Assembly (NCBI RefSeq): GCF_000150275.1
Contig: NW_002060944.1
Location: 375,614 to 439,613, forward strand
DNA: 64,000 nucleotides
Source of the DNA: Trichoplax adhaerens
Lineage: Eukaryota > Animalia > Placozoa
Direction: 5' to 3'
Shown here in pieces: positions 1 through 64,000 of the stretch. Within the stretch, counting starts at the first letter, position 1. Each line of letters opens with the position of its first letter. The translations under genes and the position numbers were made by a program. The notes beneath the pieces are model-generated. The model ran no database searches, was not told the origin of the DNA, and saw only the letters and a list, made by a program, of their open reading frames with translations.

Positions 1-674
1 TATATGAATAACTAAATATACTGAATTTAATTCAATAGGGAAAATTAATAAAATACAGAAATAGAAATTATAATTAATTACAATTCGCACCTTATGTGCA
101 CGTATAAAACAATTAATTGAGGACAAAAAAATTGCGCAGGTGCAAATCCTAAGATCAATAGATACTACTCTGCACCAGGACAGGATTAAAATTATATTAG
201 AATCTAGTAAATATTGCTTGCTTTTAATTCAACTTACAATTGGACAAGAAACATATCTTATTCAGAACTCTCAACATTAGATGCAAGAAAGTTTATTGAT
301 TGTAGATGAAAAGTACGATGTCAGGGACTAGCATAGTCTTTAGATATAAGTAATAATTTATTATATTGTAAAAATCAATAATAATATATTATTTTTATTG
401 ATATTAAAAAAATTTAGTGTTCGTGCGTGAATGATATACTGTCTGTATGGCAAAGTTCTTTCAATGGTCTTTTGTGCATTGGCGCTATTTCTATACGAAC
501 TAGCTTTCATTGATTAGTTTTTTCTGTAACATGGTGCTATTTTTGTTTCTTAATTGACTTAGTATTTAATATTGGTACAAATACGAAAGACCACCAGTTG
601 AAATCGCTCATTAAAAGCACTCAATCAAAGTCAGTTTCACCTGTAGGTTCCAATCATCATTGATTTGATTCCAG

Positions 675-1089
675 ATGCCTCTTGAAGCTCATCTTCATCG
701 AATTGTTTTAAAATATAAAGCTGAATTATTGGACTATTTACCAGGCCGGATATTCTATTCGTGCTTACAACATAAAGATCCAGTATTAAGCTACTTGTGG
801 ATTGAAATTGATCGATCAAAAAGCAATGCCGACACTGGAAAGTCCGCTATAACACAAAATAAAAAAATTCTCGATTCTATTTACAATCAGACTCTAAGTG
901 TTAACGAAATATTAATTAACAAATTGCTCGATGGAACTGAGGATCATTTTGTTCTATTCTATAAAACTTTGCAAGTACAAAATCATTCTATGTTAATCGC
1001 TCTTGGAGAGAAGTTAGAAGCCGAAGCAAAATCTTATTCAACCAAAATTGCTGGCATAATGAACAATCACATTGTTCCAACAAAGCAAG
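675..1089 (+). CDS. First coding exon, CARD-like death-fold domain
   Basis: LHRIVLKYKAELLDYL...NEILINKLLDGTEDHFVLFYKTLQVQNHSMLIALGEKL aligns by eye with the Apaf-1 CARD as I recall it (ARNCLLQHREALEKDI...AAMLIKMILKKDNDSYVSFYNALLHEGYKDLAALL). The ATG directly follows an acceptor (ttccag|ATG). Donor after 1089. Confidence 0.6.
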
Positions 1090-4000
1090 GTAAAACGCGT
1101 ATCTATAAAATGATTTTAAAACCAATTTTCTTATTAGATAGGTCTCAAATCATTTGCCTTATGATTCTGTGAAATAGTTGCTTATTAGAATGATAATTAA
1201 TCAAGAAATATTCAGAGTTAGCTTTACAGAATCATTTAAATTAATATTATAATTAAGGGTTGGTGATTCATGCACACGGTTGATATTTTCTCACAATTTC
1301 AGTTCTGAAAATAAAGTAGTTATGGTATCTGATCACAAGACCAACTATTGAGACTAGAGTCTTTGTCTTATTGTATTTCCCTCAATTTCCGCTGTAAATA
1401 TTTTTATTGAATTTAATATAAAAAAATTAGGGGAATTGTATGATCATTTTTATTTACTAAGGTAAGGTGCTTTATTGAATGCAAAAATATCGATCTAAAT
1501 TATACTCCTGTTACATTAGTCAGGCGATATGACTTAGAAATAGCTTCTTTATATTAGAGTTTTTACTTATATGTATTCTAGAAAATCTGTCCATTCAAAT
1601 TAAAATTGGGATTTGAAGGTTATGATTGCTATCACTCAATACTATTGAAATCCGTTAGCCTATGACAAGAATGAGTTATTTTCTTGCGATTATAGTTTAA
1701 AAAAGTCATTACTTAATCTGATTAAAGATGTGTTTATCTGCAGACAAATTTACGGCACAAAAATCTACATGATTACATGGAAACACTACTCTTATTCGTT
1801 TCGTATCAAATTTTAATGATGGTTATTGTAGTTTAATAGTTTAAATTTGCGTGATTTCTCATTTTTTAAATATTCCAAATTTATGCATCTCAGAAATTGA
1901 TAATATTTATCTGCCGTTACTTTAGACGTTACATCTGCTGTGTTCCTGCTATATTTAGTAGTTTGATATAGAATGTTGGTATTATTAGATAAATTAAATA
2001 CTGTGCACCCATACCGTACGAAAAAAGCTTTTTTCGAACATCAATTTTATATGCAACTTTGGAATTTGCAAGAGTAGAACAATGTTAATACAAGCTGTAT
2101 AAAAGTAGCTTTTTTGCAACATAGTAAGATATTTATTATTTGCTATTACAACTACAAGATGAATAATAATTGTTGCTCTGAAAATATCAGAACTATATTC
2201 ACTTAGTTACAGATCTAGAATTCGCTTGCATTCGCAACATAATTGTTACGATAAATTATTAAAAATGTTTACGCCGTCAATATCAATTTCTAGTTTTTCT
2301 AAAAGTGATATGATGCAAAACGGATGATAGCGTGATACATTGCGGTGCACACTTGATGCTATTGTGGGGAGAAGGGTTAACCCTTCAAACGCATCAGGTG
2401 CATATATTAAATTAAATTGATTAAGTTTAAAATAAATAATGATCAAGCGAGATTACGTGTTTATCGGCATTTGCAGTAAAACTGCCGAACATTCTTGCGA
2501 TCGTTTTTTCTTTATTACGTATCGGAGTGAATTTTTACTGTATTCCATGATTTATAAACCAATATCTGATCAATTAGTTATCTTCTCTCGGTTGAAATGG
2601 CTTTCATAATGCTGTTCCGATCTAATATTAGAAAGCTACTATTTTCATAATAAATGCTAAGGTTATAATCTGTTTCTTGTTAATAGTTATTATTAAGAAT
2701 CTTTGAAATATTCATTGTTGTTTCTTTCAAAGTTAATCAATGCGGTACGGTAAATTGCTATTTCCATAACAATATCTGAAGCATTTTTTATTTTTCTTTT
2801 AAACATAAATAACATACTATTTAAAAATCGTTTATAGCTAGCAAAATTAAGTTATCTTGCATTGAATCAATATGATAATTCTAATACAATAGCGATAAGA
2901 TTTACTCTGCAGTGTTATAAAATATCAATATATACTGGTAACGAGAGCCCATTAGCCGTATTTAAATTTAAAATTTAATTTATTTTAATTACGACTTTAA
3001 CTTTATAACTACTAACTGCTTCAGTTACAGCTGTTCCAAATGTACTTATATCATATCAAAATTTTGTATACTATACTGGCATAATTCTTCTACTAGTAAC
3101 GTTATAGCTATCAAAGTAGTATCTTTAAAAGTAATAGCACATTATGTCTTCTACATTAATAATTTTAATTAGTAGCATCACTTCATTATCTACACAATTC
3201 TCAAGTGTACTTCCATTTCCGTTACTTATAATTCTTGATTATCTTATGGCAAGTAAAATGAGTACATTCAAATAATATCCAATAATAAGGCAATGATAAT
3301 CTAAGTTAATAATTGATAATGCTCGTACTCCAAATTTTGCTGTAATGCCTTCCAAATAATCCTAATATTAGTATATAGCTCTAGCATATAATTTCTAAAT
3401 CAATTTTCATACTCGTACTGTTAGCGTACTAGCCCAAACCCATGCTTTCAGAATACTTGGGAAATCGCAATAACAACTGCATTACGGTACTCTATTCCTA
3501 CCATTACTGGTGTAATTATAGCATAGAATAGGTTTCTAGATTTTACTGTAATTATTTGGAGGTATCCTTGTAATGTGTTTTATTTGCCTTGAGGTTTTAC
3601 TCCGGCGTAACTCTTCTATGAATTTAGTATTTAAACCATCGATTGACAAATTTTAATGGAAAATTAATTTCTGCAGACACGCATTATCATACTAACTGAA
3701 TTTAATGCTTTAACTATTCAATTTTATTACCTTAATATTGTCAGGATTAATCGTTTCTCTTCCAAATCAAACAGTAAGGAAAATCAAAAATAGTAAATCG
3801 AATGGGCAAACTAAAGCAGCATCGCAAATCATCAAATTAGGTAGTGTTACGAGCACTTGCCCATCCTAATCATTCTTTCAATAACTAAAATTAATTCGTT
3901 TATATAACATCTAATACTTGGTAAATGTAACTCTAATTAGTTTAGTCTTTAACTTGTTTCTTAATAAATATAACATCAAGCTCACGTAAAGAAATATAAC

Positions 4001-7000
4001 TTCTTAAAAATAGTTGTTCAAGACCGCTATACACATACAGCTAAAGGCAAATCAAAACTTAATGTAAAGACGGCAGTGAATGCAGATAGTTATTCGCCTG
4101 CTGCCAAAAGTGAAATTATGGCGGGTTGGTATAATAAAATATCCAAACATATAGATAATTTAATGACACTAATCAATAACTTTCAAGTATCATTTTTTCT
4201 ATCGCCACAGACATCATTACGTTAAGAGTACATTGTGAAATTTTTCATGCCGCAAATAATTGTTCCTCACGAGTTTAAGACGGAAAAATCGGCGTTTTGT
4301 TGGTATTGCAGCAAGGACTTATTTCCTTAAAATCTTTTTCAGGTTTGATGGCAAATAAAGCTTACTCTAAAATTCCTTCCCAAGCTGATAGAAGTAACAA
4401 AATGCAAGGTAGCAATAGGAAGTATATGCCTATGGCAATACCAAGATGTAATGGTAATCTTAAGATAGATTTAGAAGCTGACAGCTTTTCTTCTGAATTA
4501 ACTTATGGTATCCTTAGTATCTAACAAATATCTTTAAAAGTGTATCTTTTTGAATTATATTTTTCAATAATTAGAGATTGATTCGAGTTCAACAAGTAAC
4601 AGAAACTGTGGTTACAATTGCAGAAAATCAATCTCGCCCGGCAGCACTCTAGCTGCAACAGGACCGGATACCGATAGACTTATGTATCACAATCCATCTC
4701 TGAAAGCTCATGATTCTAGGCGCTTAGGCAGATAAAAATTTTAAATGAATTGAAATTCATTTGATTTTTTTGCTGGGTAATATTTAAATTAGCCGATAAC
4801 AATTCATTCTGTTTGATATTAGCGGATGGTAAAGTGATGGAAACGTTCCCTGTTCGTTTTTCTGTCTTGCCTCATAGGCAAGTTAACGGCAGATATCCGA
4901 ATTGCAATCAAAAATTTGTTTTAAGAGATTCAAGATTATTAGGTAAAAGCTACATCGCATTTTAAAGCCAAACATAGCGATGCACCATTTACTTACCTCG
5001 GAGTATTAATTTAGGTTCATATAGTCAAGGGGATAGGAAAGCAGCAACACCGAGGTCCAGTTGCTCCGCCGCTTCTCGAGGTAATACTAGGATGATACAC
5101 TATCCTAGACACGTTAGACCATCAGACTCATCAGGTAAGTTTTAATTGTCAAATATTTATATCAACGCCTTATATAGTTTCATATATGCTAAAACTTGCA
5201 AATTCTATTGCTTTTCTAGCTATATCTCTATCAGCTGATAGAAGGGTCGTGCCAAATCCTAAAAATCTTAATACTACATCCTTGGTGAACAAAGGGTTGA
5301 GTAACAACAATAGACAGTTCGACTTTCCCAAAAAATCTAATACTTCGGGTAGAATCAATTCATCGTTTCAAATGAGCTGTAGAAATCACATATATGTTTA
5401 ATTAAGTATACCTTACGAGCCTCTGTCATGTTAATTATAATTTTTAAAAATCAATCTTAACATCAGATGAAAGAATAAATTATCACAAGCGTGGACTTCA
5501 AAGAGAAATAATGCCTAGAGGTTAATTAATAAACTATTAGCTACAGATTCATAGACGACCGTGATTTTGCTAACCGATATCTGCGCTAATTTCTACTCAC
5601 TGGATGATGCTTTGCTAGATCCAAGGCTAAAAGCCAAGAGCAGTACTTATGCAGACTATAATAGTATTCGTCCTCAAAGTTGTCCGACCAAAATGGTAAC
5701 CAGCTCTGCAAATGTTATGGCTTGTAATAATTTGTCTGTTTCTCAATTAACTACGGAGTTGAAGTCTACAGGTAGGTTTCGCCTCTTTTGCAGAATTTAG
5801 TCGGAACCGCATTGCATCTATTTTGATTTTATCGCATGAATTAAATTAAGAACCTGTAACTAAGCTTATTCTGAATTTTGAATAATTTATAAACACAAAT
5901 TTTAACATACGATAGTAGATGGGCGTAATAGAAGTGAAAGTATAGCTTACCGTAATGTTCGAACACGAAATGTACCTACAGGTAAGACTGAAATTTATAA
6001 AGTAATCCATTTTCTTTATTAACGCAAAAACATGGCTTTGAGGAATTCCTTAGAGATGTCATTAGTTTAATAATTAATAAAATTCTAAAATATTTGATCC
6101 GACAGCATTGTCTTTCGCTAATAAAAACATAATTTTACTGATTATTTTAGATCCTCGCATTGCCTTAGGCTACACATCAAGTAATTCCGTTCATCCCAAA
6201 AATACATCAGACTCTAGTAATCCATTCACTGCCAAAAGCGGTAGTTTGATTATCGGTGTTGTTGAGTTGAGATGTCATTGCTAGAAACTTAAAGTGAATT
6301 AATGAGAGTTCACCTTTTATATTATTTGTCTGAGAATTCTAAATTAAAAAATTGCATCTTTACTGTAATGAATTGTGTATGATTGATTTTATTTACAAGC
6401 TGCAGCAGGCAATAATTCCGCTCATCTTGCTAAAACTACAAATACACAAGTTAGCAATATTCAGCCAACCTCTAGATCGAAGCTATGCAGTAAGATGAAG
6501 CAGCATTATACCTAATTACATTCTCTATCCGTGAACTTGATCTTAAATTTACGTCTGTTGATATTTAAGGCAACGATGAAAAGTATAAATTACCGAATTT
6601 AACTAAGGTACAGTTTGACGCTGCAGTTCATGATGATCAAGTGGGAGATCAGAATCAAGAGCCTAAAAAAGAGATTCCAACTAAACTCTCAGGTAATCAT
6701 TTATTAATAAATGATATTTTTCAGTTAACTATTGTAACTAGTTAATTGAATATGGCATCTCTTCTAGATGAAGAGGACTGTTTATATATAAAGACAGTAA
6801 ATCTGGGAATTAATAATAAAATATTTACTGGCAGTCATCATCAAAGTCATAGCACAAAGCTTCATGAATCGACAGGTAAGCTATTATCAATTGCAAGGAT
6901 CAATTATTTTGATTACAGCTATCAAGGGATTGCAAAAATTAAACGATTAAAGGTATCGTAGACCTCTAATTATACTGTATTTAAAATTTATTCATTTATA

Positions 7001-10000
7001 CCATACTATAATCATAGAAGGAAATATCAAAATATTGTTTTACGTTATTAATAATTAATTGGAAATATTACCAATGCCAATTAATGTAAATGGGTAATTC
7101 AAACTAAAAGTGAACGATAGTAAATCGAAATATACTCTAATCAATAATATTGGATTTAAAATATAATTAAACAGTGAATAGCAGTTGGCTAAATTAGTAC
7201 TAATGTTACCTCGATTTGTGTCCTGAAAAATCAAATTTAATCTTAAGTGTATATCTATCTTTACTGTATTCAGGTTATATGGGTTATCAAAGAGAAGATA
7301 TTAATAATAATAAAACACGCATACCCTTTATTAACGATGAAGACTCCATGAGCTTTAATCGTAACTCTAGTAGTCGACAATATAGGAATGATTTGCGATC
7401 GGCAAGTATAGGTAATGTATGACGCTATAATCACAGTTATGGTATGCTTTCGGTTTGTTATTTAAGCCCATTTGTTTCGATTTGAATTCATATGTAGCAA
7501 AGGCAAACCAAGAATGTAACCAAATCAAAGTCGATGCACTATCTGCTAAATCCTCTGAAAGTAAACTACTTCAACGGCGTTCAGAAATTAGTCCAATTTC
7601 ATATTTAATCATATATCAATAAGATATTTATAACGCTACTTTCCTTCAAATCTTACTTAGCCGATGTGACTCAAGATTGTAACGACAGAGCAGCCAGTAA
7701 GCTATCTTCTGAAAATACGCCAATCTTGGCTGAGAATGATAAAATATCTGATATTCATCATAGTGGTATGACCTGTATGATATTAAATAAAATAGAATTA
7801 GGCGTTACCAAATTTGCTTTTCCTCAATTTCAATCGATAAATAGCGAATGAAACAGATCATGAAAATCGATTAACCTCAGACCAGCAATCATTGAATAGT
7901 AAACTCTCATCGGTGTCGGAAAATAACCAATCAAATCTACAGCTCAGAGGTATAACATAGATTATTATCAATATTGGAGTTCTTAATAAATCATACTGAT
8001 CATTTCAATAATTGATTGTATCACTTTTTCGCTTATTTTCTAATGTACATGTGCTAATTTAGATCTCTGCTTTGCAAAAGCGGAAATATGTAGTGAAATT
8101 ACTAATCCTATCGTATCAGGTAGTAACTTCTCTGAGATCTGAAATTAGAATTATATCCCTTGGCAGTAATGAAAATAGCTCTACAAGATTATTTGATGAT
8201 TGATTACTTTATCGAATCAGATATCGCACTTATTCAACAATTAGGGTTTCACATCATCTTAATTGCCAGTCTAAGAAAATATAAGATTAAATACTAATGC
8301 TTAGTACTGTAAATTAATAAAGCCGGCTAAATATAGTAGTCTATATTTTAAAATGTGTAATACCCTACGGACTGAATTAGGAAGCAACAAATCTGAATTG
8401 AAAATCGATACTTTGGATAATAAGCAGGAAAATAATTCGGGTAAGAATTTATGAATCCTCTAAGAGTAGATCCATTCATTAATTAAGACTCTGCCACAAA
8501 ATGATTTCTAAAGGAGACAAGAATTTACGGAAAAAAGTGATTTTACCACTAAAGCAGCTGCGTTTTGGTGATAAAGGAGATAATTCAAGTCAGTTTCTAA
8601 TTATCTCCTAAGAGCTATACTTTTTTTTGCCTGATTTATGGAACTATGGAGTTTATTTGTATTTCAGTTCACAGCGATTGCCAAATACTCCAAAATGTAG
8701 ACAAGTCTTACAGATCTGAGCATCAGTCTCAAAATTCCTTGTCAATTATCAAATGTTCAGGTAGCTACGATCAAGACTCTACAAATAATGAAGTCGAAAT
8801 ACAGCAAGATAGAGATGACGGAACTTCTTCACTTACTGGTATATTCTTATGTATCAAAATGGATCAGTCCTGCAATTATATAACTGGATGCAATGAAAAC
8901 ATTTATCTTTTCTTAATAGTTCCAAGTTCAAACGACCAGGGTGAAAACATAACTAGTGAGCCATCTCGTCCGGTGTTCGAAAAATCGGAGCTTTCAGATG
9001 CAGCTGCAATAGGTAGATATCGAGTTATTTAATATTTTCGACAAATGTCTACCTTTTACTGATTTATAAAATCACGAATTTACTTGGAATGGAGTCTTGA
9101 CAACGTAGCAAATTCACACACACTGTATAGTACTGTGTTTATGGAATAATGGATTTAGTTGAAATTCCCCCGATAATTTTACATTTCGTTGTAATAACTA
9201 CTATATATCATAGATCAGAAGATTTTTAATGCGAAACAAATTGAAATTGTGTAATTGTAACCTACATGTATGATGTCCTACTCATTTTAAGCAAAAAGCT
9301 AATTAACTTACCGGTAACTTTTAAATAATAATACAGAGGGTATGGAGGAAAAACTTGAAAAGGAGGGCCAAGTATTAGGTAAATAATCGACGAAATTAAT
9401 ACCCTGGTATAATAAAGTCTTATCCGTTCTTTCCTGATTTCCTTGTAATTGGCTATTTTAAACTTTAATAAATCCTTTAGGAATTACGAATACGTCGGAA
9501 AAGTCTGTAATCCTGGAGGATAGGCTAGAAATTTCAGGTAATGCACAGCAGTCGGTAGCATTCGTTTCTTACTGTATATGCTTATTAATTTTTTATTATA
9601 TCGATTAATATAAACAAAAAAATATCAACTACTCTATATTATTAGATAATACTATAATGGATGCAGTTCGGAGTGAAATGGGCAAATCTGATAATTCTTT
9701 CAAGGCTGAAAATAAATTAGGGGTTACAGGTAATGTTTAAGCAATTGCCGGTGCAAATATAACTTTAGTAATTTTGCCATAATTAAGGTATAGAAATTTT
9801 TGTCTATGTGATAGTAGAAAATGAATCTCAAGAATATTTAGCTAGAAAAACTGATATCACAAGCCTTTAGTAAATCTAGTTATCTAATTAATGATTTACA
9901 AAATTGTGCTAGTTACTATCACAATGATTTACGAAATTGTTAATTTCATTAAATTTAAAGTGATTACTAACTAATTTATCGGTTTAATGTTGACAATTAA

Positions 10001-13000
10001 TTTTGAATGTTAGAAGAAGAGAATCATGATCAGCATATAGACAATAAAAAAGTTCAAAGCGAAGGTAATAAGTGAAGAAAATCATGGTAACGAACCGTTG
10101 TTAGACAAAATAAGAGCGGAATATTCTCCTATGATTATATTTATTGATCTAATCCTATTGATTTAACGATGGAATAAGAGTCTGAAGACAGATTCTAGAT
10201 ATTAAAAATATTTAATATCCTAGTGGTAAACTAAATGTTATTGTAATTATTTCATTGAGCCCAACGTAACTTAACGACGATACTTTCATAAATACAGGTA
10301 TAGATCAGATAGAGATGCGAACATCCAACAATTCTTGTGATGCTTATCATGGACCAAACATTACAGGTTATACCCTGATTATTATCGTTTTATTCGCTTT
10401 TGGATAATTTCTTCACTATCAAAATATCTTATGCCTCTTTGAATTATAAAAAATGAATTTCAAGAGTCTGGTCTCAGGGAAAAGAATAACGAAGAATTTA
10501 AATTAACAGATGAATTTGGATGCTCAGGTACAGTACAGTACGATTATATGTACATGAATTCCGAGCATACAACCACTTTTTAACTTAAAATATACTAACG
10601 TTAACATTAAAACAGAAAGTGAAATGGATGTTGTGAATGCAAAGGGTACTCAAAGTAAAGGAATCTCAAAATTGTATGAGATCTTGCTAAATTTCAATTT
10701 AATTTAGCGTTATTACTCTGCTTTATTTCTAGAAATAACGCAAGAGAACAGCCGCGCTGGTAAAATGAACAGATATGTTCTAGGAAAGGGTAAATTAGAT
10801 CAAAAGTGTTTTCTTTCAAAATGAAATCTACTAGTCTCAGTACACCATGCTAAAAGACATCTAGCTTATATTAAAGTTTAAATTACGGGAATTATTTTAC
10901 GGTAATTCTAAGATACGATACCTGATGGTAGTGAAACCAGCAGAAAAGATTTACTTAGCATAAGGCAAGATAACTCAAGGAAAAAGACATATTCTGGTAG
11001 GTCCTATCAGGCATTTCAGAGCAAAACAAAGTGGTATGGTATTACTTTTAATATTTAATTAGAATCTAATATAACTACTGTAGAGCCCTAAAATATAACG
11101 GTATCGCAAAAGATACGATCATGGAAGTTTATAAGCTGTTCGATCTTCAGATTAGGAAATAAGCTTTAGCAACATTATTTACTACTAGGTCTTCAGATTA
11201 GCAAATAAGTTATGGCTACGATAATTACGATTAGATCTTTGAATAAGTAAAAAGTTTTAGCTATATTAGTTGAATTGAAAGCTTTCATTACCATCAGATA
11301 TCAAGTATATCTGAAATCGGGCTCATTGATAATGTAGCCTTCTGCTATAACAATAGTAGGGCATGAAGATCGTATTACCAGTACAATATTAGAAGAGAAA
11401 AGAATAGAAATAGAAACTTCTACCGAAACTGTCATTAATGATATTAAAATTATCAGTAAGTTGTGTTAGAATATACGTTCGCATGCTCAAAGTCAATTAT
11501 AAAACATACTGCTTCTAACAAACTAGAGAAAGAACCTGAAGATTTAAATTCAAAATTTACGAAAAACGAAAGCTTAAGAATAGAATTAAATATAAATAAT
11601 TCTACATCTTCTAGTAAGTCGAAAACAAATATGACTGTAAGCATAACTAAAAATCACAGCATCTTCCTGCCAGCGAATAAAATTTGTATAAATTTATTCT
11701 TAAATATTCTGAATTATTCTTAAAATCAGCTGCGAGTAACGAACTTGAGCTTAAAATTAGCAATAAACCTAAATGGAATGGTAATTAGCTCAAATAATGC
11801 ACAAGTTTGCCCTAAGATTCCGTTGAAAAGAATCACTTCTCATATAATTCTAGATTTTTGTTCAAATAATCAAACCTTTTCCAAATTAGATAAGCATGAA
11901 CGAGATGACATTATTGAATCTGGAAATAACAGTATAATAGGACAGATTTATAATAATATTTCAATTGATGTTAAATATTTGAAGTTAGAATGCTATACCG
12001 TATGCAAAATATTGATATAATTTTAAATAACGGCTTCATATTTTTTATAACCCATAATATCAGAACTAGTGATTAAGTCATTCATCATTTAGCCCGTAGT
12101 GGGTGATGTTACCAAATTTTCATCTTACTTCACGTAGTAGATAAAATTTCTAATGGATCTCTAGCATTTAGCTTGTTTTATCGATTTAATACAGAACAAA
12201 AGTATGCTTCACCAACTGCAAATGCACAAAAATTACCTAAACAAGAAGAAAATTTATACGAAAGACAGAGTGATCGCGATGAATCCCCAATACATCCAAA
12301 TATCGCAAATTCTGGTGAAGTCTTAGAATTTAATGATGTGCATATGCTCAAAAAATTAATTCATATGTTTGTCAACTCTATTTGATATTTAGATATTCAA
12401 TATACCAATATGAAATGTCCTGCATTAGGTAAAAATGAAGCTAATCACGTTATTCGCATAGGTTTTGCTGCAATATATCAGTTCGATAAAACAAATGTTA
12501 ATGAAGAGTAATCGATTTAATAGATACATTTACTGGATGTATTTCGGTAGCAGAAATGTCTAGCAAAGACTGTAACAGCTGCAATATAGGTATAAAAGCT
12601 CTATTTTGAATATTTATTAATTTTAATACATCAATTTGAAACATGAATTAGGCCAGGTCATTAACCTTCTTACAAAATTTCAAATTATCACTGTTTTGCC
12701 TTTTCAATAATTTACTTTATAAATGTTTTTCTCAAGTGCTTCGTTCCAGATCTCTAGTAAGTCGAAATTCTGGAACTTTGGTTGTCATTAAAAAGTCAAG
12801 AAAAATCGCCATAGCTTTAGACAACTCAAGAATGATTATAGGCCTACAAAACTATGGTACGATATACATCTAATTCAATATATTGATCTATAAAGAATAC
12901 TTGGACGTATCTAATGCAAAGTTAGATTAGTTGATAACAGTTTTGTTCATGTGAAAAGTATTTAGTTATAGTGATATAATTAGTGAAATTATCTGTTATT

Positions 13001-16000
13001 TAACCATCAATTAATTATATGGTCAAAATTTAAGGCATATTTACTAAATATCATACTAAACGTAGAAATGACCGGTATTTCTTCAAGTAAAATTGCTATC
13101 GATGGCGAACCTGATAAGTTTGTTGAAAGCTCTAATTCAGCAAGTTAGTATATTCTAACGTTTATGCCGGCAGTTATTGTGCTGATGTTCATTGCAATAT
13201 TTGTAATACCTCCAGGACAGCATAAGCAAAAATACATACTAGTCATGTAGTAATATCTAATTCTCTTACTACCGGTAATTTTGAGCTTTCGTATCATTTC
13301 CAAAGCAGGAAACAGAAATTTCTTACATAGCTTTCAATTCACAATACATACTTTTCAATTTGTTGCATAGGTATATCTGAACAAAAGCCCATAATTATAC
13401 TGCGTTTTCTAATATTGTTATTTGAATTACTACTTTGCATACATTTGGACAAAGTTTTTCAAGTTTAAATATGCTACTTTTTGCAACCGTATCAGTTCAT
13501 ATAATCCAGATGCAATTGTCTATGATGCACATATCTCACGTGCATTCTTCATTGAGAAAGAAATATCAAACAAATTTCAAATTGTCTCATTATCCCAAAT
13601 GTTTTGAATATAGACCGTAGGAAAGGTTTTCCTAAGGCATACAGAATATTCGCAAATGCTGGATTGTTAATGAAAATATCTGTCTTAACCTTAGTAATAG
13701 TATTGTGATATACTGCAGTGATTAATATGACTAGACCTTTAAATCAGTCAATATATCCAATTTATTTTACTTAGAGAAAACTAGAAGTACTAAGGAGAAA
13801 CAAGATAGAGTCTAATCATTAATTCTACGATTTCCTAGCTCCCTCTTCCTGTGGCTTAATTTCCTCAGCCATTTTAAATATTGTCTATTTTATACATTTA
13901 CACTCAAATTCAAATTACAAATTTATGACCATTACACTATGTAAAGAATCAAATCTGAATCTGGATCATTAATACTAACGTTTTTATTGTATCAGAGATA
14001 AATACCATTACGTGAACATAACAGTTAGCAGTATTTAATTTCTTCAATCTAGGCAAGAAGAAGATTCAAATTGACAGCATTTTCTTTGAATCAGTAAAAA
14101 TGCAAAATCGACGTAATCGAATTACAAATTTATTAAGCTTACGGAGAAAGAATTCTAATAAAATGGATTACTCACAAAATTATTCGAATCAAACAATACG
14201 AGGTAATAATCGAAAATGATTGCAAATTATTTAAACTCTACGATAATGATTGACTATTACACAATGAATTATCTGGTTTTAGATGTGGTAATAAAGAAAG
14301 AAGAGAAGGATTTATTGCCAACTTCAAAGGATCGTAATAAGTCTGGAAGAAGTAATGAATTGCTTATTGCATCGTCAATTAGTCATGAATTAAAAGGTTA
14401 GTTCTTGTGTAGATTGGCAAGTGAGTGAGTATTTTCTAGTCTTTCTGCTCAATTTTTGCTTTCATATTATTATTAACTACTTCAACTTGTATTAAATCTG
14501 AATCCAGCTGTCAATAAAGCAAATATGCCGGCGCTTGAAAGCGAAAAAAAATTGATTAGTCAAGAAATTAAAAGTCCATTTTTACCACTGCAAGGCTGTA
14601 CTTCCAAAAATCATCAAATGAGAGAAATCTTTAATCAAGCTGGAATACAAATTGGATCACAATATTCTGGTAAATGGAGTATAATATTCATTTAGCCTAT
14701 TCAATTTATCAGAATGGTTATAAAAAAAAGTTACAGCTTTAATGCTTTGTCAATTGTACAATTTAGAGACGATAAAATGTGAGAAATTATCGTCATCGAA
14801 TCAACATAGTGATTTGAAGAAAAGAATAGACACAACTAATGACTTTAAAGGAATAAAAAGGAAGAATATTGCTGAAAATTTAGGTCTGAAGTACTTTTAT
14901 ATTCGAGTACCGACGTAGATTATAGACTTCTCAATAGTAGTAGAAGTTTCACTTGCATTTGCATAAAGAGAAATTTCAACCAATTTATTTTTTACATTTT
15001 TGCCTATGAGCAGAAAGAATGACTAAAAACCAATTTTTCGAGGGCCCAAGAAAGCAGAATGATCAACTATTTAGGACCAATGTGATAAAGAAAAGATTTC
15101 TAGGCCCTAATTCCTCGGATCAATGTTGCGATCTGAACTCGTCGTTACATACTTCTGACAATAAGGCAGAGCATCAATTATTTCTGAACGTACGCGAAAA
15201 ATATCACGTTAAGAAGACCATCCGAAAAGATTCGAAAGCAACCTTCGAAACACTAGATACATTGACAGTTTGTAACAGTCACAACAATGAATGTGTTAAG
15301 AAAAAATCTTTAACAAAGGCTATAAAAAAAGAATTAGATCTTGAAACTTGTTCAAGTCATGACGATTACGCAACAGAAGCTACGCCGGATCCAATAACTA
15401 AAGAACTAGAAATTAGAAGAAATAATGATCATCTTAACTGCTTAGGTGGTGCAAGGAAACTTTTGCTTACTTCCGCAGACGACATAATCACCTCAAAGGT
15501 GTTTAATGAAAGTAAGACTGGAATCATTGAAAAAAAGTCTCTAGCTGTAGTTTTGGAAGATCTATCGTCTGTAATGGGCAGCTGCTCCGAAGAGATTATT
15601 GAAACTTTAGCCAAAGCTTCGGAACAGCAATCGACAGAGTCATCAGATACTGCTAGCTATGAAATTAGTACGACAAGCAGTTGTATAAGTGCGCCTACTA
15701 ATAGACAGTTTAACGTTCCATTGCCCAAGCATTTGAATGGCAATGATCATGTTGAAGACTGCAGGCTAGATACAGATGCAAGCAACCAATTAGGACCTGA
15801 ATTAGCTCAAAGTGCAGAAGAAAAGGAAATGATTCTGTCTTCTACTCACTCGCTGTCTAATGAATTTTCCAAAAATGAAATATATGATACGTATTACGAT
15901 GATAGTAGCGATTCTACTATTTCAGATATTATGGATGAAATGGCAGAAAGCAGTAAAAATCTACTAGAAACAAGAGCGCTATATCGCAAGGCTGAGACAG

Positions 16001-19000
16001 AATCTTCCTCTACTGTCTCTGAGGATACACTATTAAATCTTCAAATAAAAAACGAAACTGATAGTAATATGGCAAAAGCGGATAAAATTCCGGCTATGAT
16101 GCCAGAATTAAAAGCTTGCAATCATCAACCTAAACAAAATACTACAATGCCATACATATCTGAATTACATGAGTATGAGGATGATGAAGCATGCAATACC
16201 GGTAATATGAAAATATACTATGTGAAGAAAAGTTGCCATAACTAGTTATATCATCTTGTTTGTAATTTTATTATGCCTCTTTTATTTCTATAGTTAATGT
16301 TTATTTTCTGTTTCTTAAGTACATTTAGTTCAGCAGAAGGAGTCGCTTGTTTCGAACTCATCAGCAGAAGTACTACTACAAGATATTGGTCAAATTGATG
16401 AAGCAAGAAATCGAGAATTACCGATACTGTCGGATGACAATGATGATTCGACAGTTTCAAGTAAGTTACTGAAAATGTTAATATTACCTTATTATTTCAT
16501 ATTGGAAGAATTTTACTGAAATGATAAATTAATCAGCTATTCGTATGTTCTTTCTGGTGTAAAGATCTTTCATTTGAAGTCTGCTCTCAACCAGGTAAAT
16601 CTCCTTCCACCAGTAATAGAGATATTTTATTTTAAGACTTTGATTTTCATTTTATGCAATTAGATCCAACGCCAGAAGGTAATCTTAGTCGAAGCCTATC
16701 GAGAGATAAAGGCATGCACGGTATATTGCAAGTAATTTTGATAAATATGTGTCGATAATACGTTAAAGAGGAGTTTTATATCAAAAGTTTCAATTTTGGC
16801 ATGCTGGACATTATAAATGATTAAAAATGTCGGATTAGCATAAATTTATTTTACCTTATATACTACAGATGATCGCATTAATGAAACGGTTAAGAAGGAA
16901 GATTCACTACGAAAAGAAATATCGAAAGAGACTACAAAAGCAGGTAAAAACGTTTTATACCTTAAGAATATTTTAGATTAGAATTTTGAACGCAGTCTGA
17001 CGATCCCTTTTTATTAGATGTAGGTGTTGCCGTCGAACTACATGATCACGACTACAGCAAAATAAACATATATCTATCAGGTAACAAAACTAAACAAACT
17101 CGTCTCCATTTGGTGTCTTAAAACATAAATACTACGTAATTTCTAGTACGATGAAAAGCATTAATCGAGAGATTTCAGTAGTATAGGAATATTTGTGGTA
17201 TCGCAAGTTGTGTTGATTCAAACTTTCTTATAATGTAATATACTAAACTAAGTTTTGAATAGATGCTAATTTTATTTTTCAGCCAATAAGGATGCTGACT
17301 TAGAAAGATTAGCTAAACTAAGAGGTTTGGATATTAATGATGTCATCGCTGCATATAGTATGACAGAACTGGCTTTAGAGGGAAAAAATAAAGCCAACGA
17401 CGAAGGTTAATCGAGGAAATGTATTAATAAATTGATTTAGGATTTCAGACATCTTCAACTGGAAAGGATTATAGAATTTTTAAATTTTAGCTGAATTCCT
17501 CAATTAAGTGCAAGATTTGATATTTAAATGATTTATTTTGCTATGTGTAAATAGTTAAAATCTTTCCTGAACGTTAATTGTATGATACCTAATGGCAGTG
17601 ATTCAGTAATTAGAATGAAATCACGATCATTGGCACTTGAATGCCGGAAAAGATTGAAAATCTAATTGCTAGTAATCACTTGTGCTGGTAATCAGTTGCG
17701 ATTGCTAGCATTAACAGCGATTTCATTCCCAATTTCTTAAAGTAGACAGATATAGCTAAGCTTACATATGTTCGTAATGATATTTCTTGTGCTTACTTAC
17801 ATAGCAAGATCAAATGTGTGCGATAGTGATCATCTATCTGAAAACATGCAAAAGGCTGGCATTTGCATTAAAGATGATAAAGGTATCATAACATCTTAAG
17901 AATAATACTTTTTAGCTTAATAGATGCTAGGCATGAAAAAAAAATTTGAAGAAACAAATCCTTTCAAAAGCTCCTCAGTTAAGTGATAAATTGATTTTAA
18001 GGTAGCTAAATTATTTCATTATAAAATTTCAGCTGCGATTGTTCGGTATCAAAGCGATGATATTTCTGACGATTCTTTCAGAACGTCCGATCTATATGCC
18101 CTTAAAAGTAAGTAATTTGATGATATTATCTGCAAAATAGCAAGACTTGATGAAAAATTACGCCATAAAATCCTGCAACTGCTTTTACGAAAATGATCAT
18201 ATTAAAATAAATAAATGAAGGTAGATATTTTTCATTTAAGCGATAATCTGTTCAATATCCAGCACATAACCGGCTTTATTTTTTATTTCTTGAAAACCAA
18301 AATATAATTCCTGAATAAGCTGAATAAATATTCAATATTATTAATAACTAAAATTGACTTGAGAACAAAATTCTGTATTGTATAAAAATGAAAGGCTAAA
18401 TCTCAGCTTGGATTAACTAATTATGCTAATTTTGAATAGAAATTTGAAAAAAACATTCATCCAAATAATTTCGAATATTCTGTGCATACCGTAGTATATG
18501 TTATTCGGATTTTGAAAAATTTGACTTGCAATCTTAATATCTAGATCTTATTCTATTTTAAGATATATGCTCATCAGATTCTTATAATTTCGTACACATT
18601 CATTTTAAATACTTTTAAATTTCGGAACTTGCAGTCGCTTAATGAATGCACTTGATAACTAATCAGACAATTGGAGGTCATATTATGACCATTTTAGTCT
18701 ATCCTCGTTTCAGTTACTGTAAGCTAGTTTTGCACTAATTTAATTTCTTAATTAGTATAGGCAAGTAATTGGTTGATGTTGATATAACTTTCATTCTAAT
18801 AATACCAGCTAATATCCTTCCTGATTGAAGAGATACTCATGATCTTGAAATCTACAGCACTTCAACAATTGCTTCATAAATTGTCAATGCTGTGACCTTA
18901 TGCTTTTCATCCACAAAATTCTTGATTTGCCATGTTTACTAGTAGACAATGCTCAAGAATCCAAATTCGTTTCTTTTAAACCGTATCCATCTTACAAAGC

Positions 19001-22000
19001 TACTGATACAAGTCCAAGTAAGCATACATGCAATAAGCAGGAAAGCATGATGCATTCGCGTAAAGGTATTATCATACGAGCCGCGTTAGGAAACATAAAA
19101 ATGTTACAGAATATTATAACTAAGTATATATTTGATAGAAATCTAGGGGCTAACTATTAATAAATTCTATCATTATCACAAATATTTGGAACAAATAGTG
19201 AAATTAAACGATCAACATGATACGATAAGTGCAAGCTGTTTGTTTAATCTTAAACACGAAGAAAGTCGGACGCCTTTACCTGCTAGTATGATTGCTTGTA
19301 TATATATATAATTATGAAGAAAACTACTAATTGTAGAGATTTGAATAAACCATAGATCGAAATCATTCGCTATTTTATTATATCATTTAACGAGCTGCTA
19401 ATTGCATTTATAAATGATAGATTACTTAAGTCAGGAAGAAGAATTGAAAGAAAATTTTTATCCACAAAGGAAATCGAAGGACCTAAATCATAAGACAAAC
19501 AGTAAAGATGCCAACGATTCTAAAGGCAAGAAGCAATTCGACTATCAAGTATTTTTAACCCGGTTTCTAATAATAATTTGCAAAAAATATGACGAGTGAG
19601 CTATAGTCAGATGGCTTCAATTTTGGATAGTGTAAAATTAATTATTTTACCGGCATACATCACTAGATTCTAACTTACTTTGAATTTAACCTTTTAAGAG
19701 CTTTACTATGACAACGTAACGTGCCTATCACTGTTTTTATTAATGAAATTTAACTACTCGATGCAGTATTTACGTGTAATTAGAAGCAACGATTGGGTTT
19801 GGAAGTTATGCGATGTTTTAAAAGTGATTTATACGAGATACTGCATCAAATGGAACTATACTTGAAGCTTAAATTCGTTCGGCATTGAAGATATTGCCTA
19901 ATGAAACAAAGAAAAGTTTTAAACAATAACTTTATACCCTTATTGATTAACTCGTGATGTTAACCAAATTGTCCATGTAACTTCAAAATTGTTATTAAAG
20001 TTATTTACGGATTTGATAGATTATCCATATTTTTCGACGATTTCCTGTCAGAATGGAAGTCAAAGTGCAGTAAAAGTTTACGATACACAGCCTAAAGCGC
20101 TTGATTCCAAGAACTCCGAAAAGGAAAGTGCTAATACATCTTATGGCGGAGGTATAGCGAATGGGATAATCTCTAATTGATGGCAGCTATTATTTTCAAT
20201 AAAATCAGCCGTGTGCAAGTGCTATAACGGGATTTCATTTGGCCAAATTGTATTATCTTTAATTAGTAATTATAAGACGTAGAACTTGTTGATTTACTCT
20301 GCATAGTTAGCGTTAGTAATTGCACTGGATAAATTATTTAATATTAGGAAATTTAGTATTATTACAGTACTTACTAGACAAGCTCGATATATTTAAGTCT
20401 TAACTGCCTTGAATCAAGCTAAATCTGGACAAATCTTGAATGACAGTTTATCTAGGATAAATATGGATGTTTGTTAATATTTTCGAATTACTACACTGCT
20501 ATTATTATATGTAGTAAAAGAATACATTTAATTTATCTAAATATATACCTGGAATATTTAGGTACTCCCTCATTACCATCATCAATCCGAGCGGTTAAAT
20601 CTGGAATACCAAAACCAGCAAGTTTGTTTTGTTCTGTGAAAAGATTCTATTCTACTAAATTTAAACATGTTTGTTTGCTTTTGAAACTTCACTCATTCAA
20701 TGTTCACAAAATTTATCAAATATTTACCTAACAGATTTCAACAAAAATCATGAAGTACTCTCTAATAATAAAGGTAAAGTAATGAAGTAGCTACTGCTTC
20801 CAGTTGTCGATAAAATGAGTAGACAATGTTCATGTTACATAGGAAAATTTTATCTCAAACCTACTCAATGTTTCGTAGAAGATTTGATTTTAAAAATACT
20901 TAACATCACTATTAGATGTAGATATATGCTCTTTATTGCACATTATGAGTTATAATATTAGAGTGGTAAAAATAAGCAAAAGTGGATCAACATTCACTTT
21001 TAGTGTTTCGAAGTCACAAAATCTAAATCTACATGCTATTTATTTGATAAGCTGCGGCAGTAGAAGTGATAAAGGATTACCGGCAGCAATTAGTTCCGGC
21101 ATTTAATGAAAGCAACAAAGATCAAACCAAAACCCAACAGCCTCAAAGTAGTGTCATTATTAAAAAAATTTAGATGTGTTACATCATTATTTTTAGAAAG
21201 TCAATACTGTTTTCACCTAACTTTTAACGATAGAAATCATAGTTCATCGTCCAAGGCCGATTTTGAAGCGCAGCAGAAGTGATCCTGTCGAAGATTCTGA
21301 TGCAATGCTAATCAACGGTACTATTCCAGCGCTAAAGCGTGATAAACGCGATAACTGGTCTGAAGATAATAGTAAACTTCTAAGTAAGCTGCACGTTTAA
21401 TCATTTATCAGGGGATTAAATAATTTCGACCAAAACATTTGTTTACTTATGCTTGTAATTATTAGCGGGCGATGCTGCAATAGTAAGCGAAAATAACCGG
21501 ATCAAGTCTAAGTCAAGAGGTAAAGAATTTTGTAATCTGGCATGACAGATTCTACTGTAGTTCTACAGATTGTCGTCAGATAAAACCATTATTAGTGATG
21601 AATAAGCTTTTACAGATTTAGTACGAGCAACTAAAAAGCTATATTAGAAAAGTTCTTGGCAGATACATTGTGCTTATTGAATAATAGAAGTTTAACATTT
21701 GCTAATGCGGTGCTGATAAAAAGATTTACGTAGGCTTAAATTAAGGAACTTAAACTAGTTGCTAGATTATTACACTGTTACTATCAATCGTTTGAGAACA
21801 TCCTTTTATTCATAGAAATTAATTAATTTGCTTTACGGTTAAAACATACCAAGGTAATGAAAATCTGTTGCTTACGGCCTAAATTGTCCATGTTACAGAT
21901 GTTAAAGTTGAAAAAGTCTGGTCACTAGCTGAAAAAAATTCTGTTTCCAATTACCAGGAGTTCTTGAAAACAGAAGGAAACGATATTGGAAAATTTTCAG

Positions 22001-25000
22001 GTCGAGGTCAATATTTTACTGAAATAACGATTTCAACACCTTTCTGTCACTGCTTTATATGGCATTGCAGTAAAATTAAAATAGTTGATGTTTGGATTTT
22101 ATAGGAGATACAACAACGTGGAGTAAGCTTGGTCGATTGGACAATACATTAAGAATGAGATTGATTCAACTGAGTGTATTCAAGTCTTCAGCTAATATTC
22201 CAGTCAGTTTGATTAGTATCCTGTGGCAAGAACATCCTTCGGTTGTGAGAAATGAAATTATGATAATGGAGAGGTATCATTTCGTTAAATACTACTGGGA
22301 AGATGGGAGGTGAGAAAGCGATGGCCAACAAATCTAGACGAAATTGCTTTGTATCTTCCATATTGTAAATGTAGAGTTACGATCAGAAAATACTAAGTTG
22401 GATTGTATCTGCTTACAGTATTATTAAAGCATTAGAAAACTGCCACTTTTAAATGAGAGGAATGTTCTAAATGCACTTACTGCCTTTTAAATGGCAGAAA
22501 ATATTCTAAATGTACTTACTGCATTACCAAATGTACGCTTTATTTTATTTTAAACGATACTTCATGTTAAAATAATTGTATATAACAATTAACTTACTAC
22601 AGAAAAAGTAATCGTGATTGATTCAAAGTTGACCGTTTGCTTTTTAGTATCTGATAGCAATCATAATTTAATGTATAGAATAGATCTGTAATTCTACTTT
22701 GATAAACTATTGATATGACTTTATATAGAGAATTTTGCAAAATTGATGCGGCTATAGTCGATGATCTTCGAGAGCTCCATCCGAACCCTAGCTACTCAAA
22801 TGAACTTTTAATTAATCGTTGTCAATTACGATTTGGTCGAGACTTGCGCATCATGGAAGACGATGGATATATGTACCAGCATATTATTGAACATGCTCTT
22901 ACAGCGAAGAAATCGTCTATCGCTATTCATTTATTGAATGATATTAAATGGATTTCTGCCAAGATTAAAGCTTGTGGAAATATTATGACATTACTAAAGG
23001 ACTATGCAAAGTGTGAAGAACAACTAGATTATATGGTAATTCTAAAATCTTTTACAAATATGTGACAGCACTAGTTGCTTTTCGAGTAGAAGAAACTGAA
23101 TCGCATTCATAGCAGTATCTAAACGAACGCTTGCTCATTATTATGCAACAGAAATCCATTGCTAATAGAGGCCAAATATTTACTTAAAATTTATAAAATT
23201 CAAGTAGTGATTTTAAAATTTCTGAATTTAAATATCGGTATGAAACTTAATATCTAAGCAGCACATAACTCTTTCTTTGTTACATAAATCCATTACTTCT
23301 TCGTAGTTTATTTGCTTTAATTAAGACATAAATTTTAATCAGTCGTCCCATCTAACAGAATTAATAACAGCACCTTAATGCTTGTCAGTACACTATTGCA
23401 CGGAGCGCAGACTAACTAATGAACTTTAAACCAACAAGCAAGTTTGATTATACTAATAGTTAATTATGGAGTATAAAAGTAAATAGTTAGTTCCTCCCGG
23501 CACCTAATGATTCTGATAGTACACTTATTCTATAATTTAAAATACTTCTATTTATTTCAGCAATGGCTAGAATTGCGTGATTTATGCCTTTTCTTCCGTC
23601 GACATGGTGCGTTTGTAAATGCTGCAAGTACGAACTTGATTCAATTCGTGCTTAATCATACCAGCGATGGTGCAACTCATAAAAGGGCAATAAAGGCTGC
23701 TTTAGAGTGTAAACGTGAAAATCATACATTATATTATTACCAATTAATGTAAGCTAATGTAGTGATGGATCTATCTAGAATTATTATCATGAAATTCACA
23801 GTTAAAATAGAATAATGCTTATACGATGGAAGTTATAACCTAATCTTTCATGTTAACATGATTCATTTTAAAGAGGGCGTGACTTTGAAAGGATCAATCC
23901 TGTTTGGCTGCAGTGCTTAGCACTACCAACTACACTTCAGGGCATGTCTATACATTTAAGATGCTCTAATCCTACACACACCAAATTTAGAGTTGCTCTA
24001 AGTGATGAAAGACAAACGAGAGTAAGTTTAATATTTTGATTTTTAATGATAATATGAATCACTTGTGAATGGTGCCGACGTTTATTCCAATTTTAATAAT
24101 CCTAAAAAATCTTCCATTAGGTTGTAGATTTTAATACGTTTCTTGAAAAATTTAAAACTGACTTAACTTGCCCCAGTAAAATATCTCCAAATGGTCAAAT
24201 TGTTGCCTTTGTAAGTGTAATCATTTTAGCTGTTCCGCTTATTTATGCATAAATATGTTAAGAGCAGCAAGTAAACCTCATAATTTTATATCCATTCATG
24301 TTTGCAAACTTTATTACATTTAATGTAATTGCAGCTCAGCTATGTTGTTTTAAAGATTTCTTTTATATATGTAAGTTTGCTCGTGAAATATACGTCAAGA
24401 TCTCATTTGCGTATCAGCAAAGCAAAACTTCAAAAATTGATTGACAAGATCTTACCTGAAACACATAGCTACATCTACAAACATTTAATTGCATATAACG
24501 GAAAATAGAATTGGCGATGAAGTACCTTATATTCCATGATTAGTATTTTAATAATTGCTTTTTTAAACATAGATGGATTCTACTTTTTCCTGGCAAGCTT
24601 GGCATATCGACAGAAAGCGCAATATACCATTTGTAATTAATGGGAAAGGAACAAACTCTTTGCATTGTTCCGAACTAGAATTTTCACCTGCACAGCAAAT
24701 TTCTCTGGTGTGCTGGATGAACCTGCATGTGGAAGTTAGTATTGAACGTCATCATAATTGATTCTAAGCGATATTTATATCGCCAAATGGGTAGAAAACT
24801 GTAGCTTTGCTAATATCAGAATAGAGACTGATATTGCCATTCCGTATTGCTGTATCCGTTATATTATTAACTTATAACTTATTATCCCAGTTTGTATCGA
24901 TGGAGATCATTTCATCTAGATATCGTTAGCATAAATGCAAAATAATTGTTACTAACATTCGTTCCTTGCACTCTTCTTTTTTATACAAGGTATGGTGTCT

Positions 25001-28000
25001 AAATGGTGATAAATTTCATTTGCGACAGAAATGGAATCCACACGCTCACGATATACAATTTTGCCAGTTTCATGAAAATGGGACTAAATTAGTTACTTAT
25101 AGCATCATTGGTCAGTCTTATCAGCCTATTAATAATCCTCGTTACATTTGTCCCACAGTTTCTAAAGCGGGATGGCAAATAGAACTTAAAGTATGGAAAA
25201 TTTTATAGTTGTTGCTGATTAGCATTAATATCTTTATAAAGTGTGCCATATAAGCTTCTATTAATTTGAGAAAGGCCAAAGCCATTTATTTTATTTGTTA
25301 ATATTGAAATTAAAATTAAATGAAAAATTAATTCAACCAGACAATCGAAAAATTAAAATGACATTTATAACGTATATGAATGAAGTGGTTGGCAGTGCTC
25401 ATTTTACATGTTACACATATTATATAATTTACCGCTAGCGCTTTCATAAGATATTTCTTTTCAGTTTCTATACTCTTATTTTAGAAGTTTCCTTGCTTTA
25501 ATGTGCTTAATTTGCCAAATATTAATTACCGTGCAATTGCAATAGGCTTGGCAGTTAGAATCATTCAAGCAAATTGATTGCTTGGAATTTCATTTTGCAC
25601 GACGCAAATCTCGTGATCAAGGATGGCCTACTATTACTTTTCAGCTTCAATGTGTTAAGTACATTACAAAGCAATTAGCTGTTGTTGATATCGGTAAATC
25701 TGTTGATCAACATTGCTATCATTGTATAAGCTTGCTTAAGCATTCTTATAAGCAAGCGATTTCATTAAAGAAGAAACTATCTACCAATTACCAATCCAAG
25801 CTACTAGATGAATTAGTAAACTTGCATGTTTCTGACGATACTCTTTTCCTCCTTGGTGTGCGATATCGGGAAATTCTAGTGAGTTTTTTTTAATTTATGT
25901 GACATTAAAAAATACTAGAAAGTTGTCTAATTAGTCTATTTGAATGTAGTAAATCGAATTTAATAGGAATCTACTCAATAATTATAATCTATAATAGAAA
26001 CCTAAGTAGGTTAAATTTTAAGATATCTTAATTCCATCACTATAGTACTACAACTTCAATCTACATTTTGAATATTTTTTACCTGTTAAATTTACCACAT
26101 TTCTTTTACAGCTTTATACCCGCCACGATAACACTATTTCTAGGTACCGTCAATTAAAACTCGATGTCGATCCCATAAAAAATAGTGTGCAATTCGTGAC
26201 TGGAGGAAACGAATTTGTTTATGCGGACGCCAATAAAAGAATTTATCTTATTGCTGCCGAAGAAACACCTTCGTCCTATCCATGTAGTCCGATCAACAGC
26301 CAAATCAAGCGGTCACATGGTAGTACTTTACAGTCTGAAAGTTGTGCATTTATAAATAGTTCTGTCACTTTCTGTAGCATTATTAAGAACAAAGAACAAA
26401 CAATCCTACAGGTGAGATGATAATTCTGAGATAGTGGTAAGGAGTCATGATGATTTAACAAAATCTTTCTTGCCTTCTCGGAATAGATCTATAAAGGAGA
26501 GCCATTGCAACTAAGTTGTCAAGCAGAAATTACAGCTCAGCAAAACTTACATAAAAATCTACATTGTTACTTATTTGACGAGTGGTTTTATATTATCGTT
26601 TCTTACGAACTCCGATGTGAAAGTAAATCATGCTCTGCAAGTATAGACACAGTTCATGCACATTTTTATATCATTGTAAGTTACATAAAATGCCGTAATT
26701 CTTGCTACCAGCTGTTGATAGTTAACGTTTAAAACATAGATAATCAAATTACCCATTGTTGGCTATGTAATTATAGATTCTTATACCTAAATAGTAGCTG
26801 TTCTTAACTAAACTTTATTTGCTATGATATAAGTATACCATCAACGCTCATCCACTCCTATTTCAGGCTAAACACTTAGATAACATTAAAGATAATGTAT
26901 GGACGGCCAGAAATCGACTACCTGTTAAAGAATTACCAACTTTAGGGAGATGTAAATATCGGATAAGTGATAACAAGCTGATAGTTCTTCGATCGACCCA
27001 TACTACGGTAAATTAAAGCTCTACATTAGTAATTGGTCTAGCACCATTAGTTTCAATAAATGCTACTATACCAGTGTTATTACCGATAGGTGGTGCATTC
27101 TGCCAATTGTAGTAATAATTTCTTTCACTGAATAATTATAATCAATCACGACAAGCTCGAAATTGTTGCAAAGCAACATAATGTATGTAATTTCATATTC
27201 TAATTAGGAAAAACAACTAAACTTCTACTAGCTAGTTTGTCGATATTTGAATGCTAATAATCTAGAATTAAAAGATTAAGTTTACAAAATTGAAAATTCT
27301 ATAAATAATATAAGTGTATTCCTAACCTGAAACGTGTAAAATATTGAACTATCTTTTCAAATTATAGTACATGTTTGTATGGCTGATCGACTGCTGTAAA
27401 GGAGAGACAATAGCAACTTATTTACTAAATAATTTTACTGCGTCAAGAATTATTTATTTTACTAATCAGTATATTGTTGCATATGCAAACTTGAACACTA
27501 CGTTTACGGTAAGCCATATGGTCTATCGACTGGCCAATTTTTAAGCTTCAATAAACGACTCTAACATATAGTTTCATTCGGAATTAATTACGCAGGTGTG
27601 GAAAATAGATGACAAATCTATCCAGTTGTTAGATAAACTTCATAAATATCCTTGCCATGAAAGCAAATTATCATACGGCAAATTAAATATAAAGGGTTTG
27701 GAATCTTCCTTAGATTGTGTACGATTATCTGAGCGCGCGCATACCGAACATTTTGGAAATTGGCACCTAGATATAAGGAGAAATGTTAGGTTTCAACATT
27801 TATTTGAAAATTTTAAGCCTACAGCTTAAAAATTTCTTAATCTAAAATCTATGTTTTGCATAAATTATGTAGGAATTTGATAATACAATAGAAATTTGTC
27901 GAGTACAAAATTGCAATCGGCAATTAATTCAAGTAGTTAATCAGAAGAATGGCCATTTTTTATTCTTCATAAGAAATGGATACGAATTTTCGGTAAGTTA

Positions 28001-28649
28001 CATTTGCGTAGGATTTAACTCAACTCTTTACGCTTATATACGTATTTTAGTTTAGGAAAGTAGCTATTTTTCTTGTTACAACTGATACATATTTTAAATA
28101 CAACCGAAAAAATCTAGAGTTACTTGGTAATTTATTTGTAATAGACTTTTATTTTAGCAGTCGCTAGTAATCTTACATTGTAACAATGCAATTTTATTAC
28201 ATTGAATAATTGAGTTATCATGTAAATCAACTGAAATTATGCTATGTAAGGACTTTTGCTAATTTCTAGCATCGAAATATTAGTAAAATTGACGCAATTA
28301 TCTTCACTAGATGTTTGATATGGGTCCTAGTCTGGCTTTAAAAATATTCTATGGCCAATTCTGCTATCCTACTGTACCTATATCGGAGTCGAGTATCGCA
28401 TGGTGCAATAACGAAAGGTACCTAGCCGTTTATAATTACCATGGTTTGCAACTCTATGATATACATCAGGAGACCTGGTGCTATGCCATTGAAACGGATT
28501 ACGTTAAAAAATATGCGAGAAATAGTAAAGACACTCCAAACTCTGATTATATTTACCTCAAGTTGAGCGATAGAAACATTCTAATGTGTAGTCAATCGAG
28601 AAATTGCTACTTTATTAAGCTCATTTATTTTCATCAACGCAGATTTTGA
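675..28649 (+). CDS. Giant Apaf-1-like protein, about 80 exons and roughly 3,400 aa: CARD-like / long low-complexity insert / winged helix / helical domain HD2 / degenerate WD40. No P-loop NBD is visible.
   Basis: Manual splice reconstruction. Exon 675-1089 ends in phase 1 (CAAG|gtaaaa). About 65 open AG...G/A|GT exons of 3n length follow, from 3745-3840 to 21899-22000. They join in phase 1 to exon 22105-22309, and phase-consistent exons continue to TGA at 28647-28649. AATAAA lies at 28787-28792. That this is a single transcript is inferred from phase continuity. Confidence 0.65.
3745..22000 (+). CDS. Array of about 65 symmetric phase-1 exons encoding a S/N/K/D/E-rich, probably disordered region; includes one 1188-nt exon (15014-16201)
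   Basis: Open 3n exons translated by hand include 3745-3840 (96 nt), 4014-4124 (111), 4823-4942 (120), 5015-5134 (120), 5619-5771 (153), 6151-6240 (90), 9337-9378 (42), 12737-12856 (120), 14053-14202 (150), 14508-14669 (162), 16320-16460 (141), 21234-21383 (150) and 21899-22000 (102). All have canonical acceptors and phase-1 donors. Confidence 0.75.
11144..11281. repeat. Intronic degenerate minisatellite, 46-bp period, about 3 copies
   Basis: Units start at 11144 (tcttcagattaggaaataagcttt), 11190 (tcttcagattagcaaataagttat) and 11236 (tctttgaataagtaaaaagtttt). Confidence 0.7.
22105..23748 (+). CDS. Apaf-1-type winged-helix and helical (HD2/APAF1_C-like) domains; exons 22105-22309, 22729-23035, 23561-23748
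   Basis: LSVFKSSANIPVSLISILWQEHPSVVRNEI resembles the Apaf-1 WHD (LSILQKDVKVPTKVLCILWD). DDGYMYQHIIEHA...LLNDIKWISAKIKACGNIMTLLKDY resembles Apaf-1 HD2 (YWYNFLAYHM...LDWIKAKTELVGPAHLIHEF). FFRRHGAFV...NLIQFVL resembles FLSLNGHLL...NIVQLGL. Exon phases (2, 0, 2) are consistent. Confidence 0.8.
22447..22523. repeat. Intronic tandem duplication of about 38-39 bp
   Basis: ttttaaatgagaggaatgttctaaatgcacttactgcc is followed by ttttaaatggcagaaaatattctaaatgtacttactgca. Confidence 0.7.
23874..28649 (+). CDS. Degenerate WD40/beta-propeller region, about 12 exons and about 750 aa
   Basis: Motifs ISPNGQIVAF, LEFSPAQQISLVCW, HAHDIQFCQFHENGTKLVTYS and IAWCNNERYLAVYNYHGLQLYD. Phase-0 introns fall before VW/AW/LY/IY strands. 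The region sits after HD2, as in Apaf-1. Confidence 0.65.
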
Positions 28650-31600
28650 GCTCATGCTTAGGTAATTAATGTTGAACATATTATTCAGTCCGTTTCCTAT
28701 ACATTTGTGAAGATAGTATCATTCGGGAACAGTTTGCTTATTATTTTTAACTTGATAATCTTCTAAACCAGTTGCATGGGCTGCAAAATAAATGTACCAG
28801 ATATAAATGCCTAACTGTCAATATTTATAGCTGGTAACTGTTTATATTTGATAATGTTTAAAACTAATGTAAATAATCAATACTGATTAATACTATGGAA
28901 TTACTCATTTATCTAATTTTAGCAGTTAGTACAAAAATAGCTCCGTAATTTTAAATTAAAATAGATTTCCGAAAATGTGATGAACGAATATACTTGTGTG
29001 TTATCGAAATAAGTATATCATATTATTGTCTCAAAATGACTTTAAATTTCATGTAACAATTTTCCTTTGCTGCGATCAAAATATTTCTCGTGTTATTTAT
29101 TACTCTAATATTACAGGTTTAGAATTATTCAAATCCGTAAAATATAGTATCTAGCCCTTTACATTTAAAATATGATAATATGACAATATTATAATTATTA
29201 AACTTTAAATCGCTCAAAATTTCGACTATACTAACTAGGACGTAAATAAACGTAGGTTTATATTTCTTTCGGAAATCCTCTTTGTTCATTTTTACACTGT
29301 TTGATCTCTGATTCGTAAGTTCATTTTTTATCTTTGACAGTCTGACATTTCAAGGCTGCAATAATAATAAATAACACAAGCTATTTTCGGCTAACTTGTA
29401 GTTTAATGAACACCAAATTATATTTCGAACTCTATAATGCAGACAGCTAGTTAGAAGTTTTTCTTTTGCGTTATACAATGAACTATCACATAATCTATTA
29501 CCTTTAACTGTTTATGACGAGCTTAGGGAGTTAAAAAACTAATAAAACTTCTACTATACCAAAACATAGTTGGTTGAATAAGTAGTGTGTTGGCTAATGA
29601 TGTGGTTTCTTTTGCGCTATACGATAGACTACCTTTTCATTTGCTAAATTCAGCTGTTTATTTCAATCTCAAATAGTAGCAAAAAACAATAATATCTTTA
29701 CTGTACTAAAAATATTGTTGGTTAGACAAGCAATTTGATTACTGCGGATATTCTTTAAAGTTCTGATTTTTTTCTTATAACCAAAGGTTTAATTTTCACG
29801 GTATACTTACGAATATTAAGGTAAACTGAAGAATCCCAGCATACTGAACACGATTATTTTTCTATTAAAGTCATTTTCCTATTCATCTTCATTCGTATAA
29901 ACGTGAACCCATCAGCAGTAGAATTTGAAAATCTTTGCCCTATAGGTTTTAGTTTAATACATTATTTATTTCCTAGATGTAATACAGTAATGCTACAAAT
30001 ATCGAAAAGTAGAGATGTTTTAAAGGTTACAAAAGTGAAAAGCTAAATGCTTAACTATATAATTTATTAGTCTTGTCTACATGTTAATTATTTTATGCTA
30101 TTACTCAGTAAACATAAGATACTAAATAGGAGTTTAGCCTCACATGTGAATAGGTTCAACATGTTCTGATCATTTATCTTTCATATACATCTATGACAAG
30201 ACAGTAAAAATTATATAAAATAAAACTACTTTAAAGCACTTGATGATGAGAAATTATTACAGAACCAGTACAGCATTTAGTTGGCTCTAAATCAACCGAT
30301 AACAGTAATTAGTTTCTTGATGTTTTTGAATTGTTATAGTATTAGTATTGCTCTAGGATTAATTAGCTGAAGTTACTAATTGCAACAGTGATATTTGCAT
30401 CCTTTACTCAAGCATTTCCAATGAATTTATACTAATTAATGAGTTAAAATAAAATATAAAGTAATCAATTAAGATGGTTTTAGTCACTTCTTAAACATCC
30501 TTAAATTAGCGTAAATTTTGCGATATTTGTATGCTCGAATGTTAACTTAATTTGAGATATATATAGATAATGTTCACATTTATTATTTTTACCTATGCAC
30601 TCTGATTTTATTACGCTTTCAAAGCAACGTAGGAACAACGAATTCCTATCATTTCTTGTGAAAAATATATAAATACAATCACTTAAACGCCCAACAAACT
30701 ATCATATTTAATCCCTAGTATTGTTGAGAATATTGATCTGAGACAGGCTGATCATCTAGAGCACCAACTAATAATGCACCCACATTACAAGGCTCACCTA
30801 TTAAGGAAAGAAGATGCAGAAATTTAGGATCAAGGAAAGAGTATCTAGAATCAGAATATCGAAAATCAGAATTTGTCTACGACAATCATCTCATATTACC
30901 TGTACCTACCTAATGTCGATATCTCATCTCCTAACGACTCCAAGATCGGATTTTTACCGTTCATGCTTTGATTACTTCTGCTACTTGATCTTACTGAATA
31001 CCAATTGGAAAAGACAAATAGTCAAATTTTAGATATTTCTTCAAAACTAATTGTTGATGCTGATCTAGCAGCACCTTTTCAATAAAGGTAATAAGTTCAG
31101 AAGTTCCAACATTACTACTGGTAGAAAATAACTACGTTACCTGTAGAATTTCTACCGCTCTCTGTATGAGAATTGTCCACCACTGATATACTACTTGTAC
31201 CTATAGAATATAAGAACGCATCATGATAGAGGATAAAAGTCAATAAAATGAAAGTTGGATTAAATGAGCGATTTCATGACCTCGTTGTTGATGACATGAT
31301 ACTGTATAATTAAATCAGAGACTTTATCTGTATTCATATTGCAAATTCCTCTTAACAATCACTAACTTCATGTAGTTAGCTAAATAATAAACATCTACCA
31401 CACATCATACAACACTGAATAACTTTTACTCGAGATATAAACAGAACTAAATACTATTCCATGCAAACAGCGCTTAGTAAACGCCACAAATTATAAAGTT
31501 CCGAATTGATTTTCGCATCAAAATACAAAATGTAATTGAGTACTATATTTATATAAGCACATCTGTAATATTCAATTTTTAAATTTAATGTCATTGTAGC

Positions 31601-31786
31601 CTTAAATGCTCTTATAGATGAGAGGAGTGAGAGCTAATAATAATTATTGACTATAATAACTTGCCCACAAAAAAATTAAAGCCGAACTTAACACAAAGAT
31701 CTATAGCTTCCAATATTGGTGATAGTAATGTATCAGATTGAAAATGTGTAGTGAGGCTAATGCTAGCGAGAATACATTCGGAAAAT

Positions 31787-33159
31787 TCAGCGTAAAGATT
31801 TGAACGAATCAAAGCATCCATTGAATTCTGAACTATCTTTTATTAATAAATTGTTAAAGTCTATCTAATTCATTTGCCATCATATCGATATTAAGTTTAT
31901 AAGTTACGAAATGATTATAAAAATCTCAGAAATAGCAAAATTCTTACATTTGGACTAATTACCTTCTGTTGAGCTTTGCTCTTCTCGTACAGATTGATTA
32001 CGTTGCGTTGGACGTGAATTAACATCACATTGTGCGTCTAAGTAAATAGGTAAACCGAAAAAGATATACAGAGAAACTGTAACATAATTCATAATGAGTC
32101 ATATTTATACTTGCAGACGCAGCACGATGACACATTTTCTCTACCAAATTCGTTTTTGATGTAGGGTTTGAGTTAAAAGCATTTTATCATTGGAAATTAT
32201 TTTACATTAGTATGCCTATCTCATAAAATATACTGGCTATGGATACTTCAGAATATTGAGTTATATATCAGAATATCTGTTTTATTCATATATATGTTAT
32301 ATTACTGTATCAACCGTACTTTAATGTAAAGTACTGTTTGGAGATGGCAAAGTGCATCGAGTGAGAAATCAAACTAATGGTGAAAAGTAAGCGCAAATCG
32401 AATCGTACATGGTATCCTTCAATAAAACACCTCATTATAGGATTAGGCTTAATTTCTAAAGCTTTCAAAAAACTTGTATCCTAATCTATCATGAAGGTTT
32501 GGCAAATGTAAGACTGAGAGATAAATTTATGGTTGATTATACATTCTCAAATTTCAGTAGACTGGAAATTCTCCAATTTTGACAGTACCTTCAAAGCTTG
32601 ATTCATCGCTACATTCGGATTCAGAATCCGACTTTTCGGCCCATCGCTCAATATCGGAGGTTTTTGCTACTAGAAAGGTAATCCGTGTCCATCGTTTGCC
32701 AGTGTTTTGCTTGTAATCTTTTAATACAAATTCTTCCTCTGATCCTGGTTTCGTGGTGATTTCATTAAAGTCAGGGTAAAGTAAAGCGTATTCACAAGAA
32801 TCGTCAAAATCACTATCTTTGGAAGTAATGTCTTTTAGAGCTCTCTCTAATATCATGTCTTTACTACTTGATGGCAAAAGTTTCACTTGTCTTGTTTTGC
32901 CCTTGATCTTTTTGAATTCATAGTTACTATCAAGAATAGCCTGACCAATATTAATTGTCACCTCTCTCTCTCCTTGCAACTTACATCTTTTAGCTTGTAT
33001 TCCCGATGATGATTGTTCTACAGACTCAATTTCATCGTCTGCATTTAGTATTGAGACTCTTGACAATGACTTATTCCCTTTTCTACGCAATAGAACTCCA
33101 CAATTGAAGCAGAAATTATGAAGTTCGCTTACAACGGATCGACAACTAGCACACAACAT
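31787..33159 (-). CDS. Zinc-ribbon plus probable ubiquitin-like (beta-grasp) domain protein; 3' end uncertain
   Basis: ATG at 33159 gives MLCASC...NFCFNCG (zinc ribbon), then VTINIG...KKIKGKT...YALLYPD...PGSEEEFVLKDYK..GKRWTRITFLV. I recall this pattern from invertebrate and fish proteins often annotated alongside G2E3-like HECT ligases. Phase-1 donor after 32589, open exon 32037-31963, candidate terminal exon ending with TGA at 31787. Further phase-1 exons lie at 31200-31141. Confidence 0.6.
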
Positions 33160-33790
33160 GCTTTCGCTACAAGATGCGTCTAATAACGAATAGAAACTAG
33201 CATAAGGGTGCAAGAGGAAATATATAGTAAATTTATGTAATAAGCTATTTAACTTTGCTCCCAATGTTGCTTGATTCCCGATTAACTTGAGAAATATTTT
33301 ATTTCCAATGGTTAATTTCATATAATTAATAAGATGGTGGCGCGCTAACAAAATTCACTTTGATCGAAACGCTTGTAATTTAAAGAATTGAAAATAGATA
33401 GATTGGCAATACTGTAGCCCTGATATTTTTCAGTAATTAAACGATGAATTCCAGTAGTATATGATACAATGCTATAGATATGACGGCGATGAGAAATTAT
33501 GATACGCAAGTACGTCTCGCGTTTATAATTGTGGGGCAATAATTCACTTTACTGGCTAGCATGCAATCATCCCTACCTACCTACGGTAGTACCTTATGTT
33601 TAAAAGATCATGTGCACAGATTAACTATAAATCACACTTTGCTGTACACCATCGCGTGTTTGTGCCATACTTTATGGTACACTGTACACCTTAATGTGGC
33701 AGAAATTTTCAAACACAAGACACACTGCACGGGAGCATTTGATTCTAACTAATCCAGTCTGGAGAACAGTAATGATCGTCTTATCCAAAA

Positions 33791-33840
33791 TAGGGCGGAA
33801 TAAAAAATGCCTTTACAATATTAGCAAGGGTGTAGGGCGG
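33791..33840. promoter_or_regulatory. Two GC boxes (TAGGGCGG) upstream of the zinc-ribbon gene
   Basis: Identical TAGGGCGG at 33791-33798 and 33833-33840 in an AT-rich background, about 630-680 bp upstream of the ATG at 33159. Confidence 0.35.
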
Positions 33841-36800
33841 CATAGAGAAAATCATTGAACTAAATTATTCATTAATTTTAATTTGGAGATCTCAACTATT
33901 GCTCCATTGCCCATCTATTACTAATACTGTACACAAGAATTGGCACCTCCGCCAAAACGATTGATCGGACTGCGTTCCATAATTTTGACTTTAAAACTAG
34001 AAGACTGTAATGTCCCAATATAAATTAAATCAGACATTCTTTTCAAAATTAATTAATTAAATTGGCAAAGTTACTCTGTAGAACAATGTCTCACTTAGAA
34101 ACTGTGCAATAGTATATCATGCGTTGGTCGGAAATAGGTTCTCGTGCCGTATATAGTTGATGGCAATCTGTATCTGATCTCTAAGAAAAATTCGTTCAAT
34201 CTTTGCTACGCTACTTGATCACGATTTCGAGAATTTTGTAACGTAGGAATTAACCTCCAAATAGAAACCATTTTTTTAATTCAACAATAAGTTACTAGGG
34301 TAACTTGGATGATGAACATTGGTCAAATTACAAAATCATAAAGTCTGGTATGAAGTATCCAATACCATCACCATGCACAGTCTTACAGTCTTTTTAGTAG
34401 CATGACGACGTTTCCATGCTAAAGCTAAATTACGAACATAGCACATGAACGGTTAGATGATCTATTAAATAGTGCAGATTAGAAAAACTTTCTGGGAAAC
34501 AAGTAGTTTGTAGCTGAATAATTGTGATGAGAACTATTTTCATAGGCGCACGGAACTGCTACAGAAGCCAAGTATCATCCAATGAAAGCTTTCAATGCAC
34601 ACTAAATGCAATTGCAGACTGTTTATTATTGAAAACCTTGAATTTGCAGAATAGCGAATCTGCAATTCTCTAATCAGTAGTACACAAGAAACAATGCTTA
34701 GAACTTTTGATTATCGAGTTCTACGATATCGCAATATTAGAATGGCGACTTTATTATTACAAAGAGGCATCACAGATCGACCGCTTACGAAGAAGCAAAC
34801 GTTTTTAAATTGAATCTTGGAATAATTTAGTTAATAAATAATCCTTTTTACTAGTTAAATAGGATTAACAAGATACGGATTTTGGTATTTGTTGCTAAAG
34901 TTTGCATATATCTTAGCGAGTACTTTAACTGTTAGCGTTTGATTTTAGCTTACATTATTTTCACGAAACCTTCCAACTCATAGTAACCGTAGAACAAATC
35001 GCAAGATCAGTCATGAACTAGCTAGAGAAGATAGAAATATCAAACTGTCACACTTGTGAAACTAAAACTATACCGTACTAATCTAATATAAGAAAGATTA
35101 GCCATGTCATTGAAAATTGTCGTTAAACATGTTCCGTCTTGCCAATTAGTAATTGATGATGATGGGAAATTGATAAAAACAAGATGCTAATCGATATCTA
35201 CTAGCCTACGTCTGTGGCAAGATGTAAAATTTTTGAACGACAAACACCTATATTCATTCAATATTTTCAACCTGTCATATTCTTTTACAGTACTTATTGT
35301 TTAGCTGGAAGATGCAAATCAACTAATGCATTAATCAAATGTTATCAAAGACTAGTTGTAGATAGTTTGTCAACCACCGATACTGGATCATCTAGGCCTC
35401 ATGTAATAAATGTAACTTTGACACGTAGAATCTGCATCATCTATTATTACATCAACAAAAAATTAGAATTAAAGATTGCTTTGTAGAATGGACCCGTATC
35501 AATGTCTCATCGTTTAAGTCAAGAATTCGATTAAGCGCTGTAAGAGGTGGAAATTCGCTAAGGGATTACGGCTCGTCCATTCTATTTATCTCGAACAAGT
35601 AATTTACAAACTACCGAAGGCAATTTACTGAAAGCGCTGATTTGTAATATTAGTTTATTAATGTATATTCTTAACATCATAATACAGTATATCCCATACA
35701 GGCAATGTTTTAGTGTCACCATATGAATACAGTAATGGATTTCTAGTTCTAGAGGCCATGATGAGGTTAATCTTCCAAACCCTGTAGAATTTTTCAATCA
35801 CGATAAATCGTATCAAACTATGTTTAGAGTATCAGGACCAAAGCGTAAAGTTTGGACCTGAGCAGTAATTGAGCGTTTTGGCAGGTAAAATGCTTCGATC
35901 TCGACAACTGAACTTGCAACTAAGGAGTGAGTCTCTTCATAATTTCCTTCAGCTATCTTATAATTGAAGATACGGCAAATCGCAGTAGTAATAATAGTAT
36001 ACAAAAATGCGTTTGTATTGTAGAGAGGTAATAAAGATTGCAATTACAGTAACACCTTTGTCACCGTAAGCTTTTAGATGTTGTAATTTGCTGTAGGGCA
36101 TTAGTGTTTAATGACGATCGCAAAAACAATGGCGATTAATGAATGCATTAAGCCAACAAGATATAATACTTTTATAACATAAACTATTAAATATATCTAG
36201 GTGAATCTAGTAGTTCATACCTATTACCCCCTTCAAAATACTTGGTAATTTTGTTTATTGCATGTTTTATTGTGCTTACAAGGGGAAATCTCTTTATTCA
36301 TCGTTTCACAAAAAGTCATAGATTAAGTTCATGGCGAAGGGCTGCCGAAATGCATATGAATCATGTAACAACAATACTAAACGGTAAAGCATGTAGCGGT
36401 CAATATTGCAAGTTGATCAAAGTAATAGTTAAGCCATTACTTTACTCTAGCAACTCTCATATATTATAGCCATCTTACTCTTGTGATCGTTACAAATACT
36501 TCACAGCATGAACTCACCTTTATCCCTAACCTTAAAATTTCACAGAATGACTTCCATTACGAATTCACCGGAGATTATTTCTCCAAAATTAATTAGTTTA
36601 AAAGATACATAAAGCTGCGTCTCGTTTTTGACTTTGTACAGAATAAGCTGTTCATGGCTATTACTTATGATGTAAATAATTGAATTGCCTTTGAACTTAA
36701 TCAATCATTCAAAGCTTATCGACTTCGGCTAGTTGTCATATTATTAGAATGTTTAACAGCCAGTATGAGTTCATTGACTTTTCCAATTTAAAATCCGAGA

Positions 36801-38193
36801 AAAATTCCCTAATAAATTAAACTAAATTAATCCATCATTACGTCTATGGTCTCGCAATTCCTACTATCTCATTCCCATTCTTAATTAAACACATTAATAT
36901 TTTTTAAAACGTTATTTTAACTTTCTTAAATAATTCTTTAGACATAAATACGACGATTGTCTTAAATTTTGTAATGTTAATTACAGTAGTATTAACGGAA
37001 GTTGGTGCTGCAATACAGTGTCGAGAAAAGAAAGTATTTTTGGGATAGATATTATTTCTAGTGAACTAATAAGATAAGTTCATGCCCTTTTCACTTTAGA
37101 GAAACTCAATAACTACAAGTCTACGTAATTATCGTATTAGAAAATTGCTAAACCAGCAGCTAGTATTATGCACTTTGATACAGCACGAAACATTCACGTA
37201 CTGTCACGGCATACTTCTACCAATTTCATTAAATTAATACGCTTCTCCATACATAAAATGATTACAGTATATTCGTATACTTTGATATTTTTTCCGTATT
37301 GATTAGTATAGCATGGAAATAAAAATGTCAATGTACTAATAACTAAAACGTGGAAATGATTTCTCCCTTACATTTCTTATAATATAGCGATGTTATGATC
37401 TGTAATTCTAAATTCTACTGAATATACATATTAAGGCATTTATCTACTACATTATTAAAGATAGCTTAAAATAGAGTGATCGCGATAAAGTAATTTGTCA
37501 GCAATGCTATTTATTTGGTTTATTAGGACTGTCATAATTATTCAGCACGTGATGTACAGAAAAATATAACAGCACATTTCATCGACTAATTCAGATAATT
37601 GGATTATAATTAAAAATAATTTATACGCAGAGCACAAATTAAATTTACCAACACATATATAATAGAACTAATCTTATTATTGCCTATCAATGCTACATTC
37701 ATTCAATCAGTTACACTATTTTCCCCTTTAGATTAGCATCGATTGAAATGGTACAAGTAGCTTAGAATCCATTTAATTATTGGACATTATTTATGGCATT
37801 ATGAAACAGCAAGAAATTTATAGCGTATAATTAATCAACTTCAATTTACAGAAATTCTATAACATACCTGTACCGAATAACATCTGCTTATATAATTTAT
37901 GAGTAATTTATATATTTATATCAATGATATAGATTAAAATATTCAGATCTGTTTTCCTTTCTAGTTTCTATTACCTCTATTTCAATAGGTACTCTATTTC
38001 TAAATTCTTTCTTTACTTCATTATAACAGTTTAGCTTATATATCAACTATAGCTTATAATGATAATGTAGCCGATCATACAGCAAATACACAAAGTAACA
38101 TTAAGTGTTTGTCATGAATGAATGGCTAAATTAAATTTCTAGGCATTTGCAAATAATCGATTTAACGTCTATTCCAATAAGGACCAATCGATT

Positions 38194-39501
38194 CTATACG
38201 TCTATTGAAATACTAAAATCTTCGCTATTTACTGCCTTACTATCGAGCAGTTTAGAGCGAAAATAGACAGCTCTCTGTAATATTTTACGGGCTTCTATAT
38301 ATTTTCCTTGCATTATGTGTATTGCGGCAATTTTTTTACAACTAGTAATAACAGATGAGTGATTTTCTGAATATATATTTGTTCGCGATTCCATGCTTTT
38401 TTTATAAAAATAAATTGCTTGATCATATTGACCTTGATGATAATAAACATTAGCAATATTTTCCTGGGTGATAACAACATATAAGCTTATTTCTCCTAAA
38501 ATTTGTACTTGAATAATTAGACATTTATTGTACATTGATAAAGCTTCTTTATATCTTTGTTGATGGAGGAATATACAACCAATATTATTATATGAAGTAG
38601 CAACATCTAAATTGTGGTCACCAAGTATCTCTTGTTGAATATTAAGTGATTTCTGATACATTAAAAGAGCGCCTCCATACTTACACTGACTGTCATATAT
38701 CCCACCAATGTTATTGTATGATATAGCTATATCGAGATTACTCTCTTCCAATGTTTGTCGCTGAATAGAAAGAGATTTCTGATACATAGCCAGTGCTTTA
38801 TCGAATTGAAATTGTCGATAATAGATACATCCGAAATTGTTATATGAATTAGCAATACTCAAGCTATTATCGCCGAAAATTTTTCTTTGAATTGTAGCAC
38901 ATTTCTGCAGCATTTCTATAGCATAATCGTATTGGTATTGGTGATAGTAAATCAGTCCAATATTATTGTAAGATATAGCAACATCTAAATGATCTATTCC
39001 TGGTAATTTAAGTCGAATGTGAAGAGATTTTCGATACATGGATAATGCTTCTTCAAATTGAGACATACGAGAGAGAACATAACCAATCTCGTGATAAATA
39101 TTAGCAACTTTCTGTTTTTTTGCTTTTGGTATTAGATCCAAACATTTCCTGTAATCATCTAACGCTTCTTTATACAATTCTTTCCTAGTCTTAATAAGTC
39201 CTTGATTATAGAAGCATTGAGCGAGACTTGATAAATCTTTCATTTTTTCAGCTATTTTTTGTGATTGAAAACAATTTGCTAAGGCCAATTCAAAACGAAA
39301 TTCTTCTCTAAAAGTAATGGAAATATCCAGATAAATATGAAATCGAAGTGGATTGTTTCTCCGATTAGTCAAACATTTAGTTAGATCCAAAGCTTGATTA
39401 AAACATTCCCGGGCTTGCTGATAATTTTTCTTGTGATAGGCCCGTTTACCAGCCTTTCGTAAGGTCTGAGCTTGCGAAAATAGAGTCTGTTGATTACCCA
39501 T
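38194..39501 (-). CDS. Intronless TPR-repeat protein (42-aa KLC/nephrocystin-3-type repeats), 435 aa
   Basis: Uninterrupted ORF with about 9-10 repeats of the A.SYNNIG.IY..Q..Y..AL.MYQKSL.IQ...LG type at 42-aa spacing. N-terminus is MGNQQT. Confidence 0.92.
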   Translation of the reverse strand: MGNQQTLFSQAQTLRKAGKRAYHKKNYQQARECFNQALDLTKCLTNRRNNPLRFHIYLDISITFREEFRFELALANCFQSQKIAEKMKDLSSLAQCFYNQGLIKTRKELYKEALDDYRKCLDLIPKAKKQKVANIYHEIGYVLSRMSQFEEALSMYRKSLHIRLKLPGIDHLDVAISYNNIGLIYYHQYQYDYAIEMLQKCATIQRKIFGDNSLSIANSYNNFGCIYYRQFQFDKALAMYQKSLSIQRQTLEESNLDIAISYNNIGGIYDSQCKYGGALLMYQKSLNIQQEILGDHNLDVATSYNNIGCIFLHQQRYKEALSMYNKCLIIQVQILGEISLYVVITQENIANVYYHQGQYDQAIYFYKKSMESRTNIYSENHSSVITSCKKIAAIHIMQGKYIEARKILQRAVYFRSKLLDSKAVNSEDFSISIDV

Positions 39502-42500
39502 GTCACAAAAACATGTAAAAATTAGCGATATTAGTGTCTTGTACGATTTACAATTTGTGAGTTATAATATACTTTATGACAATTTAAAAATCATCTGAAT
39601 ACACCATAAAATCTGAAGAATTTTTACAAAATTTTAAACAAACTGAAATGAAACTGTTCGAAAATTCGAAAAATGCCACTTAAATCATATCCATATCCAA
39701 CCATAGGGTCTGAAACCGAGGAAAAGAAGCATTATTTCCTTTCAATTTTTCCTTTGAATTGCAAAGGTGCTCAAAGACTATTATACGTATTATTTTTAAT
39801 TAGCTACTAATTATCTATAAGTGCATATTGAATGGGTTTATCGGACTATTTATTTATCAATTTTAGGACATTTTACAATTAATGTTCGACCAATTAATAA
39901 TTTCAAGTTATTCTATTTAATAATTGATTAATTATATTTTGAGATGCACAGAACATTATAAGTTAATGAAATCATTGCTTAGTTTTACTCAAGCTCAAAT
40001 AAAATGTAATGATTACATTACTTTTCTCTCAATTTTTTCTATTTGCTGAAACTATACGCTAAATTTTTATTTTATCATTGGATAATTGATATATTTAAAT
40101 GACTGCAAAGTAACTTAGTATTGTGATTGTAGACTATAAGCCAAGCCTATTATGATGTACAGTAGTGTCGTTTCTACATTTATCTTATGATATTTTTAGT
40201 AGCCCATAATTATAGACAGTAATTTTAGACTTTGTACTAGAGTACAGATGAATGCATACGGTAAGATTTTAAGTTACTAATAAGGTTATAGGTAAAAACA
40301 GAAATGTAAATCAAGTATTAGGATATGGTTAGTTTATTGTACTTTATGTGGTAGCAATAATGTCGACGCAAATACCGTATTCGTTACCATATTGGATTAA
40401 TGATGGTCTGCCATAAAATAGTGTTACTAATAATAATTAGATTATGTGTAAATAAGGCAAAATGCTGCTATGCTGATTGTAGCGCTGCGTAGGCTACGAA
40501 GAGTATAAAAGCCAGAGACATTAAGTTATCTAATTGTTCTTTCTAGAAGTCTTCAATGTTTGTATTTGACTAGATTAGAGCTATGTGTCGCTAGTCTTTG
40601 TATTAGATCTAATAAAATTCTAATTTTTTGCCAATTTTAATTTTGAGATCGGAATTTTATCACACTAATATGCTTTATTCTTAATACTAATCGATATGAT
40701 ATTCTTATACGGTGACTGAAGTTAGCTTAGCTACTAGATTTCGAGAACTCAACGCTGAAAATTTTATTATCTCATGTAGGATGAATTAATTCATGATTTT
40801 TACAGTAGTCTATTTCATTAATCACTAGTGCAAACTCCCGTCGCTTTGCTGACGGTTTACGATAAAGTGCTCATTTAACAGATAGTATATTACCATTTGT
40901 CGTAGACCTGTCAGAGGTTCAATAACTTTATACCTTGTAGGCAAGAATCTGCAGCTACATATTAAATATGGTTCTATTGAAGCTTTAGGTATAGGATAAA
41001 TGCTATTAAAATAATATTAGAAATGTTACTTTTGGGAGTCAGACAAAAATGTGATATCAAAACTCCCCAAAATTATAGGGGTCTATACTTCTATGGTCTT
41101 TGCTTACAATTTGCAACAGTGATGAAGATCCGAATAAGCTTAAAAAGATAAGAGCGATAGTACATTAGCAAAAGTATACTCACCGACTATTTATGAGTAT
41201 TTTCGAAGAAGCTACTATGAAATGCTAGAAATAGCAAACAGTTTTTGGCAGTACATTGCAGATAATCTGAAAACATGTGTCACAATTTCACTTCTGCGAC
41301 AAGGTAAAGTACGGTAAAAGTCTATAAGTAGCTACAGACTTTAATGCCCTTTTACTTAACGTTAAACACACATAGCAAAAGACTGTAAAGATGAAACTTT
41401 TATTAGCAAAGATATATCTACAACTTTTTACCACTACTGAACTCAAATGTTGAGGTTTATATAGGAACCGTCTAATTCGTAAACAACAACAGTATTATTG
41501 TTATACTTTAGTAGGAGAAATATCTCGAACTGAGATGTTCCTAACATAGCTTTTCTATCAGTAAATATTTTGAATCTTTTACTCATAATTAATCTTAATC
41601 TAAGCTCGTAGGTTGTCTAATTCAACTATCATCAACTAGAACTTGAATCATCTTACAGCTATCTATCATACAATAACAATCAATATCAAATATGTAATGA
41701 ACTATTACAAACAACATCCATGTTAAGGCATTACTTATCTTACCTAGCACTACAAGTATGGATATTCTCCATACTAGCTACTACTGTACTTATTAAACTA
41801 TCCTAATAAGTTCGAATTATCTTGATTGTCACTTACTTATGGTAGAATGTAAATTATCGTGGAAATGTCCCACGATAATACATATCGTAATCTGAATATT
41901 CTGTATTAGTCATCAGATGTCTATGTTTGTGAATACTGTTGTCTGTATTAGGGAGTCGTAGCTAAAGTTAATGTCTAATTCAGAGAATGATTCTAAAGTT
42001 AATCGTACTAACTATAACTCATGTACTGTTGAGGAAGAGTATATAAACGCAATATATCGTGTAATAAAGTTAATTCTGAAACTTAGTGATTAACGTAAAA
42101 TACGAGGTGTCTAAGTCTTCGTGTAGTCTGCTTGTAGCGCAAAAGTGTTTCTGATAGTGCAGATATCGTTCCTTGATACGTGCTTCAAGGGATTGATTTA
42201 TTGATCATACATTACGTTATCTTCTTGCAAAGCTGTTTTGTGACAAAAACTTAATTCGGTTTAACTTCTTATAGATTTTATTTCGTATCTTAACGTATTG
42301 TAAACAAGACTCCTTTATTCGGGTTAGCACTTACGAATTATCAGTCGTGAAAATAACTTGTATATGGATTTATAGTTTAAAATAAAATTTTGTTTTGAAC
42401 TCCTTAGAAATATGAAACTTTCTTTAGGAATTGTTGTTATTAGTGATAAAGTAAATCCTTGCGGTATTACGACGAATTAGCAAATGTTTCGAGTAGTTAT

Positions 42501-44966
42501 TTGAAATATAGAAATTTGATATAGTTTGTAATAGAAACAAACATATGTATGAAATTGTTTATTACTTCAAATTAATCAATTTAGCAGTTACCTAAATCAA
42601 AAATTGCATTCATTGATCAATCAGTCTGTTAACTGATAAATATGAAAGTAGGGGCTGAAATTGAAATACTTTGAATTCAAAAGTACTGAAATAGCAAACG
42701 GGCGGCTAAAATCAACAAGTAATTCGATGAAATGGAGCACTAAAACTTTAATCGATCTTTCAAATTTTCTGCCCATAAATTATGGAAAAAATATAGACCG
42801 TTCCTAATTTAGGAAAGAGTCTAACGAATTACTTCAAGAATATGTGGAATAAAATCTTTTCTATTAGAAACTTTTCAGCTTTTCAAAGACTAAATTCATA
42901 ATAAAGTTAAAGACACAATCACTTTAAATCTGATTTAAATCGCAGGAGACAATTTGTGATTTAGTATCTTTAAAATATTTAAGTAAGAACTAGCAATTCT
43001 TGTAAATTTTCACTTCATTACTTAACTTCAGATTCCTCTAACGATACCAAGAACTATCTACCTTGAGTCATCTACTTATAATATTATATACAACTACATT
43101 TATACTATGGTAAATCTGAATTATGTTATCGTAGAAATCATAAAAGTTTTTAAACTATCTTATTATCTCTAGCTAAAGCATTGCGCTCATAGTTCGCTGT
43201 TAGACTACAAACGAATTGATAAATTTTCATAGCTACGGCATACTACATAGTCTACATTCGTTACTGTTGTGGGAATTAATGCAGCATAGCTTTCCTCGAA
43301 AAATGTCTAAATGATCGGAAAATGATAATTTCAAATAGCCACTACAACAACCACCTATGACACGATGAAGGAATCATTTCTTAACATCCTTCCGATATCT
43401 TATAATATTTCCCTGATTAACTTTTAAGAAATCAGAATCAATCATATTAAAACCAGGGACTTTTCGATTTTAATCTTTAATTCTCATTTTTTTAATTTAA
43501 GAATTTGATTTTTATCGTAAAGTCCTAGTTAAAACTTACGTACTGGTAGATGCTGTAATAATATATTCATTGGCCGTAACATATTAATAACAAAGCCTTT
43601 ATCGTATAAATTTCTTAAAATTTATACTTACTAAATCGAAATAGTTAACAATATCTTCTTTTATATACGGTATAATTGTTAGGAGAATTGTTCTGCATCC
43701 AATCCTCAATATTACGTAAAATTAGAAGTTGGGTGTAATTAGAGTTGCTGATGTCTAATAAAGTTTTATTTATCTTGCATCACACAGTATATAGTTGTTA
43801 GCAAAATTGATCCATATCTAATCCTTCAGTATCATCTAAAAGTTAGACATATCATAGTTGCTAATATCGGCAGAAATCGATGTATCATGGTTGCTCTATT
43901 TAATTACCTAGTACAAATTATGTTGTAGATTTAATATTGTGATGTAGCCGCCACAAATATTACAATATGATCTATTCATAGTAAAGCTTTACTTTGTTAC
44001 ATAAGTTAGTCCACCTACTAAATTACTAAAATAACTATAAAAGAAATCATAGTTAGTTGTGCATCTAATAGGTACAGGGACGATTTAAAAATTCTATCAT
44101 TATAAATACTAAGGACTATCTACATTCAGTTTAAAACAGTTCGACTTATCACATCAACTTACAATTCGAATTTGTTTTTGTTTAAGCTTATAGCCGTATT
44201 CCTAAGCTCTTATTAACACTGCTTAAAAAATATAAAATAAACCTCCGGAAATATTGCAAATAACTGACTTTTCCTGATTCGCCTTTAAAATATTTTATTT
44301 AATCGGTACGCTGCTATTGCAAGGCTTTTATCGAAAACAATAAATGGAAAAATGATTGACAATATCCATTTCGCTCTGCACCATTTATTGGTAAAGTAAG
44401 CACTGCTTTAATCTTTAATATCAAAAGATATTAAATATTTCAAAATGATAATCTTTATTAATTGTTGGCTAATAAGTGATCTTGAACAGCGGCCGGTATA
44501 CCACAATAAAGTTGAATTTTTATTATGAAAATAGTGAAACCGTTAAAGTACAAAGCCATGACACATGCAGTTTTAAACCTAGCTAACAAATGGATAGGCT
44601 CTTTAATTACTAGTGCACTATGCATAATTACAAAAATTTTGTTAATCAATATTAGTAAAAAAGTAAGAATATTTCAAAATATCCAAAATGGTAGAGACAA
44701 GATAATTTCAAATAAAGCAGATGTTAGTACCGCTAAGAATTTATCATTTACCTAATGTCTCCTATATTTTAAAATCTTTCCAAGATTAACCTTCATGAAC
44801 TATAAGTAGTCATGCCATAACTTTAATATTAAATACAAAATCATTATCATAAATCTATCCCGTTTTATGATTCCAGCCTTTATATGAACTATATTTATTG
44901 GATAAGATATTTCTAGCTTATTATATCATAATCGTGATAGTTATTTTTCCATATTTATAATAATGG

Positions 44967-46954
44967 TTAGCAGAAGTGATCCACATCTGTGGTATCGAAA
45001 TCGTCTAGAAAACTAGAACTAAAGCTATTGGTACTAGTAGATATTGGCGAAACAGTAGTATAATGGACAAACTTATATATAACATGATGATGAACAGTCT
45101 GTTCAGTTTGCTTATTTAAGTTCTCAACGGCTGGCGATAATGTTTGTAATGATTTATGCTCTATTATTACCTTTGGCCTGCACTCTTCTATAATATTACG
45201 AGTATGACTAAAAGATGACACTTTATCATGAATGGAATCGATTGATTTAACTCTTTGAGTGTTATTTGTGATAATAGTTTCCATCAATTCGATGGACTTG
45301 CTATTATTTTCTCTCTCATCTGTTTTTTCTATTCCGTTTGATGGCTGATAGCAAGGATGACGGTAATGACATAGACAAGATACACTTGGATTCAAATCTT
45401 CACTACTTTTACACGCTATCATACGAGTATACGGATTGGATTTTGGCATAGTTTGCTGATATATCAGGTCTATAATCTTCCATTTAGTCCATTGAAGTGA
45501 TGTTGAGTCTAGAACTTTTCTTAATTCATTTCCTACCAATTTACCAAAATGATCATAATCATCTTCAACTTGTCCTTCTTGTATCTTCAGCTCATTCATC
45601 GTTTTCAAGGCCTTCTCCGTACCATTATTATCCGATTTACTCCTCTTGCTACGATCATTCCCGATCTCAGTAATAGTCCATTCAGGACTCTCTGATCGCT
45701 TTACGGGTGTCTTTTTGCAATTTTCTCTGTTGGATAACTTACTGGAGCGTTGGGTGCTTGCTGACTATAATAATTTAAGTTTACGTATTAAGTTAAAATA
45801 GCAATAGATTTCTATTATAGGTAGGTAAGTGATAAAATGATACTCTAAGTTATCAATGGTCCACATCTTAGTCCGCAGATCATTTGGTATATTTCAAATT
45901 AGTTCACGAAATATTAATGATTTTGATAAAATAATAGCATTATTAATTATCCTTTTCTATATAAAATCGATGATTTCACTTAGTTCATCAGTAAATATTT
46001 TATAAGCTATTTACTACAATAAAGACGCCTGAATTCGCATCTTAAGAAACTTTATGATGCAATTACAGTAATTGAGTCCTGAAGTACATGAAATATTTAT
46101 GCTCTCTTTTCCTGTAACTTAAGAATTCTAATCTTTTTTACTTGCATAATGAATTGGATAATGATTGATCTTCTAATATATTTTGTGTAGAAAACAGAAC
46201 CTATCTTAATGCTATATTTTCTTTAAAATGCCTACAACTACACCTACCGGATTAGTACTTCTATTCGGTAGGCTATCAAATGCTTCTTTTTCATGACTCT
46301 AGAGATAGTTAGAGAGCGACATGAGGAACAAACGTTTATCAAATAGAAATGCAGTATTTTACACATCTTAAAGATAATTTTTATCAAACATTCTTACTGA
46401 TTCCGATTTATTAGCAATCACTTCCATCTTAGGCATAGAAGATATTACCGACGACGGTTGTGATCGTTGCCCATAAATTTCTTCTTTGGACTTGAAACAT
46501 AATTTTAAATGCAATTATTTTAATACCGTAACTGCCTCAGCTCTTTGAAAATTTATTTTAACGAGAAAATGTTTCTTTCGTTACTACGGCTTACCAATGG
46601 CGTACTCCATGTTGGTAATGGAGCTTGTACATCACGAAGAAATTTTAATGACTCAAAAAATGGCCATGTTGATTGGTAAATACTATTGGCAGCTACGCCC
46701 GATCTTCGCGTTGAAATCATTCGCTGATGTTCTCGAAAAAATTGAGTACGAAGCGAGTTCATTTTTTTCTCAGTTACTATGGGCTGACAATGTAATTTCT
46801 TAGCCATTTCCTTCCATGCCATGTATCGAACAGCTCGATTTTTATAATGAGGATGCCAAACATTCCACAAGACTTCATTTTCACGATATAGATCAATCAG
46901 TTTCTTGATTTTTTCAATTCCCCAATCCAGTTCTGCTTGATAATTTCCTTCCAT
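44967..46954 (-). CDS. MADF (Myb/SANT-like, Adf-1 family) transcription factor with BESS-like motif; exons 46954-46595, 46490-46398, 46298-46248, 45764-44967
   Basis: W..E.IKKLIDLYRENEVLWNV.HPHYKNRAVR..AW..MA..L...KKMNSLRTQF.RE...Y.STWPFFESLKFL is a classic MADF domain. DDYDHFGKLVGNELRKV...KWKIIDLIY is BESS-like. All introns are phase-0 GT-AG and all exons are open. Confidence 0.88.
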
Positions 46955-49705
46955 TTACGGTTTTAATTATTCTTTATCAAACTACACTAATTGAATAGCC
47001 TATTTTGAATAGTACAGAAAAACTACATGTTCAAACAAAAATTATAATATTGAATAAAGTAAAATATCATCTGCACTTATTTCTATACGGAATATTGCAG
47101 CAATACGTCTCTTAGCACAGCTACCGTTCCTTATATCTTCCAGATAGTATAATACACTTTCAGTTTAACTTTGACATGATAGTTGCAATACAAGTTTAAG
47201 CTGTTAACAAGTGGTGTCAAAAAATTTTGTTCACTAATAAAAATGAGATCTATCCTCGCAATGTTAGATATCCTTAGTGCACTTAAAACTATCTAGAATT
47301 TTACTCCGGTTTGTTGTTGCTGTATATAGATATCGTTGTCTGTTGATATATTTAATGTTATATCGAAAAGGTGGTTAATGTAATAAAATAAATTATAATT
47401 TACATGAAGTAAATTTGCACTATTCATGGGTCTTATTAGTTGCTTCTTATGAGAAGAATTGGATAAAGCAATTCTTTTATGCCAGTCTACCTAGATCTAT
47501 CACTGTAAAGAATCTATATCATAATAAGACAGTTTACCGATCAATACATTTAAAGTAATTATCAGTTATTATTAAAAAGTTTTCGTATTTGTTTAGCTAA
47601 ATTGCTTTCTCAAACACAAATATGTATCATTTTTAGCAATCGATATTTTCTAACTGTACTTAAATTGTATAATATTACACGATTATTGACCACATAATCC
47701 TATCTTACTTTATTCGAAAATAGATCTTAAAATAGGATTACCAATTGAAGCTTGAACTTGGTTAAACTTTACGCGTTAATATAAAAGACCTACCTACACG
47801 AGTTAATCCAGTTATTGATTCGTTGTCAACCTTCTAAATTGCAATATATCCTTATTTACCTCGAATAAATGCGATAAAAGAACTTGATTGCAAACCACCA
47901 AAAAATAGTTATGAAACTGCCTTAGCGCAGGGACTCAAACAGTGTATTCTGATCGATTTGTTGAATTTGAGTATACGACATCTCAAGTATTTGCGAATTT
48001 TATTAATTTTTTACAATAAATACATAGACAATTACTGTACCTGAACCTTATCTGGACAGACTAATCATGGCTGTAAATCCAATTAGCTGTTATTTATAAT
48101 TACCGTTACCATTACATCGGTTATTACAGCATATTAATCTACAGAAGTTGAAAATTGGCTTATATATGTAGATCCATTACAACAATCGGTGCATTGCACC
48201 AGATATCAGGTCTATTTTGCACCGTCTGCAACTAATATCATTTCGGTTAACTCTTATTATCGTATATAGAAAGGAGAAATCACAATCTAAATGACGGGTA
48301 ACTTGCATTTTAAATTAGAATGATACTGTATGGTCAATGACAACTATAGGAAAGGCATAGAAATTTGTAATTACGGCAATTACAAAGTCGATAAAATTAA
48401 AGAATTTGGTGCCAATTTATGATGTCTGTGATTGACTGCCTCAAACACCTCAACTTTTTCAGAAATACAGATAGATGTCAACACTGGCGTGAGGGCTGAG
48501 CTAAAAAGTCAATAAAAAAACTACGAACGATGGCCTATCATTAATTTTCCCTAATAATGATAGGAAAGACCATTTTCCCCCAAATATTCTTTTCATTTAT
48601 ATCCGATAAGGTTTATCGTAAAACATTGCAAACAGTTCCTTTCTTTTGTCGGTTTGTTCATTTTTAATTCTAATGTCAATCTCTTTTAATAGAGCAGTGA
48701 GGAATTATACCAATATATAATTAGCTAAAAAATTAGGTTGTTCAGCATCTCGAGGGTTGCATCAATTTCCAAAATTAATTATAATGCACAAAGTAACGTA
48801 GTGAGAATTTTAGTTACCATGCATAGAACATTCCTAAATTTTTCCACAATACTATCAGTTTATATGGATTTAAAGGTCTACCTTGCTAAACTCCGGTAAA
48901 CACTGACGGCTGATTCTGTAATATTTAGGGTTAAATTGTAGTAATACAGTAGAATCATGGTAATCAAGCGATAACGCCATCGCATAATCTTCAAATCTAG
49001 TCAGCGAAATATTGCATGTTACGGTTGCATTAGAGCATTACTGTAACATTTACAACTGAAGCTGAATTCAATTAACGACGGATTAAACTAAGCCAATGCA
49101 TTAACTATAAGGAATGAATTAAATAGTAGGTTAAAAAATCTTCGACTGCAATTACTTGTTGTAGAATCAACAGCACAATAAATGCAATTGTATTCTGCTA
49201 TAGTGGATTTGGAAAAACGGCAAATGCTATTAATACACACATTGATAACTGTCTACTCATATGAACGTTCGTCTCCTATTACTACACGGCACACTTCTGA
49301 TTTAGACCGAATTAATTACAGTAACACATTGACGAAGGAAGCCACTTCCAACAGGTGCACTACGCCAGTTGGTAATCATGGTGATACTGTAGCTGTTTAT
49401 GTAAATCGACCAGGCATTTTCGAATACTTAGGTAAACGATACATTCTCTTCCTGTCTATGGCCATGTGCATTGTAAACTCTAGTTTCTTACATTCGTGCA
49501 GACTCAAAATAGTCCATTTCCTTAGGACAGAGTGATAAACACTGACAATCATCGACAACAAATCTTTTACATGTAGTTAGTGTTTTCATATACAGAAAAT
49601 CTGTAGGTGTTGGAAACAAATAAGCACAGTTAATTTAGAGAACAGTAATTAAACATTAAAAGACTAAAATCTTTTTATTTGACTTTAATACATGATGAAG
49701 AGAAT

Positions 49706-51118
49706 TTAAGAGTTGGCTTTGTTTTGTCCACTAGATCGGTCCTCCTAGCAAAAGGATCATTTACGATTGATTAATTAAATAAAATTATAAGCACAAATAA
49801 CTCAAAATTAACATTAACTTCAAAGCTGTACAAGGAATAACGTACTGTACTGCACTGACACTACATACATTATCATAAGCCACAAGGAAATAAGCAACAA
49901 CTAACTAGCCCATGCATTAAAACTTTGACATAAAAGGATGACAAATGATTGCTTATTCAATAGATCACCGTGCAGTCAGAGAAGGGTAATAACTCCGACT
50001 AACAACTGACTACGGACATTGCATCAATATTGGCCAATAATTCAACGAGTGATAACTTGACGACAATCGACTTAGTCTAGCAAAAGCAAAGACTAAGGCT
50101 GGCATACACCATAACCTTACAAAGTAGCACAGTACCGTAGCTTCTATCCAAATTAAGATATATCGTACCTTTGGACGGAATCGTGGTGGAGGGACACGAT
50201 CTCTTCTATCTTCTTTAGATCGATTTCTGACAATTTTCGAGTGAATGGCACAGCTGACACAGTAGTACAACTTAGCATACATCTTGGGCAAAGCATACGC
50301 TACAATGAACGTAGAAAAATGTTTAATCAAGATTCCATTTTACTCAACATGATGGTCATGCTGTGAGATCAAGATACAGCAACATCATCCAAGTAGATCA
50401 AACTTATGATTACAATGATAGACTTGCTAGCCATTCGCTACACTTACAATCGTACACGCTCGCTTCCGAGATATCACGGATAGCCGCCGCATCGACCATG
50501 TTTCTTATAACAAACTTCTTAATAGCTTTGTCTTTAGGTACACAACGAGAACAATTTGTGCAGCGAACAAACCTGGTATGTCCGCGTCCATGCTTTGATC
50601 GTCCGCTATTACGTCTCTTCTTGGTCTATAGCATGGATTAAAATAGAAAGTGGATCGGGAATTACAATTTTATACCAATAACCAGTCAAGATCAGCGGAC
50701 GCCATTTTTAATACGGTTATGCCCAAATGGTCTATTTTATGATTAATTTATCCATACACTCCCTGTCCATGATGGTTTCATTGCCGAATACAACTAAAAC
50801 TACCAACTACATTACATTATCATCGGAAATGAACGAAGTCCAACTTTTGCCATGGCCAGGCAATATCATCAAATCTCGACTAGTCACAACCATACTTGAT
50901 CGCGACTCGACTTTGCAACATGACACTGTTATAACTATAGCGCCACGTGGTATAAGATGAGTGTAAAAAAATGACTTCGATCCAATGGAAAGAATCCAAA
51001 ATGGCTTTTCTTCCATCGACATATCTCTTTGAGCTTTTCAATGTGATAAGGCTTCATCATGAAGCATGAACTAACATAATTATCAAAGCATTAGTCGATC
51101 AATCTCATTTCTTACCAT
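49706..51118 (-). CDS. RPS26: 40S ribosomal protein S26 (eS26), 116 aa; exons 51118-51116 (ATG), 50625-50448, 50299-50169, 49744-49706
   Basis: [38 protein letters not shown]...[27 protein letters not shown]...PPPRF. The ATG-only first exon has a strong donor (ATG|gtaaga). AATAAA at 49679-49674. Confidence 0.96.
50700..50708. promoter_or_regulatory. YY1-like motif (CGCCATTTT) in RPS26 intron 1
   Basis: Matches CGCCATnTT. A second AAAATGGC lies near 50998-51005. YY1 sites are common near ribosomal protein gene starts. Confidence 0.35.
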
Positions 51119-51179
51119 GATTGAAAAAATGAATTTGCCTCAACTTGAAGGTAGGCAACTTCTTCGCCAGCAAGATGGG

Positions 51180-51197
51180 TAGAAAAGAAGGAAGAAA
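51180..51197 (-). promoter_or_regulatory. Pyrimidine tract, candidate 5'TOP/TCT initiator of RPS26
   Basis: Minus strand reads tttcttccttcttttct about 60-80 nt upstream of the RPS26 ATG, as is typical of ribosomal protein genes. Confidence 0.6.
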
Positions 51198-51251
51198 CTA
51201 GTGCGGAGCCTCGTTGTAGAGTAGTGGTCACTACTGCGCATACTCTTGAAA

Positions 51252-51500
51252 ACTGTACTGTACCGTACAGTGTACAGTGTACAGTGCAGTACAGTACTTT
51301 AGGGTCTGTACTCTGTAGTCTTCACAAGTTGACAGTGTACAGTACAGTAGGCCCCAGCCATAATAACCCCGATTACGCTGAGTATCTGAGTAATCGGGGT
51401 TATTATGGCTGGGCCTAGTGTACAGTGTACAGTACTTCAGGGTCTACAGTATAGCCTTTATGCAGTACTGTACATTGTACATGAGTACTGGACTGGACAG
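51252..51500. repeat. Degenerate (GTACA/CAGT)n simple-repeat tract around the palindrome
   Basis: Repeated tacagtgtacagtgtacagtgcagtacagtac. Near-duplicate cagtactttagggtct (~51292) and cagtacttcagggtct (~51430) lie on either side of the palindrome. Confidence 0.6.
51348..51418. mobile_element. Tiny palindromic MITE-like element: 26-bp inverted arms, 13-bp spacer, TAG (or TA) flanking duplication
   Basis: Left arm 51351-51376 gccccagccataataaccccgattac; right arm 51390-51415 reverse-complements to ggcccagccataataaccccgattac (25/26 identical). TAG at 51348-50 and 51416-18. Confidence 0.6.
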
Positions 51501-53327
51501 AACTGCATAATACCATACAGTATGGGAGAATAGTTTGGTATGGAACATAGACCTGACTAGGAGCATCCGTTTTCGTAAACTACTCGATACCTGGACTGAT
51601 CACCCACTTCAGTACGTCATCCGTCTAGGTATAGTACAGTATCTCGTGGTCCATGGTACTTTATACTGTACCGTAGTCCATGAACAGGACAGTATACTAC
51701 AGCTTACTATTCACACAGGAGGGATGGACAGCAAAGAAAACCCCTTTCACGCGTGCGCATTGGTGCAGCAATTGTGATGGATTTTCTGTTTTTGAAGTGC
51801 AGTAAAATGGCCGGAAATGATTGGAATCAGAATAGTCGTAGACTTGTCCCTTTCTCGCTGGCAACGACTGTACTTGCATGGTAATAGACTTGGATGGAGG
51901 AGTAGCTAAATGTATCAACTTGAATGATGTGGCAGTGGTTTATTCAGATAGATCCATGACACCAAATTCATAGATTCAGGGAAGTTAAGAGAGTATGCAC
52001 TAGTAACCACCGTTCATTGGCAAAAGCGCAAGAGCTGACATTTTTGCCGGTCATTCTTGCTATATCGATTGGTTGGAAATGTAGAGTTTACTGTAGCTAA
52101 TTCCAGTAACCGGATGATTGCAATAGTTTGAGATCACTTGTGAGCACTACAATGTACGATTACAGTGTATGGAACAGTTAAAATGACCATTATAATCGTA
52201 ACGTTTTGGACAATGTGCTGTACTAAAAACTATTTTACTACTGACTGTAGTCCAATTCTCGTTTCTATGGTCACCATGACTTCCATTCTTCGAGGGTAGT
52301 GAACAAGATACAGTCGGAACGATCCATTCATTTTCTCACTACTCAAGTTGTTCAAATCGGAAATTGGAGTTCCATAATTTGAACAGCTTTTAAATCACAT
52401 ATTCAAGACCATGAGAGAATTCACGTTCAAAGCCCTTGTAAGACCTCGCTGGTCACAACATTTTTACAATAGAAGTACGTATGCATGTAAGTACACCGGT
52501 TAGAAATTCAATAATTGGTTTTGAAAAAACTCGACTGAGTATATGAGCTGGATATCACAAGAGTGCACTCGATGTTTTGCTTACTGAACTGTAAACTGTC
52601 TGAAAATACCAACTTTATATTCCGGTCTGTACGTCAGTTGATTAATTATTACACTCGAAGTGAAACCTGCCTAACTAAATCAAGGTACCCTTTACTGCGC
52701 TACCTAGACTTGGTATTACTCCAATTAATCCATCAAGAACTGATCAATTCCCTTAAGTAATTAATGTAATTGATTGAGCATGGGATGTTGGAGCTCACTC
52801 CATGCAGAGGTTCCTTCTTAAAGTACTTTCGTCCGTGGCTAGATCAGATAGTTGTTATTAAATGATAATGATATACTGCACAAGTGCACATGGAGGTTGA
52901 ATCATAAGCTATATACTTGCACACTGTATTGACTAGAAATATTCATTTGCCATAGCATGGTGGGGAATTTATTAAGATTTAATCAAAATTACAAATGATG
53001 ATAAATAAGACTAGAAGAAACAACCAGGTTCTTTACACGTATAATGGAAAAGTAAACAATACAGGAAGTTAGAAAGAGCCAAGTTCATTCACGATGGGCA
53101 ATAAAGTATAGACTACAAATGAATTATTTATTGCATAATGTACATTGACTACCCTTCAGATAGCATGTCATTTAGGATAAGTTTAAAATCTATCAATTTC
53201 AAAAGTATTCTAGTATCTAGGAAAACAAATTCCGAAAGATATCTATACTGAAGCTAAATCTATATGTGAACTTCTACAATAATTGGAAGGGAGCCAATTG
53301 CAATGCTTAAATACGTATAGAGTAAAT

Positions 53328-56300
53328 TTAAAGCATCGTGATAGCGATAACTATGCTTGCTACGAGAGATAGACCAGCTCTGATGGCAGTTGCAGCAGCT
53401 AAAGGGGGAAATCAAACATAATAAATCAAGATAAATAGAATCGATGAAGGCAATGCAATTTCAATCTCTTGCAGCTTGTTAACAGCATACTAGTATCATG
53501 CTAGATTGACGTGGTTACTCACATGTCTTGGTTGTAGCCAGGGCTGGTGCTGTGGTTGCCGATGGTGCACTTGTTGAACTATCACTAACATAATTATCGC
53601 CTTGCTGGGCTTGATTTAAGGCTTGCACTTGTGCCGATGACAAGGAACTTTTCTGTGTAGCCGTGATAGCACTTGCTTGACTTTCATCAAATTGGCCAAT
53701 TTGTGCACTAGTGAATTTCTATATAATATTTACATAGACAAGTTGATTAAGAAAGATAGTAACGGTCAGTTTTAGTCCATTTCCTTAAATACTTACTGCT
53801 AACTGACTGCCAGGAAAATTTTTAATGGCATTTGCTTTCATGGCGTTAATTGCATCATTACTAAGTGATGAAAGATCAGCAGAATCACAACCACCTAACA
53901 AAAACGTAAAGTAGAAATTTCTGCGTTACAATCAAAATGAATAGGTCTTTATCATAGCCATGATTATATAACTTTGCTAACATGATACAATATGAGCAAC
54001 ATGCCTAATGCAACTCCTGCAGTTCGAACAGATGCAGTTTCCCATGTTGAAACAGTGCTACCAAATGAGCCTTTAGCTTTAGAGCACAATTGCTGCAACT
54101 GAGCTAATGACATTCCAGGCACAACGCCAATGGTATCAGCGGCATTTCTAATTATTTTGTAAGAAAATAAACGACTTAAATTTGCGGTATCAACACTAAT
54201 GATACTCAAAATTACTTGGTAACCTGTGACCAACGATAATTGATTTAAGTACATCCTGGAGGAATCACTTACTCATAGGCTTGTTGATCTATTTTACTCA
54301 GATCCGATGTTGATAATCCTGCAATCATATTCTTGACAGCAAGGAAATGATCTGCTGTCCAGGTAGCGACGTCTGATCCCGCATAATTGTTCTTAATTCT
54401 GGCAATTAATTCGGTTAACTGCACCAAGTTATCCATTTCAATTATCAAAAAGTAAATATAATGAAGTAGGCAGGCAAAACACATTACAAAATCTCGGCAT
54501 ATTGCTTTTATTTGTATAGCCTTATATACAGTGCTTTATACAAAATACATGAGAGAAAATAAAGCTAGAGCATTTGTCAACCAACCTGTGAAGAATCCCA
54601 TGATTGTTCTCCTAAAGCGGATATAGCATCCGAGTCAGTCAAGTTTAATTTAGCAATATCGGATGAGTTGAATCCAGTCATGATTATTCCCAATGCTGAT
54701 ATTGTGTCAGGACCAAAATGATCCAAACTACCCCAGTACTACAATCCAAATAGAATTATAAAGTTCATTTCTTTCAAAAATTTCGCAATAAATCAAATAG
54801 TAACGTAATTTTATCAGTAATTATTATCAAAGAATAGTTGAACAACCTAGCACTAGAATGAATAACAAGAAAAATTAAATCTGTTTATTGTTCCCCTTAA
54901 TACTAAATTTTCGCCAAGGAACATTAGATAAATAAAAAATATCACAAAGACTAATCCAACTGTTCAGCAAGGGAAATAATAAGGTTAGAATTTAATGGTG
55001 TGCACTGTCATATCTCTTTTAATTAGTAAATCGAACGAAATTAATAATGTAGTAATACAAGTATTGAAATTTCACGCAAGAAAGACCTAAGCCATCTGAA
55101 ATGGAAGTTATTCTAAACTCTTTATGTTTCTTCAGCCTGAGCAATTCAAAATTTCTTCAGAGGGTGTCACGAAATCTCGTTTGGTGGTGAATTGTTGATA
55201 TTTTCAAGTTGAGTTATCATCATAATAATTTCCGATCAATTTACGTTTGAATTGATTTCTGTGCAAATTACTGTGTTCGCCTGTTAAGATTTATGTCTTT
55301 CATATCTAAAACTGATGTAATCTTAACATTTAATATATTTCTGTGATAACAATGTATCCTATATACGCGTATATGCATTAAAGCGACTATTAAGACAAAG
55401 TTAAGTATGAAGTTTTTAATTGTGTGCTTTATTTTCGATCGTTTGATGTACTGTTACAATATAGTATCAGTGATATTGTAAAGGTTCTGCAAATATTCCT
55501 AAGAGATATCTACTGTATGGTGTAATGTTAGTTTACCCTCTAAGTGCTACAAATTTTGTTCTGTGACTGGTAATTGCCCTTTCAAGGTATTAAAATAATC
55601 TAAAGCTGAAGAAATGATCCCTTCAATTAAATTCGCACCTGTTTGGCTCTCGCTGCCAAGGCATAAATTTGATCTTTAGACAAGGATGCATTACCCAAAG
55701 TTTCAACAGAATCTGCGAAAGTAGCATTATCCATGTTATTAATGTCGTTGACAGTTAATCCTGTAGATAAATCGCTTCCAAGAGAAAGGATATCATAAGA
55801 TGTAACTGTGCTTGTTGCTCGTCTTCTTCTCGTTACATTATAAGTCTCGAAATACTTGGCGACGATAACAGCTTTCGTGGCTGCTAAAAACTTTTCTCCA
55901 TTAAAGCTATCAGCCGAAAAACGGATGGTTTCCTATTTCAACATTCAAATTACAAATTTCTGTCATATTTTTTATTCTTTATTTATTCTAGTTTATATCA
56001 TAACTAATTTTGTAAGCTGGTAGCACAGTAACTTTAAGGTATAGATATTTTCAGTCAAAATAATCCATAATTACAGCTACTCTTACCGGATTTAATTTAT
56101 TTAATTCTGCTGATGTAAAGCCATCTAAGCATGGCCCAAGATCACGAACAGTTTCCGAGGGCAATGCTTGCATCGGATTGGCCATATTCACCGGATATCT
56201 ATAAATTTATTAAATTTACAAGTAGCAGTCAGAAAGCCATAGTCCACCTCGATAATTAGTCAACATTAATTTTATGGATTAATGATATTTATAAAGGTAT

Positions 56301-59300
56301 TTCTTTCAATTTGGACAATAGTTATAAACTGATGCACACAATAACTCGGTCAAAATTTTAATCAATATTGCAGCTTACCCCACAGCCATCTTGGTACGAT
56401 TAGCAATCTCCTTCTTTAGTGTTGATGATAAGCATCGAAGTCGGCATATAGAATATAAATGATTGGACAAGACATCGTTGGGGATTCTTTTGATATGGGC
56501 AACTTGCATGCCACAAACTAGTTTACCAAAGCTCAAAATATCGTCATCCGTAAAATTCTTGTTGTTATTTTTTTCCTATCATAAATGCAAGAATTTTTCA
56601 TATTTTCACTATACACAATCTAAAAAAGCACGACAGCACTCGATTTAACCTAAATAATGTCTGCTTTATACAAAAATCATTCATCTATGCTTACATAACA
56701 TCTAAGAGCAGCATCTAATCGTCTCTGATAAGCAAGAATATGCGAACCATCAAAGTTACCGGAGCTTCCAATTGTACGAATAGCTTCCCGACATGTGGCA
56801 TTAGTCATGTTGCCAATTTCTTCAGGCCTGGAGAACATACAATTAAAGAGAAAAGATTCAATATATCATTTCTTAATAGCATCCTAACACATCAAATTAT
56901 TAAACACGTCAGATTGCTATTTCAGGATTCGATTTATTATACATGTAATTTTGCGCGCTTGCTATGTGCTGTTTAAAATATAAAGCTGTGATCGACCATG
57001 ATCAACTAATAACTATAATTAAAAGAAAATAGAATACTAAATCTAGGTTTCTATACTGTTAATAAGCCTAAAGTAAAACTAGAATAAATTACTAGAAGTC
57101 ATCCATCCATGAAATACAGGAGATGAAGAGAAAATATTGTTTGCCCTTGCTGTAAACGTTATCAACTTACGTTAAGAAAGACAAAACTTGGCCTGCAGCA
57201 GTAAGATCATCAGTAGTGATAGAAGAGAAATTTTGAGCACTCGTAATGGCCATACAAGCTTTAAACATGCGATACAAAACTTTAATTTGGCCAATACTCC
57301 AGTCTGTTCGGGCAGTTAAAACTGTTAAAGTATCTATACAACCATCAAATGGTAGTTGGGACAAATTAGCGTGGGTCATTCCAGTCACTAGACTGCCCAT
57401 TTTCCTGTTATCCGTATTCAGCAAACAGAAGATTAGATGGATTAGATATACTGTACTATCTAAAGACTTCTGTATGTAAAGTCATTTAAAGTCTTATGAC
57501 TTAAGCAGATAAATAATGAAGATTCAGTATTTGCTAATGCAAATGTATACTTATTCAATAACGAGAATTCTCATGAAATAAAATAAATCATCAAGTAAAT
57601 TATTATGCGGTGAATTTTTATATTACAACGTGTACTTTTTCCTGACCTAATATTTTCAAAGCCATAGTTACTGCTACTTGTATTACTGATATCACCATAT
57701 TCATCCAGGTACAAATTGATCAATTTTAAAGCCTATTAATGATGAAAGTGACACGTTAGAGTCAGCTTGAAACATCAAAGCAGAAATAAGAAGTGATAAA
57801 ACTAACTTGGCCCTTGGACCAATTTGGTTGACTGTCACCAGTAGCATCCAAATTGCCAAACGTAATGTCGGTTAAATTTCGGAATGGAATATCTTGCACA
57901 AAATCGCTAATGTTGGCTAACATAGTACGGAAATCACTTCCCAACTAGATTATGAAGTAAGAAATGAATTGAAAATGTTATTTAATCTAAACTATTTACA
58001 TCTAGTAATCGATCTATGGATACTTTGCAATCTCTTATATTTTATATTCAGGTATTTACGACTAATTCTATTGTTACTGGGCAAGAATTTCTTTGCAATT
58101 GAAGCTTAAATTCTCAAGATTAAGTTCAAAAGATTTCAGAATATCCCATTAATTCACAACATTTACTACTAAATAGAATAATTCTACAAACTTTTCCATA
58201 TTTTATCCATAAATACTGACATTCCTTCATGATGTATCCTTTTTTATAACTTAAAAGAGGGGATTCTATAAAGTCATAAACTTACTTTCTTGATAATTTT
58301 ACGTCGTGCAACTTTACGAAGACTTTTGACATGAGTTTTGAGTGTGGACAACGAATCCTGAATTGTACTTTTACTCAATTGATCGAAATCTGAAGTTGAT
58401 AGACCAGTAACCAAACTGCCTAGTTGTTTAACATGAGAAGATGTCCATGACTTGACCTAATATGGAAAATTGATTGAAATCGATGATATATAGAAGGAGT
58501 GCTACATAATCATATTAATTAATCGTAGCTGATGCTTATTACCTTCCCCCAGGTATCAGAAGTAGCTTGCTTAATATGATTTAACATGATGCGCCCCTAT
58601 CAACAAATATTGTAATAAATTCATTTAAGGATTTTTGTTTTAACTTCTTTATAATCTACAATATTCCATTTCTTCATCTTAACTCACATTCTGTCGATCG
58701 AAATTAACTGTACTCAAACTGGAGATTGAGTCCAAAACGACACTTCGATTTAGTTGTAAAAGTGATGATCTACCAACCGATTTAGCTATACTACCAATAT
58801 TGCTAAGATCGGCCGCTGTCCAGTTCTTTGGATTGCCATATACTTCAATAGCTCGTTTACCTAAGGCTGCCCTCTATGTATTTCATAAATAGATAACAAT
58901 TAAGATAAATAAAAGTAGTTTAGACGTTAATTTAGCACATAGTGTTTTTAGAGCGAGAAGTAATATTTGTTTAAAGATTACTTGCGCGGCTTTCAACGAT
59001 TGCTTTCCAAGATCTGTAAAAGTATCCCTTAAAGTATTTGCAGGTAGGTTTTTCAATGCTGAAAGGGGTAATACCTTTCTTAATACCCCAATTCTAGAAG
59101 AAAGTGTAAAAATAGATTTAATAGATTTTACCGTCATTTACATCAAGACATAGTTTATTCTTGTATTGGTACTAAGAAAACTGTTCGTAAAGTGTATATT
59201 TTTATTTTCATTCTAAAGGTTATCATCTAGGAAAATGTGGTAATTGATCAGATGCTTCTATTAAAATTAATTTAAACGATTTTACGGGTTTACTTTGCAG

Positions 59301-62253
59301 ATTTGTAATTAATATCTAGTATATTGACGCCTCACAGCTATTATTCACTTTATTTATATAAAAAAATGAATTTGTATAATATTTAGCGCTATGACTAAGT
59401 AGTTACATGCAAAAATTAATAACTTAACTCATAATTTTAGAATAAATCTTCATAATAGGAATGAATTAAACAATTTTAACGGTAAGGTAGAGTGACATAC
59501 ATCAAAGTCTTATATGAAATAAAATCAGTAGAAAAATTTAGTCAACTTACTGATTAATAAGAGTCTTATTCCACGTTTTTGGATTACCCCATACTTTACT
59601 TAATTTGCTAATGATGATATTACCAGCTTCACGAGGTAAAGTAGCTGCTACACCCGGTGTCTTGAAATAGGTTTTCACAAATGCGGCAACCTAATCCAAT
59701 TAGATGTTTTAGAATCTCAGAATATTGAATCATTACTAATTCAATCAATGCTGTTGAATTTTAACTCAAGAATGTGAAACTGTCACCTCTAAGTGTAAAG
59801 CTATTTATAACTGTAAAAAGAAATGATTAATAAAATGTGAGTATTGCAGTAATCAAGTTATCTCATTGAACTGCTGCTACAGATATTTTTCATTAATGAT
59901 CTCGGCAGATGCTCTACTTTACGCTCAGAACAGCTGTTTTAATTTAATGAAGCATGTAAGCTATATATATTTTTTTCTACTCAATGTCTGCTATTTTATG
60001 AAAAAGTTAGCTGATGTTAGATTAGCGCTTTACTGAATGATCATTTTCTAGATACAAAGTGGCTACAGTATATCATAGAAAGTGTTAAAAGCCTTAGAGT
60101 TAATTTTAGCAGATATTATTTCTATAATTTATCAACTTAGAGTAACCTTTGATGAATTATTTTGTAAAGTTCTATAGCTAAGATGAAAGGATGCGTATTC
60201 AACATTTTTCTGCTATATCATTAATGCTCCATGAGAGCATTTGATATCAGTAATTTCATACCTTGATACTTATGTCTATTCTATTAATCTTATCCATTAT
60301 GTTATGGTTTAGCAATTATTATATGAATTTAGCTTGAAATTTACGGATACTTTTATGCTGTAAAGTTCTTCCATTGTATATAATTAAAGTTACTGATTGA
60401 TGTATTTTGTTTAAAGTTACAAAACGATTTGTGTGCTCTGGTACTCTGTAAATCTTCTACCGTATCTAAGAAGACTTTTTACATCATATCTTGTATGGTA
60501 CTGAACGTAATGTAAATTGCTGCGTTTAAGGCTCATATAATTGTTCAATTTAAGCTAATTCACTTCTTTCTACGTTTATGCAATAAAACTAAGAAAGTAT
60601 AAAAGATTTACAAATCTAATAAGGGATAAGTAAACTCAATCTACAATTCCTGGATATACGTATAGCTTAAGCTATTATATAACCATAACAGTATCACCAA
60701 CTATTATAGCTGAAATAATAATGAAAAAGTAATCTGTATTCGAACATGGTACACATAGACAAGATATTAGCACAGTAGTGGGATTAGAAAAAATTAGCGT
60801 TCAATTTGATCTTAATCTATTCTATCATGCCAAATCACGTACATATGAGTTGGATAAAAGTTTGAGGTATTTCACGTCCATATAGGGAAGTAAGATATAA
60901 GAACGGAACTTAAACTGTGAAGATTGAGAAATGGTCCAAGTATTGGGTTTGCCAAATGCTCGTACAGCAGCTTGAATTATAGCAATTCGTTGTCCCTTGT
61001 CAGCATTACGCAGCATTTCTCCTACGACTTTAGAGCTATATTTCAATTTTATCAGCATGTTAGAATTATGAATTGAGCTTCTGATTGTGCAGTAGCTTGT
61101 AGCTCAATATTGTGCTATGCAATGGGGAAATTTAAGTCGTTATCAATCTAGATCGTAGTAAATCGAAAGTAATTTTATTCAGCTCAACTCACTGGTCAGG
61201 AGAACTTAAAATGGTTTTCCAAACCAAAGTAGGAATTTTTGCAAAATCTTGAGGTGAGAAACCGTTGAAAAATTGGGGTAATCGCAACTTTCTCAATAGA
61301 TCTAAATTCCATTTATTAGCATTTCCGTAGTGTACCTTCGCAGCTGCAATGATGGCCGCAGAATAATCTTTCGGAATGGATTTTTTCGAGGCAGTAAACA
61401 AGATCTAGAGGTAGATTATGATTTTAATTAATAAATGTTGATACGATATTCTTGACAATGATCTAATCAAACTAAGCTAACTATTAAGACGCTGGAATTT
61501 TGCTAATCTGCATACTATTATTTCTACTTTGTCTAATTGACTTGCTACATTTCAGCGTCCTACTTCTGCATTGCTATAATTTTCGAAATATCTGATAGCT
61601 ATCTTCAGAACACTCAAAATGAAGCAGTTCTTACCGAAGTTTGTTGAATCATATTCAGAAAGACTTCCTTAGTAGTTAACTTAAGGAAATGGGCTAAAAC
61701 TGCCGATTGTCCCCGAAAGAGTTTATTAGCAATGGATTTAATCATTGAAGTAGGAAGATTTTGAATAACTTCAGGCTAGAATTATAAGTATTACATATGA
61801 GCGAGAGATCAACGCATTTATACGTAGAGTAAAAAGCATAAACGACTATAAAATCAATGAAATAGTTACTTTTAAGATACGAAAGACTTCCACTGGGACT
61901 TTAGCCAGTTCACTCAGGGTTAAGTTTTGAGTGAAATTTGCATCGGTTAACTTCTCCAAGACCTCCGATGGCAGCCTTTTCAACATGGCTTGAATTCGTC
62001 TATAGAATTATTCACGAGATAAATATGAAAGTCAGATATGATGATAGAAGTTTAAAATTAATTTATACTTCTTTCCAAGCTTGCAGATAGTCAATAAGAA
62101 CATCTTACATCTTAGCATGCTTCTCCAATTGTGCTTCTCTAGAGCCAGGTTTAGGAGCTTGTCCAGGTTTATGAAACTGAAATCCATTGAAAGGATTCGA
62201 TGCATTGAAACGGTAGGAACTATTGTCAGGCTTGATGAATCCTGTATTGTTGA
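53328..62253 (-). CDS. Otoancorin/stereocilin/mesothelin-family GPI-anchored superhelical protein; 5' end not identified, probably outside the window
   Basis: More than 20 exons with repeats of the G..S.W....L..LG..V.GL...DL..L type. The C-terminal FTSAQIGQFDESQASAITATQKSSLSSAQVQALNQA resembles the otoancorin/stereocilin C-terminus. A S/T/A-rich stalk and hydrophobic tail (SAATAIRAGLSLVASIVIAITML*) follow, typical of a GPI signal. Stop at 53330-53328. Confidence 0.85.
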
Positions 62254-64000
62254 CTGAAATGTGGAATAGAAATAAAAAATTAGCAGAAAATAGTTAAGGA
62301 AATAGTATTAATCTGAAAGTGGCAAATCAATTCCATTCGACGGATATCGCGTATAATAGGTTGATTCTGAGTAACAGCTTGGACACTTTTTTTAGCGTTA
62401 CAACGATAAATATATCTAAATACATAGTGTTCTAATAGGCTAAATATATAAAGGGAACTGATAGACGGCTGAAAAGTTTATTTCATGTTACTCAGCTGTT
62501 AGCCACTTTTGGAGCTAGACCTTTACTTTTATTATCTAGTAGAATCTTGACAATAAATTTAATATACATTTCGATAGTGTATCATTATAATTTTGTATGT
62601 CTTAAGTTCGATTTAGATACTACTATTTGCACTATTTCTATTTTTAAGTAGCTGGGCTTATTTATTCATTGTCGATAGAGAGTTCTAGTGCTGCTCGAAA
62701 TTAGCTCAAGATTACAAATACATCATCGCATCGGTGTGAATTTCTTAAGATAAGTTTAGGAGCTTTATTTTTGGTATTTGAGCTTCTGAACAACTTATTT
62801 GTAGAATCATACCCATTTCATAATATTTCTTTCATTGCATACATTTCAGGCTATGAAAGAAGGATATATATATATTATATATGTACGGAAATTGATAGGG
62901 TCTGCATATGACAGGTAGACTAAATTTGGAGAATTTGCCTAATAAACCTCATGAAATGAAAGAATAATATACTGCAGGTAATGAAGAAATCGTATATTCA
63001 CAAAGAATTGATAACTGAGACTACGGTTGCTGTTTTGGATTACATAATTACCAGTGGCCTCTTAATTAGATCTATCATATATATTTGGATGATACGAATT
63101 TCATTTATTTCAGTGTTAATCTAAACCAAAGTAAGCACTTTTATGGCAATATATCTATTCGGAGCCATGATCTAGTGATCCCATTGGTGAATTAAACTAT
63201 ACACTAATGTCGCAATTTTGGACTTGCAAAACGAAATATACTCGTCTGCTAATCCGTAAGTAAATATAAACTAAGATCTGATGTTTTCCTACTTTCTCAA
63301 ATTGTAAGTTTATTTTCATTATATGATATCTATAATTAAATTATGGTATCTAAGCATAATGATAAAGCACTGACATTTGATATTGATAAAGATGACTGCT
63401 GAATGAATTACAGTTTAAAATAACAGATTGAATAAAAGGCTGGCCAATTTGTATTTTTTATACGCTGAGTAATCCTTTTATTAATCGCTAATAGTATCGT
63501 CGAGATATAGCGCGATTATTAAAGTTAATAAAGACTCTATAGCTCCTAAAATCTCTAGATTTCTATCAAAATTATTCATGGCAGATTTAAGTTGTAAATT
63601 TTTTCAGCGACGATTGCAAACACATTCTTTCGAAAGTATTTTAATTGAAGGATTAATTTGATGTATCCTAGATATTCTGTCTATCAATACACTTGATACC
63701 GGTAGTTTTCAGTAATTCGCAGATGGTTAACTTCGATTCAGAATTATTGATGTAAAATTACCATACAAGGAAACAGATAACCAAACTACACTATATTAAT
63801 TTATTAATATGACTTAATTGTCTTTCGAATAAACGGCATTGAAATGGAATAGGATAATATTGTAATTCGTGAATAGTCTGGAAAGAGAATGGCAGCCGAT
63901 TGAAATGTACCATTTTCAATGAAATCACTAGAGAAGCTACTATGGCAATCAAGTATGTGATACAATAAATTTTTGTGAACTTTTAAAGGAAAATTTAGTT

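Follow-up and report, generated by a model that had tools for sequence, protein, structure and literature searches.

The window analysed here, a stretch of 64,000 nucleotides from the placozoan Trichoplax adhaerens with 98.8% identity to Trichoplax sp. H2, holds what is likely a transcribed relative of Apaf-1 that has lost its ATPase, a member of the placozoan Apaf-1-like expansion. The reading we favour, at a probability of about 0.7, is that this gene belongs to a trio of ATPase-less sisters and that its linker between CARD and WHD expanded later. On the + strand, from 675 to ~28.6 kb, a single open exon chain of ~3,000-3,250 codons can be built, running from a CARD-like exon 1 through 50-65 small polar exons to a WHD exon, HD2 exons and repeat exons, with the following parts:

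675..1089, + strand: exon 1, from the initiator ATG; putative CARD-like six-helix domain with a loop insertion of ~25 residues
3745..22000, + strand: insert; exon-chain models give ~50-65 small exons, most of them phase 1-1, and a single exon of 1.2 kb
3745..3840, + strand: exon 2, the first phase-1 insert exon; H2 model P0003 joins 1089 to 3745 likewise
14627..14669, + strand: putative RHIM-like motif IFNQAGIQIGSQY, read from the sequence, inside predicted exon 14508-14669
15014..16201, + strand: largest insert exon, within a 408-aa open frame at 15019-16242
21234-21383, 21466-21519 and 21899-22000, + strand: last three insert exons, each joined as predicted in RNA (run X5 contigs)
22105..22309, + strand: WHD exon, matching just the 3' half of an ancestral HD1+WHD exon; RNA junctions on both sides
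22729..23035, + strand: HD2 exon 1 (APAF1_C), 307 nt, phase 2; RNA junctions
23561-23748, + strand: HD2 exon 2; RNA junctions
23874-24021 and 24121-24210, + strand: the two exons after HD2 exon 2; RNA junctions
24573..28649, + strand: C-terminal repeat region, ~600 aa, roughly 8 predicted exons

The 3' end of the gene may lie at 28649 or in a further exon near 29402-29450. The chain, with a score of 373.5 and 3,250 aa, is far beyond chance, the minus strand giving 29.5 (587 aa) and shuffles ~21 (~500 aa); upstream of 18.5 kb the exons were modelled with a crude chain finder, which matched only five of the ten RNA junctions exactly. The RNA evidence consists of assembled contigs of low depth from one run (X5) in the region 18500-24400, where spliced contigs show ten GT..AG junctions. 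These include 22000>22105, by which, as the sequence-only reading had claimed, the last insert exon is spliced in frame to the WHD exon. One 438-nt contig spans 21902-21998, 22103-22307 and 22727-22862, passing from insert to WHD to HD2, and contigs chain 21147>21234>21383>21466>21519>21899>22000>22105 with polar sequence throughout. Insert exons 21234-22000 are in frame with the WHD exon, and the eight RNA-supported exons of 21234-24210 give 414 codons without a stop; downstream, the junction 24210>24573 is inferred from a loose end of an RNA contig. The insert is under weak purifying selection: between H1 and H2, divergence is 0.48% in exons vs 0.96% outside (p 0.003), none of 11 indels lies in an exon (p 0.03), and dN/dS, resting on 17 substitutions, is ~0.6; one of the predicted cassette exons has a nonsense change in H2, at 11901. 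The locus is best taken as one long, transcribed, protein-coding gene, which we consider likely.

Downstream of the insert, profiles and paralog HMMs bear out the earlier view that the Apaf-1 parts WHD, HD2 and C-terminal repeat region are retained, these exons being common to Apaf-1-like paralogs. The HD2 exon matches Pfam APAF1_C (PF17908) at 30.5 bits (cutoff 22.8), a match recovered in the genome scan at C1413:398439-398645, while the WHD exon matches a paralog HMM at E 1.5e-7 and two Pfam families short of their curated cutoffs, Dark_WHD at E 9.6e-5 and APAF-1-like_WHD at E 0.01. The region 23483-23749, holding the second HD2 exon, has homologs in 17 paralog pieces. In the repeat region, exons 24573-24758, 24930-25205 and 26487-26729 are tied by iterated HMM searches to C-terminal exons of NB-ARC-bearing paralogs. 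The description of these exons as WD40-like is at most suggestive: neither they nor the homologous paralog exons have a Pfam WD40 match; the profile of the 24930 exon group gave weak matches in the PDB, five of six to WD-repeat proteins (best E 0.059), and the repeats are probably degenerate WD40-type blades.

The window gene lacks the P-loop NBD and HD1, in agreement with the sequence-only reading, and Pfam, motif scan and paralog-HMM searches all find neither. A six-frame genome scan for NB-ARC (PF00931) at E<=1 gave 68 matches genome-wide, none of them in the window or anywhere on its scaffold (C1413), and no Walker A motif occurs in the + strand frames upstream of the WHD; the single near match to Walker A there, AFRILGKS at 3444, was ruled out by a stop two codons further on. 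HMMs for the P-loop, Walker-B and HD1+WHD exons were built from paralogs of the same genome. In the window, those for the P-loop and Walker-B exons gave nothing better than E 0.55, which is noise; at every other paralog locus examined save two they scored 1e-25 to 1e-35, and those two, L025 and L026, had no match. The HD1+WHD exon HMM aligns to the window over positions 91-143 of 145, to the three sisters (the window gene, L025 and L026) over 89-144 and to other loci over 1-144, so that the HD1 (GLPL-type) half of the ancestral exon is absent from the window gene; a check for assembly gaps found none. In Apaf-1 the His of the LHD motif of the WHD senses nucleotide. The window gene has Asp at the corresponding position (22745-22747, KID), as do L025 and L026 in the alignment, whereas 9 of 11 NB-ARC paralogs have His. 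Because P-loop NBD, HD1 and sensor His are all gone, neither switching by ADP/ATP exchange nor an NBD ring would be expected of this protein.

L025 and L026, known here from genomic sequence, not RNA, lie on the same scaffold and are the closest paralogs of the window gene (~30% identity). Both also lack NBD and HD1, and in L026 just ~280 nt separate a CARD-like exon from the WHD-holding exon. The three genes share the 307-nt phase-2 HD2 exon, the exons in 23561-24210 have homologs in both sisters, and on the HD2 tree the three form a clade with moderate support (92/88), the window gene sitting on a long branch (1.14) and joining the branch that holds the canonical copy. Since both sisters are ATPase-less, L026 is nearly linker-free, the clade is recovered and the His-to-Asp change is common to all three, the ATPase was most likely lost first and once, in the ancestor of the trio, the linker growing later in the window gene alone. 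A giant linker confined to one of the three sisters, beside an ATPase loss common to all, is what we think probable. The very long polar insert does sit exactly where NBD and HD1 would lie, as had been noted, yet the proposal that it replaced the ATPase does not survive comparison with sisters that lost the ATPase as well, one of them almost linker-free.

At the other end of the gene, the putative CARD-like head encoded by exon 1 is supported by profile-profile comparison and an MSA-guided fold only. Its product is identical (100%) to the first 138 aa of TrispH2_004199, an H2 model that uses the same 1089>3745 junction as our exon chain, and a homolog on a metagenome contig, with the same start, is 54% identical, the changes being concentrated in one variable loop. 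Comparison with paralog CARD exons (hhalign) gave a probability of 68% (E 4.8e-5) over the C-terminal half. An AF2 model from a 7-row MSA (pLDDT 72.6) has as its top structural matches the CARDs of Apaf-1, caspase-9, CED-4 and Dark, with Z 10.5-12.0, where helical bundles reach ~13 by chance, rmsd of 2.5-3.9 Å to the Apaf-1, CED-4 and Dark CARDs, and Foldseek E-values of just 0.28-1.3; the model is not independent evidence, because the guiding MSA includes paralog CARDs. The earlier CARD assignment has no support from Pfam, whose CARD profile did not match exon 1 even at E<=10.

The insert codes for ~2,000-2,300 polar, non-repetitive residues (a search for internal repeats found none), in which S, K, N, D and E are abundant and hydropathy is -0.5 to -1.2, and is probably a disordered linker. 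Exon number and length depend on the model: a chain restricted to phase-1 exons has 50 exons and an insert of 2,042 aa, so that the figure of ~2,300 aa given previously holds for a very long insert, not for an exact length. A search of 1.84 billion representatives and of the rest of the genome found no homolog of the 408-aa exon; the sole library match, a bacterial protein, was judged spurious. As the exons are mostly phase 1-1, skipping any of them would keep the frame. RHIM-type motifs have an (I/V)-Q-(I/V)-G core within ~18-20 residues, form amyloid and pair with a partner motif. The candidate IFNQAGIQIGSQY, which we take to resemble the RIPK1/RIPK3 RHIM core, has the core IQIG, flanked by N and G where a RHIM would have them; when the protein was shuffled, the core tetrad occurred by chance in 6%, G plus core in 0.17%, and N..G plus core in 0.015%. 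The motif region has no Pfam match, and an amyloid or condensate route through the insert by way of this motif is possible.

With Apaf-1, Dark and CED-4 the window gene shares the order of an N-terminal, putatively CARD-type domain, WHD, HD2 (APAF1_C) and ~600 aa of C-terminal repeats, and among known structures its CARD model is nearest to the CARDs of these proteins; unlike them, it has no P-loop NBD or HD1, has Asp for the sensor His, and places ~2,000-2,300 polar residues between CARD and WHD. Its WHD, HD2 and following exons have the same structure as in the NB-ARC-bearing placozoan paralogs, and it appears to have arisen inside the placozoan expansion, with several members of which it has C-terminal exons in common. 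A survey of Trichoplax sp. H2 (Kamm et al. 2019, PMC6321704) described 39 NB-ARC genes, whose heads are CARD or death-like and whose tails are WD40 or TPR. That survey chose genes by a NACHT or NB-ARC domain and so did not reach genes with neither; one such set is the trio on scaffold C1413, to which the window gene adds the giant linker. Some chlorophyte APAF1_C/WD40 proteins, for example Ulva mutabilis UM033_0004, have also lost NB-ARC and are thought to scaffold through their repeats (PMC8891106). They resemble the window gene in that the APAF1_C and repeat module outlives NB-ARC loss, but have no CARD and in many cases no WH-like domain, whereas the window gene keeps a CARD-like head and WHD and has the giant linker. 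Membership of this chlorophyte clade was rejected, the window gene nesting within placozoan paralogs on the HD2 tree, which indicates that its NB-ARC loss is parallel to, and independent of, the loss in that other kingdom.

Could the locus instead comprise at least two transcription units, an upstream gene for a CARD-like head and polar protein and a separate short WHD-HD2-repeat gene, with the insert>WHD RNA junction a minor read-through or chimeric isoform? The H2 annotation, which has at least four small genes (179, 207, 791 and 161+ aa) in the first 13 kb, lends this some support, as do low-depth contigs that come from one run, cover 6 kb and in no case span the whole gene. We nonetheless hold two units to be fairly unlikely: the insert>WHD junction is in frame within the stop-free stretch of eight RNA-supported exons, the WHD exon begins in phase 1 with an open frame whose start is TTG, not ATG, and in L025 the WHD exon, of 208 nt, is also phase 1 and follows a predicted phase 1-1 exon of 96 nt. 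Because P0003 ends merely by running on past the 3840 donor into the intron, where it hits a stop, the fragmented annotation looks like the gene-finder failure that had been anticipated for this locus. That the gene is a transcribed relic, a decaying ATPase-less paralog whose insert is functionless exonised junk, draws on a family of ~50 copies in which some members carry stops, on an insert in which the 408-aa exon searched has no homolog, on the dN/dS and the H2 nonsense change, and on the long branch of the HD2 tree; it is improbable given a chain of ~3,000 open codons over ~60 exons, where controls reach ~500-590, accurate splicing in the RNA contigs, exons that diverge at half the intron rate and avoid indels, three paralogs at ~30% identity that retain open frames and identical exon sizes, and an N-terminal domain 54% conserved in a distant homolog with changes mostly in one loop.

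An ATPase present but missed, too divergent or in an unrecognised exon, is very improbable. Six-frame profile scans can overlook very divergent or finely split domains, and the exons modelled upstream of 18.5 kb are rough, but the window is blank for Pfam, motif scan and family HMMs alike, HMMs that do find their targets at other loci, the contigs from 21147 to 22105 carry just polar sequence, and the WHD exon itself lacks its HD1 half and the sensor His, in an assembly free of gaps here. There is, besides, the idea of a prion-like or condensate sensor, the kind of assembly that the sequence-only reading favoured, in which ligand on the repeats would trigger assembly of the insert, by RHIM-like amyloid or phase separation, in place of nucleotide-driven oligomerisation, and so cluster the CARDs. 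The rarity of the motif in shuffles (0.015-0.17%) and a long polar region compatible with disorder favour it, and short amyloid motifs, some RHIM-related, serve fungal and bacterial NLRs (PMC5485727, PMC7885112, bioRxiv 10.1101/2020.01.06.895854). With the NLR-associated amyloid motifs of fungi and bacteria and the metazoan RHIM (PMC5485727, PMC7885112, bioRxiv 10.1101/2020.01.06.895854, PMC9444067) the window gene has in common a short G-I-Q-I-G-type motif, here N-terminal to an NLR/Apaf-like sensor region; the fungal or bacterial motif stands at the extreme N-terminus of an NTPase-bearing NLR and is matched by a partner gene, whereas the putative motif here, known from sequence alone, lies deep in the long linker of an NTPase-less protein. 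We regard this sensor as doubtful: the motif is single and short, was found post hoc among ~2,000 residues without a Pfam match, and lies in a predicted exon outside the RNA-covered region 18500-24400; it has no known partner, since Trichoplax sp. H2 yielded no RIPK1/2 orthologue (PMC6321704); and because the sister genes, free of the insert, also lack the ATPase, the persistence of such a gene without an NBD does not call for the insert.

According to the favoured reading of an ATPase-less trio, the common ancestor of the three sisters would have lost the P-loop NBD and HD1 while keeping the CARD-type head, WHD, HD2 and repeats; once the nucleotide pocket was gone, the WHD sensor His would have turned into Asp, and in the window gene the CARD-to-WHD linker would then have expanded to ~2,000-2,300 polar residues. 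Devoid of a nucleotide switch, the protein would be unable to build an apoptosome ring alone. Its most likely role, at not quite even odds within this reading, would be to act in CARD signalling as an adaptor or regulator that has no switch. A ligand, or a paralog with an NBD, would dock on the repeat region together with HD2 and WHD, and the CARD, held on a long and flexible linker, would serve as scaffold or decoy by recruiting or sequestering caspases or adaptors that carry a CARD. An Apaf-1 descendant that trades the nucleotide-driven ring for assembly by a giant, disordered linker with a RHIM-like motif is much the less expected outcome; if true, the amyloid signalling of fungal and bacterial NLRs would have a counterpart in an animal, and with ~50-65 cassette exons that are neutral to the frame, splicing could adjust the length of the tether or the inclusion of the motif.

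Six-frame scans of the 105.6-Mb Trichoplax adhaerens assembly (1,414 contigs) returned 68 NB-ARC exon matches and 49 APAF1_C matches genome-wide, a large Apaf-1-like expansion that agrees with the 39 NB-ARC genes counted in Trichoplax sp. H2 (Kamm et al. 2019, PMC6321704). The window is AT-rich (GC ~30%), with 50001-52000 (GC 0.41) as the sole GC-richer stretch against ~0.30 elsewhere. The architecture of the gene that starts at 675 is solid, and its parts are as follows.

Parts of the window gene
675-1089 (+), CARD-like exon 1
3745-22000 (+), insert, a polar and probably disordered linker
22105-22309 (+), WHD exon; Pfam Dark_WHD, E 9.6e-5, under the Pfam cutoff
22715-23062 (+), open frame holding the HD2 exon; APAF1_C, 30.5 bits, over the Pfam cutoff
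24573-24758, 24930-25205 and 26487-26729 (+), exons of the C-terminal repeat region

The WHD and HD2 exons, both named in the sequence-only reading, are thus real, and its statement that Walker A, Walker B and HD1 motifs are missing holds as well, with the Pfam scan, a motif scan and family HMMs in agreement for the window. The window has no assembly gaps; the six-frame genome scan found no NB-ARC match at E<=1 in it or elsewhere on scaffold C1413, and the motif scan found no Walker A in the plus-strand frames 5' of the WHD. As a sharper test for the ATPase, HMMs were built from this genome's own paralogs, whose canonical members carry the P-loop on one exon (a), Walker B on another (b), and HD1 and WHD together on a third of ~150 aa (c). 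HMMs a and b gave only noise in the window (best E 0.55), compared with 1e-25 to 1e-35 at the other loci, while HMM c aligned over positions 1-144 at every other locus (E 1e-37 to 1e-60; for the two sister genes see below) and over positions 91-143, the WHD half only, in the window. Because the family HMMs score strongly at other loci and not here, the absence of NBD and HD1 is not a problem of sensitivity. Having neither NTPase nor HD1, the window gene lacks what defines membership of the NB-ARC family. Searches, family matching and folding were carried out exon by exon, with exons joined solely for checks of frame, composition and H1/H2 substitutions, and several paralog loci were covered on one side of HD2 only.

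Two further genes on C1413 are the ones most closely related to the window gene in its WHD, HD2 and later exons.

Sister genes of the window gene on C1413
L025:1952-9589 (C1413 ~310-318 kb), APAF1_C 43 bits, with weak WHD and weak CARD matches in upstream exons
L026:5390-9352 (C1413 ~251-256 kb), APAF1_C 37 bits, with weak WHD and weak CARD matches in upstream exons

In both sisters the family HMMs find neither exon a nor exon b, and of exon c they find the WHD half but not HD1. A 307-nt phase-2 HD2 exon is common to all three genes, and in an HD2 tree they group together with moderate support (92/88), beside the branch that holds canonical Apaf-1. A protein-homolog search with the window's HD2 exon gave no match inside the length limits set for it. 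In L025 a predicted 96-nt phase 1-1 exon stands just before a 208-nt phase-1 WHD exon, a layout equal to that of the window (102 and 205 nt). At the sensor position, which we take to be that of Apaf-1's LHD, 9 of 11 NB-ARC-bearing paralogs read [LI]-H-[DENS], and the window gene, L025 and L026 have Asp (KID, KLD, NID); the His of Apaf-1 LHD contacts the bound nucleotide. Two NB-ARC-bearing paralogs (L024:7403-7729 and L027:7856-8224) have Asn in place of the sensor His (LND, INN), the P-loop exon match of the former contains a TAG, and both may be further members drifting from nucleotide control.

The sisters also bear on the proposal, made from the window alone, that the insert had replaced the ATPase. 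CARD and WHD lie ~4.5 kb apart in L025, but only ~280 nt separate the CARD-like exon from the exon holding the WHD in L026, which therefore has no room for an ATPase and no giant linker; the ATPase is missing with or without the insert, and replacement by the insert is not supported. On the simplest reading, NBD and HD1 were lost once, long ago; the sensor His, by then useless, went next, and the linker expanded later, in the window gene alone. The three genes share ~30% identity and keep open frames and exon sizes, which speaks for selection having preserved the form that lacks the ATPase.

The extent of the linker was modelled with our own splice-aware chain finder, which weighs GT/AG splice sites, open reading frames and codon log-odds and penalises introns. 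A single open chain runs from the ATG at 675 to ~28.6-29.4 kb (68 exons, 3,250 aa, score 373.5), against scores of 29.5 (587 aa) on the minus strand and ~21 (~500 aa) in shuffles; 37 of its 66 internal exons are phase 1-1 without any constraint imposed, and if only phase 1-1 exons are allowed over 3745-22006, the resulting chain (50 exons, 2,042 aa) scores nearly equally. Since the finder places only half of the RNA junctions to the exact base, exon borders 5' of 18.5 kb are provisional and the insert is best put at ~2,000-2,300 aa, so that the long insert first proposed stands while its length of ~2,300 aa becomes model-dependent. RNA, in the form of assembled low-depth contigs from one run (X5) compared over 18500-24400 (~6 kb), contributed ten GT..AG junctions in spliced contigs, eight of which are listed here.

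RNA junctions, plus strand (eight of the ten)
21147>21234 (+)
21383>21466 (+)
21519>21899 (+)
22000>22105 (+), insert exon 21899-22000 to WHD exon
22309>22729 (+), WHD exon to HD2
23035>23561 (+)
23748>23874 (+)
24021>24121 (+)

The splice from the last insert exon into the WHD exon, predicted from the genomic sequence, is therefore confirmed with its frame open. One 438-nt contig carries that insert exon, the entire WHD exon and the start of HD2; the RNA-supported exons over 21234-24210 translate to 414 codons with no stop, and the loose end of an RNA contig runs on in frame into 24573; no RNA molecule joining exon 1 to the WHD was seen in these data. Within the same RNA-covered interval, an open-frame piece at 19356-19490 and 19680-19935 resembles L029:5956-6081 (-) at E 7.5e-5, and RNA/DNA contigs here end loosely, differ at several bases and reach a depth (57x) far above the surroundings; the cause may be a repeat or another transcript lying in an intron.

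For the 5' half, comparison of the window's genome, probably H1, with H2 over 675-13849 gave a divergence of 0.48% in predicted exons against 0.96% in the rest (p 0.003), none of 11 indels in exons (p 0.03), and dN/dS of ~0.6 (5 changes synonymous, 12 non-synonymous). Purifying selection is thus weak, as one would expect of disordered sequence. At 11901, H2 has a CGA>TGA nonsense change in a cassette exon predicted at 11854-11931 (78 nt, phase 1-1), which is either mispredicted or skipped/dispensable in H2. In composition the insert is polar, with 12% S and 7-9% of each of K, N, D and E, and it has a hydropathy of -0.5 to -1.2 as against -0.2 to -0.5 for the terminal domains, and no internal repeats were found in it. 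For its largest exon (408 aa) no relative turned up among 1.84 billion representative proteins, the sole match, a bacterial Ig-repeat protein, being judged spurious, and neither this exon nor exon 1 has a second copy elsewhere in the genome. Iterated local HMM searches with the insert's open frames gave two matches in the loci compared, both from partly or wholly intronic stretches and so read as repeats. In intron 1, an iterated search linked a 37-aa open piece at 1444-1554 to L036:466-600 (-), with a strong match, and to L034, with a weak one; the piece is probably a dispersed repeat.

At the 5' end, exon 1 is 100% identical to the H2 model TrispH2_004199, and the window's first 13.8 kb are 98.85% identical to H2 genome record NOWV01000031.1, so that the two genomes are very close relatives. 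That model begins at the same Met and splices 1089 to 3745 as the chain does, then after 3840 reads into the intron and meets a stop. The gene is bounded on this side, since its H2 neighbour ~2 kb 5' of exon 1 is a same-strand gene for a 274-aa 7tm_1 GPCR (L037:7149-7973). Fragmentation by gene finders had been anticipated, and indeed in the H2 annotation the first 13 kb are shared out among at least four "genes" on the same strand, none with Pfam domains; placozoan annotation thus breaks a ~28-kb, ~60-exon gene into unrelated "hypothetical proteins".

The CARD-like character of exon 1 is upheld by profile comparison and an alignment-guided fold, and not by Pfam, whose CARD model gives no match in it even at E<=10. 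Profile-profile comparison with the CARD exons of NB-ARC paralogs, among them one (L021) that passes the Pfam CARD cutoff, gave a probability of 68% and E 4.8e-5 over the C-terminal half; with BLASTP the paralog CARDs matched only weakly (E no better than 0.007 in a set of five sequences; 0.35 for L026), iterated local HMM searches found no exon 1 paralog in the loci compared, and ESM Atlas look-alikes were uninformative. In a 54%-identical metagenome homolog (P0004), two conserved blocks flank a variable loop; the two ENA contigs of ~1.3 kb each that carry it (L038, L039) are, at a guess from this homology, placozoan-like DNA. AF2 gave an unusable model from the single sequence (pLDDT 43) and, from a 7-row alignment, a six-helix bundle with the first helix split (pLDDT 72.6). 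The top matches of the latter in an exhaustive structural search were the CARDs of Apaf-1/caspase-9, Apaf-1, Dark and CED-4 (Z 12.0-10.5, rmsd 2.5-3.9 Å), death-fold domains made up almost all of the 50 rows, and Foldseek gave the same ranking with weak E-values; this fold is not independent evidence, because the alignment included paralog CARDs. We regard exon 1 as likely to be a CARD-type domain.

At the other end, iterated HMMs link exons 24573-24758, 24930-25205 and 26487-26729 to C-terminal exons of several NB-ARC-bearing paralogs; a Pfam WD40 match was found neither in the window's C-terminal exons nor in the homologous paralog exons. Searched against PDB, the profile of one C-terminal exon group gave weak matches, 5 of 6 to WD-repeat proteins, a second profile (A6) gave nothing, and phmmer with single exons nothing significant. 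The exon alignment has a WD-type blade rhythm ('IW.I.G ... C.F..NG.K.L.W'), and the region spans ~600 aa, close to the size of the Apaf-1 propellers. A WD40-like fold is plausible, not established. Further 3' in the window, a 435-aa minus-strand ORF (38194-39501) has TPR-like repeats with recurring 'A.SYNNIG.IY...Y..A' units and a weak tBLASTn link (E 6.7e-5) to the C-terminus of a 1,079-aa NB-ARC ORF in L001, and could be a TPR-only relative of the NB-ARC-TPR family. Two more minus-strand ORFs lie at 44967-45608 (213 aa) and 46553-46954 (133 aa), the latter looking by eye like a MADF/Myb-SANT-like DNA-binding domain.

In Apaf-1 the WHD-HD2 arm packs against the NBD. Without NBD and HD1, the window protein would neither bind nucleotide nor form an NBD ring, and would retain a homotypic interaction head, the WHD-HD2 arm and putative ligand-binding repeats; it acts at most like a part of Apaf-1. 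We favour reading it as an adaptor or regulator without a switch, whose C-terminal half would bind a ligand or an ATPase-bearing paralog and whose CARD would be presented or sequestered on a very long flexible tether. Skipping of linker exons, most of which are phase 1-1, would alter tether length with the frame intact. Assembly through the insert itself, by an amyloid or condensate route, is possible: the motif IFNQAGIQIGSQY at 14627-14669 is improbable by chance (0.015-0.17%), and NLR-linked amyloid motifs are known from fungi and bacteria (PMC5485727, PMC7885112). It is, however, a single post-hoc motif with no Pfam match, in a predicted exon at 14508-14669, outside the RNA-covered 18500-24400, and has no known partner, no RIPK1/2 orthologue having been found in H2 (PMC6321704); moreover, the sister genes manage without ATPase and without insert.

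The nucleotide switch is what defines scaffolds of the Apaf-1 type. A non-exhaustive literature search found no animal member reported to lack the ATPase while retaining head, WHD, HD2 and sensor region. The nearest precedent is in green algae (Ulva; PMC8891106), where NB-ARC was lost and APAF1_C and repeats were kept, but that loss is independent of the placozoan one and the algal proteins have no CARD. The trio fell outside the placozoan survey's search because genes were chosen there by NACHT or NB-ARC (PMC6321704), and surveys selecting on NB-ARC miss ATPase-less members. As a linker series, from short (L026) through L025 to giant (the window gene), the three genes offer a test of what the linker adds. 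Probably sitting beside ~40 ATPase-bearing paralogs, the conserved trio would show that the WHD-HD2-repeat module is useful in its own right; it could serve as a regulator, a decoy or an adaptor in the cell-death/immune signalling of one of the simplest animals.

Follow-up and report, generated by a model that had tools for sequence, protein, structure and literature searches.

Amyloid signaling built on the RHIM is found in vertebrates and in some other bilaterians (Branchiostoma, spiralians and, as cRHIM, insects), with a related form in fungi and bacteria. In mammals the RHIM core is followed by a C-terminal flank of the form x-x-N-x-[M/L], which sets an Asn three residues after the core Gly. 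Kamm et al. are also said to have described, in 2019, an expansion of Apaf-1 in placozoans. The core tetrad itself has been defined as (V/I)-Q-(V/I/L/C)-G (PMC13506858), and for the printed peptides of RIP1 (TIYNSTGIQIGA) and RIP3 (NIYNCSGVQVGD) the matching 12-residue part suffices for ThT-positive aggregation in vitro (PMC9918910). RHIM proteins of Branchiostoma and other invertebrates combine the motif with NACHT, death domains and repeats (Kajava et al. 2014, PMC4262963), and the fungal PP and bacterial BASS motifs sit at the NLR N-terminus and are matched by a copy at the effector C-terminus (PMC5485727, PMC13506858). RIPK1/2 were reported absent from Trichoplax sp. H2 (PMC6321704), cnidarians yielded no RIPK1 homologue (PMC12119088), and the literature we searched contained no paper discussing a RHIM in placozoans.

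We compared these systems with a Trichoplax locus lying in a 64-kb stretch of DNA, the whole of which is called the window here. Read in frame 3 (14510-14668, plus strand), a candidate exon at 14508-14669 gives a stop-free, polar peptide with the C-terminal letters EIFNQAGIQIGSQYS (...MREIFNQAGIQIGSQYS), in which IQIG at 14645-14656 fits the RHIM core definition. The N-terminal flank I-x-N-x-x-G is present before the tetrad as well (EIFNQAG, vs. TIYNSTG in RIP1 and NIYNCSG in RIP3), and the 12-mer EIFNQAGIQIGS, which includes the preceding E and the following S, shares 7 of its 12 residues with RIP1 at the same spacing. A sequence-only reading of this DNA had quoted human RIPK1 and RIPK3 and claimed a spacing of I-x-N-x-x-G-I-Q-I-G identical to RIPK1; the quoted sequences are correct for the part that can be checked against the two printed peptides, and the spacing claim holds. 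So does its remark that the downstream N-x-M is missing: the core is followed by S-Q-Y-S, with Tyr at the position of the mammalian Asn, and then by the splice junction (Table 1), and neither plausible downstream exon supplies x-x-N-x-[M/L], with a splice to 14737 yielding ...SQYS-A-LMLCQLYN... and a splice to 15014 yielding ...SQYS-E-RMTK....

Table 1. Features of the Apaf-1-like locus and of the RHIM-like segment, in window coordinates
Feature	Position	Strand	Details
N-terminal helical exon (CARD of the sequence-only reading)	675-1089	+	best donor 1089, phase 1
Insert: long run of small, hydrophilic, non-repetitive exons, mostly phase 1-1	3745-22000	+	
Upstream phase 1-1 exon, same chain	14053-14202	+	codon score positive
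Upstream neighbor, phase 1-1 exon	14283-14396	+	junction codon with RHIM-like exon G+CT = Ala
Candidate cassette exon, 162 nt, phase 1-1	14508-14669	+	RHIM-like segment at 3' end
I-F-N-Q-A-G-I-Q-I-G	14627-14656	+	corresponds to N-terminal half and core tetrad of RIPK1 RHIM
Core IQIG	14645-14656	+	tetrad identical to RIPK1
S-Q-Y-S and first base of split codon	14657-14669	+	where a RHIM would have x-x-N-x-[ML]
Short intron, 67 nt, donor CTG/GTAAAT	14670-14736	+	alternative in-phase donor 14678/GTATAA
Downstream neighbor, phase 1-1 exon	14737-14883	+	alternative acceptor 14767, also phase 1
Large exon in 411-codon ORF 15010-16242	15014-16231	+	acidic, Ser/Thr-rich, no known domain
Apaf-1/Dark winged-helix exon	22105-22309	+	acceptor phase 1, fits insert chain; donor phase 2 as in both paralogues
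APAF1_C helical-domain exon and C-terminal repeat exons	22706-28646	+	collinear with paralogue at C1413:~315.1-321.8 kb

Each described system resembles this locus in part. The segment is like the mammalian RIPK1/RIPK3 RHIM (PF12721) in its IQIG core, shared with RIPK1, its I-[YF]-N-x-x-G spacing, its 7 of 12 identities with RIP1 and its polar, domain-free context, but it has neither a PF12721 match nor the x-x-N-x-M/L half, and the Trichoplax protein has no attached kinase or death domain and carries the motif inside an insert of ~2,300 residues. As in the Branchiostoma and other invertebrate proteins, a RHIM-type segment occurs together with innate-immunity or cell-death modules, and in Trichoplax too its flanks are probably unstructured; the described RHIMs, however, were found by a calibrated profile (p < 0.01) at the usual CARD-type position (PMC4262963), whereas the Trichoplax segment fails the profile test, is single and lies deep inside a linker. 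With the fungal PP and bacterial BASS motifs it shares a GxQxG in an NLR/Apaf-like protein and the proposed logic of amyloid templating in cell-death signaling, but unlike PP, HRAM and BASS motifs it is internal, with no second copy in the window or, in a coding context, at the paralogue loci. Drosophila cRHIMs (Imd, PGRP-LC/LE, Pirk) are likewise divergent RHIM-like segments of non-vertebrate immune proteins that fit the mammalian consensus partially, although their consensus differs (VxxG type) and several pathway members carry one, against a single segment in Trichoplax.

The family model does not recognize the segment. Against the Pfam cut-off of 20 bits for the whole motif of 18-22 residues, three queries (the 53-aa exon, a cut-out of 21 aa and the complete 72-aa ORF) gave no PF12721 match at E <= 10 (HMMER filters drop weak matches), and in a six-frame scan of the genome, where the exon was not among the candidates, nothing reached 20 bits; the best match scored 16.8 bits, and all five of the weak matches listed fall within open frames of 14-34 codons. 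Some of these noise matches, such as QIGNYNYLVI and IQIGSDNY, agree with the C-terminal consensus. The partner that RHIM-type signaling would call for was equally elusive: neither the window nor the genome, as far as it was searched, yielded a further RHIM-like segment in a credible protein setting, no credible second site emerged among the 30 inspected of 159 genomic [IV]Q[IV]G-x-x-N matches, and no second GxQxG in a coding context was found in the window or the paralogue loci. Other N-x-x-G-[IV]-Q-[IV]-G matches were non-coding noise or lay within an apparent CUB-type domain, such as NATGIQIG on contig C1407, rejected because it falls in a 168-aa ORF that reads, by eye, as a CUB-type domain. 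Three clustered [IV]Q[IV]G-x-x-N sites (C1396:374.0-374.7 kb), apparently a tandem RHIM array, were rejected because they fall in three short ORFs (15-44 codons) and two different reading frames. A prediction of the exon peptide as a four-copy complex scored 0.01, which according to the tool is neither support nor counter-evidence.

The premises of the proposed RHIM stand (a probable exon, its symmetry, the missing nucleotide-binding domain (NBD), the N-terminal half and core), but family membership is not established, with PF12721 failing, the C-terminal half missing and no partner found. Because the match covers half a motif, the family model fails and the genome, as far as searched, offers no partner, we treat the candidate as a lead, not a demonstrated RHIM; the short hydrophobic GxQxG patch EIFNQAGIQIGS cannot be shown to belong to the RHIM family.

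How far the resemblance exceeds chance depends on how much of it is counted. Across its six frames the window has 3 copies of the core [IV]Q[IVLC]G, vs. 3.15 +/- 2 in random sequence, so that the tetrad alone is at chance level there. The segment's GxQxG is the sole one in any frame of the window, and I-x-N-x-x-G-[IVM]-Q-[IVM]-G occurs once in the genome (105.6 Mb, G+C 31%) and not at all in a reversed control, with ~0.6 occurrences of the full pattern expected in six frames by an estimate from base composition. A BLOSUM62 score of at least 38 against the RIP1 12-mer has a probability of 2.9e-8 per position, so that equally good matches are expected 7e-5 times in the 2,300-residue insert and ~0.15 times per proteome of an assumed 5.2 million residues, the latter figure being for one reference 12-mer, before allowing for several reference RHIMs and many windows. 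The resemblance exceeds chance only in part.

The gene around the segment is an Apaf-1-like paralogue that has apparently lost its nucleotide-binding domain. It resembles the Apaf-1, Dark and CED-4 scaffolds in that its winged-helix and APAF1_C helical domains precede a long stretch of C-terminal repeats; Pfam reports APAF1_C at E = 3.9e-7 (above cut-off) and Dark_WHD at E = 1e-4 (below cut-off), 15 exons including the winged-helix exon match a paralogue in order at 27-50% identity, and the APAF1_C exon has 33 genomic matches, this gene among them. It differs from those scaffolds in lacking NB-ARC and P-loop, in the ~18-21 kb of phase-1 exons between its N-terminal and winged-helix exons, and in an N-terminal domain and repeats that Pfam does not recognize. 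The absence of an NBD, already implied by the sequence-only reading, is upheld by our searches: no P-loop or Walker B motif occurs on the plus strand of 1-30000, and all 68 genomic matches to PF00931 fall outside contig C1413, where this gene and two of its paralogues lie. For these reasons we also rejected the idea that small exons in the window conceal an NB-ARC. The two paralogues on C1413 (A and B) are likewise NBD-less, and have a short linker. Pfam found no CARD on 669-1169, whereas paralogue A has a Pfam-detectable split CARD; eight C-terminal ORFs, despite their conservation with paralogue A, gave no Pfam WD40. A single-sequence AF2 model of the N-terminal exon had a pLDDT of 41, too low for use, and searches of PDB and the ESM Atlas with that exon returned nothing usable.

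We regard as moderately probable that the exon is a real piece of a disordered linker whose resemblance to a RHIM is fortuitous or convergent, and that it is not a dedicated amyloid switch. The RHIM-like stretch would lie at the 3' end of a small exon that is truly coding and belongs to a set of several dozen symmetric phase-1 exons; together these would encode a long, polar, probably disordered linker that occupies a phase-1 intron position of the Trichoplax Apaf-1-like gene. The likeness of the stretch to the RIPK1 RHIM would reflect chance or convergence within disordered sequence that evolves fast and is lineage-specific, and the exon would contribute to a flexible linker or scaffold, with the motif presumably having no amyloid function. 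Counting against this reading are a match far better than expected for one protein (7e-5 in 2,300 residues), its uniqueness in the genome, a gene of exactly the kind in which amyloid or death-fold oligomerization motifs occur, the in vitro aggregation of the matching part of RIP1 and RIP3, and the vacancy left by the missing NBD. Should the likeness be fortuitous, as we judge likelier, the segment is still of value for bringing to light its surroundings: an Apaf-1-like subfamily without an NBD, and a long insert of symmetric phase-1 exons that is missing from two paralogues.

Unlikely, yet the strongest of the alternatives, is a functional RHIM-like amyloid or beta-zipper motif of self-association. 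In this scenario, after a trigger, GIQIG of one copy of the protein would stack in register with that of another copy or with an unrecognized partner, clustering the N-terminal death-fold-like domain and replacing the lost NB-ARC oligomerization, and the process would be tuned by whether the symmetric exon is included or skipped. A protein without the usual NBD engine of oligomerization leaves a vacancy for another assembly mode, and the hypothesis of amyloid nucleation in place of NBD-driven oligomerization draws on several further observations: 7 of 12 identities and exact spacing to a RIP1 12-mer that aggregates by itself, a GxQxG common to the RHIM and the fungal PP motif (PMC5485727), a polar context in an exon without a Pfam domain, the precedent of Branchiostoma RHIMs in NLR-like and death-domain architectures (PMC4262963), and a match unique in the genome. 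Against it stand the failure of PF12721, the Tyr three residues past the core Gly, the missing partner motif, the reported absence of RIPK1/2 (PMC6321704), and the fact that insert and motif are both missing from the two paralogues. On these grounds the patch is a doubtful candidate for a functional amyloid motif, and a shade more doubtful is the fuller proposition of a working placozoan RHIM-type motif, on an alternatively includable exon in the giant linker of an ATPase-less Apaf-1-like protein, whose amyloid stacking would replace nucleotide-driven apoptosome assembly. If functional, the segment would date the motif back to the base of the animal tree, provide a concrete case of one oligomerization mode replacing another in a cell-death scaffold, and tie the NLR-amyloid logic of fungi and bacteria to a metazoan relative of Apaf-1.

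The preferred linker reading places the exon in the Apaf-1-like transcript, and we infer that it is transcribed and shares an mRNA with the Apaf-1-like exons. The insert is ~2,300 residues long, with the RHIM-like motif internal to it; its exons are polar, low in hydrophobic residues and free of Pfam domains, no internal repeats were found in it, and ORFs of at least 80 codons number 12 on the plus vs. 2 on the minus strand. A permissive GT-AG dynamic-programming path separated the strands weakly (exonic fraction 0.54-0.59 vs. 0.39-0.47 antisense), and we therefore used an unbiased splice-phase test, in which 13 of 21 insert ORFs with strong sites had phase (1,1), against 1 in 9 expected, an excess seen neither on the minus strand nor in the C-terminal part of the gene. 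The 411-codon ORF 15010-16242 must be coding, as an open frame of that length cannot be chance; its exon (15014-16231; acceptor phase 1, codon score +59.8 bits, single copy in the genome) is uncertain at its 3' end, with phase-1 donors at 16201 and 16231. Protein searches, in collections that exclude this genome and near ones, found no relatives of the 411-aa ORF, and the lone match in an exhaustive representative search, a low-complexity, 3,842-aa bacterial repeat protein, was rejected as spurious.

Alternatively, the phase-1 run could be a separate gene of the same orientation nested in a 21-kb intron of the Apaf-1-like gene, which would put the motif in a disordered protein unrelated to death-fold or Apaf-1-like proteins. 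In favor of this, paralogues A and B, where CARD and winged-helix exon lie only ~0.1-4.4 kb apart, showed nothing that corresponds to the insert, no homologues or paralogues of the insert were found, and intron phase, which is 1 in the insert, becomes mostly 0 toward the C-terminal end of the gene. However, phase 1 is common to the donor of the N-terminal exon, to the insert exons and to the acceptor of the winged-helix exon, so that one continuous frame is possible, and no other death-fold exon was found near the winged-helix exon; we consider a nested gene improbable.

The candidate exon itself is probably real. It is bounded by AG at 14506-14507 and GT at 14670-14671, and the best acceptor and best donor of ORF 14477-14692, picked regardless of phase, are 14508 and 14669, both in phase 1, which bears out the symmetric 162-nt exon of the sequence-only reading. 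Its absence from the 60-aa ORF list, which that reading had also pointed out, is explained by an ORF of only 56 aa counted from ATG. The skipping switch proposed there fares less well: the phase does permit skipping, but trivially, since nearly every insert exon has the same phase. The exon is single copy in the genome. Searched exon by exon, as throughout, it found nothing at E <= 10 in PDB and nothing usable among ESM Atlas look-alikes, and with the 411-aa ORF it found nothing in a word-index protein search or in metagenome scans; the blank protein searches carry little weight, as the collections omit this genome and its neighbors.

Least probable of all, and very unlikely, is that the exon enters no mature mRNA, as intronic sequence or a decayed or never-used pseudo-exon whose peptide is not made: it has no protein match in databases that exclude this genome and its near relatives, open frames of 54 codons are nothing unusual in such AT-rich DNA (the plus strand of the window has 134 of at least 50 codons), even the antisense strand is 39-47% exonic on the permissive GT-AG path, and the acceptor at 14508 is moderate at a score of just 3.0, but its codon log-odds of +6.45 bits lie well outside the antisense null (mean -4.1 for antisense ORFs, 0 of 25 reaching +6.45, vs. 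3.5 for true exon windows), both best splice sites are in phase 1 as in 13 of 21 neighbors, the A-rich exon alternates in base composition with T-rich short introns on either side, and it lies 345 nt upstream of the exon in the 411-codon coding ORF.

Window positions 14510-14668 on the plus strand are stop-free and encode a 53-residue polar peptide with the C-terminal end ...MREIFNQAGIQIGSQYS, flanked by an AG just before 14508 and GTAAAT just after 14669, so that the exon measures 162 nt with one split codon base at each end. We scored all AG and GT dinucleotides in the enclosing stop-to-stop ORF (14477-14692) against consensus and kept the top one of each with phase disregarded; this returned 14508 and 14669, each in phase 1, in agreement with the exon coordinates and translation proposed in an earlier sequence-only reading. 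Using a codon log-odds model trained on the window's homology-supported or very long ORFs vs. chance ORFs, we obtained +6.45 bits for the exon, compared with a mean of 3.5 (sd 4.4) for 53-codon windows of true exons (leave-one-out) and -4.1 (sd 3.8) for antisense ORFs of at least 53 codons, none of which (0 of 25) scored as high. Four neighbouring exons also score positively, and an exon beginning 345 nt downstream lies in a 411-codon ORF, which chance cannot explain. Across region 3700-22000, ORFs of at least 80 codons number 12 on the plus strand vs. 2 on the minus strand, and phase (1,1) is found in 13 of 21 plus-strand ORFs with strong phase-blind sites (1 in 9 expected), with 5 minus-strand ORFs passing the same thresholds and showing no phase bias; in the conserved C-terminal part of the gene, phase (0,0) predominates. 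Base composition also differs: A makes up 0.38-0.45 and T 0.25-0.29 of these A-rich exons, and the short introns of 67-130 nt are T-richer (0.34-0.45). Codon usage, strand bias, splice phase and base composition, four independent lines of evidence, indicate that the candidate exon is probably genuine.

The sequence-only reading had described a RIPK1-like RHIM amyloid motif at the 3' end of this exon. RIP1 (TIYNSTGIQIGA) and RIP3 (NIYNCSGVQVGD) peptides have been reported, with ThT-positive aggregates obtained from 12-mers of both and not from bare tetrapeptides (PMC9918910). The spacing of the Trichoplax 12-mer, EIFNQAGIQIGS, is that of RIP1, as that reading had maintained, and the two peptides agree at 7 of 12 positions (BLOSUM62 score 38). 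Given the amino-acid frequencies of the window's coding exons, a score of at least 38 against the RIP1 12-mer has a probability of 2.9e-8 per position, corresponding to 7e-5 expected equally good matches per 2,300-residue insert and ~0.15 per proteome (assuming 5.2 million residues). In the genome searched (105.6 Mb, 1,414 contigs, ~31% G+C), I-x-N-x-x-G-[IVM]-Q-[IVM]-G occurs once. Relaxing the pattern to N-x-x-G-[IVM]-Q-[IVM]-G gives 13 sites, the remaining ones being rejected as RHIMs because they lie in short non-coding frames or an apparent CUB-type domain. For the core [IV]Q[IVLC]G alone, regardless of flanks, we counted 3 sites across all six frames of the window vs. 3.15 expected. The resemblance is real and improbable for this single protein, but a single match of this kind is unsurprising once a whole proteome, several reference RHIMs and the very many windows scanned are taken into account.

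A recent review describes the RHIM as an 18-20-residue segment built around a (V/I)-Q-(V/I/L/C)-G core (PMC13506858). The Trichoplax segment has both this core tetrad and the N-terminal flank, and its resemblance to a RHIM goes that far; it does not extend to the Pfam profile or to the C-terminal half. PF12721 (22 positions, cut-off 20 bits), the profile that the sequence-only reading had put forward as a check, gave no match on the exon, a 21-aa cut-out or the whole ORF, where filters conceal weak matches, and scanning all six frames genome-wide gave only five matches, which score 14-16.8 bits and fall in open frames 14-34 codons long; the candidate exon is not among them. The C-terminal half of a RHIM reads x-x-N-x-M/L. 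Here the IQIG core is followed by S-Q-Y-S and then the splice junction, and neither downstream exon restores that half (...SQYS-A-LMLCQLYN... on joining to 14737, ...SQYS-E-RMTK... on joining to 15014), consistent with the missing N-x-M noted earlier. A Y-N pair lies nine residues on, across the splice junction, and is accorded no weight.

Amyloid signalling requires matching motifs. We found no second GxQxG in any frame of the window or in coding context at the paralogue loci, and no credible partner site among the 30 of 159 [IV]Q[IV]G-x-x-N matches inspected; together with the PF12721 scan, the search for partner RHIM proteins proposed in the sequence-only reading yielded none. A cluster of VQIGDLN, VQIGNLN and IQIGDFN within 650 bp (C1396:374051-374701, plus strand) was rejected, as the sites, spread over three short ORFs in two reading frames, suggest tandemly repeated DNA that has decayed rather than a protein motif array. 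RIPK1/2 are reportedly absent from Trichoplax sp. H2 (PMC6321704), and RIPK1 homologues were not found in cnidarians (PMC12119088). On balance, we lean towards a real disordered-linker exon whose RHIM resemblance is fortuitous or convergent, with no dedicated amyloid role. A functional RHIM-like self-association motif has precedents in Branchiostoma, where RHIMs occur fused to NACHT, death and repeat domains (PMC4262963), and in the fungal PP motif, which has GxQxG in common with the RHIM (PMC5485727), but no matching partner motif was found and we consider this reading unlikely, at perhaps less than half the weight of the linker.

The surrounding gene contains Apaf-1-like domains, and its 15 exons at 22089-28646 are collinear (identity 27-50%) with those of a paralogue (A) that lies on the same contig (C1413), ~60 kb upstream, with a second, more distant paralogue (B) still further upstream. 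P-loop, Walker B and GLPLA motifs are lacking on the plus strand of window 1-30000, none of 68 genomic NB-ARC matches falls on this contig, and paralogues A and B likewise have no NB-ARC (Pfam) or P-loop, so the three genes look like a small Apaf-1-like subfamily without an NBD. In the two paralogues, CARD (Pfam E = 4.8e-5 in A, weak in B) and winged-helix exons are spaced 0.1-4.4 kb apart, placing CARD almost directly against the winged-helix exon in 2 of these 3 genes. Pfam detects no CARD in the N-terminal exon of the window gene, for which a single-sequence structure model was of poor quality. The C-terminal "WD40" exons (22706-28646, plus strand) have no Pfam WD40 match at E <= 1 and are conserved exon-by-exon with a paralogue; they may fold as a highly divergent propeller or as another type of repeat.

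Phase 1 is shared by the top donor of the N-terminal exon (1089), the exons of the insert and the acceptor of the winged-helix exon (22105), making a single continuous frame possible. The candidate exon is symmetric, as had been claimed, and like the other insert exons could be skipped in any subset, judging from phase. Paralogues A and B have no counterpart of the insert, which has no internal repeats, and protein and genome searches, run exon by exon, found no relatives, nor did the 411-codon ORF have any among 1.84 billion representative proteins, although these databases may omit this or very near genomes. Blank protein searches are therefore uninformative on annotation or expression. That the insert is a gene of its own, nested at this locus, seems improbable; this reading cuts across the others and would take away the Apaf-1 context. 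We find it slightly less probable still that the candidate exon is not expressed.

Features of the window and related loci
Feature	Location	Strand	Description
Insert	window 3745-22000	+	long series of small, hydrophilic, non-repetitive exons
411-codon ORF	window 15010-16242	+	acidic, Ser/Thr-rich, single copy; no Pfam domain except sub-threshold UBA_2 (E = 0.019)
Winged-helix domain (Apaf-1/Dark)	window 22105-22309	+	E = 1e-4
APAF1_C ORF	window 22706-23062		E = 3.9e-7
Apaf-1-like paralogues	window 675-28646 (+); C1413:~299.9-321.8 kb (A, L027-L029); C1413:~251.3-259 kb (B, L033)		common winged-helix, APAF1_C and C-terminal repeat exons
455-codon ORF	window 38197-39561	-	TPR_12/TPR_10-rich, E = 1.8e-66; N-terminus MGNQQ
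MADF DNA-binding domain ORF	window 46556-46954	-	E = 2.7e-20; the adjoining 265-codon ORF matches no Pfam family
Ribosomal protein S26e exon	window 50413-50625	-	E = 6.7e-29
G+C-richer repeat	window ~51100-51600; C1413:~297.9-299.7 kb, ~239.0-240.4 kb (L027, L032)		...CTVQYSTVQY... runs in several frames
Multi-exon gene	window 53500-62300	-	many 50-100-codon exons with similar Leu/Ser-rich repeats; no Pfam match

Elsewhere in the window, the 455-codon ORF may encode an N-myristoylated member of the TPR proteins that have expanded in placozoans, and the repeats of the multi-exon gene, by eye, resemble stereocilin or mesothelin-type repeats. The G+C-richer repeat, which recurs close to each of the three Apaf-1-like paralogues, probably represents a satellite or the remains of a mobile element.
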